A stretch of DNA of 64,000 bases from Candidatus Poribacteria bacterium (lineage in GTDB: Bacteria > Poribacteria > WGA-4E > WGA-3G). The stretch's first letter is position 1. Each line of letters begins with the position of its first letter. The stretch is from the NCBI GenBank assembly GCA_963663765.2, contig CAXXUA010000005.1:512001-576000 (forward strand). The letters are read 5' to 3'. The notes under the pieces are model-generated. The model was not told the origin of the DNA. It saw only the letters and a list, made by a program, of their open reading frames with translations, and made no database searches. Of the stretch, positions 1-64,000 are shown piece after piece. A program made the position numbers and the translations under genes.

Positions 1-35
1 TATACATCTTGCAAAACCTTGTTTAACCAAAGTCA

Positions 36-1898
36 CTATTTGTTCTCGTCGCTTGGGATTGTCCACAATAACACTGTGCCGTCATAACTGCCACTGGCAA
101 GGGTTTTGCCATCCGGACTAAATGCTACATTACGGACCCATCCCGTATGTCCTTTGAGTGTGTGTATGATCTTCCCCGTGTCTGTGTTCCACAAGCGGAT
201 GGTTTTATCCATACTTCCACTGACAAGTGTAATACCATCTGGACTGAACGCTACACAGTTGACCTGATTTGTATGTTCTTCCAGTGTGTGTATGATGTTC
301 CCTGTGTCTGCGTTCCACAAATGAATGGTGTTGTCTCTACTTCCGCTTGCGATTATTTTTCCATCCGCTCTGAACGCGATGCTCTTGACCGTTCGCGTAT
401 GCCCATTAAGTGTGCGGAGGCGATTACCCGTGTCTGTGTTCCACAAGCGGATGGTTGTGTCCTCACTTCCGCTTGCGATTGTTTTCCCATCTGGACTGAA
501 CGCGACGCTGATGACACCCTCCGTATGTCCTGTGAGGACGCGAAGATGCGTGCCGTTGTTTGCGTCCCACACGCGGACAGAGAAGTCCTTACTACCACTT
601 GCGATTGTGCTTCCATCAGGACTGAACGCGACGCTGGTGACATAATGTGTATGTCCTGTGAGGGTGTGTATGAGGTCACCAATGTTGAAGTTCCACAAGC
701 GAATGGTTTTGTCCTCACTTCCACTTGCGATTGTGTTTCCATCTGGACTGAATTCTACGCTGCTGACACCCTCCGTATGCCCTTCAAACGTGCGGAGAAG
801 GGTAGCAGTGTCTGGTTTCCATAGATGAACAGCTGTATCCTGACCGCAACTGGCGAGAATGTTACTATCCGGGCTGAACGCTACACTATAGACAGCATCC
901 GTATGTCCTTCAAATGTGCGGAGGAGATCACCCATGTCTGCATTCCAAAAACGGAGGGTTCCGTCCCCACTGCGACTGGCAATTGTTTTTCCATCCGGAC
1001 TGAAGGCTACACCTCTGACACCCTCCGTTTGTCCGTCAAACGTGCGTAGGTGATCACCTGTGTTTGCGTCCCACAAGCGAAGCGTATTATCCTTACTGAC
1101 GCTTGCGAATGTTTTCCCATCTGGACTGAAGGCTACATGTCTGACTATACCGGTATGTCTTTCCAGCGTGCGTATGAATTTATAAGTGTTAGCGTTCCAC
1201 AAACGGATCGTATTGTCACGACTTCCGCTGGCGATCATGTTACCATCTGGACTAAATACTACGGTGAAGACAGCAAACTCGTGTCCTGCAAGAGTAGGGA
1301 GGTAATTCCCTGTGTTAGCGTTCCACAAACGGATTGTGTTGTCTGAATTCCCACTTGCAATCGTGCTACCATCCGGACTGAAGGCTACGGTATAGACATC
1401 ACCAGCATGTGCTGTTAGTGTTCGGATGTGTGTACCGTTGTGAAAGTTCCACAAACGGACGGTTACGTCCCCACTGCCACTGGCAATTGTTTTTCCATCC
1501 GGACTGAACGCTACACTGCTGACCCAACTCTTATGTCCTTTGAGTGTGCGTATAAGGTCACTCGTGTCTGCGTTCCATAAGCGGATGGTGTTGTCAACAC
1601 TCCCACTGGCGATTGTTTTTCCATCCGGACTGAACGCTATGCTGGTGACTTGAGATGTATGTCCTGATAAGAGATCAAGTTCTTCGCCTGTCTGTGCATC
1701 GTATATCCACACGCCGATGCTACTTGCTACGGCTAACTTTGTGCCATCGGGTGAATACGATAAATTACCAGTAATCTGTCCTTTCCCGAGTCGTGCTTTT
1801 GCACCTTCGGGGAGATTCCATTCTGTGTAGTCTTGAGCAAACGTGGTTGTGGATGCTAAGGTCAGGACGATCCATAGTGTGTAGAATATGTGATTCAT
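36..1898 (-). CDS. Secreted WD40-repeat beta-propeller protein
   Basis: Signal peptide, LPEGAKARLGKG leader and about 14 GH...VAFSPDG...LW repeats. Confidence 0.95.
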   Translation of the reverse strand: MNHIFYTLWIVLTLASTTTFAQDYTEWNLPEGAKARLGKGQITGNLSYSPDGTKLAVASSIGVWIYDAQTGEELDLLSGHTSQVTSIAFSPDGKTIASGSVDNTIRLWNADTSDLIRTLKGHKSWVSSVAFSPDGKTIASGSGDVTVRLWNFHNGTHIRTLTAHAGDVYTVAFSPDGSTIASGNSDNTIRLWNANTGNYLPTLAGHEFAVFTVVFSPDGNMIASGSRDNTIRLWNANTYKFIRTLERHTGIVRHVAFSPDGKTFASVSKDNTLRLWDANTGDHLRTFDGQTEGVRGVAFSPDGKTIASRSGDGTLRFWNADMGDLLRTFEGHTDAVYSVAFSPDSNILASCGQDTAVHLWKPDTATLLRTFEGHTEGVSSVEFSPDGNTIASGSEDKTIRLWNFNIGDLIHTLTGHTHYVTSVAFSPDGSTIASGSKDFSVRVWDANNGTHLRVLTGHTEGVISVAFSPDGKTIASGSEDTTIRLWNTDTGNRLRTLNGHTRTVKSIAFRADGKIIASGSRDNTIHLWNADTGNIIHTLEEHTNQVNCVAFSPDGITLVSGSMDKTIRLWNTDTGKIIHTLKGHTGWVRNVAFSPDGKTLASGSYDGTVLLWTIPSDENK

Positions 1899-1973
1899 GT
1901 GTGGTTTACCTTCTTTTACCTGTATTTGCGTTGTTGGATAGCCAAATACCGGATAGTTGCGAGTGATTGAATT

Positions 1974-2816
1974 TTATTCTGTAGATAATATTCTGTTAAG
2001 ACTACCTCCGAGAATTTCTGCTTTATCGTTTTCGGGTATGAATGTGCAATGTGTTCTGAATGCTTCAAGAGCGTGTTGATATGTCATGAATTTACGGACT
2101 ACGGGATAATCGGAACCCCAGCAGAGTCGTCCTGGACCGAAATGTTCGTAGAGAGCACGCACAATCCAGTGTGTATCGGAATAGGGATAGTCCCACGAGA
2201 CTTGGGAAACGTAGGCGAATCCTGACATCTTTACATGGATATTTGGTATTTTTGCAGAGGTAAGAACTTCGTTTAGTTGTGGATATGGATGTTTTTCTCC
2301 AGAACGCGCACCTGCCATGTGATGACACAAAAACGGTATTGATGGGAACTGTGCTGCGAGTTTGCGTAATGGTGCATGTTGATGACTACCCATTGCTATG
2401 CTTGCGATTAACCCTAATTCTGCGGTTGTCTGGAAGAAATTCTGTCCTTCATCAGTAAAGAACCAGCTGCAATCGTCATCACCTTTGAGGTAGTGTGTGT
2501 AACCTTTTAGGTTGTATTTTTCTGCTGCGGATTTGAGTCTGTCCGTTGCGCCGTCAGTGTGGTAAGTGTCGGTCCAGGAACAGTCTACATCTGCGAATTG
2601 AATGAGTCTGTCTGGATAGCGTTGTACACACTCTGCAATGTAATCATTGTTATCGGGATTTTTGTCTATACGCGCGCAGATTATCACGGCTTTATTTACT
2701 TTGTGTGTATCCATTTCGTGTAGCAGTTGTTCAGCTGTTCCACGACTTTTCTCGTCAGGGACAGGCGGTTGGTAGGGCCAAGTGTGCCATGCGTGTGTGT
2801 GGGAATCAATAATCAT
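1974..2816 (-). CDS. Amidohydrolase_2 family metal-dependent hydrolase
   Basis: N-terminal IIDSHTH, HHMAG and WGSDYP motifs; start placed at ATG 2816. Confidence 0.9.
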   Translation of the reverse strand: MIIDSHTHAWHTWPYQPPVPDEKSRGTAEQLLHEMDTHKVNKAVIICARIDKNPDNNDYIAECVQRYPDRLIQFADVDCSWTDTYHTDGATDRLKSAAEKYNLKGYTHYLKGDDDCSWFFTDEGQNFFQTTAELGLIASIAMGSHQHAPLRKLAAQFPSIPFLCHHMAGARSGEKHPYPQLNEVLTSAKIPNIHVKMSGFAYVSQVSWDYPYSDTHWIVRALYEHFGPGRLCWGSDYPVVRKFMTYQHALEAFRTHCTFIPENDKAEILGGSLNRILSTE

Positions 2817-2979
2817 TTGGGTTTTATGTGTTGTTAATTGGTTGTTTATTGTTATAGTTAATCTTAGTATATATGCGTTGGTATGTTTTGTCAATTTGAA
2901 TTATTTGAAAACTGAATTCAGGGTGGTTTGACATTTTATACAAGAACTGATATCCTACACAGCAAGGAGGAGAAACATC

Positions 2980-4353
2980 ATGGCAACGTTAATGCAAACT
3001 GAAAATCGTATCAGACCGATCTATATTGATGGATACACCCACAAATTGAGTTACGAACCCGGTGAAGATATTGCGTTCCATGTCTCAACAAGTGCGGGAA
3101 ACTACTCCTTGGAAATTGCACGCATCGGTGTGACACGTGAAGTCGTATTCAACGAATCTGAACTCCCTGGGGAAGCACAACCTGTCCCTGAAAACGCTTC
3201 ATCACACGGATGTGGTTGGAATGCCACCTTCACACTTGAAGTACCAGACACATGGTAAAGTGGGTATTATGAAGGCACCCTTCGCGCAACTGATAGCGGT
3301 GGAGACACTTTATATAGAAACCAGCGTACTGCAGAGAGTTCACTGTTCTTCATCATTCGCGCTTCCAAACCGGGTGAAAACACACCCATTCTCCTCCAAC
3401 TCTCTACCAACACGTACAACGCTTACAATAACTGGGGCGGTTTTAGTCTCTACGGATTTCACGGACACAGTAAGTTGCAAGGCAACCGTGTTTCATTTGA
3501 CCGTCCTACTGGAGGCATCTTTAGAAATTGGGAATTACCCTTCATCGTCTGGGCAGAGCAGAACGGATATTCACTTGATTATGTAGTGAATAGTGACTTG
3601 GAATTCCATCCTGATATATTGGAACATTACAAACTCGTATTGAGCGTTGGGCATGACGAATACTGGTCTGCACCGATGCGGGATAATCTTGAAGCATTCA
3701 TCACAAATGGCGGTAACGTTGCCTTTTTTAGCGGCAATTCTGTGTGTTGGCAGGTGCGTTCTGAAGACAATGGACGCGCCCTCGTCTGCTGGAAGCAGAG
3801 TTACAACCAAGACCCTATCTATAAAACCGATGATTATAGTACGCTGAGTACCTTGTGGAGTCACTATCTGGTGAACAGACCTGAAAATCAGCTGACGGGT
3901 GTCGGTTTCTTACAAGGCGGTTATCACTTGAGCCACGGGCAGTTTATGGATGGTAGTGGTGCATATACAGTGCATCGTCCTGAACATTGGGTATTTGAAG
4001 GCACAAACTTAGCAAGAGATGACACATTCGGTGGAGAGCATACCATCGTTGGTTATGAATGTGATGGGTGTGAATTCACGCTTGAAGATGGTTTACCCGT
4101 ACCAACCTATAATGATAGCACACCTGAAGGATTTACCATCCTCGCAACCGCACCTGTCCGTTGGCATCCAGACGATTGCGAATGGTATGAACGTTGGCAA
4201 AAAGGACATACTGGCGCAGCAACAATGGGTATTTATACAAAGGGTGGCACCGTCTTTACTGCTGCAACTACAGACTGGTCACACGGATTGGCAGGTGGGG
4301 ATGCTGTTGTTGAGCGGATTACACATAATGTTTTGCGGAGGCTTTCGGAGTAA
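2980..4353 (+). pseudogene. N,N-dimethylformamidase beta-subunit-like protein with one in-frame TAA
   Basis: ORFs 2980-3258 and 3475-4353 share a frame. Read-through gives W*SGYY...NTYNAYNNWGG...SFDRP...VGHDEYWS...GYECDG; the only stop is TAA 3256-3258. Confidence 0.85.
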
Positions 4354-4423
4354 GCGCGCTATGTAAAATGAATTAAGTCATACTAACCAATATAAAATCC
4401 ACCCTTAAGAGAGTTTTGTCCTT

Positions 4424-5149
4424 CTATTTTTCCTGGTTTATCCATTGATCTAGTTCTTTCAAGTGTTCGCCTACGATAGAATGATCACTCCGCTGCCGAA
4501 ACTCATTACGGAGATTATTATATTCCTTTCTACCATATAGTGTTGCGATTAGGCAGAACAAAAGGGATATGGGACACTTTGCGGGTACGGGAAAAGAGGG
4601 TTGCGTTTCTGGGAGCCAACTGGGACAATCAATCTGCAGTTTACTATCAAGATAATCTTTATCAAATTTCTTAATAAGTTGTGCGTGGTGGAAGTCATGA
4701 ATTCCCTCTTTACCTGCTGGAGTCTCGGTCTGATTCGCGCTCTCTGGTGTTTCTAAACGAAAACCAATTCCGTAAGGTTTTTGACATTCGTCAGGGCAAT
4801 TGCCAAGACATACTAGCATGACTCTGAGTTTTGCGATGCTATGTGTTTGGTTCCACTTGCAATATAAAGACAGGATTGGGACAAAGTGACCATCTTTTTC
4901 CAGAGGGGGCAAGTATAAAACCTTGCCTTGATCGGAAAAATCCAATTGAGGTTGCTTAAATAAAGATTCTATCTCTTTAGTAGTGGTTATAGGTATCCAC
5001 TTATATTTTATTGCATTGTAAGTTTTCAATGCTTGACAGGATGGTTTTCGCTGCGATTTTTTTGTAATCCACGCCGATCTTTGTTTACTTAACAGATGTA
5101 TGAGAAAATCTTTTAACACGTTGCTTGGTGTGGTCATTGCACTCCCCAT
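4424..5149 (-). CDS. Hypothetical protein, last gene of the Dcm/MORC-HK operon
   Basis: 241-aa ORF starting 6 bp after the receiver-like gene; His-rich motif HDFHHAQ. Confidence 0.7.
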   Translation of the reverse strand: MGSAMTTPSNVLKDFLIHLLSKQRSAWITKKSQRKPSCQALKTYNAIKYKWIPITTTKEIESLFKQPQLDFSDQGKVLYLPPLEKDGHFVPILSLYCKWNQTHSIAKLRVMLVCLGNCPDECQKPYGIGFRLETPESANQTETPAGKEGIHDFHHAQLIKKFDKDYLDSKLQIDCPSWLPETQPSFPVPAKCPISLLFCLIATLYGRKEYNNLRNEFRQRSDHSIVGEHLKELDQWINQEK

Positions 5150-5155
5150 GTAAAA

Positions 5156-6460
5156 TTACAGCGAAAACCGAGCTCTGGGTCGGTAATCAATTTCGTCCTC
5201 ATTAAAATAGTTTACAAATCTTTGGGTAAAGGGCGAGGTAGTATCAGCGAGGAACTCTCTACAACACCCATGATTGTAGAAACGGGAAGCGTCTTCACAA
5301 AATACCCAATCAGGGGTCGCAGTCAACCAAGGTTCTGTTACTTCTTTGATGTCTTCACATTCGCGTAGTTTATCCCAAAACCAGACAGGTCGCGAAATCC
5401 AATGGGCTTTGTCAACTCTGCCGAATCTATAGCACTCAATCAAATTTGTATCCAATCCCAAATCTTCATGCCCTGCCAGTCGTGCTGTTTTATTCCAAGT
5501 TTCAATATTCTCCCTATCACCCTTAATTAAACTTGGATACCTTGAAACCAGATGCGGTGCATCTACCAAAATATCTTGCTCCGGTAGGACGAGTTGCTCC
5601 AACCATTTTGATATTCTGGCAGCACCAACCCTCGCTAAAACGTGCTTATTAATCTCATCGTCTGAATCCTTTATATCCTCTACATCTTTAAATCTCAAAC
5701 CGTTTCCAGATTTCGTTATAAACTCCCGAAACGTTGTTTGAAAATGTTCTTTTCCTTTATCTCTCCAGATGAATTGAACGATTTCTCGTGGTAGTAACTC
5801 AAATAAATCTCTGTCAAAACCAAGAAATTCACTGATGGGTTTCTCCAAATTGTCTTGAACATCTTGGACCCTTTCGTCAAAGTCACGCAGCAAATCACAT
5901 AAATTCGGCCAGCACCAAGGTCTGAACCCTTGTTCAGAATCCTGCCAATCACCCATCCAGAGATTAGGATTGTCTAACTGCTGATCCCCCAAATTCAAGT
6001 CCGCGAATGAATCCAGATCTCCTCTCAGGGTTAGATCAAAAGGATTACTACCATACTGATTCAATCCAATAATCAATTTGCATTTTGAAAAGCAGCGAAC
6101 AAGATAAGCGACGATTTCACCGGTTAGAAATCCTGTAATAAGTTTCATCTCTTTTTTCTTTTTCTTTTTTTCTTTCTCTTGACTATCCAATAAATCGTAA
6201 TCAATTATAAAAATTGATGCATTATCTATTTCATCTGCTTCATCCTTGTGATTATTTTCTAGATCCTTTTCTCCTTTCCGAAATTCAATTTGCCTCTGTT
6301 TCAACGCTTTTATTGCGTTTTGGAATTCACCATGTTTTAGGGATTTAACATTAAAATTTCCGCCTTGATTTGACTTGTCAAGTCCCTCCTCCAATTTTTC
6401 CATAAAACCCTTTGTACGTTTCGGTGCATCATCATATATCAGGATTGTTTCCTTACTCAT
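5156..6460 (-). CDS. Receiver (REC)-like domain protein with unknown C-terminal domain
   Basis: ILIYDD and IFIIDYDL resemble the REC acidic pocket and phospho-Asp strand; ATGA overlap with the kinase stop codon. Confidence 0.7.
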   Translation of the reverse strand: MSKETILIYDDAPKRTKGFMEKLEEGLDKSNQGGNFNVKSLKHGEFQNAIKALKQRQIEFRKGEKDLENNHKDEADEIDNASIFIIDYDLLDSQEKEKKKKKKEMKLITGFLTGEIVAYLVRCFSKCKLIIGLNQYGSNPFDLTLRGDLDSFADLNLGDQQLDNPNLWMGDWQDSEQGFRPWCWPNLCDLLRDFDERVQDVQDNLEKPISEFLGFDRDLFELLPREIVQFIWRDKGKEHFQTTFREFITKSGNGLRFKDVEDIKDSDDEINKHVLARVGAARISKWLEQLVLPEQDILVDAPHLVSRYPSLIKGDRENIETWNKTARLAGHEDLGLDTNLIECYRFGRVDKAHWISRPVWFWDKLRECEDIKEVTEPWLTATPDWVFCEDASRFYNHGCCREFLADTTSPFTQRFVNYFNEDEIDYRPRARFSL

Positions 6461-8625
6461 TTTTCTTCCCTCCATTCAATTGAGAAAGCGGTCTTAAATT
6501 CTTTTTGTGGTTCTACGAACCGGACACGACAACCAATATTGTCTGCCACTAATCGGACAATCGTAAGTCCGAGTCCGGTGCCACCGTAGCCAAGTGCTTT
6601 CCTTTCCGGTGAGATTTTTGACTCCCTTTCAAAAGGTTCAAACAACTTCTCTGCGTTTTTTAAATTGATCCCATGTCCAGTATCCTGGATGAGAATTTTA
6701 TGGTTTTTATCATGAGAACGAGAACTGATATGCAGCAAGCGTGTAGGAGAATCAAGCATTGCAGTAAAAGCGTTAATAAACACATTTTGAAAGATGGCAC
6801 CCCATTCAGCAAATGACGCCTTAGGAAGATACAATAGATCATCAAGTTGATTATAATTTATTTTAGTGTCTCTTGCCAAAAAACTTGTCTGGTGGGTGAT
6901 TTCTTCAATTACTGTCTTTGCCCGTAGTCTTTTGTCTCGCATTAGTATATTATCGGCATCAGCGACGTAGTCAAACAGAAGGTTCGTTGATTTTGCCCTT
7001 TTAAGCCAAACTGTTAAATCCTTGCTTAGTGAATTAAGATTTTTTTGAAGTTCAGAATCCAATGTCTTTATCGCTTTGATTTTATTTATGGTGTTTTCAA
7101 TAAAAGCAAACTGTTTTTGCAGTTCATGTTGATATGATAGTGCTGAAATACCCGCAGTGGCAAGGGGGGCAAGCATTCCCATCTGTCCAAGAACAAGTTC
7201 CTGATCATCCTTTACATTCGTTGTTGCCTCATGAACTTCCTTATAAATTTCTTTGTAAACTTCTTTAGGAATATCTGATTCGTATGCTTCTAACACCTGT
7301 TCAATACGTTCAAATTTCAAAGATGTTGGTTCAATTGATTTTTCTCGTTCTTTTTCTTTATTCCTTCTCTTTGTAGTTTCATGTGCGTAAAAATCTATTG
7401 CAGTACGAACCGTAGCTACCAAATCATCATAGGCAGTAGTCTGAGCTAAACGGTCTCTTGTAATCATGATTTTAAGATTAGGTTCATTGGAAGTATTGAC
7501 GATTACAATCCCAAGCACACGACCAAGAGTTGGTAAATTATGCATTGCATTGGAAATTGGCTCAATACTCTTACCAAGGAGTTTGGACTTGTTTTGTCTA
7601 TGTGAGTGATCATACTCTAATTTCAACCAATCGCTCGTTGGTAAACCGTAAAAAGGAAGACGAAAACCTCCATCATATACATGAACACCACCGTGTTTTT
7701 TGAAATATTCTCTTGCTTCTCCTACTTTGATCCTAAACTTTTGTTTTCCCTTTAAATTATAGATACGAATCTCAAAACGGCAAGTGTTTAGGTTTATATT
7801 CTTGTTGAATTTTCCATTATTATGGTCAAAATTTCTAATATTGTAATTATGGATTATTTTCTCTCCATCTGAAAACTCTAAGGAGAGGATCAGTTCCCCA
7901 TCAACACACTTACCAACAAGTCGAGCAATCCAGATACCCTTTACGGCATTCATTTGGCTTAAAAATTCCTTTTCAAAATCCTGCTGAGTTGATTGAAAAC
8001 GGATTCTAAAACGATCTTTTGGATTGTCCAAAGATGATGAGCCAAAAGGTGGTTGCAGCCACCACAATTCTGAAGCGAGTTCTTGAATAGATTTTTCTGT
8101 CCAATTATCTTTGTCCTTTAGACCTTCCAAGATGAGTGTAGTACCATGTGGGGTATCTAATTCCCATTTACTGCGGTTGTATATATCATATTCAACCATT
8201 ACTTTTGTTAGATCCTCAGCTTCCACAGCTTTTTTCCAATCTATTTGGGCTTCAAGCAGTTGAGGGTTTTTACCTTCTGGAAGAGTTTTTATTGTTAATT
8301 CGTTAGCTAGAAATTGAACTGCTAATCGTCCCACTCCTTTTGATCCGGTCATTTTCCGATTAAACTTTTTGGTAAATTCATTATTCTTATGAGTTGTTCC
8401 AATCCGCATCCAGAAATTTTTGAAATCACTATAGGTCATACCATGCCCATCGTCACTAATTTCAATACGTTCCATATCGGGTGTGAAATCAATTATGACT
8501 TCGGTGGCATCAGCATCATAACTGTTTTTTATCAATTCAGCTAAGGCAATGTGTGGTTTGCCAACGAGCCTTTCACCAAGTTCTCTTAGAAGTTCAGCAT
8601 CAATTGTAAAAGCTAGTGTGCCCAT
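6457..8625 (-). CDS. MORC/MutL-type GHKL ATPase-S5 fused to a histidine kinase
   Basis: ELIKNSYDADA, DDGHGM, GSKGVGR, GTTL (GHKL); VYDGGFR and ITRD (S5); YQHEL H-box; NVFINA, DTGHG, GTGLGL (HATPase_c). Confidence 0.9.
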   Translation of the reverse strand: MGTLAFTIDAELLRELGERLVGKPHIALAELIKNSYDADATEVIIDFTPDMERIEISDDGHGMTYSDFKNFWMRIGTTHKNNEFTKKFNRKMTGSKGVGRLAVQFLANELTIKTLPEGKNPQLLEAQIDWKKAVEAEDLTKVMVEYDIYNRSKWELDTPHGTTLILEGLKDKDNWTEKSIQELASELWWLQPPFGSSSLDNPKDRFRIRFQSTQQDFEKEFLSQMNAVKGIWIARLVGKCVDGELILSLEFSDGEKIIHNYNIRNFDHNNGKFNKNINLNTCRFEIRIYNLKGKQKFRIKVGEAREYFKKHGGVHVYDGGFRLPFYGLPTSDWLKLEYDHSHRQNKSKLLGKSIEPISNAMHNLPTLGRVLGIVIVNTSNEPNLKIMITRDRLAQTTAYDDLVATVRTAIDFYAHETTKRRNKEKEREKSIEPTSLKFERIEQVLEAYESDIPKEVYKEIYKEVHEATTNVKDDQELVLGQMGMLAPLATAGISALSYQHELQKQFAFIENTINKIKAIKTLDSELQKNLNSLSKDLTVWLKRAKSTNLLFDYVADADNILMRDKRLRAKTVIEEITHQTSFLARDTKINYNQLDDLLYLPKASFAEWGAIFQNVFINAFTAMLDSPTRLLHISSRSHDKNHKILIQDTGHGINLKNAEKLFEPFERESKISPERKALGYGGTGLGLTIVRLVADNIGCRVRFVEPQKEFKTAFSIEWREEK

Positions 8626-8642
8626 TGTTTTAACCTTTAGTT

Positions 8643-9704
8643 TTATTGAGAGGCGGTTTCAAGATGAAGTTTAATACTTTGTGCAATAATTTGTGCTAAT
8701 TTAACAGGCACAGCATTTCCAATTAAACGACAAATAGTCGTCACATGATGCGGATCATTTGGGTGAACAAATTGATAGTTGTCTGGAAACGTTTGGAGGC
8801 GTGCAGCCTCTCTTACTGATAGTCCTCGGTCCTGTTCAGGATGACCAAACCTACCGTTCCCAAATCCAAAGCAAGTGGTCGTAAGTGTTGGCGATGGAGC
8901 GTCCCATTCCATTCTTCCATAAATTGATGTGTAACCACGACCTATACCATGTTGATGGCATTTAGCGACTAATTCAGCTGGCCAGTCCTTCCAAGTACCG
9001 CCAGGTCTTGATGCTCTAATCCTTTGTAAGTTTAGTTCAGACAACCCCGCAGCTTTATGATATGGATCTTTCTGACTTGTTTGACCAGCTTCAATTGGTT
9101 CCAAATCAGAAATCGTATCCCGAACACTCTTATAGTTTTCCTGCGTATGAGTTGGCTTCAAGAGATCTATCTTGCCATATTTTGATTTTGAAGCGAGGAG
9201 AACAAGTCGTTTCCGGGTTTGAGGAATACCATATTTTGGGCAAAATACCTTCGGATATGCAGACACTTCATAACCGTTGCTTTTCAAAGTTTCTATGAAT
9301 TCCAGATATATTTCCCCTTTTCTGAAAGTTGTTAAAGTGGGAACATTTTCCATTGAAACAATATCAGGTTTGATTTCTGAAATAATATTTGAAAAATTGG
9401 AAAGTAATTTCCATTTGCTATCAGGATTCCGCATGCCTTTGTTATATGCAGAAAAGGGTTGGCATGGTGCACATCCAATTAATATTTTAACGTCACCTTC
9501 AGGATAACGTTGCATAAGTTCAGAAACCTTCACGTCTTCAATTTTCTTATTAATGAAGATGGCTCCCTGATTATTGGTTTCATAGGCATATTTGCAGGAT
9601 TTATCAGCATCTAATCCTGCAACAACATTAAAACCCTCTAATATGAAGCCGTGTGTGAGAGCACCCGCACCGCAGAATAAATCTATAACCGAACAGTCTG
9701 TCAT
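8643..9704 (-). CDS. DNA (cytosine-5)-methyltransferase
   Basis: DLFCGAG, PCQPFS, ENV, QTRKR and GNAVP motifs; start placed at ATG 9704. Confidence 0.95.
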   Translation of the reverse strand: MTDCSVIDLFCGAGALTHGFILEGFNVVAGLDADKSCKYAYETNNQGAIFINKKIEDVKVSELMQRYPEGDVKILIGCAPCQPFSAYNKGMRNPDSKWKLLSNFSNIISEIKPDIVSMENVPTLTTFRKGEIYLEFIETLKSNGYEVSAYPKVFCPKYGIPQTRKRLVLLASKSKYGKIDLLKPTHTQENYKSVRDTISDLEPIEAGQTSQKDPYHKAAGLSELNLQRIRASRPGGTWKDWPAELVAKCHQHGIGRGYTSIYGRMEWDAPSPTLTTTCFGFGNGRFGHPEQDRGLSVREAARLQTFPDNYQFVHPNDPHHVTTICRLIGNAVPVKLAQIIAQSIKLHLETASQ

Positions 9705-10267
9705 AGTAATTTGATATTGTAAATATATAGTTTTTAAACACGGAATGAAGAAACCACATGAACTACAATTCCAGTTCAATATATCTTACAATTTTCCTCT
9801 GTATTTTGTTCTTAATTTTAGCTACCCATGTGCCAAATTCCAAATACACGTTATCGTAGAACGATATTATATCCCTTATTTTACATCAAACTGTTACTTG
9901 TGTCAAATACCAATCAGGAGATATGAATTCGTCATGAAAAATTATATGAATACAATTTCTATAATGTTATATTATAGTACACTTAACATAATTTGTCAAG
10001 TATAATTCAAGCACGGTCGTCTGATCATTGATTTGAAGTAAGAAATAAATATTGCTAATTTAAGAGAAAAAGAACCAATGTCTCTGCCAATTTAATGTTT
10101 GCTAAAAACTTCAACACATCAATTCTGAAAACTTTGGTTCTATAATGATATATATTTCAACACGAATTTAACTCCTATCTAAAGATTTATCAATCCTTTT
10201 GATATTTTTCATCATATCTGCTATACTTTCAAACAACACTTCAACCCAATAGAAACCGGAGTTTCAA

Positions 10268-11716
10268 ATGCCAAACAACCAACCAAATATCCTCTTAATC
10301 ACAACTGACCAACAACGCGGCGACTGTCTGGGAATTGATCCCGACGGTCCCGATTGCCTTCAAACACCAAACCTTGACTGGATCGGCAGCAGTGGCACGC
10401 ACTTCCGACGTGGATACGCGGAGTGTCCAAGTTGTATCCCCGCGCGCCGCGGTATCATGACAGGCACTGCACCTGCAGCCAATGGAATGGTTGGATATAC
10501 AGGCGCACAGTGGAATCCACCACATACCCTGGCTGGTGAATTATCCAAAGCAGGATATCAAACCGAGATGATTGGCAAACTACATCTCAGTCCGCCGCGT
10601 AAGCGATACGGTTTCGATCACCTACAGTTGTCTGATACCACCCACGGAACTGCTAACAACGACTATGTAGAATGGTTACAGCAATACCACCACCGCAATG
10701 ACTATGATCCGGGCATGGCACACGGAGTTTCTGCTAACGGATGGGTAGGTCGTCCACACCATCTACCCGAAGAGCAGATGCACACGTTCTGGTGTGTCGA
10801 CCGAGCGCTTAAGTTCATTCGAAAACGCGATCCTTCAGTGCCGTATTTCCTCAACCTCTCCTTTATAGACCCACATCCGCCGCTAACACCACCAGCACAC
10901 TACTATCAACGCTACATCCAGCGGAAACTCCCATCTCCCGCTTTCGGTGTATGGTCTTTAAACCATGATCTGGCTGAGAAGGGACACAATCCAAATGCTT
11001 GGGAGATAAACCTTGACAGACACGACATGCAATGTGCCCGCGCTGCATATTACGGAATGATCAATTTCATTGACGATCAGGTTGGTCGGTTGCTGCAAAA
11101 CGTTGGTGGTTTGAATGACTGTCTCGTTATTTTCACTTCGGACCATGGTGAAATGCTGGGTGACCACAATATGTTCCGTAAAACCTTTCCTTACGAAGCC
11201 AGTGCAAGAGTGCCTTTTCTCGTTCGCACACCAGCCCGATGGGGTTATCCCAAAGCGAACATCAACTATTCCCCTGTCGGTTTACAGGACATCATGCCGA
11301 CTCTTCTTGACGCTGCAAACATTGAGATTCCCAGTACATGCACCGGTAAAAGTCTACTACCTATCATGCGTGGTGATACCGAACGCGTGCGGGATTGTCT
11401 ACACGGAGAGCACTCTGGTTGTTATAATAATAAGCATGGCAACCACTATATTACTGATGGACACCACAAATACATCTGGTATTCCCAAACAGGCAGAGAA
11501 CATCTCTTCAATCTGCAAGATGACCCGCACGAAACAGTTGATTTAGCAAGCGAAAACGATGCTGAAACGCAACTAACGCCTTGGAGAAATAGACTTATTG
11601 AGTTCCTACGTGACCGACCTGAAGGTTTTACTGATGGCGAAAGACTCATCGTAGGACAACCGCACAAGGCACTGCTCCCGGGTTATCAACCCGATGCAAC
11701 TTATCCTTATCTGTAA
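10268..11716 (+). CDS. Cys-type sulfatase (choline/aryl-sulfatase-like)
   Basis: PNILLITTDQ, CIPAR (CxPxR), GKLH and SDHGE motifs. Confidence 0.93.
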   Translation: MPNNQPNILLITTDQQRGDCLGIDPDGPDCLQTPNLDWIGSSGTHFRRGYAECPSCIPARRGIMTGTAPAANGMVGYTGAQWNPPHTLAGELSKAGYQTEMIGKLHLSPPRKRYGFDHLQLSDTTHGTANNDYVEWLQQYHHRNDYDPGMAHGVSANGWVGRPHHLPEEQMHTFWCVDRALKFIRKRDPSVPYFLNLSFIDPHPPLTPPAHYYQRYIQRKLPSPAFGVWSLNHDLAEKGHNPNAWEINLDRHDMQCARAAYYGMINFIDDQVGRLLQNVGGLNDCLVIFTSDHGEMLGDHNMFRKTFPYEASARVPFLVRTPARWGYPKANINYSPVGLQDIMPTLLDAANIEIPSTCTGKSLLPIMRGDTERVRDCLHGEHSGCYNNKHGNHYITDGHHKYIWYSQTGREHLFNLQDDPHETVDLASENDAETQLTPWRNRLIEFLRDRPEGFTDGERLIVGQPHKALLPGYQPDATYPYL

Positions 11717-11766
11717 TAGCACATGACTGCAATACCCTATATTTTCTAACACATGAGGTAGAAACG

Positions 11767-13968
11767 ATGAAAAAACTCATTTTGTTGCTAATGTTCTATA
11801 TCCTTGTAGCACAGCATTTATACCCCGCTATTGCGCAATACGAACCCTCCACACAAATAGGTTTACCTGAAGGGGCAATTGCCCGTTTCTGCAGAGGGAG
11901 TATAAAAAAAGTAACGTATTCTCCAGATGGTACACGGCTTGCGGTTACCACGTCCATCAGTGTTTGGATTTACGATACACAGACAGGAAAAGAACTTAAA
12001 CTACTTGCAGGAAAACATACACATGTTGTCCATTCCGCTGACTATTCCCCAGATGGAAAAACTATCGCTACTGCAAGTTGGGACAATACTATACGACTAT
12101 GGGACACACGCACAGGTAAAAACACAAAAACTCTCAAAGGACATACCTACGGAATAACTTCAATAGCGTATTCCCCGGACGGTAAAACAATCGCATCCGC
12201 AAGTGCAGACAAGACTTTGCGACTTTGGAATGCACGCACAGGAAAAAATATACAAATACTTTCAGACCAAGGCGAAAATGTCTATTCAGTTATTTTCTCT
12301 CCAGATGGAGAAACAATTGGAAGTAGCGGGGGACGAAAAACAGTCCGCCTGTGGAATACACGCACATCGAATAACACCATCACATTCAAACCAAATACGT
12401 ATAGAGGATACATCTATTCCATAGCATTTTCTATGGATAGCAAGATAATCGCAATTGGGGGTATGGAAAAGTTAGAGTTATGGGATGCATCTACAGGACA
12501 ACCTATAAAAGCAATTGAAGCACATAAAGATAGAGTCTCCACTATTGCATTTTCACCAGATGGGAAAACAATCGCAACAGGGGGTGGAGACGGTATAATG
12601 CAGTTGTGGGATATAACTACTTGGCAACCTATAAGAACATATAATGCACATATAAGAAAAATATCTTCTCTTGCATTTTCACCAGATGGAAAAACAATTG
12701 TCACTGGTAGTTGGGACGGTACAATGGGGTGGTGGGAAACACATACAGGAAAAAACATAAAAATATTTACAGGATATCTCGGGGGCAATAGAATAAAGTA
12801 CTCACCAGATGAAAAAACAATTGCAATCACTGCAGGAGGTCCGGTGCATCTCTGGGATGTAACTACAGGAATGTATCTCAGAACCCTTAAAGGACATATA
12901 GGTTATACACCTGGTGTTGCTTTTTCTTCTGATGGAAATATTATAGCTACTGGAAGTGCAGACAAGACAGTGCGGTTATGGGATATACACTCTGGTGAAA
13001 CTATAAAGATACTCACTGAACATACAAACCTTGTATATACCCCTATATATTCGCCTGATGGTAATATGTTTGCAACTCGTAGTAGGGATCATACTTTACG
13101 GTTGTGGGATGCAGCCACAGGTGAAAATATAAAAACTTTTCAAAGAGGGAATGAAGGAATGAATTTCATTTTCTCACCTGATAGCACTACACTTGCTGTC
13201 GGAAATTCTGGGGGTACAGTCCTTTTGTGGGATACACGAACAAGAGAGAATGTAAACACACTCATTGGACATACAGATCTTGTCTATACTCTTTTATATA
13301 CCAATGATGGCAAGACTATTGGAACTTACAGTAGGGATAACACAGTACGGTTATGGAATGTACACACGGGGAAAAGTATCAAAACCTTCAGCACAGAAGA
13401 AAAAATTGTTGATGTTATGTCTTCACTGGAAGGTAACGTTATTGCAATTACTGTGCACAAAGAGGTAGTATCACTATGGAATGTTGCAACAGGACTACTC
13501 ATAAAGGCATTTGAAGGACATAAGAAAGGGTTTTTTGAATCTTTGGGTCGATTCTCTATTAGAAAAACTAAAAATACATTTGGGGGACCTCCAAAACACG
13601 TCCGATCAGTTAGATACTCACCGAATGGTGAATCGATTGCCGCTATCAGGAATAACGAGACTGTCCAACTATGGAATATCAACACAGGAAAACGTATTGG
13701 AAAACTGATAAAACAACTCAAAGATGATCCTTCTGAAGGCACTACTGACGTTGTATATTCTCCAGATGGAAAAACAATCGCAACTATTCAAATCAGTAAT
13801 AGTGGTGGTACGGTAAGACTCTGGGATACGACAACAGGAAAAAACATAAAAACACTCAAAGGACATGATAATTGTAGTAATTCATTTACATTTTCACCGG
13901 ACAGCAAGACAATTATCACAGCACACCAAGGCGGCACAGTGCTACTCTGGGACATCCCAACACGATAA
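11767..13968 (+). CDS. Secreted WD40-repeat protein (tandem paralog 1)
   Basis: Signal peptide, LPEGAIARF, WD40 repeats, C-terminal LWDIPTR. Confidence 0.93.
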   Translation: MKKLILLLMFYILVAQHLYPAIAQYEPSTQIGLPEGAIARFCRGSIKKVTYSPDGTRLAVTTSISVWIYDTQTGKELKLLAGKHTHVVHSADYSPDGKTIATASWDNTIRLWDTRTGKNTKTLKGHTYGITSIAYSPDGKTIASASADKTLRLWNARTGKNIQILSDQGENVYSVIFSPDGETIGSSGGRKTVRLWNTRTSNNTITFKPNTYRGYIYSIAFSMDSKIIAIGGMEKLELWDASTGQPIKAIEAHKDRVSTIAFSPDGKTIATGGGDGIMQLWDITTWQPIRTYNAHIRKISSLAFSPDGKTIVTGSWDGTMGWWETHTGKNIKIFTGYLGGNRIKYSPDEKTIAITAGGPVHLWDVTTGMYLRTLKGHIGYTPGVAFSSDGNIIATGSADKTVRLWDIHSGETIKILTEHTNLVYTPIYSPDGNMFATRSRDHTLRLWDAATGENIKTFQRGNEGMNFIFSPDSTTLAVGNSGGTVLLWDTRTRENVNTLIGHTDLVYTLLYTNDGKTIGTYSRDNTVRLWNVHTGKSIKTFSTEEKIVDVMSSLEGNVIAITVHKEVVSLWNVATGLLIKAFEGHKKGFFESLGRFSIRKTKNTFGGPPKHVRSVRYSPNGESIAAIRNNETVQLWNINTGKRIGKLIKQLKDDPSEGTTDVVYSPDGKTIATIQISNSGGTVRLWDTTTGKNIKTLKGHDNCSNSFTFSPDSKTIITAHQGGTVLLWDIPTR

Positions 13969-14214
13969 GAATTAGGCACTTGACAACATTCGCTACCAAC
14001 TGAATACTTAAAACAACACTAATTGAGATACAGGAGATTAAAATATGAAGAAACTGCTTTTTCTACTGATACTTGGAATAATCTGTTTATCATCTGTCTT
14101 CGCTCAATACGAACCTTACACGCAAAAAGGTTTACCTGAAGGTGCTATTGCCCGTTTCGGCAGAGGGAGAATAAAGGAATTAACGTATTCCCCAGACGGT
14201 ACACGGCTTGCTGT
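13930..14214 (+). repeat. About 285-bp direct repeat (gene end + intergenic + next gene start), copy 1
   Basis: Matches 16217-16501 with about 3 substitutions. Confidence 0.95.
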
Positions 14215-16255
14215 TACCACGTCCATCGGGGTTTGGATTTACGATGCGCAAACTGGAGAAGAACTTGACCTTATTACAAGAAAACATGTAGATAGTAGCA
14301 ATACTATTGTGTTTTCCCCAGACCATAAGAGAGTCATAACCGCCGATTGGTGGAGTACAAAAGCACGATTATGGGACACACAGACGGGTAAACCTATAAA
14401 AACACTCACTGGACATAAAGGTCAAATTAATACTATTGTGTTTTCCCCTGATAGCAAAACAATCGCAACGGTAAGTGATGACAAAACAATTCGGTTGTGG
14501 AATGCACGGACAGGGAAAAATATACAAACACTTACAGGACATACTAAATCTGTCAATTCAGTTAGATTTTCACCAGATGGAAAAACAATCGCTGCGGCGA
14601 GTGAAGATAAAACGACAAAACTGTGGAATGTGCATACAGGAAAACTAATAAATACATATTCTGTGTTTCTACGTCCAATGGCGTTTTCACCGGATGGGAA
14701 AACATTGATTGGAATTAGTGAAACTCACAGTAGTACCCGGGGCGTGCAGCTTGTAGTACAGATGCGGAATGTGGCCACAGGAGAAACTACAAAAACATTC
14801 TCTTGGCGCAATATCGTTTATTCTGTTGCGTTTTCACCAGATAGAAAAACAATCGCTGCTGGAGGTCTTGATGGTACGATAAGGTTATGGGATGCAACTA
14901 CTGGACAAGCCATAAATACTTTTAAAGGACATAAGGCTATAGTCAATAACGTTATGTTTTCACCAGATGGAAAAACAATCGCCACTGCAAGCCGTAGCAC
15001 AATGCGATGGTGGGATGCACACACCGGTGATAACATAAAAACCTTTACAGACTATTCAGGTGGCACTCATGATACTGCAATTTCACCAGATGGAAAAACA
15101 ATCGCTATAGGCAAATTCATGAAAGAAGTATGGCTGCGAGATATAACTACAGGAAAACACCTAAAAACCTTTGATGGACATACAGGTTATATTTCTTCAG
15201 TAATGTTTTCACCAAAAGGAAGTACACTATTAGTTAACAGTAATGATAAAAAGGTATGGCTGTGGAATGTATCCACTGGAGAAAATCTATTAACACTCAA
15301 AGGAGACATATATGATATTAAATTTGGTATGTTTTCTCCAGATGGACAAGCGATCGTAACTTACTGTAGCGACAATACACTACGACTGTGGGACACAGAA
15401 ACAGGACAACACCAAAAAACATTTGAAACTGACAAATACCATCGCTCAGGATGGTATGCGTATGCACCTGATGGTGTTAATCTATTAGTTAACTGTAATG
15501 ACAAAACGGTACGAATGTGGAATTTGACAACCGGAGAAAACACCGTAACACTTAAAGGGGATACTTACAATGTTAGGTATGGTTTGCTTTCACCGGATGG
15601 TAAAATAATCGCAACGAGTTGTAGCGATTACACCATACGCCTGTGGGATTCAAATACAGGAAAACACTTAAATACACTCAAAACCTCTACGGCAACAACT
15701 TCTGCAGTGGCATTTTCACCGGATAGCAAAACACTCGCAATTGCTACCCCTTGGGATAAATCACCTTGGCTATGGGACGTTGCCACAGGAGAATATATAA
15801 AAACATTTGAAGCACATCGGCAAGAAATCACCAAATCTATTGCCAAATTATGGGAATCTAAAAAACATAAGGTGCCAGATGATTATATTCGTTCTATTCA
15901 ATATTCACCTGATGGTAAAACGATCGCAGTTTTCAAGGAAAACGATATGGTACTGTTGTGGAATGCTACCACAGGAAAACCTATAGGAAAACCCATAAAA
16001 CCGCAAAAAGGTGTCCCATCTGATTTTCATACTGAACTACTTTTTTCACCTGATGGTAAAACACTCGCTACAAGACCAGTTGGCAATTTTGGTGGGACAG
16101 TAAGATTGTGGGATGCTGCAACGGGGAAGCACATAAAAACACTCAAAGAAAGTACATACTGTGCCAATCCTGCTGTTTTCACACCCGACAGTAAAATGAT
16201 CGCAACAAGCCATTGGGGCGGCACAGTGCTACTCTGGGACATCCCCACACGTTAA
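14045..16255 (+). CDS. Secreted WD40-repeat protein (tandem paralog 2)
   Basis: Same architecture as paralog 1; N-terminus nearly identical to paralog 3. Confidence 0.93.
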   Translation: MKKLLFLLILGIICLSSVFAQYEPYTQKGLPEGAIARFGRGRIKELTYSPDGTRLAVTTSIGVWIYDAQTGEELDLITRKHVDSSNTIVFSPDHKRVITADWWSTKARLWDTQTGKPIKTLTGHKGQINTIVFSPDSKTIATVSDDKTIRLWNARTGKNIQTLTGHTKSVNSVRFSPDGKTIAAASEDKTTKLWNVHTGKLINTYSVFLRPMAFSPDGKTLIGISETHSSTRGVQLVVQMRNVATGETTKTFSWRNIVYSVAFSPDRKTIAAGGLDGTIRLWDATTGQAINTFKGHKAIVNNVMFSPDGKTIATASRSTMRWWDAHTGDNIKTFTDYSGGTHDTAISPDGKTIAIGKFMKEVWLRDITTGKHLKTFDGHTGYISSVMFSPKGSTLLVNSNDKKVWLWNVSTGENLLTLKGDIYDIKFGMFSPDGQAIVTYCSDNTLRLWDTETGQHQKTFETDKYHRSGWYAYAPDGVNLLVNCNDKTVRMWNLTTGENTVTLKGDTYNVRYGLLSPDGKIIATSCSDYTIRLWDSNTGKHLNTLKTSTATTSAVAFSPDSKTLAIATPWDKSPWLWDVATGEYIKTFEAHRQEITKSIAKLWESKKHKVPDDYIRSIQYSPDGKTIAVFKENDMVLLWNATTGKPIGKPIKPQKGVPSDFHTELLFSPDGKTLATRPVGNFGGTVRLWDAATGKHIKTLKESTYCANPAVFTPDSKMIATSHWGGTVLLWDIPTR

Positions 16256-16501
16256 GAATTAGGCACTTGACAACATTCGCTACCAACTGAATACTTAAAA
16301 CAACACTAATTGAGATACAGGAGATTAAAATATGAAGAAACTGCTTTTTCTACTGATACTTGGAATAATCTGTTTATCATCTGTCTTCGCTCAATACGAA
16401 CCTTACACGCAAAAAGGTTTACCTGAAGGTGCTATTGCCCGTTTCGGCAGAGGGAGAATAAAGGAATTAATGTATTCCCCAGACGGTACACGGCTTGCTG
16501 T
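16217..16501 (+). repeat. About 285-bp direct repeat, copy 2
   Basis: Matches 13930-14214 at an offset of 2287. Confidence 0.95.
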
Positions 16502-18602
16502 CATCACATCCATCGGTGTTTGGATTTACGATACACAAACTGGAGAAGAACTTGATCTGATAGCAGGAGAACATGAAGACAGAGTTTATGATGCTGCTTA
16601 TGCACCTGATAGCAAGAATATCGCGACTGTGGGGAAGGACAAAACGGTACGACTATGGGAAGTTCACACAGGACAACTCCTAAAAACGCTCAATGGACAT
16701 AAGGACGAGGTCCTGTCTGTTGCATATTCACCTGATGGTCAGACACTGGCAAGTGGTGGTTCAGACAATACTATCCGAATCTGGAATGCAAATACAGGAC
16801 AACTCCTAAAAACGCTCATTGGACATAAGAAAGGAGTTTTGTCTGTTGCGTATTCACTAGATAGTGAAACAATTGTAAGTAGCAGTAGTGATGACACAAT
16901 CCGATTTTGGGATGTAGCAAAGGGGCAATTGAAGAATATAGTTCAGGGATATCGGGCTTTGATTTCCTATTCTCCAGATGGTAAGACACTTCTTGTAGTA
17001 GCAGATACTGATAGCAGCAATTCATTCTTAATAAAATCAAAAGATTCAGAAGGTAAAACGGACACAGAAATAATTCCGATTATGACACTTGATACTATTT
17101 ATACTATACACATGTTGAATGCAGTCACAGGAGAACAGATAAATATAATATCATCATTAAATTATGTTAATTGTTTTTCGTATTCCCCAGATGGAAAAAC
17201 AATCGCTATTAGTGATGGAGAAAGGTTTGGACTTTGGGATGCGACTACTGGAAAACACCTAACAACTCTTATTGAGGATAAGATTAAAGCTGTTGCGTAT
17301 TCACCCGATGGAAAAACTATTGCTACTGTCAGTGGTAACACAATTCAATGGTGGAATGCTCAAACAGGAAAAAGCATAAAAACATTTCCATGGTCCACTT
17401 ATTATTCTTATGCAATTAGATTATCACCTGATGGCAAAACAATCGCAATATTACATGGTAATTCAATTTGTCTATGCAATGCGGAATCTGGAAAGTATCT
17501 AACCACAATTACAGGTCATAAGAGGTCTATTTCTGGCTTCGCGTTTTCGCCGGATAGCAAAACTATTGCAACTGGAGGTGGAGACGGGACAGCACGGTTA
17601 TGGAACGCAAATACGGGTGAAAATATACATATAATCAATTTCCCTACAGATCCTCGCAATGAACCCATTAGCATTGATCCCCCGAAGTATTCGCCTGATG
17701 GTAAATCACTTGCAATTCGCAGTAAAGACAATACGGTGTTTTTATGGGATATGCAATTGGAATACATTATAAAAACTATTCCAGGAAAGCATTACCACAC
17801 AAAACAATTTGTTTTTTCTCATAATGGAAAAATACTTGCGACAAGGTCTAAGACTGAGGCAGTTCATTTATGGAATACGAAAACTGGACAATACATAAAC
17901 ACACTCACAGGACTTGTTCATTTCATTACATTTTCACCAGATGGAAATATACTTGCAACCTCTTTGAATAATTGGGTGGAATTATGGAGTATAAACACAG
18001 GAGAAAATCTAAGTAAACTCTTCATACCTAATGCATGTAACACTAAAATTATGTATGCAGAAAACGGCAATCCATTCACAATTACTATCCATCAAAATGA
18101 ATCGGTATCACTTTGGGATCTAACAACAGGAGAGCACATTCAAGCATTTGAGGGAGACATGAATGAGACACTTGCATCATTAGGTCGTTCTTTTCTGAGA
18201 ATGGCAAATAAGGATACACTAGCAAGTGTGAACAATCAGATAATAGTTTCACCTACACAAGATACGTTCGTGACTGTTGTTAATCACAACCCTGTTAGAC
18301 TTTGGAATATTACGACAAGAAAACAAATAGGAAAATCAATAATACCCCTCAAAGGTGAGAAAAGTTATACAATAGTTCAATATTCCCCAGATGGTAAAAC
18401 AATCGCCACTATTCCAGTTGGTACTAATCAGCAAGGTGGTACGGTGCGATTGTGGGATGTAGCCTCAGGTGAACATCTAAAGACACTCAAGGGACATTCA
18501 AATTGCGATTATAATTCAGTAGCGTATTTCCCGGATAGCAAAACAATCGCAACTGGACATGATGATGGTACGGTAATACTCTGGGACATCCCCACACGAT
18601 AA
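16332..18602 (+). CDS. Secreted WD40-repeat protein (tandem paralog 3)
   Basis: Signal peptide, WD40 repeats, C-terminal LWDIPTR. Confidence 0.93.
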   Translation: MKKLLFLLILGIICLSSVFAQYEPYTQKGLPEGAIARFGRGRIKELMYSPDGTRLAVITSIGVWIYDTQTGEELDLIAGEHEDRVYDAAYAPDSKNIATVGKDKTVRLWEVHTGQLLKTLNGHKDEVLSVAYSPDGQTLASGGSDNTIRIWNANTGQLLKTLIGHKKGVLSVAYSLDSETIVSSSSDDTIRFWDVAKGQLKNIVQGYRALISYSPDGKTLLVVADTDSSNSFLIKSKDSEGKTDTEIIPIMTLDTIYTIHMLNAVTGEQINIISSLNYVNCFSYSPDGKTIAISDGERFGLWDATTGKHLTTLIEDKIKAVAYSPDGKTIATVSGNTIQWWNAQTGKSIKTFPWSTYYSYAIRLSPDGKTIAILHGNSICLCNAESGKYLTTITGHKRSISGFAFSPDSKTIATGGGDGTARLWNANTGENIHIINFPTDPRNEPISIDPPKYSPDGKSLAIRSKDNTVFLWDMQLEYIIKTIPGKHYHTKQFVFSHNGKILATRSKTEAVHLWNTKTGQYINTLTGLVHFITFSPDGNILATSLNNWVELWSINTGENLSKLFIPNACNTKIMYAENGNPFTITIHQNESVSLWDLTTGEHIQAFEGDMNETLASLGRSFLRMANKDTLASVNNQIIVSPTQDTFVTVVNHNPVRLWNITTRKQIGKSIIPLKGEKSYTIVQYSPDGKTIATIPVGTNQQGGTVRLWDVASGEHLKTLKGHSNCDYNSVAYFPDSKTIATGHDDGTVILWDIPTR

Positions 18603-18632
18603 TTCTTACGCACACGAACTAACGGAGTACGC

Positions 18633-19424
18633 ATGAAACAAGTTGCTGTGATTACAGGCGCAGCAAGTGGCATCGGGCGCGGGCTTGCAGAACGATTCGC
18701 TACAGAAGGATTTGCAGTTGTTCTTGCAGATATTGAAGAAGAACCGTTAACCAAACTTGAAACAGACCTACGCGCGGAAGGTGCAACTGTGCTCGCAATC
18801 CACACAGATGTTTCAAATGCTGCTGATGTAGAAAACCTCGCAGTACAAACTTATGACACTTTTGGTGCAGCACATATACTCTGCAACAATGCAGGTGTCG
18901 TTTGTAGTCGTCCTATATGGGAACACACACTCGCTGATTGGGAATGGGTGTTAGGCGTTAACCTCTGGGGTGCAATTCACGGTATTCACACCTTTGTTCC
19001 ACGCATGCTTTCACAAGAAACCGAATGTCATATTGTCAACACCGCTTCAATTCTCGGTCTGATACGAGGTCCAGGTGAAGGCATCTATAAAGTCAGTAAA
19101 CACGGTGTCGTCGCCCTTTCCGAAACCCTTGCAGACGAGTTAGCACAAATGAACTCCAAAATTCAGGTGCATGTGTTGTGTCCCGGTTGGGTACGCACAG
19201 GTATTTTAACCTCTGCCCGAAACCGTCCAGATACTGAATCACTCCCCGACATTCAGAATACTATCACCTCTCAAACCGTTCGCTCAGAAATGGAAACAGG
19301 TATATCCCCTGCCGAAGTCGCTGATCATGTCTACAACGCTATTCAGACAGGTACATTCTATATTCACACGCATCCAGAACACAAAGATTGGGTTCGCGCA
19401 CGTATGGAAGATATTCTTAAATAA
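18633..19424 (+). CDS. Short-chain dehydrogenase/reductase
   Basis: TGAASGIG, NNAG and YKVSK (YxxxK) motifs. Confidence 0.95.
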   Translation: MKQVAVITGAASGIGRGLAERFATEGFAVVLADIEEEPLTKLETDLRAEGATVLAIHTDVSNAADVENLAVQTYDTFGAAHILCNNAGVVCSRPIWEHTLADWEWVLGVNLWGAIHGIHTFVPRMLSQETECHIVNTASILGLIRGPGEGIYKVSKHGVVALSETLADELAQMNSKIQVHVLCPGWVRTGILTSARNRPDTESLPDIQNTITSQTVRSEMETGISPAEVADHVYNAIQTGTFYIHTHPEHKDWVRARMEDILK

Positions 19425-19498
19425 GGTTGACACAATTCCACTTATTATGTTATAAAATAAAACATAAACCACACCGACAGCACCACAAGGAGACCAAC

Positions 19499-21319
19499 AT
19501 GAATAAATTACATACTTTCTGGAAGACACTTACACCCCTGATGATATTGACCTTCATTCTTGTTCTACCCCTCTCTGCTGAGGAACAAACCGAAGATGAA
19601 GCAGCACCACTCACTAAAAACTATGTTGAATTCACACTCGGTGGCACATACTCCGACATCAAAGAGATGAGTTTATTCGGCACAGCATCAACAAAAACAC
19701 TGCGCGGACTCTTCAAAAAATTGGACGAACTGAAAAATGACGATGAAGTCTCAGGCATTATCTTCAAAATCGGAAATATCGGTATAGGATGGGCAAACCT
19801 TCAAGAAATTAGAGAAAAACTAAACGAATTTCAAGATACTGATAAAGAGATGATCGCATATCTGGAAACCGGTGGCAACGCACAATATCTCCTCGCCACT
19901 GCTATGGACAAAATCGTACTTATGCCATCAGGGTTCCTAAACCTCATCGGCTTGCGCTCAGAAATAATGTTCTATAAAGGTCTATTTGAAAAACTGGACA
20001 TTGAAGCCGATATGCTCGCAATGGGAAAATTCAAATCAGGTGTTGAACCCTACATGCGCGACAGCATGTCAGACGCATTCCGAGAATCTATGACAGGCCT
20101 ACTGGACGACCTATATACCCAAATGTTGGAAAAAATCGCAGACGGCAGAGACGGAATTAACAAAGAACACGCAGCAAAGTTAATAGACAACGGTCCCTAC
20201 ACAGCAAAAGAAGCAAAAGAAGCAAAACTCGTTGATGAACTACAATACTACGATGAACTCATTGATACAATAAATGAAAAACCAGGCGTAAACTTAGTTG
20301 AAAATGGCACAAAAAAGAAAAGAAAAGTACCCAACTTAAATAGTGTCATTGGACTGATGCAGTTGATGAACATGCTCAACCCACAACCAAAAGCAAATGC
20401 AAAAACCGCAGAAAACCAACTCGCACTCATCTACGCAAGCGGTCCCATCGTACCCAATGTCAACTCCATCTTGCCAACAACGTCTCTGATAACACCAAAA
20501 ACCTTAAAAAAAGCGTTTGAAAAAGCACGGTCCGATGATTCTATCAAGGCAGTCGTGTTCCGTATAGATAGTCCTGGTGGTTCCGCCTTCGCTTCTGACC
20601 TGATTTGGCGGGAGGTTATGCTCACACAACGTGAAAAACCGGTCATTGTTTCTATGTCAAATTACGCTGCATCCGGTGGCTATTATATCGCTATGGCAGC
20701 AGGAACAATTGTCGCACAACCCGGCACACTCACAGGATCAATCGGCGTCTACGGCGGCAAACTCAATATGAAAGGTCTATACAACAAAGTCGGATTGACA
20801 AAAGAGATCATCGTACACGGGCAAAACGCATCGCTTTACTCCGATTACGGCAGCTTCACGCCAACAGAACGCGAACGCGTCCAAAAAATGATGAAAACTA
20901 TCTACGAAGAATTTGTCAACAAGGCAGCTGATGGTAGGAAAAAGACCTTCGCAGACATTGATGCAGTCGCACAAGGTAGAGTCTGGACAGGAAAACAAGC
21001 TAAAGAACTCGGACTCGTTGATGAACTCGGTGGACTCAATACCGCACTAACAATCGCAAAAAAACAAGCAGGTTTGAAGGAAAATGACAAATACGACATC
21101 CTCATCCTACCGGAACAGAAATCCTTGTTTGAACAAATCTTTGAGGATATACTTGATGACGAAGCAGGAATCTCAACACCATTGCCAATACAACTGGCAC
21201 AGCAGCATCCCGCACTCGCACTATTAAAAACGCATTGGCATCAGATAATAACGTGGTTGACACTCTTTGAAAAAGAACGAGTGATCACTGCACTACCTTT
21301 TCATATTGAAATTCGGTGA
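19499..21319 (+). CDS. sppA: Signal peptide peptidase SppA (67K type)
   Basis: Two S49 domains; GKFKSG, IDSPGG, AASGGYY, GRVWTG; AAGGAG ribosome-binding site before ATG 19499. Confidence 0.92.
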   Translation: MNKLHTFWKTLTPLMILTFILVLPLSAEEQTEDEAAPLTKNYVEFTLGGTYSDIKEMSLFGTASTKTLRGLFKKLDELKNDDEVSGIIFKIGNIGIGWANLQEIREKLNEFQDTDKEMIAYLETGGNAQYLLATAMDKIVLMPSGFLNLIGLRSEIMFYKGLFEKLDIEADMLAMGKFKSGVEPYMRDSMSDAFRESMTGLLDDLYTQMLEKIADGRDGINKEHAAKLIDNGPYTAKEAKEAKLVDELQYYDELIDTINEKPGVNLVENGTKKKRKVPNLNSVIGLMQLMNMLNPQPKANAKTAENQLALIYASGPIVPNVNSILPTTSLITPKTLKKAFEKARSDDSIKAVVFRIDSPGGSAFASDLIWREVMLTQREKPVIVSMSNYAASGGYYIAMAAGTIVAQPGTLTGSIGVYGGKLNMKGLYNKVGLTKEIIVHGQNASLYSDYGSFTPTERERVQKMMKTIYEEFVNKAADGRKKTFADIDAVAQGRVWTGKQAKELGLVDELGGLNTALTIAKKQAGLKENDKYDILILPEQKSLFEQIFEDILDDEAGISTPLPIQLAQQHPALALLKTHWHQIITWLTLFEKERVITALPFHIEIR

Positions 21320-21323
21320 TTTT

Positions 21324-22127
21324 ATGAATTCCAATGATTTACACATTGACGTAACTGACGAACAGGTGACTTTCTTCCAAGAAAATGGATACTTGAGCAT
21401 CCCGCGCATCACGACGGATAATGAAGTTGAATGGCTAAAAGGTATCTACGACAAACTCTTCAATGATCGCACGGGTGAAGAGCAAGGACGCTATTTTGAC
21501 CTTGCAGGTCCCCGCGCACATGCCGGTCAAGAAACACTGCCACAAGTATTAGGTCCAGAAGCACAATTCCCAGAACTCCGAGAGACAACCTATTTCAAAA
21601 ACGCACAACGACTTGCCGCAAAACTACTCGGAGAAGAACAGGAAAAGGTTGGTGGCGGCGGACACATGATACTCAAACCCGCACACTACGGGAACGAAAC
21701 GCCTTGGCATCAAGACGAAGCATATTGGAATCCCTCAGTCAGACCACACAGTTTAAGCGTGTGGCTGCCACTTGACAAAGCAACGCTTGAAAGTGGATGT
21801 CTACAGTTCATCCCGAAATCCCACAAAGGCGCCGTCCGTTGGCATCGCCACATAAACAACGACCCGCTTGTACACGGCTTAATTACCGATGATGTTGATC
21901 CGTCAGAAGCAGTCGCATGTCCAATACCCGCAGGCGGTGCAACGTTCCATCACTGCCGCACTTTACACTATTCCGAACCCAACAGCACCCCACAAGAACG
22001 GCGAGCATATATCCTTGTCTTCAGCGGTCCACACAAAAAATTGCACAAACCTGACCACCGTCCCTGGATAACAGAGGAACAGGAAGCACTCGCAAAACTA
22101 AAATCCTTAGCAGCAGATAGGGAATAG
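21324..22127 (+). CDS. Phytanoyl-CoA dioxygenase (PhyH) family protein
   Basis: TPWHQD (HxD), GCLQFIPKSH, distal His in TLHYS, followed by RRA. Confidence 0.92.
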   Translation: MNSNDLHIDVTDEQVTFFQENGYLSIPRITTDNEVEWLKGIYDKLFNDRTGEEQGRYFDLAGPRAHAGQETLPQVLGPEAQFPELRETTYFKNAQRLAAKLLGEEQEKVGGGGHMILKPAHYGNETPWHQDEAYWNPSVRPHSLSVWLPLDKATLESGCLQFIPKSHKGAVRWHRHINNDPLVHGLITDDVDPSEAVACPIPAGGATFHHCRTLHYSEPNSTPQERRAYILVFSGPHKKLHKPDHRPWITEEQEALAKLKSLAADRE

Positions 22128-22424
22128 TAATTAGAAGTAGTCGGCACACGCCGTGTGCCGTACACAAAAAAAGATGTCCAAGATTACAGACACAGCACAG
22201 AGAAACGAAAGGACAACCCATCCGCAGGTATCGCAGGATAAGGAAAATTAATGAAACTCGGTTTGCAATTGAAGGTGGACGATAAAAACACTGTCCCTAA
22301 CAATTGATTAAAACTATATATTAGGTTATAATATATTTAACTGAAGTTTATTTCAATTTATGTATGTATAGTCTATTTCTCTTGACCGCATTTGAAAAAT
22401 TGCTTACATATTGAGACTACTATC

Positions 22425-23585
22425 ATGGCTGAGTATGTTGATGGGATTAATCCTGAAATCCTCAAATGGGCGCGCGAACGTTCCGGTTATTCCTTGGATG
22501 CGGCTGCCAAAACTTTAAGTAAAGATATTTCATTCATCAATGAATGTGAGTCCGGCAATCTTGCACTGACTTATGCTCAACTTGAAACTTTAGCTGATAA
22601 GTACAAGCGTCCTGTAGCTATTTTCTTTTTTCCTGAACCGCCGGAAGAAGATAATATTGCTGAGAATCTTGCACTGCGAAGTTCTGACGTTGATCAATTA
22701 GAACCGAGAATCCATATTCTATTGCGACAAGCTTATGCACGACAACTTTCCTTGATGGAACTCAGCATGGGGAAAAATCCATCTGAAAATCAAATATTTA
22801 GAGACTTTCACGCCCAACTTAATGATTCACCTTTGGAATTAGCAAAACAGACTCGAGTGTATCTGAACATCAGTGTTGACCAACAAACAAATTGGAAAAA
22901 TTCCACAATAGCATTGGAAACTTGGCGGGAATGTATTCAAGAAAAAGGTATTTTCATTTTTAAAGAAGCATTTAAAAATAATTCTGTCGATGGATTTTGC
23001 CTTGTACATGATGTGTTTCCTGTAATCTATCTCAATAATAGTCGACCAGTAGTCCGACAAATTTTTACTTTGTTCCATGAATTAGCACACCTGCTACTTG
23101 GTAAAAACGGGATTACCCGTGACATTAACCCTACAGGTGAAAAAATTGAAACATTCTGTAACCAATTTGCTGCTGAATTTCTTGTGCCATCTGATGACTT
23201 AGAATCTCACCTTAAGTTTCCTGATTACGATGATAATACTGTAGAAAAATTGGCAAGTATTTATAAAGTTAGCCGTCCAGTCATTTTGTTAAAGTTAGTC
23301 AATAAGGGGATTCTTACGAATGAAATTTATCTGCAGAAAATAAAGGGGTGGACAGCATTATATGAATCACATAGAGAACAAAAAACCAGAGATGAATCCC
23401 CAGGCGGCGGAAACTATTACAATACTCAAACAGAATATTTAGGTCCGAGATATATGGAACTTGCTTTTAGCAAGTTTTACCAGGGGCAATGTACGATTGA
23501 ACAACTCTCAGAGCATCTAAACGTCAAGGTTAAGAATTTATCTGGGCTTGAAGACTGCCTGTTCAGAAAGGCAGTTCGTAAATGA
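22425..23585 (+). CDS. XRE-HTH + ImmA/IrrE zinc metallopeptidase
   Basis: INPEILKWARE HTH start; FTLFHELAH (HExxH); E..CNQFAAEFLVP. Confidence 0.9.
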   Translation: MAEYVDGINPEILKWARERSGYSLDAAAKTLSKDISFINECESGNLALTYAQLETLADKYKRPVAIFFFPEPPEEDNIAENLALRSSDVDQLEPRIHILLRQAYARQLSLMELSMGKNPSENQIFRDFHAQLNDSPLELAKQTRVYLNISVDQQTNWKNSTIALETWRECIQEKGIFIFKEAFKNNSVDGFCLVHDVFPVIYLNNSRPVVRQIFTLFHELAHLLLGKNGITRDINPTGEKIETFCNQFAAEFLVPSDDLESHLKFPDYDDNTVEKLASIYKVSRPVILLKLVNKGILTNEIYLQKIKGWTALYESHREQKTRDESPGGGNYYNTQTEYLGPRYMELAFSKFYQGQCTIEQLSEHLNVKVKNLSGLEDCLFRKAVRK

Positions 23586-24289
23586 TCTACGTATTTGACA
23601 CCAATAGTTTTAGTGTCCTTGGTAATTATTACCCTAACCAATTCCAAACTATTTGGCAATATTTACGAGTTGTGCTAAATAACTCTATGTTAATCATTGT
23701 TTCATTTCACATAAGGATGACGTTTTGCAGGTGACCTTCATAGCTTGAAACGATCTTCAGTCCAGTAGGGACGATATGTTTATAGAAAAATGTCATAATA
23801 CATCCTCTTTAGTCCCGTAGGGACGATATGTGTGCATTATAAACCTAATATATGTAATAACTTTGAAAACAATGGGTTAACTGGCACAAGTCGTAATATT
23901 TCGATCAAGCAATGAAAGATGGAAAGATTATCTCTGTAAAAGAAGTTGAAAGAGAACTACAACGGTACACGCGGTATCCTCATTTATCTGATTGGATAAA
24001 ACGGAATAAAAACATTTTTGTGAAACCGGGTACTGCAGAAACGCAATTTGTTAGGCAAATTTTCTTAGTGCCACATTTCCAAAACTTAGTAAATGAGAAA
24101 AATCGTTTAACTGGATACCCGTGTGCCGATCCATTCATCATTGCCTTAGCCAAAACAATAAACGGTTGTGTTGTCACTGAAGAAAAAGAGAAACCTAACG
24201 CTCCTAAAATACCAAACGTTTGTGACCATTTTAAAGTTCCATTTACTAACTTGCGGGGATTCATGGAAAGAGAAAAATGGAAATTCTAA
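23582..24289 (+). pseudogene. DUF4411-like PIN-domain protein interrupted by a MITE
   Basis: Removing the insert and one target-site copy restores MIYVFDTNSF...WQYFDQAMKDG...ADPFIIALA...KIPNVC; ATGA overlap with the upstream gene. Confidence 0.9.
23664..23895. mobile_element. MITE, about 230 bp
   Basis: Ends TACGAGTTGTGC / GCACAAGTCGTA; flanked by ATATT (or AATATTT) duplication; internal GTAGGGACGATATG repeats. Confidence 0.88.
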
Positions 24290-24443
24290 ATGTAATATAA
24301 TAACTAACAATGCAATACAATAAATCCATTCAAACTTTGATTGTAAAACGAATTAGCATAAGAATAATGCATATACCATTTTATAAAGTAATATCTCATT
24401 TAGGAAGACTTCTTCCTGTGCTTGCGCGGACCTCCCATGTCCT

Positions 24444-24696
24444 CCGCTTGTACACGGCTTAATTACCGATGATGTTGATCCGTCAGAAGCAGTCGCATGT
24501 CCAATACCCGCAAGCGGAGCAACGTTCCATCACTGCCGCACTTTACACTATTCCGCACCCAACAGCACCCCACAAGAACGGCGAGCATATATCCTTGTCT
24601 TCAGCGGTCCACACCAAAAATTGGACAAACCTGACCACCGTCCCTGGATAACAGAGGAACAGGAAGCACTCGCAAAACTAAAATCCTTAGCAGCAG
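24444..24696 (+). repeat. Stranded duplicate of the phyH 3' end
   Basis: 253 bp matching 21864-22116 with about 5 substitutions; ends in its own TAA. Confidence 0.95.
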
Positions 24697-24709
24697 GTAA
24701 AAATTAACA

Positions 24710-24752
24710 CAAAATCTCGCTGAATGCTATACACGCATTCAGCGAGATTTTG
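24710..24752. terminator. Hairpin, probable terminator after the phyH 3' remnant
   Basis: CAAAATCTCGCTGAATGC-N7-GCATTCAGCGAGATTTTG. Confidence 0.65.
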
Positions 24753-24873
24753 AATTTGTAATGTTTCAAATCGCTAAATCGCATTGATCTGCCCAGAAAC
24801 GGAACACAACCTAACAGGTCGTGCTACAACACCCTCGTTAGGTTCGGTTTCCTAACCAATACAGAATACCACA

Positions 24874-24988
24874 CGGGGAATGCTTTATAGCATTCATACC
24901 CGGGGAATGCTTTATAGCATTCATACCCGGGGAATGCTTTATAGCATTCATACCGTTGATTTCTTGATTTCTTGATTACTTGATTTGG
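24874..24988. repeat. 3 x 27-bp hairpin tandem repeat plus TTGATTTC tail
   Basis: CGGGGAATGCTTTATAGCATTCATACC three times; related copies near 34176, 46870 and 52735 (inverted). Confidence 0.9.
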
Positions 24989-25055
24989 CGTATTCTGCTT
25001 ACCCTATTGTCCAATTAATTCTAAAGTCTACTATAATAGTAAAGCAGGAACTGCA

Positions 25056-26522
25056 TCAATTGGCAAATAGATAATCGTTATTGATATTTTCTATTACCTC
25101 AAGGCATGTTTTTCCGTTAACTAACTGATGATAGTATTGTACGACACGTCTGCAAAAGTCTTGATTCTGGTTTAAGACGTTGTCGGGTGTAGGATCCTGT
25201 GGCGACCAAAGGGTTGTATTTGAAAAAATGATATCCATACGGTTTTGCACGTCTGTTATGCTCGCACCAAATGCACCGTTCAATGTGTCCTGTATTGTTC
25301 TGTCGGGGTCACGTATTTCGTATTGTGTTCTGGTGTCGGTTATGCCTTGGTAGTCGTCACCTGATATTGTGTGAGGTGTCAAAAAGCGTAGCACTGTCGC
25401 GAAGGAATAAGCAAACTCGGCTTTGAAGAGGTCTGTGCTTATATGATAGTTAGGTGATCGGACGATGTCTGCAGCACGTTCACGGAGTTTTACTGTCTCA
25501 ATGATGTTGATGCGTGCGTTATCATCTTTGATTCTCCGGATGCGTTCAATGAATTCCAAGGTATACGCTTCGGCACTTTTTCCGGTTATTGGAATGTCAG
25601 TCTCAACAATTTTGGCGTATCCTTTCATCAACCTTTCCAGATGTGGTGCGAATGTTGGATGTGATGCTGCCTCATTAACGTATTCAATACCAGAAAGCAT
25701 GCCTTTGTGTGTAATTCCCGGCACGTGTACGGAGTTCACCAAAAGCAGTTTCCAATCATGATAAGGTTCAATACTCTCCTGACTAACAACAACGCCATAG
25801 TCATCAAGTTTGCCAAATGGGACGCGCAGCCTGTTCTCTAAGTCTTCCAAAATTAGTGATGTCACAGGCATCTGTTCTGCATAAGTTATCAAAGCATCTG
25901 TGCTTTTGATCTGTGCTTGTGCTGCGTCTTTGATTTCACCTGGGACAGCGTGGACTTGCGGGACGAGTCGGTCACCCATTTCGTTGAGAAATCCAACATT
26001 TGTTTCTAACCATTTTGCGTGATCATTTGAACGTTTTGGATACTCGTTGATAAGAATGTCCCGAACAATGTCTCCGTTGTTTCGTAGATTATCTGTGTTT
26101 ATGACACAAAGGGATGCGTTTGTTCCGTGATGTGTATAGTAGCGATAGAGTGTTTCGTCTAACACGTCCATTGCGAGTTCACCTTTGGCTATTCCTGCCT
26201 CTGTTACGCCTATTAGAATAAGGTCTAACTCGTTTTTGGTTTTTGCGTAGAATTGTTCGCGTCCTTCTTCTGTTGAGAGTGTCGTTGCGCCGACAACGGA
26301 TGAAATCTGTTGGACGTCATAGATACCGCTATGGTCAAATGAAACGACGTGATATATCCCGTTCTGTTGATTGAATGCGTCTGCTTTCTCGGTGCCTCGG
26401 GGTTGTCCTATATATATGCCTCCCTCATAGAGATTGCGGTTGTTGAGAATGTCAACGAATTGATGTGTTAGCGCGCGTTGTAGACCACCTGCACCGATGG
26501 CAAGTATTTTGGTTGGTAGCAT
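25056..26522 (-). CDS. Mannitol dehydrogenase / tagaturonate reductase-like oxidoreductase
   Basis: IGAGGLQRA, TEAGI, DNLRNNG, MGDRLVP and KLLLVN motifs of the polyol-specific long-chain dehydrogenases. Confidence 0.75.
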   Translation of the reverse strand: MLPTKILAIGAGGLQRALTHQFVDILNNRNLYEGGIYIGQPRGTEKADAFNQQNGIYHVVSFDHSGIYDVQQISSVVGATTLSTEEGREQFYAKTKNELDLILIGVTEAGIAKGELAMDVLDETLYRYYTHHGTNASLCVINTDNLRNNGDIVRDILINEYPKRSNDHAKWLETNVGFLNEMGDRLVPQVHAVPGEIKDAAQAQIKSTDALITYAEQMPVTSLILEDLENRLRVPFGKLDDYGVVVSQESIEPYHDWKLLLVNSVHVPGITHKGMLSGIEYVNEAASHPTFAPHLERLMKGYAKIVETDIPITGKSAEAYTLEFIERIRRIKDDNARINIIETVKLRERAADIVRSPNYHISTDLFKAEFAYSFATVLRFLTPHTISGDDYQGITDTRTQYEIRDPDRTIQDTLNGAFGASITDVQNRMDIIFSNTTLWSPQDPTPDNVLNQNQDFCRRVVQYYHQLVNGKTCLEVIENINNDYLFAN

Positions 26523-26554
26523 GTGTTAGTTGTTCTCCTTTCAAAAGTTCGCTC

Positions 26555-27715
26555 CTACTGGAGGATTTCTTCATAGAGATTGAGATATGCATCTGCGATG
26601 TTTTTCCAGTCGTAGGGTTTGACTTTTTCGTTGTTTGCTTTTCCCATTTCAAGTCGTTTTTCTCCTGCGTTTATTAGTTTTATGAGACATTGTGCAAGTT
26701 CGTCAACATCGGCGGTGTTGAACAAGGCACCGTTAACACCGTCTTCCACCAATTCATCAATACCTTCCACACGGCTTGCAATGATGGGTAGACCTGTTCC
26801 CATTGCGTCTAAAACGACGAGGGGCATCCCTTCTGATAGTGATGGTAATATGAAAATGTCCGCTTCACGATACTTTTGCGGTAGTTCTTCGTATAGCACT
26901 GAGCCAGTGAAATGGATGTAAGAGTTGACATTGAGCTTTTTTGCTAATGCTGTAAGTTCTTCACTGTAGGGTCCGTCACCGACAATCTCTATCTCAAATT
27001 TGTGTTCAACCTTGTCAAGTATTTTCGGTAGTGCGCGAATGAGAAATTGAAATCCCTTACGTGGAATGAGCCTACCCACTGCAAGGCATCGGACTATCTG
27101 TGGATTTGCGGTACGTTGTGATGGATCATAACTTTTCCAATCTAAACCATCGGGAATGACATTGATGTGGACAGCATCTGTGAGATGTGCAAGGTCGCGT
27201 AGGTCGTCACTGCATGAAACGACTGCAGAGGCGTTGTCCCAAATTGCTCGGATCAACGGCTTTAGTAGTAGATATAACCAACGATAATAGGGAGGGTCGG
27301 GATCGGGTCGTGGTACGTCTCTACCACCTAAGAACACGGCATAAGGGATTTTCCTGAATTTCTGCAGAAGATATGCACCACCGCCTGCGGGGATACCGAA
27401 AAAGACCTGAACGATGTCTGGCTTGAACTGCTTTGCAAACCTCAACCCGTAAATACTGGAACTTATGGAGTATGTTAGCATTTCGTGAACTGCACAGACA
27501 TTTGGATTTTTTCGGAGTGCACTTACCCTATGCACATGAAATCCTTCAACTTCCTCTCTTTTTAAACAATCACGGTATTGCGATGTAATGAGATGCACTT
27601 TGTGACCTGCAGCAGCGAAATGTTTTCCAAGAAAATAACTTACTCTACCACCCCCTCCACCGATGGGAGGAAACTCGTGATTGAACATCAAAATTCTTCG
27701 TTGATGTGAAGCCAA
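26555..27715 (-). CDS. GT4 family glycosyltransferase
   Basis: FPPIGGG, GRLIPRKG and EGMPLVVLDAM motifs. Confidence 0.92.
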   Translation of the reverse strand: MASHQRRILMFNHEFPPIGGGGGRVSYFLGKHFAAAGHKVHLITSQYRDCLKREEVEGFHVHRVSALRKNPNVCAVHEMLTYSISSSIYGLRFAKQFKPDIVQVFFGIPAGGGAYLLQKFRKIPYAVFLGGRDVPRPDPDPPYYRWLYLLLKPLIRAIWDNASAVVSCSDDLRDLAHLTDAVHINVIPDGLDWKSYDPSQRTANPQIVRCLAVGRLIPRKGFQFLIRALPKILDKVEHKFEIEIVGDGPYSEELTALAKKLNVNSYIHFTGSVLYEELPQKYREADIFILPSLSEGMPLVVLDAMGTGLPIIASRVEGIDELVEDGVNGALFNTADVDELAQCLIKLINAGEKRLEMGKANNEKVKPYDWKNIADAYLNLYEEILQ

Positions 27716-28621
27716 TTAGTTACCTATTTTTCCTTGTTTCGTACGATTCTTTGCTAAATCCACCGCAAAATCTATCATAGTTTTAGCGATGTTAGTGCCG
27801 GTGACGGACTGCAGTTCCTCAAATCCTGGTGAGGTGTTGACTTCCAAGATGACGGGTCCGTTATTCGTTTGAAGTAGGTCTACGCCTGCGATGTCTAAAT
27901 TTAATGCTGCAGCTGCGGCTGCGGCGATACGGTTATATTCCTCTGTCAACTTTATTGCTTGTCCGTTAGCTCCTTGATGTATGTTTGCTCGGAATTCACC
28001 TGCGGTTGCACACCTTTTCATTGCTGCTATGACTTTGCCTCCAACGACGAGAATTCGGTAATCTACACCAGCTGCTTCTGCAATAAAGGATTGGATGATG
28101 TAATCTTTGTGAAGTTCGCACATTGCTTCTACAGTTGAGGCCAATGAGGTAGGTGTATCTAATAACATGACACCGATTCCATGTGTTCCGTAAAAGGGTT
28201 TTAGGATGAATGGATAATCGCCTATGTGAGTTACTGCGTCTTCTAAGAATGAGGCAGAACCGACGGTAAGACTGGGTGGAATAGGTAATCCGTGTTGTGC
28301 AAGGATACGTAGGGAACGGAACTTGTTTCGCGCGTTTGCTATGGCATTTGCAGAATTGACGACAGGGATACCGAGCCATTCAAAGTGTAGGACAACCTCT
28401 CCACCGTATCTTGCTGTTGCGTTGCTGAGGCGCGGGATTACGACATCAAAGTTTTCTGCATTTGTGCCGTCGTAGGTCATTCGGGGACCGGTTCCCCCGA
28501 TTTGCATGTAGAATCCGAATGGGTCTCTGACATGTACAGTGTGTCCTGCTTTTTCGGCAGCTTCAACGAGACTTCGGGTTGAGTGGTTATCGGGACCACG
28601 GGAAAGGATGGCAATGTTCAT
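27716..28621 (-). CDS. RimK-family alpha-L-glutamate ligase (ATP-grasp)
   Basis: MNIAILSR, GTHGIGV, FRANIHQG and LEVNTSPG motifs. Confidence 0.9.
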   Translation of the reverse strand: MNIAILSRGPDNHSTRSLVEAAEKAGHTVHVRDPFGFYMQIGGTGPRMTYDGTNAENFDVVIPRLSNATARYGGEVVLHFEWLGIPVVNSANAIANARNKFRSLRILAQHGLPIPPSLTVGSASFLEDAVTHIGDYPFILKPFYGTHGIGVMLLDTPTSLASTVEAMCELHKDYIIQSFIAEAAGVDYRILVVGGKVIAAMKRCATAGEFRANIHQGANGQAIKLTEEYNRIAAAAAAALNLDIAGVDLLQTNNGPVILEVNTSPGFEELQSVTGTNIAKTMIDFAVDLAKNRTKQGKIGN

Positions 28622-28896
28622 AGTCAAGATAGTTTTCAGTTGTCAGTTGTTAGTTATCAGCAACATCATAATGATTTAATCAGTAATTTGTTGCCAGAAT
28701 TGCTGATTACGCGAATTTCACGGACTATTCTTTTGTCTGAACAAGGATTTTCAGGATTTCCAGATTACCAGGATTTGACTCTTCCCCACTGTCATTGCAT
28801 TCTTAAAACCACTCATATTGCAGAATAATGTATGCTCATCGTTTTTCCAATCACGACGCGCTTTGTAAGTGCCCCATCGTTTTGGGTATGTCGCTG

Positions 28897-28960
28897 TCAA
28901 CTATTCTGGTACGTTTCTTTCAGGAAAACTTCTAATTCCTCAAAGGTATCAAATATCGGT
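28897..28960 (-). repeat. Stranded duplicate of the 3' end of the kinase/NDT gene
   Basis: Encodes IFDTFEELEVFLKETYQNS*, against IFDSFEELDDFLKETYQNRRD* at 30825-30895. Confidence 0.88.
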
Positions 28961-30762
28961 TAATTTGGATACAACCATATTTTGAGTGCCTTCTGTGCGA
29001 GTTCTTCCGCTCTCTTTTTAATAGCATTTTCGTTCCATTGCTTTGCATGGACGAGGCTTTTATTTAGGTGTAACGGACTCTCGCAAAATCCACCGTTTAT
29101 ACATTGTTTTTTGTTGAAAGGTAGATCGCTTAACGCCGGATTATCCCTTTTTCCGATAAGAGTAAGGTTGCCAATTGTATGAAGGTATTTTTCCTGAATC
29201 TCTTGCCAGTTTTCACCTAATTCCTGTTGCCATTCCTCGGGTAGATCAGAATTTTGCGGCATCACATGCTCAATCGTGCAGTTTGCAACGCTTATTGGTT
29301 CTCTGCGTTCTGAATTCTCAAGTTTACGCAGCAGATAATTACACCTGTTAAAATTATAAACATCTTTTAAGAGTAATGCTTGCTTAAATTCTCTGTCTGA
29401 AGGATAACGCCTTGTAGATATAAGTTGCAAGAATGCAGCCTTCACACTTTCAAGATATTTGTCTTTGTCTACTTTTGTCATCAGAGTCGCAAAAGTTGTG
29501 TTCAAGGTATTTGTCGGAATTCCGCATATAGAACGTCGAAAAACGTAACTTTCTACTAAGCAAAGGATTTTGATAAACTCTGGTTTTTGGATATGTTTCC
29601 GCGTATAGTCTTCATAGACTTCAATCAATAGTGGAAAGGCAACTGTAACATCAAGCGAATTGATATTCTCAAAGCAATCTTGAAGGCCAATGTCATCTTC
29701 CTGATCTAGTGCAATGCATACGTAGTGCCTTGAAAAACGGGAAATGTCCTTGATAATCGGTTCTATAGTTTCTAACGCTTCTGAATTTTTTCTTTCTTGA
29801 ATATAAACTTTGAAACGTTCGTAAACGCTATTAATCTTCGGAATCTGCCGCGTTTCTAACGTGAGATAATCCCTAATGAACGAGTCGAACCAGCCAGTGT
29901 ATTGATCTCCAAAACGCTGCTCCATAGGAAGCCAATATATTTCATATAGCTTGTTTTGGAAATCACGTTCTTGTCCCATAAGCACATAGTTGCGAATGAG
30001 ATCTGCTTGTGAAAGTTCAAGTCCTGTAGAATTGAGACTCTCAAAAATCAGTTGAGGATTATCGTCAGGGCGATCCAAAACGATATCTACTATTCTTAAT
30101 CTTTGAATTCCAATATACACTGCCTTAAGGTCTGCACTTTTAAGTTTTGCTTCAAAAAAACGATAGTTTTCCACTAACTGCGGAGCATTATTGGCGGGGA
30201 GTTCTCTATCTTCCAACAACTGAATCAATTTACCTTTATTATGATGGTTAGTAATTTGGAACCAGTTTACATCAATTCCATCCAACAGATGAATTAGGGA
30301 ATCCTTATCGTGCTGAGTGAGCAACTGCTTGTATCGCAACTCATCTGTTCTACGGACATTAAGGTAGTAGTCCGAAAGTTCTTCAGGTGTTATACCTATA
30401 TCAACATTCTGTCCTTCAACTGCTCTACTGAGTGCCGCAAGCAAAAGGGTTAAAGATGTTAACCTCTGTTGACCGTCAATAACATGCAGTTCGCGTACTC
30501 TTGAAGCGTTATTAACTTTTGGGTCAATGTAGACGATTGAACCGAGAAAATGGGATATGTTATTACTATTTTGTCCCAGACGTAGTACATCATCCCACAG
30601 TTTTTCGCAGTGGTGTTTTTTCCAACTGTACCTACGTTGGAAGATTGGTACAGAAAATTGCTTATTGCCATCTAATAATTGTAGAAAATCTGTATCATGT
30701 GCTTCCATAGATTGTATATTCCTCCATATCTGGTCAATATTAGATACACCATTTTCAGACAA
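28960..30762 (-). CDS. GmrSD-like type IV restriction nuclease (DUF262 + DUF1524)
   Basis: PIFQRRYSW, IDGQQR, IFESLNSTG, IEHVMPQ and IGNLTL motifs. Confidence 0.92.
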   Translation of the reverse strand: MSENGVSNIDQIWRNIQSMEAHDTDFLQLLDGNKQFSVPIFQRRYSWKKHHCEKLWDDVLRLGQNSNNISHFLGSIVYIDPKVNNASRVRELHVIDGQQRLTSLTLLLAALSRAVEGQNVDIGITPEELSDYYLNVRRTDELRYKQLLTQHDKDSLIHLLDGIDVNWFQITNHHNKGKLIQLLEDRELPANNAPQLVENYRFFEAKLKSADLKAVYIGIQRLRIVDIVLDRPDDNPQLIFESLNSTGLELSQADLIRNYVLMGQERDFQNKLYEIYWLPMEQRFGDQYTGWFDSFIRDYLTLETRQIPKINSVYERFKVYIQERKNSEALETIEPIIKDISRFSRHYVCIALDQEDDIGLQDCFENINSLDVTVAFPLLIEVYEDYTRKHIQKPEFIKILCLVESYVFRRSICGIPTNTLNTTFATLMTKVDKDKYLESVKAAFLQLISTRRYPSDREFKQALLLKDVYNFNRCNYLLRKLENSERREPISVANCTIEHVMPQNSDLPEEWQQELGENWQEIQEKYLHTIGNLTLIGKRDNPALSDLPFNKKQCINGGFCESPLHLNKSLVHAKQWNENAIKKRAEELAQKALKIWLYPN

Positions 30763-30824
30763 GAGTTATGAATTCTAACTTCTCAGTAGAAATTGCAAAT
30801 TGATAAAAAAGCAGGTATACGCAT

Positions 30825-31862
30825 TTAATCTCGTCGGTTTTGGTACGTTTCTTTTAGGAAATCATCTAATTCCTCAAAGCTGTCAAAGATACGGTCGCAT
30901 AAGTTTTCAAAGAAGATGCTGCGGGTTTCGTTGTAGACAGCATATACCGGTTTGTTATGTCGTGTTGCGTAGTTCATTTCGCTGAGAACACCTGGCGATA
31001 ATTTGTCTGTGGGATATAGGACAACGACAAAATCGCTTTGGTGAACAAACTGATAGTCTCTTGAGATAGTGCGTGTTTTGATCTGCTCTATTACGTCGTC
31101 GTCTAATTCGCTCATCGTTTCTGGGACATTCAGCATTTCGTCATCTGCCTCTGCTTTTGAGAAGGTGACGAGTGCCATGTCCTTGATTGCGAGTGGGTCA
31201 AAGACGATAAATGAATGACGGAGTTTGTCTCCGAGTTTGCGTATTTTTTGTATCTCCTCTGGCGTGTCTCTTAACAGTGTAATCGGGTAACTCAGGTAAA
31301 ATTTGGGTTTGTCTGAAAAAAGGAGTTCATAGAAGTTTGTGAGTTCGTGTTGTCTTGCGACGGTGTAGTATGGTTTTTCGGTGAGATGTGCGAGGTGTCG
31401 TGTAAGGAATTCTTCTTCGTCTAACCAGACATTGAGTGCAGTTTTTTTAATACCCGACCATTGTGCGTTTTTCTCCATGCGTGTGTATATGTCTGCAATG
31501 TTGTCAACGACGTTGATAAACATATCTGGTGGGAGAATTTCTATGTCTTTGAATGTAAATCCTTCCAGTAGACTTCCTCGCCATCGAAAACATGCGTGTA
31601 GTCCAATGATTGCGTGGTGATATGCTTTTGCGTCTCTTGCAATTTCGTAGAATGCGGTTCGACGTGCTAATGATAGGACAGCTGGGTCTGAGTCGAGGAC
31701 TTTTTGTGTGAAGTGTACGCGTGCTTCTGCTGCGACTCGGTGCATGTAGTCACCTACGTTGAAGAATCCTATGTTGAGTTGTCTTTGTAAGCAGAGCGCT
31801 TCAAAGTCTTTTATGAGTTCTTTGCGTCCTGAGCAGCTGATACCTGTGCAAAATATATTCAT
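30825..31862 (-). CDS. P-loop NMP-kinase-like domain fused to a nucleoside 2-deoxyribosyltransferase-like domain
   Basis: N-terminal TGISCSGRK and HACFRW; C-terminal YLSYPI, RDYQFVHQSD and SPGVLSEMNYA. Confidence 0.65.
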   Translation of the reverse strand: MNIFCTGISCSGRKELIKDFEALCLQRQLNIGFFNVGDYMHRVAAEARVHFTQKVLDSDPAVLSLARRTAFYEIARDAKAYHHAIIGLHACFRWRGSLLEGFTFKDIEILPPDMFINVVDNIADIYTRMEKNAQWSGIKKTALNVWLDEEEFLTRHLAHLTEKPYYTVARQHELTNFYELLFSDKPKFYLSYPITLLRDTPEEIQKIRKLGDKLRHSFIVFDPLAIKDMALVTFSKAEADDEMLNVPETMSELDDDVIEQIKTRTISRDYQFVHQSDFVVVLYPTDKLSPGVLSEMNYATRHNKPVYAVYNETRSIFFENLCDRIFDSFEELDDFLKETYQNRRD

Positions 31863-32197
31863 TGTTTTGTAATTTGTTTATTGTGAATTTTCCTTTATTT
31901 CATCAGACACTATGCGTGAAAAAGTTACCAATTGGACACTTTTTTGTTTTTTGGAAAGGTTTTATCTTTGGCCATAAATCCTGTAGTAGTAAGGGTATAA
32001 AGATGTTTTTATGTATTTTTTGGCAATTGCATGTTTTTTATGTTGGTGAAAGTGTAACATTTTGATTTTTCAACTTTTTGGTCGTATTTTGAGTTAATAT
32101 CAATCATAAGACACTCAATAATAAAGCAGATAATTTTGAACTCTATTAGGAAAAGTCAGAAATTGTCGTAAATATAGCCATTGTGATTTTAGATTAT

Positions 32198-32319
32198 CAG
32201 GACTTACGCACCCAACGGTAGGCGCGCTTTGTAAGCGCGCTGGAAACCGAAAAAATGCTGAAAATTACACCATTTTCGTCATAATTCTTCATCAAATCAT
32301 GAAAACTGCGTAAGTCCTG
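32198..32319. mobile_element. MITE with CAGGACTTACGCA terminal inverted repeats
   Basis: Perfect 13-bp TIR, ATTAT duplicated on both sides, sister copy at 34150-34343. Confidence 0.85.
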
Positions 32320-32360
32320 ATTATATAACAGTATAACTATAATGTCAAATAGATTAAATC

Positions 32361-32390
32361 TTGACAATGTGCGTTTGAGCATGGTATCCT
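32361..32390 (+). promoter_or_regulatory. Sigma70-type promoter for the tmRNA-like gene
   Basis: TTGACA-N18-TATCCT with TG extension, 12 nt upstream of the predicted mature 5' end. Confidence 0.65.
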
Positions 32391-32402
32391 TGAATTCTGC
32401 TC

Positions 32403-32485
32403 GGGGGTGAAAGGATTCGACGGAGGACGAAAGCGTGGTTGCTTTCAATAACTTCCGGATGTGGGTTCAATTCCCACCACCTCCA
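32403..32485 (+). ncRNA. Miniature tmRNA-like RNA (tRNA-like domain only, no tag reading frame)
   Basis: GGGGGTG pairs with CACCTCC, giving G3:U70 and discriminator A; stemless D-loop AAAGGATTCGA; CGGAGG/CTTCCG helix; GAAAGC/GCTTTC hairpin; T-arm GTGGG-TTCAATT-CCCAC. Confidence 0.85.
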
Positions 32486-34137
32486 TTTGCCTTAGTAATT
32501 TGATTTTCCCCAATTGCTTCCCGTGCTTCCAATACCTTTGCCACAACTGTTTTTACGTCTTCTTCATCAACAAACGGGGATAGGATATATGATTTTAGAG
32601 CGACAATCGGCTCTCCGTAAGTAGTTTTACGGTAGCAATCAGTCGTTGAAATAAAAACGCCTCTCCCCTCCATCGCTTCAGAATTCACATATTGAAAGAT
32701 TTCGCGGTTATAATCGTTGTGCGCTATTAAGCTGTCCCGATATTTGACATCCTCAAATTCTTGACTTTTGATTTCAAATGTGTCCACACCAACAGGATAT
32801 GCGCGAAAAAGGGTAACGGTTCCAAAATTCCCTCTGTTTAACACAGTTGTACCTTCGTGTCCTTCCAAATGTTCCCGTAGAAGTTGTGTCATTTCAACGA
32901 TGTGTCCGAGTATAGAACGTAATCCCTCTACTCCGAATAACTTGAGATTCGCAAGTGCTGCAAGCGGTCCTGTCCCAGAACGGGAAGTTTCAAGCGTAAA
33001 CATACCGGGACGATACTGCCCATAATGATAGAGATAAGGCATTTGTTCAGGTGTCCGTTTCAGTAACTCCATATCTGATTTTTCTTTCACAAGGACGAGA
33101 CTTGAAATATAGGGTGTGAAACCTGTTTTGTGGAAATCAATACCTACGGAATCTGCAAGACATAAATGCAGTATTCTTCTGCACGCCCCTGCTATTGCAC
33201 GGATAGTCCGTGGTCGGAAACCTAATGAATTCTGTTCAATGTCATAGTTGTTGAAAACTGACCATGCCCATCCGATAACGGCATCAGCATGGATATGCGG
33301 TTGATAATCCAATTGAAATTCATCAACGAGAATTTCCCGCAACGCAACGATACGCAATAAATTATCTAATCCGAACGCATCGGTAGTACCTAACGTAGCG
33401 ATAATAGCAGCAATCTTTTTACCTTCAGTGAGTGCTTTTCGGAGTTCTTGTTCAAGCAACTCAAGGTTAATCTCGTTTTCAAATGTTGTTGGAATAGTAA
33501 TAAGGTTGTCTGTGCCAATTCCGAGCCAACCGGTTATATTCGCAGCGCAGTAATGTCCCGCATCTGACACGAAGACAACAGCTTCATCGGGTGTACCCTT
33601 GTGCATTGTGTCCGGGCATGCTTTTTCTAACCCGATTTTCACTCCGTAGAGTGTTGTCCCTGTTCCGCCAAAAGTGAATACACCACTCGATTTTTCAGGA
33701 TCGTATCCGATCAATTGTGATGCCATCGCTATGACTTCAACTTCAGCCAATGCCACTAATCGACTGGATTCGTCCCAACATAGGTTCGGATTGTGTAGTG
33801 AAGCAAGGAGTACTCCCATTAAGCTTGGAATTGTTGTGGGACAAACCACGTTCTGTTGCGTGCGAGGATGTCCAAAAATTGTCATTCCTTGAAGGTAACT
33901 CACAAGATCGGTCGTGACCTCCTCAACTGAGGAAACGGAATCCGGCAACTGTGTTTTTCTTGCTGCTTCAAAATCAGCGTTTACAATGCTACCCAGAAAT
34001 GGTAGGTGTGTTTTGAGATCGTCAACCTGATCTAAGGCGCGCATCATGGAATGTATAAAGTATGAATCATGTATGGTATTGGATATTGGCTGGGGAAAGG
34101 CAAGTCTTATTTTTTCTAAAATGGTACGGTATGTCAT
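32467..34137 (-). CDS. Group II PLP-dependent amino-acid decarboxylase
   Basis: FGGTG, GTTDAFG, HADAVIG and DFHKTG (PLP lysine) motifs. Confidence 0.9.
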   Translation of the reverse strand: MTYRTILEKIRLAFPQPISNTIHDSYFIHSMMRALDQVDDLKTHLPFLGSIVNADFEAARKTQLPDSVSSVEEVTTDLVSYLQGMTIFGHPRTQQNVVCPTTIPSLMGVLLASLHNPNLCWDESSRLVALAEVEVIAMASQLIGYDPEKSSGVFTFGGTGTTLYGVKIGLEKACPDTMHKGTPDEAVVFVSDAGHYCAANITGWLGIGTDNLITIPTTFENEINLELLEQELRKALTEGKKIAAIIATLGTTDAFGLDNLLRIVALREILVDEFQLDYQPHIHADAVIGWAWSVFNNYDIEQNSLGFRPRTIRAIAGACRRILHLCLADSVGIDFHKTGFTPYISSLVLVKEKSDMELLKRTPEQMPYLYHYGQYRPGMFTLETSRSGTGPLAALANLKLFGVEGLRSILGHIVEMTQLLREHLEGHEGTTVLNRGNFGTVTLFRAYPVGVDTFEIKSQEFEDVKYRDSLIAHNDYNREIFQYVNSEAMEGRGVFISTTDCYRKTTYGEPIVALKSYILSPFVDEEDVKTVVAKVLEAREAIGENQITKANGGGGN

Positions 34138-34149
34138 TTTTACCTTATA

Positions 34150-34343
34150 CAGAACTTACGCAAAAAAGGTAGGCGGTGAATGCCTAAATGGCATTCATAC
34201 CCGGGGAATGCCTAAATGGCATTCATACCGTTGATTTCTTGATTTGGTGCTTTGTAAGCGCGCTGAAAACCCATAAAAACGCTGACAATTGCATCATTTT
34301 CATCATAATTCTTGATTATATCAAGAAAACTGCGTAAGTCCTG
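34150..34343. mobile_element. MITE of the 32198 family carrying an inserted hairpin repeat
   Basis: CAGAACTTACGCA...TGCGTAAGTCCTG; extra ~70 bp of GAATGCC-TAAAT-GGCATTC units relative to the 32198 copy. Confidence 0.85.
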
Positions 34344-34413
34344 CCTTAAATTAACATGTATAGTTTTTGTGAATTTCTATACATGTCATGGAATATATGT
34401 ATATTTTTTGTAC

Positions 34414-35835
34414 CTGACATACTCCCCAAGCTAAAGCATGGGGGTTCTTAGTTCTTATATTGGAAACGGTTTGAGTTGTTTCCAAACGACTTTTCCTGCT
34501 TCCGTGTCTCGTGCCCTTTCCTGAACAGCGTTGGGTCTTATTTGCACTCCACAGGCGTGACTTTCGGTGTGTCCCACCGTAGTTGGTTTCAAGTTTATTG
34601 CAGCGTTGACATCTCTATCTATAGACATATCACATTGACTGCAGTGATACATTCTTTCTGAAAGTGTTAGGTCTTTCTTTTTGTGTCCACAACCGGAACA
34701 GGTTTTACTACTTGCAAAGAACATATCTGCTTCTTTGACAGGTATACCGCGCACTTCCGCTTTTGTCTTGAGTTTTAGCAGGAAACCGCCTAATGCTGTA
34801 TCTGACAATGCTTTTGCGAGGTTTCTGTTCTTCAGCATATTAGTAACCTTGAGTGTCTCAATACCGATCGCAGATGTGAGGTTGACAATCTCTGTAGTTG
34901 CTTTATGATGAGCATCGTTTCGGATACAAGCGATACGATAGTAGATACGTTCTAACTTGTGTTTTTGTTTGAACCAGTTGTTAGACTTGAAAACTTTTCT
35001 ACTTAATCTACGTTGTTCTCTTGCTAACTTCTTTTCATATCGTTTCAGGGGTCTTGGATTATCATATTTCGTGCCATCACTCAATGTGGCAAGTGTGTTT
35101 ATGCCTACATCTATACCAATCACAGGGTGCGTTGAGTTATCAACTGCTTCGGTGTCCTCTGTTTCTATGGTGATAGATACAAACCAACGATGTGCTGTCC
35201 TTGAGATCGTCACTTTCATAATCTTACCCACAAAACGCAATGATTCAAACATGCTAATCCAACCAATCTTAGGAAGTTTGATACGCTTACCTTCAACTTC
35301 TACAGATTGATTATTTGTGGTGAATGCGTCCTTTTTGCCACGCTTCTTGAACTTCGGAAATCTCGCACGCTTACCAACCCAATTCGCAAGCGCAGCAGAC
35401 AAGTTACCAAATATGCTTTTATTGGCTACAACCTGATCCATATCTTTAGTCCAAGCATGTGCTTTCTTAGCAATATTAAATCGAGTGTTTAACTTCGCAG
35501 CGGATAAGAACTCATCATTTGCCAATGCAGACTTGAAATCTGCTAATGCATGATTATATGCAAATCTCGCATAGCCACACTGTTGTGCAAACCATTTTCG
35601 TTGATTGTTATTTGGATTCAATGCAATCTTATGTGTTTTTAGCATGATCATATTCCAGTCCTATGAAGACGTCAGTTCCCTCTACTAAAGGTGTGTAGGT
35701 GTTAGTAGCACCTACACTGAACTGGTATAATGAGTATCTCATGTTTTAAACCAAAAATCAAGTTTTTTCTTGACACAAGCACTTAGCACGACTACATCCC
35801 ACTACCTAAAGGTAGGGGTTTTGTCGTGATTCTTG
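34414..35835 (-). mobile_element. IS200/IS605-family element with solo tnpB (IS1341-like)
   Basis: Subterminal hairpins CCCCAAGCTAAAGCATGGGG (about 34424) and CCCACTACCTAAAGGTAGGGG (about 35797); ends approximate. Confidence 0.8.
34455..35651 (-). CDS. tnpB: RNA-guided nuclease TnpB
   Basis: HTH_OrfB start; RuvC motifs GIDVG / IETL / DRDVNAA; CSGC...CSQC zinc finger. Confidence 0.95.
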   Translation of the reverse strand: MIMLKTHKIALNPNNNQRKWFAQQCGYARFAYNHALADFKSALANDEFLSAAKLNTRFNIAKKAHAWTKDMDQVVANKSIFGNLSAALANWVGKRARFPKFKKRGKKDAFTTNNQSVEVEGKRIKLPKIGWISMFESLRFVGKIMKVTISRTAHRWFVSITIETEDTEAVDNSTHPVIGIDVGINTLATLSDGTKYDNPRPLKRYEKKLAREQRRLSRKVFKSNNWFKQKHKLERIYYRIACIRNDAHHKATTEIVNLTSAIGIETLKVTNMLKNRNLAKALSDTALGGFLLKLKTKAEVRGIPVKEADMFFASSKTCSGCGHKKKDLTLSERMYHCSQCDMSIDRDVNAAINLKPTTVGHTESHACGVQIRPNAVQERARDTEAGKVVWKQLKPFPI

Positions 35836-35891
35836 ATAATAGGATTAAGGGTGTTTTCTTTTGGTAACACCTTACGAATCAAAATATGTGT

Positions 35892-36986
35892 CTACACATT
35901 TGAGAGCAAGTTCATAAGATTACTATTGATATAATAATATTCTCGTCCGATTTTCTGTCGTTCAAGCAATCCAAATCCTGTTATTTCGTTCAGGTATTTT
36001 GTCGCTGTAATGCGACTACACTGTAGTTCTGCTTCAACAATATTAATCTTGCAGTAAGGCCACTTGAAGAGTAGATCTACAAAACCTTCTCGTTCAATCG
36101 CTTTTGTTTTACCTTGTGCTTGTGTGATTACGTTGTCAATAAGTGTATTAATAGTTTCTATCGTGTCTGCGGTTTCTCGTGAAGTTTGTTCCACTGCTTG
36201 CAAAACGTAAAGTATCCACTGTTCCCATTTTCCTTCTTCTGTTACCTCACGGAGATAACGATAGTACTCTGAACGATTTTGGATAAAGAAACGACTGAGA
36301 TAGAGTATTGGAACATCAAGCAATCCCTGCTGCATCAGATATAGGATATTGAGTATACGTCCTGTCCGTCCGTTTCCATCCGAGAAAGGATGTATTGCTT
36401 CAAATTGATAATGCATGATAGCCATTTTAACAAGCGGTTGCAACCCATTGTCCTCGTTGATGAAGGGCTCAAGGTTGGTTAACAACCTAATGATATTTTC
36501 GTTTCCGGTTGGTGGTGTGTAGATGATCTCACTTGTGGTTGCGTTTTTGATTTTCACTTCATGCCTCCGGACATTCGTCTGAATGTCACGGATACGCGAA
36601 CATATTTGTTCAAGGAGTGGTGTATTGATAATACCACGGTTGCGCATACTATCCATGCCTGTCCATAAAGCCTCCCGGTACCGCAATACCTCTTTGGTAT
36701 GAGGGGAAGTTTGAATCTTATCAGAGGTCATAGCTCGGTACAGTTCATCATTTGTGGTGACGATGTTTTCGATTTCTGAACTCCTACGCGCCTCCTGAAG
36801 TGGTAATGTATGGACCAAAACTGATTCGTTTGGTAGTGTTCTTACCAAAGCATTTGCTTTTGCAAGCTCAGTCATTGAAGATATACATGCCTTAAGTATA
36901 TTACGTGATTCAAGTTCCGCTACGGGTGGAAGTAATGGAATGCCGTTCCACGGAATATCTCGATCAAACTGAACCTTTATTGTCAT
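35892..36986 (-). CDS. Fic family protein (N-terminal inhibitory helix, C-terminal HTH)
   Basis: SSEIEN inhibitory motif; HPFSDGNGRTGR catalytic loop. Confidence 0.93.
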   Translation of the reverse strand: MTIKVQFDRDIPWNGIPLLPPVAELESRNILKACISSMTELAKANALVRTLPNESVLVHTLPLQEARRSSEIENIVTTNDELYRAMTSDKIQTSPHTKEVLRYREALWTGMDSMRNRGIINTPLLEQICSRIRDIQTNVRRHEVKIKNATTSEIIYTPPTGNENIIRLLTNLEPFINEDNGLQPLVKMAIMHYQFEAIHPFSDGNGRTGRILNILYLMQQGLLDVPILYLSRFFIQNRSEYYRYLREVTEEGKWEQWILYVLQAVEQTSRETADTIETINTLIDNVITQAQGKTKAIEREGFVDLLFKWPYCKINIVEAELQCSRITATKYLNEITGFGLLERQKIGREYYYINSNLMNLLSNV

Positions 36987-37007
36987 ATTCCACTGCCTTG
37001 ATAACTA

Positions 37008-37235
37008 ATATGTATACTTTTTGCGGTTTTTTATACATATCATAACCGATATGTATACTTTTTATACATATCATAACCGATATGTATACTTTTTCGCATT
37101 TTTTATACATATCATAACCGATATGTATATTTTCTATACATATCATAACCGATATGTATACTTTTTCGCATTTTTTATCCATATCATGGACAACATGTAT
37201 ATTTTCTATAACAACATGTATATTTTCTATATATG
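37008..37235. repeat. Degenerate tandem array of TATACAT-N-ATGTATA palindromic units upstream of fic
   Basis: TATACATATCATAACCGATATGTATA occurs four times, plus degenerate copies. Confidence 0.9.
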
Positions 37236-37317
37236 TTGAGCTTAGACGTGTTCATCTTTCAATTATCTGTTACACCAAATTACACGGTATTTGACGAAAA
37301 GTAATCCCACGATCCTT

Positions 37318-37454
37318 TATAGTGGATTTTAGAATTATTTTTACACTTTCAGGTGTAGGAGGGAACTCCGATTCCCGACTATCAAGGCGTTCAGTCGCGA
37401 TTCGGAGATCGCTCCTACAGAAGAGGTGTAAACTTAATTGTATATTTCACTATA
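37318..37454. mobile_element. Correia-like MITE with internal REP-like GTAGG...CCTAC hairpin
   Basis: Imperfect TIRs TATAGTGGATTTTAGAATTA / TAATTGTATATTTCACTATA; hairpin at 37355-37418. Confidence 0.65.
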
Positions 37455-37542
37455 ACAACCCACTGCTAAGTTGCGTGCGCCGCAATGTATAATTCTCCTA
37501 CCTTCATGATACGGCAAACGGTTGATGAGTTCATCGTTAAGG

Positions 37543-37625
37543 ACTTCGTCTTTAACGAGTAGCGCGACAATATCAAAAAGACCTGGTCCGAAAAAAGTCC
37601 CGTTAGTGAGATCCGCAACACCTGC
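37543..37625 (-). repeat. Degenerate stranded duplicate of the gltX 3' end
   Basis: Encodes QVLRISLTG/FFGPGLFDIVALLVKDEV (one frameshift), against [28 protein letters not shown] at 40883-40966. Confidence 0.85.
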
Positions 37626-37745
37626 CTTGCCGTAACTAGCTAGTGTGGATCAATAGTCAGAGTCATAGTACCCACTGCCTAAAGGCAGGGGCTTGTGTTT
37701 CCTTGCGGACAGCCGATCTAAGCTACGTCTTACGTCTGCTCCACT

Positions 37746-38858
37746 TTAGGCAGCTAAGCCTGCCTGTTTGATATTTATTGCGGCGTTTATGTCTCTATCG
37801 TGTTCGGTTTTGCACGTAGGACATGTCCAGTGTCTATCTGCAAGTGTTAGATTGCCGTTTTTGCGTCCACAGCTGCTACAAGGTTTTGTTGTGGAATCCC
37901 ATTGCCTAATTTGAACAAGTTTTTTATCATGTTTTGCACACTTGAATTCCAACAATTGAACAAACTGATAGAAAGCGAGATCACTCACTTTTCGTCCCCA
38001 GAGGCGTTTCATGCCGTCTATATTGAGGGTTTCAAAGCACAAGGTATCAAAATGTCTGCAAAGGTCTGTAGCAAGTTTCCATTGCCAATCTAACCTCTGT
38101 CTTGATACTTTCCTATATTCTCTTGACAATGCACGCTTAGCACCATACCAGTTATTAGAACCCTTGACTTTTCTACTAAAAGACTTGTTCAAAGTTCGCA
38201 ACTTATTCAGTGATTGTTTCAGATATTGTGGTGATTGTATTTTGTTTCCATCTGAGCTTGTGAGATATGTTTTCAATCCGAAATCAAAGCCAGCACTTTC
38301 ACCTGTCTTTGCTATGGGTTTCGGTGTGTCAACATTATCACAGGAAAAACATATCCAGTAATCGCCACACTTGTCACGCTTGATAGTAATTGTTTTGATA
38401 TCACCTGTTATTTCACGATGTTTATGAAAGGAAAACCACGTATCTATACAGTTGATCTTGATACGGTTCCCTTCAAGTTTATAACCTGCCTGTGTAAAGG
38501 TCATAGAGTTGTATTTGTGTTGGGGTTTGATTTTCGGTCTACCTACTTTGCGCGTTGTTTTGTCTGATACTCGTTCTTTGATATTCCGAAAGAACGCATC
38601 ATACGCTTTGCCCATACGCAGCACAACGTCTTGCACAACTTGACTCGGTAAGTCTGCCCAATGAGGCTTTGTTCGCTTTTTCAACTTCGCAACATGAGCA
38701 TTCATTCTATAGGCAGATATGTTTTTGCCATACATACGGTAATATCTACGCTGCAACCGCATAATATGCACATGAATCTGGTGCATATCGTCAAGCATAT
38801 TGCCTAACTTGATTGTGTTCTTTTGATTTTGTAGCTTGTATTTATAGGTCTTTTTCAT
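37746..38858 (-). CDS. tnpB: RNA-guided nuclease TnpB
   Basis: RuvC motifs GFDFG / FETL / DRDINAA; CSSC...CPTC zinc finger. Confidence 0.95.
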   Translation of the reverse strand: MKKTYKYKLQNQKNTIKLGNMLDDMHQIHVHIMRLQRRYYRMYGKNISAYRMNAHVAKLKKRTKPHWADLPSQVVQDVVLRMGKAYDAFFRNIKERVSDKTTRKVGRPKIKPQHKYNSMTFTQAGYKLEGNRIKINCIDTWFSFHKHREITGDIKTITIKRDKCGDYWICFSCDNVDTPKPIAKTGESAGFDFGLKTYLTSSDGNKIQSPQYLKQSLNKLRTLNKSFSRKVKGSNNWYGAKRALSREYRKVSRQRLDWQWKLATDLCRHFDTLCFETLNIDGMKRLWGRKVSDLAFYQFVQLLEFKCAKHDKKLVQIRQWDSTTKPCSSCGRKNGNLTLADRHWTCPTCKTEHDRDINAAINIKQAGLAA

Positions 38859-39274
38859 TGTCCGCTTTGACTTTCAATATAGTCTTTTATAACTTCAAGG
38901 GTTACACCACCACAAGAACTAACGAATTTTGAACGTGTCCATAAAGACGGCAAGCGACTTTTCAAACTCGGATATTCTTCACGTAGAACTTTTGACGTAT
39001 AAGCTTTGATTTTACCGATAACTTTATCAATAGAATCTGTTGGGGGTATTTCTATCAGTAAATGGACATGTTCAAGGTGCGTTTCAACTTCCCTGATATG
39101 ATACCTATATTCGTCCTGTTTTTCTTGTATAAGTTGTTTGAGTCTGCCTTGTATCTGTGCATCTAAAACTTTACGACGATACTTGGTACACCAAATTACG
39201 TGATATTGACAACTATAGATTGTCTTATTTGTTGTTCTATAATCACGTCTTTTATTTGATATTTTGAGTGGCAT
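38855..39274 (-). CDS. tnpA: Y1 (HUH) transposase TnpA
   Basis: YHVIWCTKYR, HVH (HUH), LWTRS and YIESQ motifs. Confidence 0.95.
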   Translation of the reverse strand: MPLKISNKRRDYRTTNKTIYSCQYHVIWCTKYRRKVLDAQIQGRLKQLIQEKQDEYRYHIREVETHLEHVHLLIEIPPTDSIDKVIGKIKAYTSKVLREEYPSLKSRLPSLWTRSKFVSSCGGVTLEVIKDYIESQSGQ

Positions 39275-39433
39275 AATATATAACCTTATTATATTAGTGT
39301 ATAGCATATTAAATCATATATTGATTAGATTGTCAAATATATTTTAGGTTAGTATATTAGCCATCTACATCCCACAAGCTAAAGCATGGGGATTTGACGG
39401 AATAGTGTTAACATCTCTTCCACAGGATAAGTT

Positions 39434-40600
39434 TTACTTGTCAACATTGAGATTCCACAAAAGCACTTTACCGTCCCATCCCGCACTTGCCAACATTGTT
39501 CCATTCGGACAGAATGCTACGCTATTGACACCATTCGTATGCCCAGTAAGTGTTTGTTTATGTTCATCTGTTTTAGTATCCCACAAACGGATAATACCGT
39601 CTAAATCCGCACTTGCAAGTATCTGCCCAATTGGACTGAAGACTATATCATAGACAGTATTATCATGTCCGTTAAGTGATCGTTTATGTTCAACTTTTTT
39701 TGGATTCCATAGTTGAATAGTTTTATCGGTTCCACCAACCGCCAACATTTTATTATCCGGACTGAAAGCAATTCTATAAGCGAATCTCTGTTTTGTGTCG
39801 ATTTTCTGTTTATATATACCTGACTTATTATTGCACAAAAAGATGTTGTGACCTCCGCTAATCGCAAGTATTTTGCCATTAGAACTGAATGTCAAGTCAA
39901 ACACAGAAAACGGGATTCTGAACCTACAAAGATCTGCTGATAGTTTACCAAATCCGAAAATACTATTCCGCAAACGGGACGGTATACTCCGGTAAGGTTC
40001 ACATTCTGTAATACTCCGTTTATGTTTACCCGTCTTAGCATCCCACAGATCGATAATGTAGAACCCATAGATATTTCTGAGTTCACTCAAACTGGCGAGT
40101 GTCTTTCCATTAGGATTGAACACAATACTTTTAACATAAAGTTCTCTTTTGTAAGTTTTTTTCTGTTTTTCCCATGTTGGTGTTGTGAGGGTTTTTTGTT
40201 TTTCCCAAGTTAATGTATTCCACAACTGGATATTCTGTCCATTTGCATAAGCAAACGTCTTGCCATCAGGACTAAACGCTACACTACCAATGTTTTTATC
40301 TTTTGTTGTGAGAGTGAATGGTTCTTGATAGGTTTGCGTTTCATAGCGCAGAATACCCATACGACCTGCCACTATCAGATAATTGCCATCCGGAGAATAT
40401 ACTACATTCAGTCCCACATTTTCAAGTGGACGGTATTCTCTGTAAGGCTCATGTACATTTAAAGTTCTGTAAAATGCAGCCTTTGATATGTTGTTAGTTG
40501 TTGTATCGTCTTTAGACTTAATCGCACAAGCGGCACAGACTAATATCGGTAATAGGATACAGGTGAGTATCCATTTGTAATTCAGAATGTAACGCACCAT
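39434..40600 (-). CDS. WD40-repeat protein, probably a lipoprotein
   Basis: Signal peptide with Cys; about 7 WD40 repeats. Confidence 0.88.
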   Translation of the reverse strand: MVRYILNYKWILTCILLPILVCAACAIKSKDDTTTNNISKAAFYRTLNVHEPYREYRPLENVGLNVVYSPDGNYLIVAGRMGILRYETQTYQEPFTLTTKDKNIGSVAFSPDGKTFAYANGQNIQLWNTLTWEKQKTLTTPTWEKQKKTYKRELYVKSIVFNPNGKTLASLSELRNIYGFYIIDLWDAKTGKHKRSITECEPYRSIPSRLRNSIFGFGKLSADLCRFRIPFSVFDLTFSSNGKILAISGGHNIFLCNNKSGIYKQKIDTKQRFAYRIAFSPDNKMLAVGGTDKTIQLWNPKKVEHKRSLNGHDNTVYDIVFSPIGQILASADLDGIIRLWDTKTDEHKQTLTGHTNGVNSVAFCPNGTMLASAGWDGKVLLWNLNVDK

Positions 40601-40845
40601 CTTTAGTCTCCTTGTGTGAATATGGGAGAGTTAATGTGAAGGAATTCACATTGAAGTGTCTTCTATTGATGACTATTGCTGAGATGTCTAATCTGTCTTT
40701 TCAAGATTGACTCTTGGTTTTTTCTTTGTATAGTATACCATGAAATGTTGGAATATTCAGAATTAAAATATGCTATTGAATACAACATATTCTTATACAA
40801 ATAATAGTTGGAATATGGTTTTTTCTACACGAAATGAATACGTTT

Positions 40846-42306
40846 TTATAGGCAAGGTATTGCCCTTTGAATCCGCTTCAAAACTTCGTCTTTACCGAGC
40901 AGCACGACAATATCAAAGAGACTCGGTCCGAACGATGTCCCCGTTAGTGCGATACGCAACGCCTGCATGGCTGCAACGCGTTTGATGTCGTTTTCGTCTG
41001 TGTATTTCCAAATAGCAGATTCAACGGTTTCAAGGTCAAATCCAGGGATTTTTTCTAAAACCTGTCCCAGATTTGTGAGGATCTCACAAGTTTTTTGCTT
41101 TTTCTCGTCCGAACTGCCCCACCATTTCTTGACTGCCTTTGAGTCATACTCAAAACCATCGGTAAAGAAATAACGAGTCTGAGGGATGATGTCTTGGAAT
41201 GTCGTTAGCCGTTCCCCGACTGCATTGACAATACGCTCCAACCAGTCACGTTCTTCCGTTGAATCCAATAAACCCTCTTCCTGCCAGAAAGGAATTACCG
41301 CATCTGTCCGTGTAGTTATATCAAGTTGATTAATATAATGGGAATTGAGCCACTCCAGTTTCTTAATATCAAACACGCTCCCGCTTTTTCCGACACGGGC
41401 AAGGTCAAACTTTTCTATCAGTTCATCAACAGAGAAAATTTCCTGTTTGTCGTCGTAGGACCAACCGAGTCTTGCAACGAAGTTTAGCATCGCTTCGGGG
41501 AGATAGCCTTGCTCACGGTAGCGGTTGACAGCGACAAGGTCACCGTGATGACGTTTGCTGAGTTTCCTACCAGAGTCGTCAAGCACTAATGGTATGTGTG
41601 CGAATTGGGGAAGTTTTAGATCCAGTGCGTTGGCAATAGCAATCTGTTTTGGTGTGTTGTTGAGGTGTTCAGTCCCACGGATGACATGGGTTATCTGCAT
41701 CTCTGCATCGTCAACAATAGAGGTAAGGTTGTAGTTCGGCATGCCGTTTGAACGGACAATCACCTCGTCCTCAAGGGTAGCGGAATCAATATTGCGTGAA
41801 CCAAGGATTAGATCGTCAACACGGATCGGTGTATCAGGCATCTTTATACGAACGGTGGGTTTTCTGCCTGCTGCCGTATAACGTTCAATGACTTCTGATG
41901 ATATGTGTCTGCATCTTCCATCGTAGGATCGTGTAGATTTTGCCTTACGAGATTCGGTGCGTATCTCTTCAATTTCTTTTTGTGTGCAGTAGCAGTGGTA
42001 GGCATTACCACTATCAAGTAATTGCGAGACGTACTTGTCATAGATATTTCTTCGTTCCGACTGGACATACTTCTCATCCCAATTGATACCTAACCACTTC
42101 AGGGCATCAAAAATCTCTTGCATAGACTCATCAGTGGAACGCGCCGTGTCGGTATCATCAATACGGAGGATGAATTCACCGTTGTTGTGTTTAGCAAACA
42201 GCCAGTTGAAAAGTGCTGTCCTCGCGCCACCGATATGTAAGAAACCGGTTGGTGAGGGTGCCATCCGTACCCTGATGTTGTCATATTCTGTTTTTATTTC
42301 GGTCAT
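40846..42306 (-). CDS. gltX: Glutamate--tRNA ligase
   Basis: [14 protein letters not shown] and KLSKR motifs; ATGA overlap with glnS. Confidence 0.97.
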
Positions 42307-44027
42307 TTCTGTCCTTTCTGTATTTTTGCCCAAGAATCTCGCAGCGGTACAGTACGGTTAAATACCAATTTTTCTGATGTTGTATCCGGGTCAATGCAAA
42401 AATATCCTATCCGTAGGAACTGATATCGGCTTTCAGGCGGTGCGTCAACAAGACTCGGTTCGACTTTACAGTTATTTAACACTTCCAGCGAGTCTGGATT
42501 GAGAAATTGAATCCAGTCAGTACCTTCCGCTGCGTTTTCCGGTTCGCGTTCTGTAAAGAGTGAGTCGTATAAACGCACCTCAGCATCAACAGCATGGTCA
42601 GCAGCAACCCAGTGCAATGTGCCTTGTACTCTACGTCCATCATCAGACCAACCCCCTCGTGTTTCTGGATCGTAAGTGCAGTGTATCTCAATGACTTCAC
42701 CGGTGTCATCTTTAACAACATTATTGCAGGTGATATAATATGCATGCTTAAGTCTAACTTCCCGTCCGGGGGCAAGTCTATAGAACTTACGCGGCGGATC
42801 TTCCATAAAATCTTCACGTTCAATGTAGATTTCTCGTGAGAAGGGAATTTCTCTTGTTCCTGCATTTTCATCTTCTGGATTATTATCCGCATCCAGCATT
42901 TCGACTTGTCCTTCAGGATAGTTGTCAATAACAACCTTGACCGGATTGAGAACAGCCATGACACGAGGTGCGCGTTTGTTCAGGTCGGCGCGGATAGAGT
43001 ATTCAAGTTGTCCTACCTCAATAAGGTTGTCGGCTTTTGAAACACCGATGCGGTTGCAAAAATCGCGAATAGCTTCAGGAGTATAACCACGACGCCGCAA
43101 ACCCGATAGCGTCGGTAATCTTGGATCGTCCCATCCGTTGACATGCCTTTCTTCAATGAGAATTTTGAGTTTCCGTTTACCGAGTACGGTATATGTAAGG
43201 TTCAAGCGAGCAAATTCTATCTGCCGAGGTTGGTAGATTTCCAGCGATTCCAAAAACCAATCGTAAAGCGGACGATGATCTTCAAACTGTACATCACATA
43301 AGGAGTGTGTAATGTCTTCAATAGAATCGGATTGTCCATGAGTAAAGTCGTAAGTGGGATAGATGCACCAATTCGTTCCATGCCGATAATGCGTTGCACG
43401 CAAGACGCGATACATCACTGGATCACGCATGTTTAAATTTGGACTTGTCATGTCTATTTTGGCACGAAGGGTACGGGAACCATCAGGAAACTCTCCATTA
43501 CGCATCCCATGAAACAGAACTATATTCTCCTCAACAGAACGGTTGCGATAGGGACTATCTTTGCCTGGTGTCACTAATGTGCCGCGATAAGTTCGCATCT
43601 CGTCTAACGTCAGATCACAGACATAAGCTTTCCCCCTTTCTATCAGTTTTATGGCATATTCATAGAGTGTCTCAAAATAGTCGGAGGCATAAAACTCACG
43701 ATCTTCCCAATCAAATCCGAGCCAATGGACATCGCGTTTGATCGCTTCTACATATTCATGCTCTTCGGTAATAGGATTGCTGTCGTCAAAGCGAAGATTG
43801 TAAAGTCCGTTATAATCTTCGGCGATACCATAACTTATACAAATTGCTTTGGCGTGTCCGATGTGGAGGTATCCACTCGGTTCGGGAGGAAACCTTGTAT
43901 GTACTCTACCCCCAAATCTATCTGAGGCAAGGTCTGCTTCAATTTCTTGTCTAATGAAATTCGTGTCAGATGTGTTGTTTGACTCTTCTTGTGTTCTTTT
44001 TTTTGAGTTGGAATTTGGACGATTCAT
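42303..44027 (-). CDS. glnS: Glutamine--tRNA ligase
   Basis: [24 protein letters not shown] and [11 protein letters not shown] motifs. Confidence 0.97.
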
Positions 44028-44198
44028 GAATACCTCCTTGGGAATAATAAATTATACTTTCAAAATGTGTTAAAGTCAAAACAATTGGAATAGCTGCAAG
44101 TGTTTACGTTTTAAGTCTACCAAAAAATGTAACTTCTTTTTAAGGTTGACGTTAAAAACAGATAGGGGAGATAACCTTTACTCTTAGGGGGTATCAAA

Positions 44199-44408
44199 AT
44201 GAGGAAAGAAACTAAACAATATAATGCAGAGCATCAGCCTTCAGACGATAGAAAAATGGGTTATTATGAATTAGCAGTGTATTTAGCAGCTACAAAAGCT
44301 CAAGAGGAAGAATTTCGCTGGGAAAACTTTATTGATAACCTGTCTTATATATGCGACAAATATGCGTCTCATATTCAGTCAAACAACTCCTCCCACTTAG
44401 GGTTATAA
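44199..44408 (+). CDS. Small hypothetical protein
   Basis: AGGGGG before the ATG, 69 aa, downstream hairpin at about 44445-44479. Confidence 0.4.
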   Translation: MRKETKQYNAEHQPSDDRKMGYYELAVYLAATKAQEEEFRWENFIDNLSYICDKYASHIQSNNSSHLGL

Positions 44409-44562
44409 TTACATAGCGATAATATAAGTGTCTCAAGTCCTACTTTAAAGGGTAGTGTTTTCCAGAACCTACCCTTTAATTTTCGCAATAAGTAGTTTTG
44501 GGATAATGTAAAAAAATGACACCTTTTGACATCATTTCAACATTTATTAATTTTTTTAATAA

Positions 44563-44854
44563 TCAGGAGCGAGTTACAAAGTCTGCAATTTTCATACCCG
44601 TAAATTGATTAAACCCCTTCCCTTTAAACGACTTAATACTTGCTTTAAAATTTTAACCTCTTGTTGTTACGAATAAACACATCAGATTTTTTTCCAAACT
44701 GGCATTCACGTATCACGAATTCTATTTCTTGGTTTTTCGGAACAAATTCTGAAAATGCCTCAGCAATTTTTTTCATATTTTGTGGGTTTTTGGCTATCAC
44801 GCGACCCAATAAGTTCTCATAATAAGTCCCTTGAACTGCATTTTGGTTTGTCAT
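44563..44854 (-). pseudogene. Frameshifted, truncated type II restriction endonuclease remnant
   Basis: KSDVFI, then a frameshift, then KASIKSFKGKGFNQ; resembles a PD-(D/E)xK core; directly downstream of the methylase. Confidence 0.55.
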
Positions 44855-44865
44855 TCACTCCCCTA

Positions 44866-45696
44866 TTAATATTTAAAAGCAATCATTTCCTTGCTTTTAT
44901 TTTGAGTAATATATTGCAACGATCTCATTAGAGTAATGGAGCGAACTGTGTAGGATTCAGGAAGGTCAAATATTTCAGGGTGATTCTGTTCGGATAAGAT
45001 AACTTTATTTTTTAATTCAATAGTTCTTAAAAACTGATTGAACTCACCTAAATTGAGAACACCATTATAATGTCCATTGGTATTATTGAAATAGGGTGGG
45101 TCAAGATATAAAAAAGAGTTATCAAGACAAGTAAAATCTTTATAATCCTTGTTCATGATGGTTAAGTCTTGAATGGTTTCACTTAAACTCAACAATGATT
45201 GAAGATTTACTTTCGGACATGAACTGCCTTTTCTGATAGGCGAATTGAATTTGTTGCTTGAATTAAATCTGATCTTCCCTGAAAATGCGTTCTTCGCAAG
45301 ATAAAGGAAGTTCGCCGCTCCCTCTACACCGTTTTCTAAACATAGATTCCTGACGTGGTAATAATATTCGGTAGAAGAATTTTTATAATGATCATTATAC
45401 AAATCCCATAACCTGTTTGGAGATGTCTGAACATACTGTATCAGGTTGACAACAATCGGGTTATTGTCGTTATAGGTAACGCGATGAGATCCGAACCGAT
45501 TGCACGCATAAAAAGAAAATGCCCCTCCACCTCCAAAAATATCATAAATACGACATGTAAGGTTATCAGGTATTATTTTATCAAAAATATCACTGAATCC
45601 TGCTTTGCATCCAATGTAGGGAATTATTTTTAGATCCGTGCGCTTGTTTTTTACAAAATACTCCGATTGCTGTATGCTTGCCCAGTCTTTATTCAT
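44866..45696 (-). CDS. DNA adenine methyltransferase (Dam/D12 class)
   Basis: IPYIGCK, DIFGGGGA, RFNSSNKFNSP and LDPPY motifs. Confidence 0.92.
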   Translation of the reverse strand: MNKDWASIQQSEYFVKNKRTDLKIIPYIGCKAGFSDIFDKIIPDNLTCRIYDIFGGGGAFSFYACNRFGSHRVTYNDNNPIVVNLIQYVQTSPNRLWDLYNDHYKNSSTEYYYHVRNLCLENGVEGAANFLYLAKNAFSGKIRFNSSNKFNSPIRKGSSCPKVNLQSLLSLSETIQDLTIMNKDYKDFTCLDNSFLYLDPPYFNNTNGHYNGVLNLGEFNQFLRTIELKNKVILSEQNHPEIFDLPESYTVRSITLMRSLQYITQNKSKEMIAFKY

Positions 45697-45878
45697 TCAT
45701 TATTTTTCTTGCTGTGGACATTTGAACTTATCATACACACTTCCTAAAAACTTCCAAAAGATGTTGACATAACGATATAGGTTTCGTCCACTTCTATGAT
45801 ACCATGTAGTAATCCCTCTCTTTTTGACAATTTCTGCTCGGGAACGTGTCATTATATAAATACCTTCGCCAATAATAG

Positions 45879-46057
45879 ACATTCTTCCAGATTGTGCGGG
45901 TAGTTGTAGCACATTCTTCCAGATTGTGCGGGTAGTTGTAGCACATTCTTCCAGATTGTGCGGGTAGTTGTAGCACATTCTTCCAGATTGTGCGGGTAGT
46001 TGTAGCACATTCTTCCAGATTGTGCGGGTAGTTGTAGCACATTCTTCCAGATTGTGC
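45879..46057. repeat. Perfect 32-bp tandem repeat, 5.6 copies
   Basis: ACATTCTTCCAGATTGTGCGGGTAGTTGTAGC repeated without spacers. Confidence 0.97.
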
Positions 46058-46122
46058 ATATAAATTATTCTGTCAGATTGCTGATATAGTCATTTCTATT
46101 GTCAAATTAGAGGCTATGATAA

Positions 46123-46482
46123 CAGGGTTATTCAGTTTTCAATATTTTTGATAATATTTTGCTATGTCGTTAATTTTATGTGTTGCCATCTTGTCCATGT
46201 CTTTAGTCCCGTAGGGACGATATGTTTATAGAAACATGTTATCTATCCCTCTTGAGTTCCGTAGGAACGAAATAGAAAAATAAACATATCGTCCCTACGG
46301 GACTAAAGAACTGGGGAGGGTATTCGTTTTCTATAAACATATCGTCCCTACGGGACTAAAGAGCGATATTCATTTTTCAATAATCTAAAACTGATGCAGA
46401 AAGTTCGGTTAGGAAACCAAACCTGGGTATTAACTTTCAGTAAATCTCAATAACAGAAAACTCTTAAAACTAAATAACCCTG
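46123..46482. mobile_element. MITE, 360 bp, with 9-bp target-site duplication
   Basis: TIR CAGGGTTATTCAGTTTT / AAAACTAAATAACCCTG; CTATGATAA on both sides; four internal CCCGTAGGGACGA-type units. Confidence 0.9.
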
Positions 46483-46756
46483 CTATGATAAAAAAATACT
46501 TAAACGAAAACCTGAAGTTATTTTTATTTATATAATCCTAACAATATCACAGAGCAATGGTAGATCAACACTATATACTCATTCAACTGAAGCACTCAAA
46601 AATGGCGAAGGTATTGATTATATACCATGCCGTTTTTTTGATTCAAGTCTAAATCGCACGTCACAGAGTTATTCAGTTTTAAGAATCTATCGTTATGCCA
46701 GTTAACTTTGGGTTAAAATTAGAGATATATAGGGATTTTTGTGGTATTCTTGTTTA

Positions 46757-46939
46757 TTGTCTGAACAAGGATTTTCTGGATTTATCTCATCAAGGGTTTT
46801 TGATATGCGTTTATGCTCTCTTTTGGAATAGGATTGGATGAGAAAAATCTTGATAATCTACTAATCCCGAGGAATGCCTAAATGGCATTCATACCGTTGA
46901 TTTCTTGATTTCTTGATTTGAAAATCCTGGTTCAGACAA
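46757..46939. repeat. Inverted-repeat element TTGTCTGAACAAGGATTTT...AAAATCCTGGTTCAGACAA with nested hairpin unit
   Basis: The left end also occurs at about 28733; GAATGCC-TAAAT-GGCATTC insert at about 46870. Confidence 0.7.
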
Positions 46940-46982
46940 AGAATGAGTTAACTACACAAAAATAAACTAACTCAAGGATTAA

Positions 46983-48224
46983 CTAAACGACTTCGCTCAG
47001 TTTCGGATGACTCTTGAAGATATTTATTAAGTTCATTACTAACTTTTCAGGATCGTGACGAATAACGTTCATTTGAGTGCCACCCAACCAAGTGCCAATC
47101 TCCGTAACCACCATGTCTCTGATTAAATCTGCTTCAACAACGGTAATGCCTTCATCTTCAAGTCTTTCCTGCTCGCGGTTATAGGAAACCTGAACTTTTG
47201 ATGCGTCAGCAACTTGCATAGTTTCAGCAGAGAGTGTTGAAATATCTTTCGCAAGGTCAAGTACTTCCATCAGATGTTCGGTATTTTCAGCAAGCTTCGA
47301 AAGCCCCTCATCAGATAGAGACCGAATCCGAGTAAGTTGTGAAACCAATTCATTCCGAACATACCCTTGCATGATCTCTTTCGGTGCAGGTTGATTGTTG
47401 ACTAAGGCGTAATCTATAGGAATCTTAGCGTGATCAAGGATAGCGTTGACATGGTCAGTGACAGCGTAACCATCTGTTTCACCCGGTTGTGTCATCACAT
47501 TGCATACGTAGATTTTCAGGGCATTAGAACGTTGAATGGCTTCAACGATGCCTTTTATCACAAGATTCGGCATGATGCTAGTGTAGAGACTTCCTGGACC
47601 GATGATAATTGCATCCGCATTAATGAGTGCATCCTTTGCTGTTTCATGTGCTTGACATTCATAATCTTCCGAGATGTCATGATTCGTTTTACCGTTTTCA
47701 CGCGGTTCAAAGAAGACACGTCGTATAGGTTCCCTATTCTCGCGTATTGGAATGGTTGATTCACCACGTACTATCTCACCATCTGTAAGTTCTGCACAAA
47801 GCACTGTATAATCTAAGGTGACAGGGATAATTTGTCCGCGTACGGAAAGGAGTCGGGATGCGGCTTGAATCGCTCTCGGGAAGTTGCCTTGTATTTCTGT
47901 CAGTGCAGTTAATAAAAGATTCCCGATCGTATGTCCCCCAAGGTCGCCATTGCTTGAAAATCTATATTCAAAAAGCCGTGCAAGTTCATCAGCATCGGAT
48001 AGTGTATACAAAAGCCTGCGAATATCGCCAGGTGGAAGCACATCAAATTCTTCTACAAGACGTCCAGAACTGCCGCCATCGTCAGAAACAGTAACAATCG
48101 CTGCCAAACTATCCAGATTAATTATTTTCTCGTTATCTGATTCAAGATCGGCATAGTACTTAAGTCCACTAAGGAGTGCGGATAACCCACTACCTCCACC
48201 GATACAGGCAATTTTCAAAGACAT
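46983..48224 (-). CDS. YvcK / UPF0052 UDP-sugar-binding protein
   Basis: IGGGSGLS, DDGGSSG, PPGDIR, GPGSLYTS, TQPGET and RHDP motifs. Confidence 0.92.
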   Translation of the reverse strand: MSLKIACIGGGSGLSALLSGLKYYADLESDNEKIINLDSLAAIVTVSDDGGSSGRLVEEFDVLPPGDIRRLLYTLSDADELARLFEYRFSSNGDLGGHTIGNLLLTALTEIQGNFPRAIQAASRLLSVRGQIIPVTLDYTVLCAELTDGEIVRGESTIPIRENREPIRRVFFEPRENGKTNHDISEDYECQAHETAKDALINADAIIIGPGSLYTSIMPNLVIKGIVEAIQRSNALKIYVCNVMTQPGETDGYAVTDHVNAILDHAKIPIDYALVNNQPAPKEIMQGYVRNELVSQLTRIRSLSDEGLSKLAENTEHLMEVLDLAKDISTLSAETMQVADASKVQVSYNREQERLEDEGITVVEADLIRDMVVTEIGTWLGGTQMNVIRHDPEKLVMNLINIFKSHPKLSEVV

Positions 48225-48355
48225 AATTTCTCCAAACCACAAAGAAACTGATTGTTATTTCTAAAGCAAACCTGACGTAACAAAACAGTAAGTTATAAAA
48301 TGTCCGAATTATCAATGTCAAAAATAAAGGACAAGTTTTGTCATAAATAACGCAA

Positions 48356-49762
48356 TTAGTGTCTTATTTGTTTCATTAACTTATTCAAACTTTCAAGTGT
48401 TTCATCACAAAGTGTCTCGGCTTCTGATGCTGTAGGTGCTTCGCTGAAAACACGAATAACCGGTTCCGTTCCAGATTTACGAATGTTTACCCATCTATCG
48501 TCCCATACACGTTTAATACCATCGGTTAACTCAAGAGATGGTTTTGGTTTGTGTGTTGAACTCGGTTCTTTTTCATAATAACCTAAAGCATTCTCAATGA
48601 GTTGTGTCGCAATCTTTTGCGATGGAATTTCCAGTTTTTTACGACACATTTCATATTTTGGCATCGCATCAACAAGCTCAGTCACTGTGCTATTTGATTC
48701 TGCTATGTATTGAACGATTGCTGCGATAGAAGCGATCCCATCTGTGGTATAGTTAATCGATGGATAAATCACGCCACCAGTGCCTTCACCACCGATAACA
48801 GCGTTGACTTCATTCATCTTTTCAACCACCCAACCTACACCGACTTTTGTGCGATGTAATTTCACACCGTGTTTAGCAGCAATATCATCCATCATACGAC
48901 TTGTTGATACTGTGACGACTATATCTCCAATTGTTTTATTTAAAATGAAATCTGCTACAAAAGCAATGGTCCATTCTCCACTCAGAGGAACACCCTGATC
49001 AGTAACAACAACGACTCTATCCGCATCGCCATCGTGTGCAAAACCGACATCTGCCTCGAAGACACGTACCTCTTCGCAAAGTTCGGCTATAGCATCAGGT
49101 GTCGGTTCTGCGGAACGACGAAAATTACCATCCGGGACACAATTAATTTCAATCGCTTCACAGCCAAATTCCTGCAATAAGTCCGGACTAATTACACCCC
49201 CCGCACCATTACCACAATCAAGCACTACTTTCAATTTAGCATCTTGGACTAAACCGATGTCAAGCCAGGGAGAATTGAAAATCTGTTCAAGGTGATGTGT
49301 CGTTGCATTCTCAAGTTCTTCAAGTGTTCCCTGCTTGTCCCACGGGGCAAGCGCAAAATCTTCCGTTTCAAAAATATGTATTAATTCGTCTCGGTCTGTT
49401 TGTGTCAGAAGTTTACCAGATTCTGTAGCAAATTCTATGCCATTCCACTCAACTGGGTTATGGCTTGCAGTGATAGTGATACTACCTGCTGCGTTCAAAG
49501 ACTTTGCCATCATCAATACAGTAGGAGTAGGACATAAACCTACGTCAATCACGTGGCAACCCGTAGCGAAGAGTCCAGCAATTACTGCATGCCGTATCAT
49601 CGGGCTTGAGGTGCGCGAATCCCGTCCTATTACTACGGTTTTACCTCCAACAAAAGTGCCAAATGCAAGTGAAAACCGAGTAATGGTACTTGCATCCAGT
49701 GAAATGCCAACCTGTCCACGAACACCTGAAACGCTGATGATAGGGTCTTCTGTTTTTGCCAT
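48356..49762 (-). CDS. glmM: Phosphoglucosamine mutase / phosphohexomutase
   Basis: TASHNP, DGDADR, GEGTGG and RKSGTEP motifs; substrate not certain. Confidence 0.8.
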   Translation of the reverse strand: MAKTEDPIISVSGVRGQVGISLDASTITRFSLAFGTFVGGKTVVIGRDSRTSSPMIRHAVIAGLFATGCHVIDVGLCPTPTVLMMAKSLNAAGSITITASHNPVEWNGIEFATESGKLLTQTDRDELIHIFETEDFALAPWDKQGTLEELENATTHHLEQIFNSPWLDIGLVQDAKLKVVLDCGNGAGGVISPDLLQEFGCEAIEINCVPDGNFRRSAEPTPDAIAELCEEVRVFEADVGFAHDGDADRVVVVTDQGVPLSGEWTIAFVADFILNKTIGDIVVTVSTSRMMDDIAAKHGVKLHRTKVGVGWVVEKMNEVNAVIGGEGTGGVIYPSINYTTDGIASIAAIVQYIAESNSTVTELVDAMPKYEMCRKKLEIPSQKIATQLIENALGYYEKEPSSTHKPKPSLELTDGIKRVWDDRWVNIRKSGTEPVIRVFSEAPTASEAETLCDETLESLNKLMKQIRH

Positions 49763-49789
49763 GAATCTCTCTGTATTTGCAGTTACATC

Positions 49790-50560
49790 TTATTGAATTG
49801 ATGTATACTTATTGGATTTAGTCATATACCATGTCCATAAAAAACAACACCCGCCTATAGTAAATTGCCAGAAAGCGTTAAGATACCAAGGGGGATACGT
49901 GAAATCGTAATCCGTAATCGGTGTTTTGTGGTAGAGTAAAGGATTTCTAAAAATATCCAATCCATCAAAAATATTGCACACTGCAATGAGTGGATTGAGA
50001 TTGAGAACTGGTTGAATAATCGGTTGTATGTTGTTAATGTAACGTCCAAAAGGCGTAAGTAAGAACACACTTCCGATTAAGATACCAGATAAGACATAAG
50101 CAAGTTCTGCGCCGAAGATAACGTCCTTTAATAACCTTGCTCCACACATACCAACCGCACCTGTTGATAAACTATAAAATCCCAACACGACCAGCATTTT
50201 CAACGCTTTTCCTATTGACACATCAGTGACAAAAACAGCAAGACATATTGACAAAAACACCCAGCATAGCAGAGGTATCTGACTCATTGCAAGTCGTATC
50301 AAAAGAGATTTTCCAAAAGAGATAGGGGTGAGTGATAGCTGATGCACAGAAGCGACAGACTGTGACATACTACTTGCTGCCAGATAAGGGGCAACCAATA
50401 GCACAACGAATACTTGTGCAAGCGCAAAACATACCGAAGGTGAACCAAGTTTCGCATGTGTCAACAACTGATAGACCAACCATTGCAGCAAACTTGCAAT
50501 CCCTATACAAACAACGATCATCTTCATCTTGTTTTGCTTCGTCTCAATAACGATTTTCAT
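49790..50560 (-). CDS. Integral membrane protein, ABC-2 permease-like
   Basis: About 6 hydrophobic segments; LNP motif near the C-terminus. Confidence 0.6.
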   Translation of the reverse strand: MKIVIETKQNKMKMIVVCIGIASLLQWLVYQLLTHAKLGSPSVCFALAQVFVVLLVAPYLAASSMSQSVASVHQLSLTPISFGKSLLIRLAMSQIPLLCWVFLSICLAVFVTDVSIGKALKMLVVLGFYSLSTGAVGMCGARLLKDVIFGAELAYVLSGILIGSVFLLTPFGRYINNIQPIIQPVLNLNPLIAVCNIFDGLDIFRNPLLYHKTPITDYDFTYPPWYLNAFWQFTIGGCCFLWTWYMTKSNKYTSIQ

Positions 50561-50590
50561 GATTGCTATCCAGAACTTCGGTTACCCGTC

Positions 50591-51235
50591 CTAAATTTCA
50601 TGCCGAAGTTGTAAAACTGACTCAGCAATAGAGATAAGATTCGGATTGATAGTCAGTGCTTGTTTGTAAGCGTCAACAGCCTTATCTATTCTACCCAACC
50701 TCAAGTAAACGTGCCCCATGCCAGCATAAGCACCAAAATGATGAGGATTGAGTTTAATGGTCTGTTTACAATCTGAAAGCGCATTTTCCCATGCTTCCAA
50801 CACAAAATATGCAATTGCTCGTTGGTTATATCCTTCGGCAAAATTGGGTGCTGCTGCAATAACTGCTGTAAACTGTTCCACCGCTTCTGCAATTTTCTCA
50901 TTCTCTAAGTGATTTTTTCCCTCTTTAAACATTTCGTCAATGCCTTCATCGCCAGAGCGTGACCAGATTTCCCACAACGCAATTTCAGTATTTAGGCAGG
51001 TACGAACATCGTCGTTCTTGAGGTTTTCCACTAACGCTGGAACAACATGCGTACCCCCGATCAATCCAAGCGCGATTGACGCTGCACGTCCAACAAGCGG
51101 ATCGTCATTTTTTAGATAGGTAACAAGGTTATCTTCAGAATATTGTAATCTGAGAAGTTCTTTTAAACTTGCTTCATCTTCCGCATTTTTGAACATCAGC
51201 GTCGCTAATTCCGAATAACCATTGCTTATAGGCAT
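50591..51235 (-). CDS. HEAT + TPR repeat protein
   Basis: ALGLIG HEAT repeat; FAEGYNQRA and HFGAYAGMG TPR repeats. Confidence 0.88.
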   Translation of the reverse strand: MPISNGYSELATLMFKNAEDEASLKELLRLQYSEDNLVTYLKNDDPLVGRAASIALGLIGGTHVVPALVENLKNDDVRTCLNTEIALWEIWSRSGDEGIDEMFKEGKNHLENEKIAEAVEQFTAVIAAAPNFAEGYNQRAIAYFVLEAWENALSDCKQTIKLNPHHFGAYAGMGHVYLRLGRIDKAVDAYKQALTINPNLISIAESVLQLRHEI

Positions 51236-51302
51236 GGGGCACTTCCTTACATCTCAATTTCAACAGATTATACCATATCAATATTAGATATAACAATCAG
51301 AG

Positions 51303-52274
51303 TTATTCTATTGATACCTTTGTTTTTTCTCTTGCCGATTCATACGTCGCTAACACAACAGCGACTGCGTGTTTACCACCCCTGCCATCAATCATCGGAG
51401 TTTTGTTGTCACGGATACACTCAACAAAATGGGTAAGTTCACCAACGACATGACTCGGACCGGAACGATCAGGGACGATCTCCTGCCAGTCTCTTTCACC
51501 GCGTTTCTTCACGTACGCAACATCCGATCCCATATCAAGACGGAGTGATCCTTCAGTCCCATCAATAATCGTTTCGTTGGTACCACGAGCACCAAGGAAA
51601 CCACCCCACCGCAGAATACCGACCGTACCAGTATCATAACGAATGAGCGAGACGGTATAGTCCTCCCAATCGTCATGACCTGAAAAACTACCTACCTCTG
51701 CAGCCACGGTGAGCGCTGTGCCACCAAACCAGTTGATGAGATCGGACTTATGGATACCGTTTTCTAACAAACCACCGACAGTGCCATACCAACTCTCTGG
51801 TCGGTTACGTGGTGCATTGTAGGGACCCGTATAGTCGGTCTCAATGTAGACAACATCGCCAATGTCACCCGCATCTACCATCTTTTTTCCGAGGGCATGG
51901 ACAGGATAGAATCGTAGCACTTGTCCTACCATTATATGGGTACCTGCCTTGTCTGAGGCTTCAATCATTTCGTCTGCTTCTTTGAGCGTTAAGGACAGTG
52001 GTTTTTCACAGAAGGCATGTATGCCTGCTTCTGCTGCATCAACGACAACTTTTGTATGTGTTACAGGTGGCGTCGCAACAACGACACCATCAACAAGTGG
52101 AAAAAGCTCTTGATAGTCTTCAAACGCAAGGATGTTGTGTTTTTCTGCGACGGCTTTTGCTGCATCAAGCCGCAGATCCGCGACACCTACAAATTCACAG
52201 TTTTCTACGTTGGGGAGTGAGTTACAATGGGAATTTCCCATCCCCCCTACTCCAATAACACCTATTCGAATCAT
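51303..52274 (-). CDS. Gfo/Idh/MocA family oxidoreductase
   Basis: GVGGMG, CEKP and GGLLENGIH motifs. Confidence 0.93.
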   Translation of the reverse strand: MIRIGVIGVGGMGNSHCNSLPNVENCEFVGVADLRLDAAKAVAEKHNILAFEDYQELFPLVDGVVVATPPVTHTKVVVDAAEAGIHAFCEKPLSLTLKEADEMIEASDKAGTHIMVGQVLRFYPVHALGKKMVDAGDIGDVVYIETDYTGPYNAPRNRPESWYGTVGGLLENGIHKSDLINWFGGTALTVAAEVGSFSGHDDWEDYTVSLIRYDTGTVGILRWGGFLGARGTNETIIDGTEGSLRLDMGSDVAYVKKRGERDWQEIVPDRSGPSHVVGELTHFVECIRDNKTPMIDGRGGKHAVAVVLATYESAREKTKVSIE

Positions 52275-52373
52275 AAATTTATCCCCCTCTTATAGGTAAA
52301 GTTTTTTCTTTAGAATTTACCTTAAATTGGAGTTGGTGTCAATGGGTTTATTGGATGTGCATAGTAAGATGTA

Positions 52374-53132
52374 TACGAGTTGTGCTAAATAACTTTTAGC
52401 AATCAAATGTTTCACACAATAAATGTTTCTGTAAATGTCCTTCATTAGTTGGGACGCTTTTTAGTCCCGTATGAAGATTAAGTTGTACCAATTCAAATAA
52501 ATCTTGTCTCATTAAGGAATTCTAATGTTTACTGGCAGGGGGTTACTCTCTTCGGTAGGAGCGACTTCCCGGTCGCGACCGGGAAGTCGCTCCTACCAGA
52601 TTTCCGCTGCTAATGAGACATTATCACATGAAAATGGTATTATTAAACGGGTAGTATTAGTTTTCCCAAACTCGGTAGGTGCGGTTTCCTAACCGCACTG
52701 TTGGAACATGATGTGCAAGCGCGCTTACCAAGCACCAAATCAAGAAATCAACGGTATGAATACCTTATGGTATTCCCGGGTATGAATCATGGAGCATGCC
52801 ATACGAGCATGCTTCTTTAGGCATTCCCCGCCTACCAGTGTGGGTTTGATAGAATTACCTCATAAGCGTCAATTTAAGGATTTTGACCTCTTGTGGGAGG
52901 GGTTTTCAACCCCGATTTTACGCGCTTTTCCTCTCAAATCGGGGTTGAAAACCCCTCCCACAAGAGAAACACTAACACTTTTTTCTTAAATTGACGCCTA
53001 TGGGGTTTGATAGAATTACCTCATTTATTTATTAATCTTCATACGGGACTAAAGACATGGACAACATGGTATCACATAAAATTAACGGCATAGCAAAATA
53101 TTATCAAAAATATTGAAAACTGAATACCCCTG
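52374..53132. mobile_element. Cluster of nested MITE/REP-like repeats
   Basis: Left end matches the 23664 MITE and right end matches the 46123 MITE (inverted); perfect 44-bp palindrome at 52554-52597; long hairpin at 52888-52966. Confidence 0.85.
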
Positions 53133-53207
53133 GCTGTATATTACTTTCACTTGACTATTATAATGTTACATGTTAAAATTCCTGCAAAATCTGCAGGGAG
53201 AAGATAT

Positions 53208-54983
53208 ATGACACTAATAACTTTGTTTGATCAAGCAGTTCAAGAATACGGTGATAAACCCGCATTAGCACATAAACCAAAAGGTGGAACCTATCAAGAT
53301 ATTACCTACACAGAATTTGGCGAATCGGTAGATGCTTTCAGCAAGGGATTGCAAACTTTGGGTGTAGAAAAAGGGGATAGAGTAGCAATCTTATCGGAGA
53401 ATCGACCTGAATGGGCAATATCAGACTTTGGAATTCTCAGAGCATGTGCAGTCAACGTTCCAATGTTTTCTACACTGACTTCAGCACAAGTCGGATTTAT
53501 ACTCAAAGATTCTGGTGCTAAAATTATCTGTGTCTCTACAAATGAGCAGTTGAAGAAAGTAAACTCTATCACCGATGATTTACCTGCATTGGAAAAGATC
53601 GTCATATATAATGAGATGGAAGAAGAAATACCTGAAGGGGTAAGTCAGTTTGTTGATGTATGCAAACTGGGTAAGGATACCGACATCCAATTAGACAGTG
53701 TTGCTGATGATGAAGAAATCGCAACTATAATCTATACCTCTGGTACTACTGGAAATCCTAAAGGAGTTATGCTTACGCATGCCAATTTCATTTCAAACTT
53801 TAATGCTGCAAAAACCCTGATAGATGTTAGCGATTCTGATGTCTTGTTATCATTTTTGCCTTTGTCACATGTGTTTGAACGTCTTGGAGGTCACTATGTA
53901 CCGATATTCTCAGGGGCAAAGGTAGCTTATGCTGAAAGTACATTTACTGTCGCACAGAACATGCAAGAGGTATCACCAACTGTGATGCTCAGTGTACCCC
54001 GTTTATATGAAACAATGCATGATCGAGTTTTGCGTGCTGTACAAGCAGGTTCATCGTTGAAACAGAAGATATTTCATTGGGGAGTATCAGTAGGTTCAAA
54101 AGTAAGTTCTGCAATTCAGCAAGGGAAGAGTCCATCTGCGATATTACAATTGAAGCGGAACATAGCAGACAAATTAGTCTTTGCAAAATTGAAAACTGCA
54201 ACAGGTGGGAATCTGCGATTTTTTATTTCAGGAGGCGCAGCCTTACCACAGTCAATTGCAGAATTCTTTCATGCAGCAGGTATTTTGATATTAGAAGGCT
54301 ATGGTCTAACAGAAACCTCACCGGTCATCAGTCTGAACCATCCAGAAAAATGGAAATTTGGGACAGTAGGAACTCCTATCCTCGATATAGAAGTAAAAAT
54401 TGCTGAAGATGGCGAAATTCTAACTCGCGGTCCACATGTGATGAAAGGTTATTTCAACAACGATTCCGCTACAGCAGAAGTAATTGATGCTGAGGGTTGG
54501 TTTCACACTGGCGATATAGGAATCATTGATGAGGAAGGATTTCTCAAGATAACTGACAGGAAAAAGAATATCATTGTCTTGTCAAATGGTAAGAATGTTG
54601 CTCCTCAACCTATTGAGAGCCAACTGGTGCAAAGTCCGTATGTAAATCAGATCATGCTGTTAGGTAATGAACGCAAAAACATTGCAGCACTCATCGTTCC
54701 AAATTTTGATGCACTTAAATCATGGGCAGCAGATAATGAAGTAGACAGCAGTGACATATCTGATCTATTAAAGAAACGTGAAGTAGAACAACTGATCCAG
54801 AAAGAGATACGTGATCGTCTTTCAGATTTCGCTGATTTTGAACAAGTACGCCGGTTTACGTTGCTTGAAAAGGAATTCTCACAAGAAGAGGATGAGATGA
54901 CTCCTACATTGAAATTGAAACGGAATGTTATCATTCAAAAATATGCTGATGTGATACAGGAAATGTATCCAGAAGAATCGTAG
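53208..54983 (+). CDS. Long-chain fatty acid--CoA ligase
   Basis: YTSGTTGNPKG, EGYGLTE, FHTGDIG and TPTLKLKR motifs. Confidence 0.93.
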   Translation: MTLITLFDQAVQEYGDKPALAHKPKGGTYQDITYTEFGESVDAFSKGLQTLGVEKGDRVAILSENRPEWAISDFGILRACAVNVPMFSTLTSAQVGFILKDSGAKIICVSTNEQLKKVNSITDDLPALEKIVIYNEMEEEIPEGVSQFVDVCKLGKDTDIQLDSVADDEEIATIIYTSGTTGNPKGVMLTHANFISNFNAAKTLIDVSDSDVLLSFLPLSHVFERLGGHYVPIFSGAKVAYAESTFTVAQNMQEVSPTVMLSVPRLYETMHDRVLRAVQAGSSLKQKIFHWGVSVGSKVSSAIQQGKSPSAILQLKRNIADKLVFAKLKTATGGNLRFFISGGAALPQSIAEFFHAAGILILEGYGLTETSPVISLNHPEKWKFGTVGTPILDIEVKIAEDGEILTRGPHVMKGYFNNDSATAEVIDAEGWFHTGDIGIIDEEGFLKITDRKKNIIVLSNGKNVAPQPIESQLVQSPYVNQIMLLGNERKNIAALIVPNFDALKSWAADNEVDSSDISDLLKKREVEQLIQKEIRDRLSDFADFEQVRRFTLLEKEFSQEEDEMTPTLKLKRNVIIQKYADVIQEMYPEES

Positions 54984-55019
54984 TCTTATGTGCTTCTTTA
55001 AGTAGTGATTGCTTTTATT

Positions 55020-55916
55020 TTATGAAGGGACAAGGACATTAAGACCGTGTTTCACAATCTCAATTGAAGCAGGTGTTTCACACATCGGTTCCCCATCTGC
55101 ATATAGCATAACTGGTGGGTCAGTTTGTATAGTTAGTTTGCGCGTCTGATGTATTTCCACAGCAGGATGTGAGACGTGTCCTCCCCAGAAAAGTGTAACC
55201 ATCAATCTTAGTATTGTAAACGCTGGGAGAGCATGGATTATGCAGACATCAAAAATGCCATCATCCATCTGTGCTGAAGGTACGATCTTAAATCCCCCAC
55301 CGTAACTTTTTGTATTTCCTGTTGCTGCAAGTAAAATCTTATCTTCATAAATGCCAAAGTCACCTTCAATTCGAGCATGCGGACATCTGTAATCTGATAG
55401 TGTCGCGATTGCTGCATAAAGGTAGGAAGCAGTTCCAGAAAATGGTGTCTCCCGTGACGCCCCTCGTTTACTTACCTCTGTATCGTAACCACAGGTCGTG
55501 ATTGTCGCAAAATAATGTTTACTCCCTTTTTCCGAATAAACTACCCCCAAATCAATAGGTTTAATGTTACCAGAGAGTAAGATTTGAATGGCATTGTGCA
55601 TTTTTTTGGGAATACCAATGGCAGTAGCTAAATCATTGCCACGTCCGCATGGAACTATGCCTAAAGTAACATCAGGTATTCCTACAATACCATTAACAAC
55701 TTCGTGAAGTGTACCATCACCACCACAGACTATCACTCGCTTAATTCCATTTGAGACAGCCTGTTTTGCAAAACGTTTTGCATCACCTGTGCCTGTCGTC
55801 AGTCTTAGCTCACCAATTTGTTTTTCGGCTTTTAGTGTGAATTGTACCTGTTCTGCAACATTTTTTGCTTTGCCTTTACCAGAAATCGGGTTTGCTATTA
55901 GGACATAATCTTCCAT
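55020..55916 (-). CDS. Diacylglycerol kinase family (YegS/BmrU-like) lipid kinase
   Basis: NPISG, GGDGTLHE, GRGNDLA and ADGE motifs. Confidence 0.92.
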   Translation of the reverse strand: MEDYVLIANPISGKGKAKNVAEQVQFTLKAEKQIGELRLTTGTGDAKRFAKQAVSNGIKRVIVCGGDGTLHEVVNGIVGIPDVTLGIVPCGRGNDLATAIGIPKKMHNAIQILLSGNIKPIDLGVVYSEKGSKHYFATITTCGYDTEVSKRGASRETPFSGTASYLYAAIATLSDYRCPHARIEGDFGIYEDKILLAATGNTKSYGGGFKIVPSAQMDDGIFDVCIIHALPAFTILRLMVTLFWGGHVSHPAVEIHQTRKLTIQTDPPVMLYADGEPMCETPASIEIVKHGLNVLVPS

Positions 55917-55965
55917 ATACTTACCCCTTAGAATACTGCATTGCTTAGATTAGATGACATAACTA

Positions 55966-58900
55966 TTACTTTATTACAGCAATTTTACCAACTTTTCTAT
56001 GAGAACCATATTTCAAAATATAAATATAAGTACCAGATGCAACATCCCCGATATTACCATTTGTTAACCACCATACTTTTTTATTCAGATCTGAATCAGT
56101 AACATTCAATTTTTCAAGTAGTTCACCTTTAGGTGTGAATAGTTGGATTTTTGTGCCATCGGGTACATTGTCAAAGGAAACCGCACCTTTGTCTGATTGG
56201 TTCGGTCGCACAGGGTTCGGGTAGACACGTAACTGCGTAAGGTCTGAGAATTCAGTTTTAGTTATACCTTGTTGAAGTTCAATATTCCTAATTGCTGACC
56301 AAATAGGATTCTCATCAATATCTGTGACATTAGATACTGCAATCTCATAACGATTGTTTGATTCTAATACCATATCTTGTAAATGATCTATGTTATATGA
56401 AAGTAGTGCTCTTGTTCCCATCTTATCTCGTATCGCAGACATCGGTTTTACACCATGCAATTGATCTGTTTTTCTCAATAAATAACTCTGAACATTACCA
56501 ATAGATGAACTCATCTGTCTATCAAAGTTTACAATTATCCAATTTGGTGATAAGAATGAAACCCTAATTATTTTTGGAGTTTCAAGAGGTGTAGCTGAAT
56601 CTGCTTTACTATGTGCTGTCTCCGCTCCAGTTTCTATCATTGCGGTAACTGAATACCAATAGGTAGTTCCAGATTCTGCTTTTCCATCTAAGTATTTCTG
56701 AGATGTGATGTTTTCAGCAATAACTTTAAACATATCGTTAGGTGGTTCAATACCTTTTTCACCAGTAGCACGATATACATTATAGGCATTCAACACTTCA
56801 GATTCCTGGGTGGAATCCCATGTGACTTCAACGACTTTTGCTGTTAATGGTTTAGCATTTACATTCCAAGGTGTAAGTTTTGATATAGAACTTTCATTAA
56901 ATGCAAAGACTGTTTCCAATATGCTCAGACCTTCGTCACCATTGATATAGAGTTCCTGGAATCCATTATCGTTTATATCAGCTGCAAGTAGTGAAGGTGT
57001 ATTTGCAACTTTTCTGTGGTATTCTGGTGCAAACCTTGTTCCATTCCATTTCAGTATATATAGATTTGGATAGGTGAGTAGAACCAGTTCGTTTACTTTA
57101 TCACCATCAACGTCTGCAATTGCAATACTGTTTCCACTCGTTTTATAAGGTGCAATGGATTGTTCCCAGATAGGAAGGTACTGCCCTGAAACATAAGTAT
57201 AGACAACAAACTTCCAGATAGGTGATATTGATGGAATATCTGGTAGGGATACAGTGCCACCAATAACAAACTCAGATCTACCATCACCAGTAAGGTCTCC
57301 TGATGTAATAAACATAAGATCTTCTATTGATGTTTGCGTTTGCCATTGTAGACTATAGTTGTCATTTGAGAAATTTGAATATATGAACAATTCACCTTCA
57401 CTATCGCCGAACACCATATCAGTGTTACCATCTATATTGAAATCACCAAGTGCAAAGTTTCGTGAATATACATTTTTACCTGCTGTTTCATTTGGTAACT
57501 CTGCAATCCTGTCAAATTGGTTGTTGCCTCTATTCTCCAAAATAAGTATTCTGTCGTTATTGTTGTCAATCCCGATTATTTCTTTATTACCATCACCGTC
57601 AAGATCAGCAATTTTTCCACTTGAAATGAACGGAGACTCCCAAACTATCTGCTTAGGATACCCATTTGGAACAATACTTTCTATAAGAAAGGCGCGACTT
57701 TTGTCTCTTGCCAGAATTTCCTGTAAACCGTCATTGTCAACATCTGCTACAGACAATGGTGTGAATGAGTTTAAATCGATCTCTGATTTCAAAGGTTGAG
57801 AAGATGCTGCAACCATTATGTTATTGGACAGTGTGTGTACCATTTGGTATTTTCCAGATGGTGTACGTTCGTATACAACCAAACTATGTTTTGAATCCGA
57901 TAGTCCTGTATTGGAATTTAACAGAGGCGTTCCTATTATTTCAAAAAAACCATCATTATCAAAGTCTGCAGACACATCTGCAATATGGTGTGGGTCTATT
58001 CCAAGACCTATTTCAGTGAAACCATGTGGTGAAATACTTCCGTTTTGCACATCAAATATATAATACATTCCGTTGTTATCATCAATCGTCTGCAAACCAA
58101 TGGTATTCTGAGCGGAGAAGTAGAACTGATATTGACCAATCTCCAAACTGATTGAGAATATATGCTCTTTTCCCAGTGAACTTGACTCAATAGAAGTAAA
58201 AGGTGAATTATGACCAATCTTTCGATAATAAAGATTACTATTAGATACATCGTCCGTGGCGCAGCTGAATATAGAAACCGACTTATCACCATATAGTGTC
58301 TCAATTGCAGAAATGGAAGATATTTGTGTCTGCGTGTTGTCAACTGAAATTACAACCTGATCTTGTGTTTGGCTACCATCTCTACCCATTACTACGAGAC
58401 GTATAGTGTATTCACCTTTAGGTAGAGTAGATGTATTCCAAACGGCTAATTGTTCATCTACTTTATGTGAAGCGTTAAGATCAGTAATCGGAACAAAGTT
58501 AGTTGGAACCTTTGAATTCTCATAAAACAACTGCCAAGATTCAAACTTATATCCCGTAGCGGTTCCGACAATTGTTATTGAGTTTGTACCACCGCTGTTT
58601 GTTTCTGGCGAATGTATTTTTGCTTGTAAGACGCTACTTGTCAACAAAGCTCGGAAAGCATTCACACTACCAGAACCAACAAGATTCGGATCAGGTTCAA
58701 TGCCATCTATTATTGGAATCACGTCAGCTGAATTGATGAGTATATGCCTAATCTCCTCATGAGTGAGTGAAGGACGTTTTGAAAGCATTAAAGCTGCAAC
58801 ACCAGATACATGCGCTGCAGCCATTGAAGTACCAGTTAATGTTCTATAACCGTTGTTTATATGCGTACTGAGTATCGCATTTCCAGGTGCACTGATGTCA

Positions 58901-60006
58901 ACGGAAGCCCCAAAGTTTGATTTATAGAAACGTTCTCTGTTTTGGTTGGAAGAAGCGACTGAGATTACCTTACGGAAACCCGCAGGAAATATACTATCTG
59001 ATTCACCTGAATTGCCTGCAGCACCAACTAACACAACACCATGCTTATGAGCATAATTAATCGCATCTTTAATAACATAAGACTGTTGTTTGCTACCCCA
59101 ACTCATATTGATGATATTTGCACCGTTATCCGCTGCATATACAATCGCAGCCGCGGAATCATCATCTTGCATTCGTGCTCCACCACCTAAAGAAAGCCCT
59201 GCGCGAACTGCCATTAGGCTGCAATTCCAAGCAACACCTGCAATCCCGATCCCATTATCCGGCAAGGCACCAGCAATCCCTGCAACATGTGTGCCATGAC
59301 CAGATTCATCTATGGGTTCATTATCACCTACAGTATAATCTCCTTCAGCTTGTAAACTCGGTGCATCGGTAAAATCCCAACCGTGGACATCATCAATATA
59401 ACCGTTCTCGTCATCGTCTATTCCATTGTCAGGTATTTCATTGGGATTGACCCAAACCTTTGAAACAAGGTCATCGTGTCTGTAATCTATACCAGAATCA
59501 ACGATTGCGATTATGACGTCGCGAGAACCCTTCTCAATTTTCCACCCTTTAGGTAGTTGCATCAACGGCAGACCCCACTGTTCTTTGAATTTTGGGTCGT
59601 TTGGAACAATTCTATCGGCTAATGTAGGACGCAGATAATTGTATACAACTTCCTCAATCAAGTTGCTCTCTTCTAATGCTGTTTTGAGTTTTAAAAGGTT
59701 TGCAGTTAGGGAAAACCGTAATAGAAATGTCCGATGCAATCTGGTTTTGTGCTTCTTTATCGCGTGAGAATCAGATAGTATAGGTCTATATGAATCAATG
59801 TTGTGCTGATCAAATAGGACGGCAATCGGTGATTTGGCTTCTAACGCTTGCAGTTCTGATAACGCATCGGGTGTTATACAGACTAATAACTCACCCGGAG
59901 TGATCTCAGGTGGTGTCGCATGACTATTCATGGGAATTAGCAGTATTAACCAGATACTCAACTTTGACAATTGGAACAGAAATTGGAATGGTGTCAAAGT
60001 ATTCAT
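55966..60006 (-). CDS. Secreted S8 subtilase with FG-GAP-like repeats, FN3 and C-terminal Ig-like tail
   Basis: AIVDSG, GHGTHVAG and GTSMA catalytic triad; DxDxDG repeats; VYPNP...GTYIY...KIAVIK tail. Confidence 0.92.
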   Translation of the reverse strand: MNTLTPFQFLFQLSKLSIWLILLIPMNSHATPPEITPGELLVCITPDALSELQALEAKSPIAVLFDQHNIDSYRPILSDSHAIKKHKTRLHRTFLLRFSLTANLLKLKTALEESNLIEEVVYNYLRPTLADRIVPNDPKFKEQWGLPLMQLPKGWKIEKGSRDVIIAIVDSGIDYRHDDLVSKVWVNPNEIPDNGIDDDENGYIDDVHGWDFTDAPSLQAEGDYTVGDNEPIDESGHGTHVAGIAGALPDNGIGIAGVAWNCSLMAVRAGLSLGGGARMQDDDSAAAIVYAADNGANIINMSWGSKQQSYVIKDAINYAHKHGVVLVGAAGNSGESDSIFPAGFRKVISVASSNQNRERFYKSNFGASVDISAPGNAILSTHINNGYRTLTGTSMAAAHVSGVAALMLSKRPSLTHEEIRHILINSADVIPIIDGIEPDPNLVGSGSVNAFRALLTSSVLQAKIHSPETNSGGTNSITIVGTATGYKFESWQLFYENSKVPTNFVPITDLNASHKVDEQLAVWNTSTLPKGEYTIRLVVMGRDGSQTQDQVVISVDNTQTQISSISAIETLYGDKSVSIFSCATDDVSNSNLYYRKIGHNSPFTSIESSSLGKEHIFSISLEIGQYQFYFSAQNTIGLQTIDDNNGMYYIFDVQNGSISPHGFTEIGLGIDPHHIADVSADFDNDGFFEIIGTPLLNSNTGLSDSKHSLVVYERTPSGKYQMVHTLSNNIMVAASSQPLKSEIDLNSFTPLSVADVDNDGLQEILARDKSRAFLIESIVPNGYPKQIVWESPFISSGKIADLDGDGNKEIIGIDNNNDRILILENRGNNQFDRIAELPNETAGKNVYSRNFALGDFNIDGNTDMVFGDSEGELFIYSNFSNDNYSLQWQTQTSIEDLMFITSGDLTGDGRSEFVIGGTVSLPDIPSISPIWKFVVYTYVSGQYLPIWEQSIAPYKTSGNSIAIADVDGDKVNELVLLTYPNLYILKWNGTRFAPEYHRKVANTPSLLAADINDNGFQELYINGDEGLSILETVFAFNESSISKLTPWNVNAKPLTAKVVEVTWDSTQESEVLNAYNVYRATGEKGIEPPNDMFKVIAENITSQKYLDGKAESGTTYWYSVTAMIETGAETAHSKADSATPLETPKIIRVSFLSPNWIIVNFDRQMSSSIGNVQSYLLRKTDQLHGVKPMSAIRDKMGTRALLSYNIDHLQDMVLESNNRYEIAVSNVTDIDENPIWSAIRNIELQQGITKTEFSDLTQLRVYPNPVRPNQSDKGAVSFDNVPDGTKIQLFTPKGELLEKLNVTDSDLNKKVWWLTNGNIGDVASGTYIYILKYGSHRKVGKIAVIK

Positions 60007-60012
60007 ACGATG

Positions 60013-60960
60013 TTATTCCGGTAATTCAAGTTCATCCTCGTCGTTTTCACCTAACAGGACATCGGTTATTTTTCCTGTTTTATCATCAATGACTGCTATG
60101 GCGAGATTGCCCCATCCGTGATTATAAAAACTTACCGTCCAAGCAAATCCTTGAAACCAAGCATATTCACGAACAGTTTGATGATTTTCTACTACAAATT
60201 TAATACGCAAATCTGATTTAGCAATAAGTAGGATTTTATCAGCTTTCTTTGTTGGTATTATCTTTGGCTGGACGATAGGATTTTGTCTCTCTTTACCAAG
60301 TATTACATTTGAAGGTAATGATATCGGATTTCGTTTTGCTATAGTCCGGAGCAAGGTTGCATGTCGGAGATAATCATCCCGATGTTGTTTGTATGTTTTT
60401 AATCCATATTCTATAGGAATATTATCATACTGTGCAGCACACATTTCAGCTGCATCCGCTTCCAACCGAAGGACTCTTGCAAAATCCTTTTTCATTTCAG
60501 CTTGCTCTTGTAGTTCACAAATAAAAGTTGCATAAATCCCAAATTCATAAAATCTGTCAGGATAGTGAGGTAGCCAAACTGCTATGAATTTTGCTATCTT
60601 CTTACGTTCCTGTTTGAGTACTACTTCTGGTGTTTTTGAGTTTTTCCAAGCTGCTTTTGCTTTTTTGATGTGATATTCGCGTTGTTCTTGAATTTCCAGT
60701 GCTTCTACTTCTGCTCGTTCAACCCATTTTTTGTATCCGTGCTTTTTATAGTAATTTAGACTGATTTCGTTCATCGGTACGGAAATTAGATTGAGACATT
60801 CAGCTGCTGTCTCATGCCAAAGAGCAAGCCTACCGTAATCGCCACGTTGTGTGTAAATCCTGATAAAGATATTTGCATTTGCAGTACCTTCAAAGATGGC
60901 ATCACACGGTGTGTTTGAGATCAATAGGCTAAAGAAAATCAGAAAAATATATGCCCGCAT
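60013..60960 (-). CDS. Hypothetical secreted protein
   Basis: Signal peptide; 6 bp upstream of the subtilase; internal A(A)E(C/M)...P repeat. Confidence 0.75.
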   Translation of the reverse strand: MRAYIFLIFFSLLISNTPCDAIFEGTANANIFIRIYTQRGDYGRLALWHETAAECLNLISVPMNEISLNYYKKHGYKKWVERAEVEALEIQEQREYHIKKAKAAWKNSKTPEVVLKQERKKIAKFIAVWLPHYPDRFYEFGIYATFICELQEQAEMKKDFARVLRLEADAAEMCAAQYDNIPIEYGLKTYKQHRDDYLRHATLLRTIAKRNPISLPSNVILGKERQNPIVQPKIIPTKKADKILLIAKSDLRIKFVVENHQTVREYAWFQGFAWTVSFYNHGWGNLAIAVIDDKTGKITDVLLGENDEDELELPE

Positions 60961-61257
60961 TTTATTATGAAATCATATTTACAAATTAATTTGAAAAAAT
61001 TGTTGCACAATAAATTAAAAAATGGTAGACTACCCTTAAGCCTTAAAGTGTCAGATTTGCACATTTTGCATGTCCGATGCCAGGGCTGGTTTTTTATTAT
61101 AACACAAATGTACATCTGATGCTATATGAAAACCAGCGCGCCCAAATGGAACAGTTGACAGCATCGTTCTTATTTTCTTTCCAGCATTTTCGCCTTTGGA
61201 ACTGTCAAGAAACAATTGTATATGCAGAATAAACAATCCTATAGGAGGATAAATACC

Positions 61258-61899
61258 ATGACTCGCCAACTAAAATGGGGACTCGGTGCCCTCGTCCTAA
61301 TCATATTGGGGTTTGTTGCTTTGCAAATCTATTTGCACATAGACATGAAAAACTTCAGGGAAAGAATTGCCGACAGACCAAAAGCAGAACCCCAAACGCC
61401 AACAACACCAAACGTTGTTTTTAGTGAAGAAAAACCGGTTGATGATCCAAAAGATGATCCGAACCAATCGATAGCACTTCACGAAGTACGGAAGCAGGAG
61501 ACGGTGCAACCAATGGAGATTGGGACCGTGCCAAATCCTGAAGCAATTGTAGAAGAATTCAAAGACACAGATAGACTCAGTCCAGAGGAAGTAAAGACAC
61601 TTTATCACATATTAGATACAGAAGGCTTCAATCCTGATAAACTCTCTCAAAAACAGTTGTTATATCTAAGTAAAGTCGGCTTGCATTGGGATTATCTATC
61701 GTCAGAGCAGCAAAAAGAAGTAGAGCGTGACTTTCATGCCAGATATGGCTTGAATCCGCCGCCCGAGGGATACGAGTATAAATTTCAGGCACCAGGAGAA
61801 ATTACTTTGGATGTGAACGGGGACGCTATCATCTATAAAAAAGGTAACAGATCCATAAAAAAATCATTTGGAGGATATTTATTAAATGCTGCACAATAA
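61258..61899 (+). CDS. Hypothetical membrane-anchored protein
   Basis: AGGAGG ribosome-binding site; N-terminal TM helix LKWGLGALVLIILG. Confidence 0.75.
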   Translation: MTRQLKWGLGALVLIILGFVALQIYLHIDMKNFRERIADRPKAEPQTPTTPNVVFSEEKPVDDPKDDPNQSIALHEVRKQETVQPMEIGTVPNPEAIVEEFKDTDRLSPEEVKTLYHILDTEGFNPDKLSQKQLLYLSKVGLHWDYLSSEQQKEVERDFHARYGLNPPPEGYEYKFQAPGEITLDVNGDAIIYKKGNRSIKKSFGGYLLNAAQ

Positions 61900-63089
61900 A
61901 TCAAAAATCATAACTATAACGATTCTTGACTATAACGATTCTTGTTATGCTCTTTGTAACACCTATTTTCATACAGAAGGCTGTTGCAATATCTATAAAC
62001 CTTGATGTGACTTTTACGGAAACCTCTGAAACATGCAGTTTATCTGGGACTTATACTAAATAAATATACCCAGATGGAACGTATGATTGGGACCCGTATG
62101 AACCAGGGACTGCTGTATTTTCGGTATCAGGTACTGCTGAAGGAAATGGATATTGGTATGTCAATCTTCTCAGCGGGAGAGTGTTCCATGATGGCACCGA
62201 GTTACCCGTATCAATTGATGAGGGTAAAGATGGGAATAAGATTGGAACAGAGGGTAGAATCATACAGCTTCCTCTGATCCCTATTTACAGATCAGGTAAT
62301 AAAAGTTGGATCGTGCATGACACTGTGAGCGGATTGCCACTCAACCCAGGCACATAAACCTGGAATCTTAAAGGCAAATATGAAAAAATAGGGATGTATT
62401 GGAATGGAGTAGACTGGAAAGAGAAAACTGCCACGTTTGATAGTAATACAGGCAGTGGTTCATGGACAATTGTACATAAGAATGTCCAAAATCCGTTGAG
62501 CGTATCGTTTAACAAAACAAACTTCTATTCTGATGAGGAACTTGTCGTTACGATTCAGAGAGAAAACATTCTTTCAGCTTATCTGTGGATAAATTGTGGA
62601 AATATGACAATGGGTTATGCAGGTGATTCGGATAAGATTGTTTTGTCTTCTGGTTTTTCTCACTTGGATTTCTCTGAATCAAAGCATTGGAATGGTCCGG
62701 CTACTATCTATATAAGTTATTATAATTCCAGTGGATACATACATTGGAAAACTTATGATCAAGATATCTCTGTACAAGCAGCACCAACACTAGGTCTGTC
62801 TTATGTTGAAACTTCATCCCGTACACATTCAGTGTCGTTATTTACGAAGAAAAGCGGTTATTCTAAAATTGAGTGGTATTTATACGGACCAAATGATAGC
62901 GGCGACTTTGGTAGACTTTTAGATACGACATCCTCTTCAAGTTCTACGCTTGAGAGAGAGGCAACATTTAGTTTTAGTTTGCCTGATGATGCTGTGGCGG
63001 GATTCTATAAGTTTACTGCAGTTATTACTCCACATGGTTCTTCGTCTGATGCCCCCTATGCTTATTCTTACTTTTTCAGAGTAGATTGA
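61886..63089 (+). pseudogene. Secreted beta-rich protein pseudogene
   Basis: GGAGGA + ATG 61886; a 16-bp tandem duplication (ACTATAACGATTCTTG) shifts the frame; in-frame TAA at 62061 and 62355; same frame as ORF 62394-63089. Confidence 0.7.
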
Positions 63090-63115
63090 TTTTTTATTTT
63101 GATTCTTTTTTAGTG

Positions 63116-63151
63116 AACAGGCAGGTATCCGTATTGGGATACCTGCCTGTT
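63116..63151. terminator. Intrinsic terminator-like hairpin
   Basis: AACAGGCAGGTATCC...GGATACCTGCCTGTT followed by a T-rich tract. Confidence 0.7.
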
Positions 63152-63322
63152 TTGTTTTGTAATGGGAGGTTTTCTTATGGGAGTGAGTCAAGGCGGGAGG
63201 AAGAATACTTTACGCCCTTTCCGCTCACTCCAGATATTCTTTATTAACGTGATCTCGGCAAAAGTCTTTGTAGAGCAAACTGTTAGTTTGTGTTCCACAG
63301 ATGCACAAACTAACAGTTTGTG

Positions 63323-64000
63323 CTACATCGGTTTTATAGCCATTATCCGCACAGATGCAGTAAATGTCTCTTGAGGTGGTAGCACTATCACTCCTGCAGG
63401 AATGCCTCTACTTTCTAAATTGATTGCATCTGTTGGACAAGTATATGGTTCAAAGCAGATAGCATCTCTTCCTGGAGGGGTATACACCACAAGTTCTCTA
63501 AATGATGCATCCGATTCCATCACCATGCCGTACCCAATATCCTTATTCTCAATTAGACACCGACTTACACCATCTACTAACAGAACATCTGTAAAGACAT
63601 GGTCAAGTTTCAACTTTTCAAAAGGTTGTCCATTTCGCAAGTCAAGTACACCATGGACAGCATGACGTTCACCTGTTGGAACAAGAACATCGTCCAAATC
63701 CCAATATTTGTTTGCTGGTACTGTTATCAATGCTTTGGACGCATCAGCTATTCCAGTTGGGTTGACATTAAAATAGGGATGAATTCCGAACCCTACAGGC
63801 ATGTTTCCAGTACCTATGTTTTCTATTTCTACTTGCATAGTTAGCCTTGAGTCTTTTAGCGTGTATGTAATCTGTATAACAAACGGAAACGGAAATTGAC
63901 GAACCACATCGGAATAGTCTTCAGAATTCAGAGAGCATACCAACACTGCACCGTTTTCATCTGCTTCATGTTTGTCAATTTTATAGGGTCGGTTTAACAA
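63323..64000 (-). CDS. Aldose 1-epimerase family protein (5' part outside the window)
   Basis: FPFPF, GFGIHPYF and ICFEPYT motifs. Confidence 0.88.
   Translation of the reverse strand: MLNRPYKIDKHEADENGAVLVCSLNSEDYSDVVRQFPFPFVIQITYTLKDSRLTMQVEIENIGTGNMPVGFGIHPYFNVNPTGIADASKALITVPANKYWDLDDVLVPTGERHAVHGVLDLRNGQPFEKLKLDHVFTDVLLVDGVSRCLIENKDIGYGMVMESDASFRELVVYTPPGRDAICFEPYTCPTDAINLESRGIPAGVIVLPPQETFTASVRIMAIKPM

Follow-up and report, generated by a model that had tools for sequence, protein, structure and literature searches.

Stranded copies of gene ends at variable hot spots of Poribacteria and their possible origin by homology-anchored insertion

Stranded gene ends in Poribacteria seem, by a modest balance of the evidence, to border variable hot spots that lack integrases and to have arisen through homology-anchored insertion-duplication, followed by repeat-mediated shuffling. 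The window, that is, the whole stretch of DNA analyzed, comprises 64,000 nt of Candidatus Poribacteria bacterium, an uncultured sponge symbiont (GCA_963663765.2, contig CAXXUA010000005.1, positions 512,001–576,000 of the forward strand). In agreement with the first-pass annotation, self-blastn and Pfam showed three times the order of an intact gene, cargo, and a stranded 3′ end of the same gene in the same orientation. The repeat sizes given earlier (253 bp with 5 differences, 58 bp with 8, and 83 bp) were close to those found here (256 nt with 6, 58 nt with 8, and 95 nt). Differing C-terminal tails of the intact and stranded copies, also claimed before, were seen for phyH, gltX, and KinNDT, the last being shorthand for the AAA_17 + nucleoside-deoxyribosyltransferase gene.

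Direct repeats in the window were located by self-blastn and its 43 ORFs were scanned with Pfam. The comparison set consisted of 79 Poribacteria loci around KinNDT (L001–L079); relatives of KinNDT numbered 259. Stranded copies in these loci were found by blastn and the weaker ones by tblastn. The tblastn matches of L021 (32% identity, E 0.03) and L022 (reverse strand) were left out as chance or irrelevant, as were those of L040 and L045, which lie inside the GmrSD coding region. Many rows of a general gene-end scan were short intergenic REP-type repeats just beyond an ORF end, and these were excluded from the gene-end copies. The hot-spot ORFs of the relatives (n = 118, each of at least 80 aa) were compared with recombinase families at a cutoff of E ≤ 1e-5.

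The first case is located at phyH (21306–22127, plus strand; phytanoyl-CoA dioxygenase family, Pfam PF05721, E 1e-34), a core gene whose orthologue adjoins SppA in 61 related loci according to synteny. Its 3′ end at 21864–22119 is repeated at 24444–24699 (256 nt, 97.7% identity, E 9e-97 in self-blastn), with six mismatches, five of them non-synonymous, and a longest exact run of 72 nt. The cargo is a RosmerTA-like pair (22392–24289, plus strand; Pfam and PADLOC RmrA, E 2e-22), formed by an ImmA/IrrE-type M78 peptidase with an HTH (22392–23585) and a DUF4411 PIN-like protein (23912–24289), both on the plus strand and identified by Pfam. The DUF4411 gene is broken near its 5′ end by a REP-like insertion of approximately 230 nt. 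The stranded phyH end (24444–24707, plus strand; self-blastn) continues beyond the 256 nt into its own ending, so that the intact gene terminates in ...AADRE* and the stranded one in ...AAGKN*. A terminator-like palindrome (24710–24752) and 27-nt REP-like units (24872–24977) were recognized in the sequence beyond it. Native sequence downstream of the stranded copy was sought, and the region proved to be made of dispersed REP-like repeats.

A recent acquisition of ImmA-DUF4411 is not supported in view of L001. The same cassette is found there at the same place with 88–92% nucleotide identity and without the 256-nt repeat, and the cargo is collinear with L001 2356–4049, window positions 23665–23894 excepted. 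Moreover, the right end of the stranded copy resembles the short stranded tail of L001 and not the window's own phyH end, which suggests that the 256-nt copy arose secondarily, when a short tail already present was extended.

The second case involves the intact KinNDT (30825–31862, minus strand), which encodes AAA_17 + nucleoside 2-deoxyribosyltransferase and counts as a core gene of Poribacteria according to Pfam, the 259 relatives, and the 79 loci. Positions 30838–30895 within this gene match 28904–28960 (58 nt, 86.2% identity, eight differences, E 4e-9 in self-blastn), the longest exact run being 15 nt. A GmrSD-type type IV restriction enzyme is the cargo (28960–30762, minus strand; Pfam PF03235/PF07510; PADLOC Orf5/HEC-06/mREase_IV). 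Right after its stop codon begins the stranded KinNDT 3′ end (28897–28959, minus strand; self-blastn), which encodes ...IFDTFEELEVFLKETYQNS*, and the two KinNDT tails of the window differ (...QNRRD* vs. ...QNS*). The junction of the GmrSD end with the KinNDT tail is the same in the window, L018, and L020, whose GmrSD proteins are 57–66% identical. A common junction despite diverged proteins is an indication of one old event, inherited or passed on. GmrSD alleles are 57–77% identical even where KinNDT is 95–98% identical, a sign that alleles are exchanged or turn over rapidly there. A clear stranded tail was absent in the five GmrSD-bearing loci examined for it, that is, L040, L053, and L071 of a more distant clade, where none was found after GmrSD, and L065 and L066 of the same clade, in which a resemblance of only ~11 nt was seen. 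Recognition of the native KinNDT tail by identity to relatives and by sliding comparison was tried and was not decisive, as the distances are nearly equal. The window tails have 48/57 and 48/58 matches to the L001 tail, and the intact tail, compared with L001 and L002, has 51/60 against 52–60/60 in other 60-nt segments, a drop which is not sharp.

In the third case, the intact gene is gltX (40846–42333, minus strand; glutamate-tRNA ligase by Pfam and relatives). Its segment 40883–40977 is repeated at 37543–37636 (95 nt, 82.1% identity, one 1-nt indel, E 3e-17 in self-blastn; longest exact run of 13 nt). The stranded copy (minus strand) is a frameshifted internal piece of the C-terminal region, which diverges after ...DEVL and in which the final ~11 codons up to the stop are missing. 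The gltX C-termini of relatives are of the intact type in 60/60 examined. The cargo includes a WD40-repeat protein of 388 aa (39434–40600, minus strand; Pfam). Between its gene and the gltX fragment there is an IS200/IS605-family element (37661–39411, minus strand), identified by Pfam, its hairpins, and homology to L044, where an IS copy shows 75% identity over 1769 nt. The element carries, on the same strand, TnpB (37746–38858) and the Y1 TnpA (38855–39307), both by Pfam, with subterminal hairpins visible in the sequence (37665–37699 and 39365–39399). The element is a later insertion, so that the original cargo was the WD40 gene alone. Its transposition was rejected as the source of the gltX repeat, because the gltX piece ends at 37636, outside the element.

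Other features of the window were also compared with the relatives. The core block formed by the mannitol-DH-like, GT4, and RimK genes (25056–28627, minus strand; Pfam and synteny) seems, together with KinNDT, to be inverted relative to SppA-phyH, with the synteny breakpoint between the 24710–24977 region and 25056. A fourth direct repeat (32226–32335 and 34249–34362, minus strand; 114 nt, 85%) flanks a PLP-dependent decarboxylase (32467–34137). It was considered as a stranded core-gene end and rejected, since it matches no gene end of the 79 loci as protein or DNA and no adjacent gene's end. ARAGORN detected no tRNA or tmRNA genes, either in the window or in the 60 loci L001–L060 that it covered, and on these grounds an island targeted to such genes was rejected. 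The sole tmRNA-like match is an 86-nt remnant (32403–32488), which is not found in relatives and lies away from all three repeats.

Judged from gap length and gene content, the 79 loci show phyH|KinNDT and KinNDT|RimK to be phylum-wide variable hot spots, and a third one is probably located downstream of gltX. The phyH-KinNDT gap of the 61 loci with both genes is at most 350 nt in 45, 351–1000 nt in 3, and 1.3–7.7 kb in 13. The KinNDT-RimK gap (66 loci with both genes) is at most 350 nt in 30, 351–1000 nt in 20, and larger in 16. Empty sites are seen in most of the relatives. The filled sites contain toxin-antitoxin (TA), RosmerTA-like, GmrSD, and restriction-modification cassettes, nearly all co-oriented. 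Poribacteria, an uncultured phylum associated with hosts, are known for heavy loads of defence genes, as outlined in PMC5649159 and PMC5099237.

Copies of the phyH tail bound many of these cassettes. Stranded phyH tails were found by blastn in six loci (L001, L005, L015, L028, L029, and L049) and more weakly by tblastn in L014 and L016, and stranded KinNDT tails in L018 and L063 (blastn) and L020 (tblastn). The pattern is not limited to 3′ ends, since its mirror image occurs at the same hot spot, where 5′ heads of KinNDT are stranded upstream of the intact gene (nine loci, ten copies). Overall, tails or heads are present in 17/79 loci. Nine of the 13 filled phyH|KinNDT sites have a tail or head, and four do not (L003, L009, L011, and L025). 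Blastn of the 79 loci gave no stranded copies of the ends of SppA, RimK, GT4, or ManDH, and the gene-end duplications are confined to the hot-spot borders.

The junctions do not have one fixed att core in common, as their positions vary. The phyH tails start ~70, 80–87, 256, or 302 nt before the gene end, the KinNDT tails at −57 and −116, and the KinNDT heads end at +53/61, +100–104, +107, +140, and +209, each beside different adjoining sequence. No microhomology is evident by eye at the window junctions; old junctions may have drifted. In several instances the stranded copy is of another lineage. The L020 head shows 75% identity to its own gene and 83% to that of L005, the L049 piece combines an SppA head with a phyH tail, of which the head matches its resident counterpart at only 82% and the tail at 98%, and the PAHRP allele is found in stranded phyH tails of loci whose resident copy reads PAERP, PIERP, or PADRP. 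The earlier suggestion of DNA arriving from relatives by homology is therefore upheld for the tie to the flanking core gene and for these foreign copies, and the window's own three cases gave no clear polarity. Mosaic tails were also observed, in which the middle of the stranded tail follows the resident variant (WIKEE in L005; WQTEE in L015 and L028), and the first stranded tail of L005 equals the intact one over 69 nt. Varying junctions, foreign stranded alleles, and mosaic tails favor homology-anchored insertion-duplication.

Arrays are formed in some relatives, for instance tail-TA-tail-164aa-tail-TA-tail in L005 and tail-164aa-tail-TA-tail in L029, with a permuted order of the modules. 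The TA and the 164-aa-ORF cassettes are unrelated, and their tails start within ~5 nt of each other, a third one (str2 of L001) starting ~12 nt further in. These near-equal starts could be a fixed recombination point; as both tails have the same CGCGCAC allele, common descent of one tail is the alternative.

Such arrays would also be expected from a recombinase acting in trans, an explanation considered unlikely. The cassettes would then be decayed or minimal elements (cis-mobilizable or Xer-dependent-like) with an att overlapping the gene end, inserted serially at an att copy and restoring the target gene each time. The tandem co-oriented cassettes split by copies of the same gene end, their permuted order, and the nearly equal left tail boundary of the TA and 164-aa cassettes agree with it, as does the similar architecture outlined for CIME/IME accretion (PMC5704250) and tycheposon islands (bioRxiv 10.1101/2020.12.28.424599). 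However, at least 11 junction classes exist in three gene parts (phyH tail, KinNDT tail, and KinNDT head), for which many specificities would be needed, and leftward of any core there is long homology (256 and 290 nt), for which an att mechanism has no use. Furthermore, the 43 window ORFs gave no Pfam match to tyrosine or serine recombinase families, with only the IS200/IS605 Y1 TnpA and two TnpB detected, and integrase, resolvase, and transposase families matched 0/118 hot-spot ORFs. The absence of an integrase, noted in the first-pass annotation, holds as far as can be seen.

A purely internal origin appears less probable still. Here, a segmental or tandem duplication would span the gene end and its neighbor, the redundant copy would decay by deletion, and the cargo would arrive independently, with no link to horizontal transfer. 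A 936-nt duplication of tail and TA cassette (97.7%) does exist in L005, each 256-nt copy of the window has three derived changes relative to an L001-like ancestor, as after duplication within the genome, and the L049 piece derives by deletion from a second copy of SppA-phyH. On the contrary, the stranded copies are often foreign alleles (the L020 head, the L049 SppA head, and the PAHRP tails), the order tail-cargo-tail-cargo predicted by a tandem event is not seen in the window, and the duplications occur only at hot-spot borders. An assembly artefact, in which two strain haplotypes with and without the cassette were laid end to end, concerns case 1 only and is very improbable: the copies do differ at the level of strain variation in an uncultured source, and a comparable 98% repeat is present in the short-read MAG L049, but the window sits on a 1.82-Mb contig, the end of the stranded copy is of a separate, older tail type common to L001 and is followed by a terminator-like palindrome of its own, the same architecture occurs at lower identity in chromosome-level assemblies (L005, L015, L028, and L029 among the carriers), and the divergence in cases 2 and 3 is much too large for haplotypes.

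Under homology-anchored insertion-duplication, cargo, mostly of defence or TA type, would have come in on DNA fragments derived from the corresponding hot spot in a relative, and every fragment would also have contained a portion of the conserved gene next to it. One end of the fragment would pair by homology within that gene, and the other would be joined non-homologously (homology-facilitated illegitimate recombination). Alternatively, the fragment may have been circularized first and inserted by one crossover of the Campbell type. Either route would produce an intact gene, cargo, and a displaced copy of the gene end or of the downstream gene's head. Recombination between the repeats could later duplicate, reorder, convert, or delete cassettes, and lineages may exchange whole cassette-plus-tail units when their flanks undergo ordinary homologous recombination. 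Applied to the window, this would make case 2 the descendant of an old insertion of the same type and case 3 an old, decayed one to which the IS605 was added afterwards, and the 256-nt copy of case 1 would have grown recently to the left from an older, short tail. Behind these steps we infer a route of DNA uptake, such as competence, GTA, or vesicles, which is not represented in the window, an involvement of RecA, and possibly a circular intermediate.

A conserved anchor beside the insert, with the displaced sequence kept downstream, was found in the three window cases and in 17/79 loci, and direct repeats flank the inserts in the window, as expected from Campbell integration. The two routes are inseparable with these data. 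The threshold for RecA pairing cited in PMC2884548 is ~30 bp, and the longest exact run of case 1 is 72 nt; the runs of cases 2 and 3 (15 and 13 nt) are too short for RecA today. In addition, several stranded copies are 70–80% identical to the resident gene, which speaks against the proposal. Short runs and such copies are a poor RecA substrate, unless the divergence came later. Three recent, independent acquisitions of the RecA-type Campbell form in this lineage were not borne out, given the GmrSD junction common to L018 and L020, the ImmA-DUF4411 cassette of L001, the L001-like right end of the 256-nt copy, and the short exact runs of cases 2 and 3.

A bolder and rather doubtful extension is an integrase-free "pseudo-integron," in which housekeeping-gene ends would serve as portable recombination sites. 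Doubly flanked cargo would loop out by host homologous recombination and move to other cells in the form of a small circle or a fragment, to be integrated there, in a different lineage, at the matching gene end. If true, defence and TA cassettes would be mobile across the phylum without a dedicated mobile-element enzyme.

Many bacterial transfer hot spots have no recognizable mobile element, and the entry of genes is usually inferred from conserved flanks alone. Under the favored homology-anchored insertion-duplication, the flank duplications, tails and heads alike, would be the physical footprint of one-sided insertion, recurrent at the same two sites. If general, they would offer a simple sequence test for integrase-free acquisition, a means of ordering successive insertions within an island, and an indirect sign that these symbionts acquire DNA from relatives and recombine it. 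A literature search of limited depth found no paper on such a pattern in Poribacteria, which may be in print elsewhere.

Integron and CALIN arrays consist of short, co-oriented, often single-gene cassettes, including toxin-antitoxin ones, with a repeated unit of ~100 nt between them. The cassette style and the repeated separating unit of the Poribacteria arrays are similar, but here the unit is a protein-coding gene end and not an attC hairpin. An attC-like structure of the tail units was rejected, as the DNA folds of five units were no stabler than shuffles (z 0.27, 0.47, −0.36, −1.48, and 0.51), which also argues against a recombinase in trans. No IntI lies beside the arrays, which are flanked by SppA-phyH and KinNDT and matched no integrase family.

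Tycheposon islands of Prochlorococcus, as outlined in bioRxiv 10.1101/2020.12.28.424599, likewise have fixed sites, serial insertions each leaving a partial target copy, scattered integrase-less remnants, and defence or niche cargo. They differ in their tRNA/tmRNA targets and active elements with tyrosine recombinases, whereas here the first 60 of the 79 loci have no tRNA/tmRNA and the hot spots no recombinase. CIMEs and IMEs, in the account of PMC5704250, also form tandem cargo blocks separated by target-gene-end copies, as seen in L005, L029, and L001. CIMEs, however, keep defined attL/attR and need a related element's integrase, whereas here the junctions vary, both tails and heads are duplicated, and no integrase is nearby.

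For Vibrio T6SS clusters, homology-facilitated illegitimate recombination has been proposed to explain displaced effector genes and orphan immunity arrays (Kirchberger et al. 2017, PMC5361080). As presented there, strings of orphaned 3′ regions are reported from rhs loci (citing Jackson et al. 2009), and a comparison of the arrays with integrons is drawn. In the outline of PMC5361080, these systems resemble the present one in that a conserved gene part anchors, the displaced old parts are kept downstream as orphans, and arrays grow with no integrase. The displaced 3′ ends there encode variable toxin domains, which are retained along with the cognate immunity genes. In Poribacteria, on the contrary, the targets are housekeeping genes (phyH, KinNDT, and gltX), both ends encode nearly the same peptide, unrelated defence or TA cargo lies between them, and duplication extends to 5′ heads of the gene downstream.

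Besides the WD40 paralogues, self-comparison of the window showed four direct repeats, with copies 1.9-3.3 kb apart. Three of them pair the end of an intact gene with a stranded copy, namely phyH (256 nt, 97.7%; case 1), the AAA_17 plus nucleoside-deoxyribosyltransferase gene KinNDT (58 nt, 86%; case 2) and gltX (95 nt, 82%, one 1-nt indel; case 3), with within-window E-values of 4e-9 to 9e-97. In all three pairs, the upstream copy lies in the last part of the intact gene and the downstream copy is intergenic, co-oriented and placed past the cargo. The three layouts of intact gene, cargo and stranded 3′ end described in the first-pass annotation are confirmed, and the same footprint extends to relatives.

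The gene order was determined from the ORF listing and Pfam, on a contig of 1.82 Mb. Source names of KinNDT and GltX relatives place the organism in Candidatus Poribacteria. In case 1, SppA (19427-21319, + strand) and phyH (21306-22127, +) are followed by an ImmA/M78 peptidase with an HTH (22392-23585, +; RmrA of RosmerTA in PADLOC) and DUF4411 (23912-24289, +). The phyH copies differ at six sites, five of them non-synonymous, and their endings are DRE* versus GKN*. Case 2 lies on the minus strand, with the mannitol-dehydrogenase-like (ManDH), GT4 and RimK genes (25056-28627), GmrSD (28960-30762; type IV restriction enzymes in PADLOC) and KinNDT (30825-31862); the stranded KinNDT tail starts at the base right after the GmrSD stop codon. 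In case 3, gltX (40846-42333, −), next to which comes glnS, has a WD40 protein gene (39434-40600, −) as its cargo. The stranded gltX piece comes from within the C-terminal region and carries a frameshift, and the intact-type ending was found in 60/60 relatives' C-termini compared (60 of the 120 listed). An IS200/IS605 element (37661-39411; TnpB and TnpA at 37746-39307, −) is located between the WD40 stop and the gltX piece, which before its arrival were spaced by ~46 nt.

The fourth repeat (32226-32335 and 34249-34362; 114 nt, 85%) lies on either side of a PLP-decarboxylase gene (32467-34137, −). It is not the end of a neighboring gene, and it showed no counterpart at any gene end in the related loci. 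Its upstream copy is placed ~90 nt past the 3′ end of a TnpB gene without tnpA (34455-35651, −), and a Fic protein gene (35892-36986, −; SoFic in PADLOC) comes next. A second defence-like cluster is found at 4427-9779. It encodes a C-5 cytosine methylase (8646-9779) as well as a 722-aa protein carrying the HATPase_c domain twice (6460-8625); two further ORFs are without Pfam match.

The comparison was based on 79 related Poribacteria loci (L001-L079) of up to 21 kb each, many from chromosome-level assemblies, which were fetched by one KinNDT scan. In these relatives, SppA, phyH, KinNDT, RimK, GT4 and ManDH follow each other on a single strand. The phyH-KinNDT gap is ≤350 nt in 45/61 loci, 351-1000 nt in 3/61 and 1.3-7.7 kb in 13/61; the respective KinNDT-RimK gap is ≤350 nt in 30/66, 351-1000 nt in 20/66 and >1 kb in 16/66. 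Therefore, both phyH|KinNDT and KinNDT|RimK are variable hot spots, at which many sites are empty. From the filled sites, 118 ORFs of ≥80 aa were scanned with Pfam. They include Gp49/HI1420-type toxin-antitoxin (TA) pairs, ImmA-DUF4411, GmrSD, type ISP and type III restriction-modification enzymes, methylases, and DUF2971, T5orf172 and TPR-FRG proteins, while many are without any match; 111/118 are on the strand of the flanking genes. Within the ORFs scanned, the claim that integrases are absent is upheld, with no Pfam match to tyrosine/serine recombinase families among the 43 ORFs of the window and none to integrase, resolvase or transposase families among the 118 hot-spot ORFs.

The block KinNDT-GmrSD-RimK-GT4-ManDH of the window is inverted relative to SppA-phyH (24700-25055 and about 31863-32200), and one breakpoint is directly past the stranded phyH copy, in REP-rich sequence. 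phyH and KinNDT are co-oriented neighbors in all 61 related loci holding both, and gltX/glnS is never within 10 kb of the KinNDT-ManDH block in relatives.

Stranded gene ends recur at both hot spots. Copies of the phyH tail were found by blastn within the first one in L001, L005, L015, L028, L029 and L049, and weak matches by tblastn in L014 and L016, whereas copies of the KinNDT tail are located past the cargo in L018, L020 and L063. An unexpected mirror image of this footprint is formed by copies of the KinNDT 5′ head, which precede the intact gene in nine loci (L004, L005, L012, L020, L022, L028, L029, L031 twice, and L032). These heads extend from about 15-30 nt upstream to +53...+209, and their junctions form at least five classes that differ in the sequence next to them. 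No stranded copies of SppA, RimK, GT4 or ManDH were found in the 79 loci, and a generic scan of 1.52 Mb (window and loci) showed true cases almost only at hot-spot borders. A tail or head is present at 9 of the 13 filled phyH|KinNDT sites and at none of the other four; in L003 and L011, comparison with L005 shows that tails were removed by deletions.

Right after the GmrSD stop of L065 (about 12809-12825) and L066 (about 8740-8756), a stretch of ~11 nt resembles the last KinNDT codons (TYK), and may be a vestigial stranded tail with another boundary or due to chance. In a distant clade (L034, L039, L041, L056 and L064), a sequence of 80-100 nt just upstream of KinNDT reappears at the GT4 gene start and may represent a regulatory or repeat element common to the two.

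The three cases of the window differ in their history. Case 2 is one old event, inherited or transferred as a cassette-plus-tail unit, because the window, L018 and L020 have the GmrSD end joined to the stranded tail by the same junction, and the identity of their GmrSD proteins is 57-66%. GmrSD alleles at the KinNDT|RimK site are 57-77% identical even where KinNDT is 95-98% identical. Case 3 is old and decayed. For case 1, the relative L001 has a KinNDT protein 98% identical to that of the window and ImmA-DUF4411 at the same place (88-92% nucleotide identity). It is without the 256-nt repeat, in place of which come a remnant of HI1420 and a stranded tail that is short. Over the 19 nt past the shared ...GCAGCAG, the stranded copy of the window has 15 matches to this short tail versus 7 to its own intact phyH, as counted on alignments. 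The window copies are 2.3% apart, each about 7% from L001, and carry three derived changes each against an L001-like ancestor. Because of the L001-like right end, the closeness of the copies to each other and the lack of the repeat in L001, the long copy seems to have arisen by recent lengthening of an older tail and not when the cassette first arrived. Such an extension would need homology at one end and, at 24443/24444, an illegitimate join.

In the first hot spot, the aligned copies delimit a tail unit of the final ~80 nt of phyH together with the stop codon and at most ~35 nt of following sequence, and this unit bounds cassettes in arrays. The array of L005 reads tail-TA-tail-164aa-tail-TA-tail and that of L029 tail-164aa-tail-TA-tail-restriction enzyme; thus, the cassette order is permuted between genomes. 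The stranded phyH tails are mosaic, their first ~15 nt being of a PAHRP-type allele that the resident gene does not have and their middle the resident's own variant, and over 69 nt one tail of L005 shows no difference from the intact one. The mosaics indicate that copies inside one genome probably recombine or convert each other. Stranded copies can also be foreign: the head of L020 shows 75% identity to its own gene versus 83% to that of L005, and the stranded piece of L049 is an SppA head (82% to the resident) fused to a phyH tail (98%).

With moderate confidence, we infer from these sequence comparisons an insertion-duplication anchored by homology in the conserved flank and followed by repeat-mediated reshuffling. 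This is suggested by the variable junctions, the duplication of both tails and heads, the foreign alleles, the mosaic tails and the lack of a recombinase nearby. A site-specific recombination system is an unlikely cause. A single one would need to recognize many positions in three gene parts, and the repeat units are without the folding expected of an attC type. Against homology-anchored insertion count the nearly identical left tail boundary of the TA and 164-aa cassettes (although their allele is shared too and their descent may be common), the very short present homology of cases 2 and 3 (exact matches of 15 and 13 nt), the lack of clear microhomology at the junctions and the fact that comparisons do not tell which KinNDT tail, intact or stranded, is native. 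Homology-facilitated illegitimate recombination leaves the same product as the Campbell integration of a circle, and these data do not distinguish the two. The initial proposal of integrase-free acquisition from relatives is, in consequence, retained in part: its integrase-free, homology-tied character and some foreign alleles stand, but the long copy of case 1 seems not to have come with the cassette and case 2 is an old shared event.

Other small elements were observed. Palindromic REP-like units of ~27 nt (GAATGC...GCATTC hairpin) are dispersed at 24872-24977, 34174-34264, 46866-46923 and 52718-52830, and scattered in related loci, often just 3′ of genes. Compared with L001, the gene of DUF4411, a putative toxin, is broken ~80 nt in by a ~230-nt insertion (23665-23894) with REP-like repeats present also at 46200-46383; the remaining ORF has 125 aa versus 156 aa. 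Upstream of the SoFic gene is an AT-rich tandem array (36993-37216) whose 31/41-nt units contain palindromes, and a single related stretch (34341-34421) is found downstream of the tnpA-less TnpB. At 45879-46000, a 32-nt unit forms perfect tandem copies inside a 119-aa ORF adjoining a Dam-type methylase gene. A tmRNA-like element of 86 nt (32403-32488, +) overlaps the 3′ end of the opposite-strand PLP-decarboxylase gene. It scores 63 bits with Rfam tmRNA (gathering score 47) by its 5′ and 3′ tRNA-like parts only, with 23 nt where a middle of ~310 nt is expected. ARAGORN showed no tmRNA or tRNA across the window. None of the 79 related loci has the element, which may be an ssrA deletion remnant or an RNA of the tRNA-like domain only.

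In the literature searched, no description of stranded gene ends in Poribacteria was found. Cis-mobilizable elements accreting at the 3′ ends of genes, in the parts consulted of PMC5704250, and tycheposon islands with partial tRNAs, in those of bioRxiv 10.1101/2020.12.28.424599, look similar but are integrase-dependent. Homology-facilitated illegitimate recombination is described for naturally transformable bacteria in the consulted portion of PMC2884548. Of the published models, the closest is that of displacement at rhs and T6SS effector-immunity loci: in the sections consulted of PMC5361080, strings of orphaned 3′ regions are noted at rhs loci, and the same type of recombination is put forward to account for displaced effector genes and arrays of orphan immunity genes at T6SS loci.

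Follow-up and report, generated by a model that had tools for sequence, protein, structure and literature searches.

A tRNA-like domain of tmRNA encoded as a stand-alone gene at one chromosomal site in a sponge-associated genus of Candidatus Poribacteria

A short ssrA gene without a tag-encoding part

On its plus strand, the window (the whole 64-kb stretch of DNA that was analysed) carries mini-ssrA, an 83-nt stand-alone gene for nothing but tmRNA's tRNA-like domain (TLD), which lies between a sigma-70-type promoter and a convergent decarboxylase gene (Table 1). Read directly, the gene consists of GGGGGTG and AAAGGATTCGA, followed by CGGAGG, the hairpin GAAAGC-GTGGTT-GCTTTC and CTTCCG, and ends with GAT, GTGGG-TTCAATT-CCCAC, CACCTCC and the discriminator A, up to which its length is counted; CCA is unencoded, and TTT comes after the discriminator. 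This is the sequence described in an earlier note on this DNA, and both tmRNA ends recognized there, 5' and 3', were confirmed by direct reading and by cmscan with RF00023.

When the window was searched with cmscan against all 4227 Rfam families, the tmRNA family RF00023 was the sole hit, at 32403-32488 on the plus strand with 63.2 bits (E 2.6e-22; gathering score 47). The model aligned end to end (positions 1-374), with high posterior probability at positions 1-26 and 337-374, and 23 nt stand for 310 interior positions. RF00023 was the best match of its clan for the short gene, over RF02544, and the permuted tmRNA models gave no match above gathering score in the window. The gene has a 7-bp acceptor stem with the alanine identity pair G3:U70, a stemless D-loop with GGAUUCGAC, a T-arm and the discriminator A of the tmRNA TLD. 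It has neither a resume codon with a short stop-ended tag frame nor the pseudoknots PK1-PK4, its interior being a single 6-bp hairpin, which bears out the earlier claim that the tag ORF and the pseudoknots are missing. Within the gene, no conserved stop or reading frame was found in 19 aligned copies; a UAA is present in the copy of the window's genome (G000) and missing in the remaining 18. The two TLD halves stand in normal order and are closed in cis, unlike those of two-piece (permuted) tmRNA, and there is no anticodon arm as in a tRNA-Ala cloverleaf, with ARAGORN reporting 0 genes in the window. The proposed structure is the minimum free energy fold, at -33.4 kcal/mol (z -2.81); 2 of 200 shuffles folded as stably.

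Table 1. Positions of features at the mini-ssrA locus in the window
Feature	Position	Strand	Details
Miniature repeat element, terminal inverted repeats CAGGACTTACGCA	32196-32327		Read in sequence
Sigma-70-type promoter	32361-32390	+	TTGACA, 18 nt, TG-n-TATCCT; 10/12 matches in scan
mini-ssrA	32403-32485	+	RF00023, MFE fold, 19 distinct homologues
Acceptor stem, 5' strand GGGGGUG	32403-32409	+	Pairs with CACCUCC at 32478-32484
Stemless D-loop AAAGGAUUCGA with tmRNA-typical GGAUUCGAC	32410-32420	+	RF00023 consensus GGaUUCGAC
Helix 2a and cap hairpin	32421-32457	+	CGGAGG (32421-32426) with CUUCCG (32452-32457)
Cap hairpin GAAAGC-GUGGUU-GCUUUC	32429-32446	+	Closes helix 2a, in place of pseudoknots and tag frame
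T-arm GUGGG-UUCAAUU-CCCAC	32461-32477	+	5 pairs
PLP decarboxylase neighbour, convergent	32467-34137	-	PF00282 at 58 bits

The promoter, which in a motif scan has TG ahead of the second hexamer TATCCT, aligns in both its elements in 14 of 15 genus copies, with L044 differing in sequence there; the claim of a stand-alone TLD gene with a promoter of its own held. From the sequence, transcription would be expected to start a few bases 5' of the mature G, so that RNase P would have a short leader to remove, and 0 intrinsic terminators were found 3' of the gene. The candidate RNA data comprised 9 runs from 3 studies, each with about one tenth of window positions 31000-35000. Three RNA runs, available as contigs only, had coverage on the miniature repeat and on the flank 3' of TnpB and none on mini-ssrA, which is uninformative either way since contig assembly of short structured RNAs is poor.

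The convergent neighbour is a group II PLP-dependent decarboxylase of unspecified substrate (all NCBIfam models scored below cut-off) and serves as a marker of the syntenic site. Its frame in G000 is without the usual stop and extends 19 nt into the RNA gene, with a length of 556 aa against 543 aa in most genus loci. The miniature repeat sits just 5' of the promoter in G000 only, and the alignment with relatives breaks there. A second copy lies at about 34154-34343; in a DNA run, joints link both copies, and the repeat has a depth of 1070 to 6935 against 3.6-6.7 at the unique flanks. The flanks of the short gene in G000 also hold GmrSD, Fic and two TnpB genes.

Selection on the fold and conservation of the site

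The fold of the short gene is under selection. Across 19 distinct copies with a mean column identity of 93%, comprising 25 pairs and 473 pair cells, standard pairs fill 99.2% of the cells, so that every stem pairs, as the earlier note had read from one sequence, and slid pairing registers are just 43-70% paired. Changes on both sides are found in 6 of the 25 pairs, and none of 500 shuffles matched the observed covariation score. These changes involve helix 2a (3 of 7 pairs), the cap hairpin (2 of 6 pairs, its UGGU loop being invariant) and the T-arm (one pair, U-A to C-G in 2 of 19 copies). All 7 pairs of the acceptor stem are invariant in the 19 copies, pair 3 being G-U in every one, as are all but one position of the D-loop; in canonical tmRNA, the deformed D-arm contacts SmpB (as described in PMC3985003). 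The coding strand is the plus strand, because its 42 G-U cells of 473, including G3:U70 in 19 of 19 copies, would read C-A on the opposite strand. We considered whether nucleotide 10, in the D-loop, forms a tertiary pair with the nucleotide preceding the T-stem; the two are A/A in 10, U/A in 6, A/U in 4 and U/U in 0 of 20 distinct sequences, and we rejected the pair as not significant, the absent U/U class being expected only about once.

The host genus is sponge-associated, and 22 of its 40 genomes carry the short gene at one syntenic chromosomal site and with the same length, as against 0 of 72 genomes from 5 further genera of its family and 0 of 16 from 3 further families of its order. Two copies are present in one further Poribacteria genome of unstated kinship. 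The conserved order is WD40 protein, Ca/Na antiporter, short gene and PLP decarboxylase; out of 15 genus loci, 13 have the decarboxylase directly 3' of the short gene and 11 have the antiporter next to that gene. Several carriers are single-contig chromosomes on which the short gene and the full ssrA lie far apart, and a second strain's short form was found in an independent DNA run. The earlier note had proposed a comparison with relatives and had considered a recent internal deletion of ssrA or an assembly collapse; both are excluded by the conservation, covariation and synteny found.

Being absent from 18 of the 40 genus genomes and decayed in at least two, the gene is dispensable. In G005 and G021, the same site retains a degraded 3' half only, with broken stems (local scores 40 and 46; 0 of 300 shuffles as high), and these two species show the outcome when selection is lifted. 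Over 10 non-carrier loci, remnants are clear in these two, borderline in two others (G011 and G007, where the score may stem from an adjoining 71-nt element) and not found at the other 6; G001 is without a decarboxylase match. A second TLD-like gene family, of about 71 nt, occurs in the same genus. Fixation of the short gene probably took place in the common ancestor of this one Poribacteria genus, with later loss in some species.

Coexistence with full-length ssrA and smpB, and origin

A complete ssrA, for which the earlier note had suggested a search, is present once in G000 (contig C5, 73367-73721, 163 bits), directly 3' of the single smpB and away from the short gene. Since a complete one-piece ssrA exists and helix 2a of the short gene is closed by its own covarying hairpin, the notion of one half of a trans-split tmRNA is a misfit. 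In three genomes (G008, G013 and G019), the short gene is present while smpB and the full ssrA are both missing; these are drafts (84, 81 and 95% complete), and because the two genes adjoin, one lost contig could explain the absence of both. Were both genes truly missing there, SmpB would not be required by the short RNA.

Derivation of the short gene from the lineage's own ssrA is only modestly favoured. The acceptor stem GGGGGUG/CACCUCC recurs unchanged in the order's full ssrA genes (32 of 32), and the TLD core has a mean identity of 84% to full ssrA of the genus versus 71.5% to 107 TLD-only genes elsewhere. The case is no stronger because the best-hit TLD identities are close (87% versus 83%) and the interior is at chance level: by eye its GCG..GGTTGC and TCAATA..CTTYCGGA line up with helix 2 of the resident gene, but 792 of 1000 shuffles of the 5' half and 152 of 1000 of the 3' half scored as high. 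We therefore dropped this collinearity as evidence for an internal-deletion origin, the local alignments being no better than shuffles. Just ahead of the T-stem, the order's full ssrA genes have C (GGAC; 32 of 32), as do 50 of 61 distinct viral TLD-only genes; the distinct short genes of Poribacteria have A or U there (17 of 17), and a substitution at a TLD position as conserved as this could affect the binding of SmpB or the tertiary fold.

Proposed function and alternative explanations

We propose that mini-ssrA encodes an RNA that accepts alanine, binds SmpB and, without itself tagging proteins, competes with tmRNA, and estimate the probability of this reading at about one half. The gene would be transcribed from its own sigma-70 promoter, RNase P would remove the 5' leader, and CCA, not being encoded, would then be added. 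Alanyl-tRNA synthetase would charge the RNA with alanine via G3:U70 and A73, and with a tmRNA-type D-loop and T-loop the RNA may bind the cell's single SmpB, and EF-Tu. It is expected to tag no protein, its resume codon, tag frame and pseudoknots being absent, and, being unable to tag, it would compete with full-length tmRNA at two points, SmpB and the vacant A site of stalled ribosomes. Trans-translation would thereby be damped or redirected, with donation of a single alanine at most. A TLD-only RNA strongly inhibits tmRNA in Escherichia coli, perhaps via SmpB titration (as reported in PMC4131195 and PMC11915505), and peptidyl transfer to TLD-only tmRNA has been measured (Shimizu and Ueda 2006, as cited in PMC3895274). 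Speaking against this reading are the changed nucleotide ahead of the T-stem, the dispensability of the gene and the three draft genomes in which smpB and full ssrA are both missing.

Such in vitro peptidyl transfer (PMC3895274) would also suit a productive, tag-free rescue, in which alanylated TLD and SmpB take over the nascent chain and the peptidyl-Ala-RNA is released by hydrolysis or drop-off, freeing ribosomes without a degradation mark as proposed for mitochondrial tmRNA. The architecture also fits that of tag-less organellar tmRNAs, which co-occur with SmpB (PMC11915505). We consider such rescue rather unlikely: the same cell has the full tagging system, and in E. coli the TLD-only RNA inhibited tmRNA and did not replace it (PMC4131195, PMC11915505). 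Small release factors of the ArfB type were not found in G000, where PF00472 matched just two frames, of 357 and 372 aa, and so there is no obvious release of peptidyl-Ala-TLD. A role off the ribosome, with the AlaRS-charged RNA feeding an aminoacyl-tRNA-dependent transferase of cell-wall, lipid or small-molecule metabolism, would need just the strictly invariant parts (the acceptor stem with G3:U70, the discriminator A and the T-arm) and no anticodon arm, which the short RNA does not have. Transferases use Ala-tRNA and accept minimal acceptor helices, and the change from the C that precedes the T-stem in 32 of 32 true tmRNAs to A or U might weaken SmpB binding. Yet an alanine donor would not need the D-loop GGAUUCGAC, the SmpB platform, which is invariant in the 19 copies, and the conserved neighbours (antiporter, WD40 protein and decarboxylase) include no transferase, so we give such a role little credence.

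A similarly small chance is given to conflict between phage and host, with the gene being either a domesticated phage TLD-only gene of the kind known from mycobacteriophage DS6A or a host decoy for phage factors or nucleases directed against tmRNA-SmpB or tRNA-like RNAs. DS6A-type genes abound on viral contigs, with at least 120 loci; among 50 loci checked, 14 had tRNA genes no more than 2 kb away. GmrSD, Fic and two TnpB genes flank the short gene in G000. These flanks are, however, specific to G000, the conserved neighbours being housekeeping genes; moreover, the TLD core is closer to the lineage's own ssrA, and the cap hairpin is unlike the AAAACC-GCAYGC-GG common to DS6A and the viral set. 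A pattern search of viral contigs for the Poribacteria type gave 0 matches, and BLAST of the window's gene against an annotated phage collection gave no match, although BLAST is insensitive for such genes; with a Mycobacterium-type copy as query, it found a single 31-nt match that overlaps an integrase. Less likely still is a non-working gene, whether an assembly collapse, a private ssrA deletion, a fragment left by island integration or a two-piece half. Integration at tmRNA genes is known and leaves pieces of the gene behind (PMC4131195), and a 99-nt deletion derivative of an enterobacterial ssrA (L092, in one metagenome bin) provides a precedent. That reading is very improbable given that both TLD halves are kept and capped by a covarying hairpin, that the length is equal in 22 genomes, including single-contig chromosomes with the full ssrA elsewhere, that the promoter is conserved, and that true decay at the site (G005 and G021) looks different. 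The second strain's short form in the independent DNA run also speaks against it, and an artefact shared across assemblies is very unlikely given closed long-read chromosomes.

The usual view of tmRNA is that of a universal bacterial gene, present in a single copy, with tRNA-like and mRNA-like halves that act together. It is possible, if somewhat doubtful, that one Poribacteria genus evolved a dedicated tag-less tmRNA paralogue from its own ssrA, which would tune or bypass tagging in ribosome rescue. If so, this would be the first chromosomal, vertically inherited tag-less tmRNA paralogue in bacteria, and tRNA-like RNAs that accept alanine and regulate translation quality control may form a widespread class that has been overlooked, one that takes in the Poribacteria gene, many DS6A-type genes on uncultivated phages, often placed amid phage tRNA genes, and the TLD-like family of about 71 nt. 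A conserved natural TLD-only gene beside intact tmRNA-SmpB is a ready-made in vivo experiment on what the TLD does alone (titrating SmpB, competing for the A site or adding a single alanine) and a test of whether cells control trans-translation by an RNA competitor. Standard annotation misses TLD-only genes, with ARAGORN silent and the DS6A example under the Rfam gathering score, and this may be why the literature searched has a single published phage case, while relatives of it were found here on at least 120 viral contigs.

Comparison with known systems

So far, the TLD-only form is on record only from a single phage and certain organelles; the literature searched describes no gene of this kind on a bacterial chromosome, though the supplementary tables of PMC11915505 (97,179 curated tmRNA sequences) may contain such genes. 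Among published cases, mycobacteriophage DS6A comes nearest with its TLD-only tmRNA gene (tmRNA Website; Hudson, Lau and Williams 2014, PMC4131195), which we located at 28478-28560 of JN698994 by running the Rfam model on the phage record, BLAST being too insensitive here. Like the short gene, it is a TLD of about 80 nt without a tag frame, with a G3:U70 acceptor stem, stemless D-loop, hairpin-capped helix 2a and T-arm, and 61 distinct viral sequences share this plan with it. The short gene agrees with the DS6A-type plan in its contiguous TLD halves, hairpin-capped helix 2a, absent tag frame and length within 75-85 nt, and departs from it in having neither the inner motif (an A-rich stretch and a CC-GCAYGC-GG hairpin) nor a phage location. 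The acceptor stem is GGGGCCG in DS6A and GGGGGUG in Poribacteria, and the cap hairpins are AAAACC-GCACGC-GG and GAAAGC-GUGGUU-GCUUUC. On RF00023, the Poribacteria short genes reach 63-71 bits, above gathering score, whereas DS6A scores 43.2 bits, below it. The DS6A gene resides on a temperate phage, whereas the Poribacteria gene is chromosomal, syntenic and vertically inherited in the genus.

Standard tmRNA (RF00023, including the full ssrA of G000) shares with the short gene the acceptor stem, D-loop motif, start of helix 2a, T-arm and discriminator, and in both CCA is unencoded. The short gene is without about 270 nt holding the tag frame, resume codon and pseudoknots, has A or U in place of the invariant C before the T-stem, and has a D-loop 3 nt shorter than that of the G000 full ssrA; the second T-stem pair differs from full ssrA in 17 of 19 short copies. 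The short gene resembles tRNA-Ala in G3:U70, A73, T-arm and overall length, but has no D-stem or anticodon arm; ARAGORN makes no call, and genuine tRNAs of the same genomes score only about 32-35 bits on RF00023.

Tag-less tmRNAs are known from the mitochondria of jakobids and oomycetes (RF02544), and in Mallomonadaceae two plastid genes of about 65 bp are reported in PMC11915505, which confirms the mitochondrial precedent given in the earlier note; the rsx RNA and smpX of Clostridia, also named there, were not found in the literature searched. The organellar RNAs likewise have no tag frame and, from what that source describes, appear to act with SmpB. In organelles, however, the tag-less RNA is the sole tmRNA and the mitochondrial genes are usually permuted, whereas the Poribacteria gene is not permuted and comes in addition to a complete ssrA. 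Nearly the same design as that of the short gene, with the TLD halves bridged over helix 2a by a small hairpin, is seen in PDB 2CZJ, where 25 residues of the 5' part and 34 of the 3' part of Thermus thermophilus tmRNA were joined by UUCG and crystallised with SmpB (as described in PMC3985003). That RNA is man-made, and the cap hairpin of the natural short gene is longer and conserved, with an invariant UGGU loop; by analogy, the binding of SmpB by this 59-nt, UUCG-closed fragment shows that an RNA of such a design can fold and bind SmpB.

Identity and fold of the short gene

The earlier note had proposed a stand-alone gene for tmRNA's tRNA-like domain (TLD), and its 83-nt sequence was identical on re-reading. 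Among all Rfam families scanned, the sole match in the 64-kb window was the tmRNA family RF00023 (63.2 bits where the gathering score is 47; E 2.6e-22), with both ends of the 374-position model matched and 23 nt in place of 310 interior positions; ARAGORN made no tRNA or tmRNA call across the entire window. In the minimum free energy fold (-33.4 kcal/mol, z -2.81), which is the proposed structure, the acceptor stem has 7 bp, the D-loop is unpaired and helix 2a has 6 bp; there are also a capped hairpin and a T-arm. The gene has no encoded CCA, and a scan 3' of it found no intrinsic terminator.

Features of the short-gene locus, in window coordinates
Feature	Position	Strand	Remarks
Repeat element, first copy	32196-32327		small, terminal inverted repeats
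Sigma-70-type promoter of short gene	32361-32390	+	TTGACA, 18 nt, TG-n-TATCCT; 10/12 matches
Short gene	32403-32485	+	83 nt
RF00023 match	32403-32488	+	
Decarboxylase end	32467-32510	-	
Repeat element, second copy	~34154-34343		
RNA-rich stretch	34414-34940		3' of TnpB gene, into its 3' end
TnpB gene	34455-35651	-	

Across 19 distinct copies, mean column identity is 93% and the flanking DNA diverges. In pair statistics computed on a structure that we specified, standard pairs make up 99.2% of 473 pair cells, and both sides have changed in 6 of 25 pairs (three in helix 2a, two in the cap hairpin and one in the T-arm). None of 500 shuffles reached the observed covariation score or percentage paired, and sliding partners by 1-3 columns lowers pairing to 43-70%; kinship among the sequences inflates the pair figures, and the slid controls retain that kinship. 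G-U pairs occupy 42 cells on the plus strand, G3:U70 among them in all 19 copies, and therefore the plus strand is the RNA. The UGGU loop of the cap hairpin is invariant, a hint that it may make some contact. The reading as a stand-alone TLD gene is supported, and we put the probability that this is a real RNA gene selected for the TLD fold at about 90%.

Distribution and genomic context

In a first draw, 15 of the 25 genus genomes had an 85-88-nt form scoring above the Rfam gathering score, and the short form was found in none of 16 genomes from three other families of the order. A search of the whole family (112 genomes) recovered all 15 earlier positives, giving 22 of 40 genus genomes and none of 72 from five other genera. 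A sequence-pattern scan in which each of 185,579 species was represented by a single genome returned 45 loci, of which 18 are of the Poribacteria type, that is, like the gene in the window. One of these 18 comes from G128, a Poribacteria genome of 7.3 Mb whose kinship is unstated, in which a full ssrA is accompanied by two short copies. Of the two, the second (contig C1 1999836-1999921, L234 3001-3086; 57.6 bits) has a similar promoter of its own and C, not G, at position 1, leaving a C-C mismatch atop the acceptor stem. Three metagenome contigs with the short gene added no new variants. Four genomes from other genera of the family (G116, G122, G042 and G104) have, besides their main ssrA, extra full-length ssrA-like matches (335-445 nt, 140-151 bits), which may be island- or prophage-borne.

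The usual order in relatives is a WD40-repeat protein, a Ca/Na antiporter (TIGR00367, above cut-off), the short gene, a convergent PLP-dependent decarboxylase and a variable stretch, past which several loci encode a protein resembling, from its sequence, glutamyl-tRNA synthetase. The decarboxylase adjoins the short gene in 13 of 15 loci and the antiporter in 11 of 15, and promoter elements can be aligned in 14 of 15 copies; the locus is ordinary chromosome, not prophage. In the source genome (G000), GmrSD and an AAA_17/nucleoside-deoxyribosyltransferase-like protein replace the usual upstream genes, and a TnpB, a Fic and a second TnpB lie past the decarboxylase. All of these are specific to G000, as is the repeat element at the promoter, two copies of which bracket the short gene and decarboxylase, the first abutting the promoter. 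This element is very high-copy in a DNA run (depth 1070-6935 versus 4-7) and also appears in RNA contigs. RNA contigs from three studies cover the RNA-rich stretch at high depth, reaching 5478 in a size-fractionated library, a pattern consistent with an abundant guide (omega/re) RNA of TnpB. Loss of the usual stop has lengthened the decarboxylase in G000 and G016 (556 aa versus 543), and its final codons are the complement of the short gene's 3' end.

Among first-draw genus genomes without the short gene, 9 of 10 retain the decarboxylase. Beside it, two (G005 and G021) keep a recognisable broken 3' half of the short gene, with local scores of 40 and 46 that none of 300 shuffles matched; G011 and G007 hold borderline remnants, and the remaining decarboxylase loci of these genomes hold none. 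Because of these broken remnants, we consider the gene ancestral, dispensable and fast-decaying when selection is lifted, and such decay makes the intact copies in the other 22 genomes more telling.

Relationship to the resident tmRNA gene

The G000 assembly (6.35 Mb, 15 contigs, 97.8% complete) contains both a full-length ssrA (~352 nt, 163 bits) and smpB, for which the earlier note had advised a search; ssrA lies directly 3' of the sole smpB gene, on the same contig as the short gene and ~470 kb from it. The short gene is thus a second gene and not a damaged sole copy. That note had also raised assembly collapse, a recent deletion and one half of a split tmRNA. Collapse is excluded because single-contig chromosomes (for example G017, G003, G020, G022 and G024) carry full ssrA and short gene megabases apart. 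A private deletion is rejected in view of the short form in 22 of 40 genus genomes and the full ssrA elsewhere in G000, and a split-gene half is rejected since helix 2a is closed by its own covarying hairpin and a complete one-piece ssrA is present. In a Pseudescherichia metagenome bin (L092), a 99-nt sequence fuses the opening ~55 nt of an enterobacterial-type ssrA to its final ~40 nt; it has the look of a private deletion or an artefact, such as the earlier note had feared here, and is unlike the Poribacteria gene.

The short genes have the acceptor stem GGGGGUG/CACCUCC in common with every one of 32 full-length ssrA genes drawn from across the order. Mean identity of the short-gene TLD core is 84% to full ssrA of the genus, 82% to order ssrA outside the genus and 71.5% to 107 TLD-only genes of other sources, with best matches nearly equal (87% for full ssrA versus 83% for TLD-only genes). 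A likeness of the interior to the resident ssrA helix 2, seen by eye, was no better than shuffles. Sequence comparison therefore lends modest support to descent from the lineage's own ssrA, in which everything within helix 2 would have been lost and the cap then remodelled. The short genes differ from full ssrA in the nucleotide before the T-stem: all 32 full genes have C there, as do 50 of 61 distinct viral TLD-only genes, whereas all 17 distinct Poribacteria short genes have A or U. The D-loop of the window's short gene has 3 nt fewer than that of the G000 ssrA.

A second TLD-like family of ~71 nt occurs in 7 of 40 genus genomes at the threshold used, with up to three copies per genome (G000 contig C3 6957-7027, minus strand, equal to L003 1501-1571; also L235-L242). 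It has a conserved promoter and a covarying G3:U70 acceptor stem (GGGGGUG/CACCUCC or GGGGGAG/CUCCUCC). The hairpin in the middle varies and bears 7-nt loops resembling anticodon loops; a leader and trailer pair and covary, with a T-run after them, and neither the UUCGAC nor the GGAC motif is present. Its top Rfam match is tmRNA (38-48 bits), and ARAGORN made no calls.

Possible function

The short gene is conserved and promoter-bearing, its RNA folds as a tmRNA TLD that bears the identity elements for alanine, and G000 also has tmRNA and one SmpB. Elsewhere, TLD-only RNA has been shown to bind SmpB, to be alanylated, to accept peptide and to inhibit tmRNA. By analogy, the Poribacteria RNA would bind SmpB, be alanylated, accept peptide and inhibit tmRNA as a tag-less competitor in trans-translation, a mechanism to which we give even odds. 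Productive rescue is disfavoured because a PF00472 search of G000 found no ArfB-like factor. Any SmpB-centred role is made less likely by the replacement of the invariant tmRNA C by A or U, and by three genomes (G008, G013 and G019) with the short gene in which neither smpB (PF01668) nor full ssrA was found. These are drafts (84, 81 and 95% complete), and the simplest reading is one missing contig, smpB and ssrA being adjacent.

Comparison with known TLD-only RNAs

The tmRNA of mycobacteriophage DS6A has been classed as 'TLD only' (Hudson et al. 2014, PMC4131195), and a similar molecule is reported there to inhibit tmRNA strongly, perhaps via SmpB titration (citing Mao et al. 2009). SmpB has been co-crystallised with a UUCG-closed TLD fragment (reviewed in PMC3985003), and a TLD-only tmRNA has served as peptidyl-transfer acceptor (cited in PMC3895274). 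A 2025 tmRNA database paper (PMC11915505) names as CDS-less the tmRNAs of mitochondria and DS6A and two plastid genes of Mallomonadaceae, along with two groups of bacteria in which a tag frame may be missing; its text, supplementary tables aside, makes no mention of Poribacteria or extra bacterial TLD-only genes. The literature consulted names no phage TLD-only gene besides DS6A.

In its record (L245), the DS6A gene lies at 28478-28560 (RF00023 43.2 bits, under the gathering score); its plan and its inner AAAACC-GCACGC-GG hairpin recur in the viral pattern matches. A pattern scan of IMG/VR placed genes of this type (75-95 nt, median 79) on at least 120 viral contigs, of which 80 were fetched (61 distinct sequences; L099-L178), with tRNA genes within 2 kb at 14 of 50 loci checked. 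At three such loci ARAGORN builds a doubtful ~330-nt 'tmRNA' whose end coincides with the 3' end of the viral TLD-only gene. Of the 27 non-Poribacteria loci from the genome scan, 4 are identical to viral contig sequences; the Poribacteria-type pattern occurred on no viral contig. Three Nostoc species (L058, L064 and L080) carry an 81-nt TLD-only gene with syntenic flanks 91-95% identical over ~2 kb, which by this sequence comparison makes Nostoc a second lineage of bacteria that conserves a TLD-only copy. The Poribacteria short gene is the first chromosomal, genus-wide TLD-only paralogue that we can document beside an intact ssrA-smpB pair.
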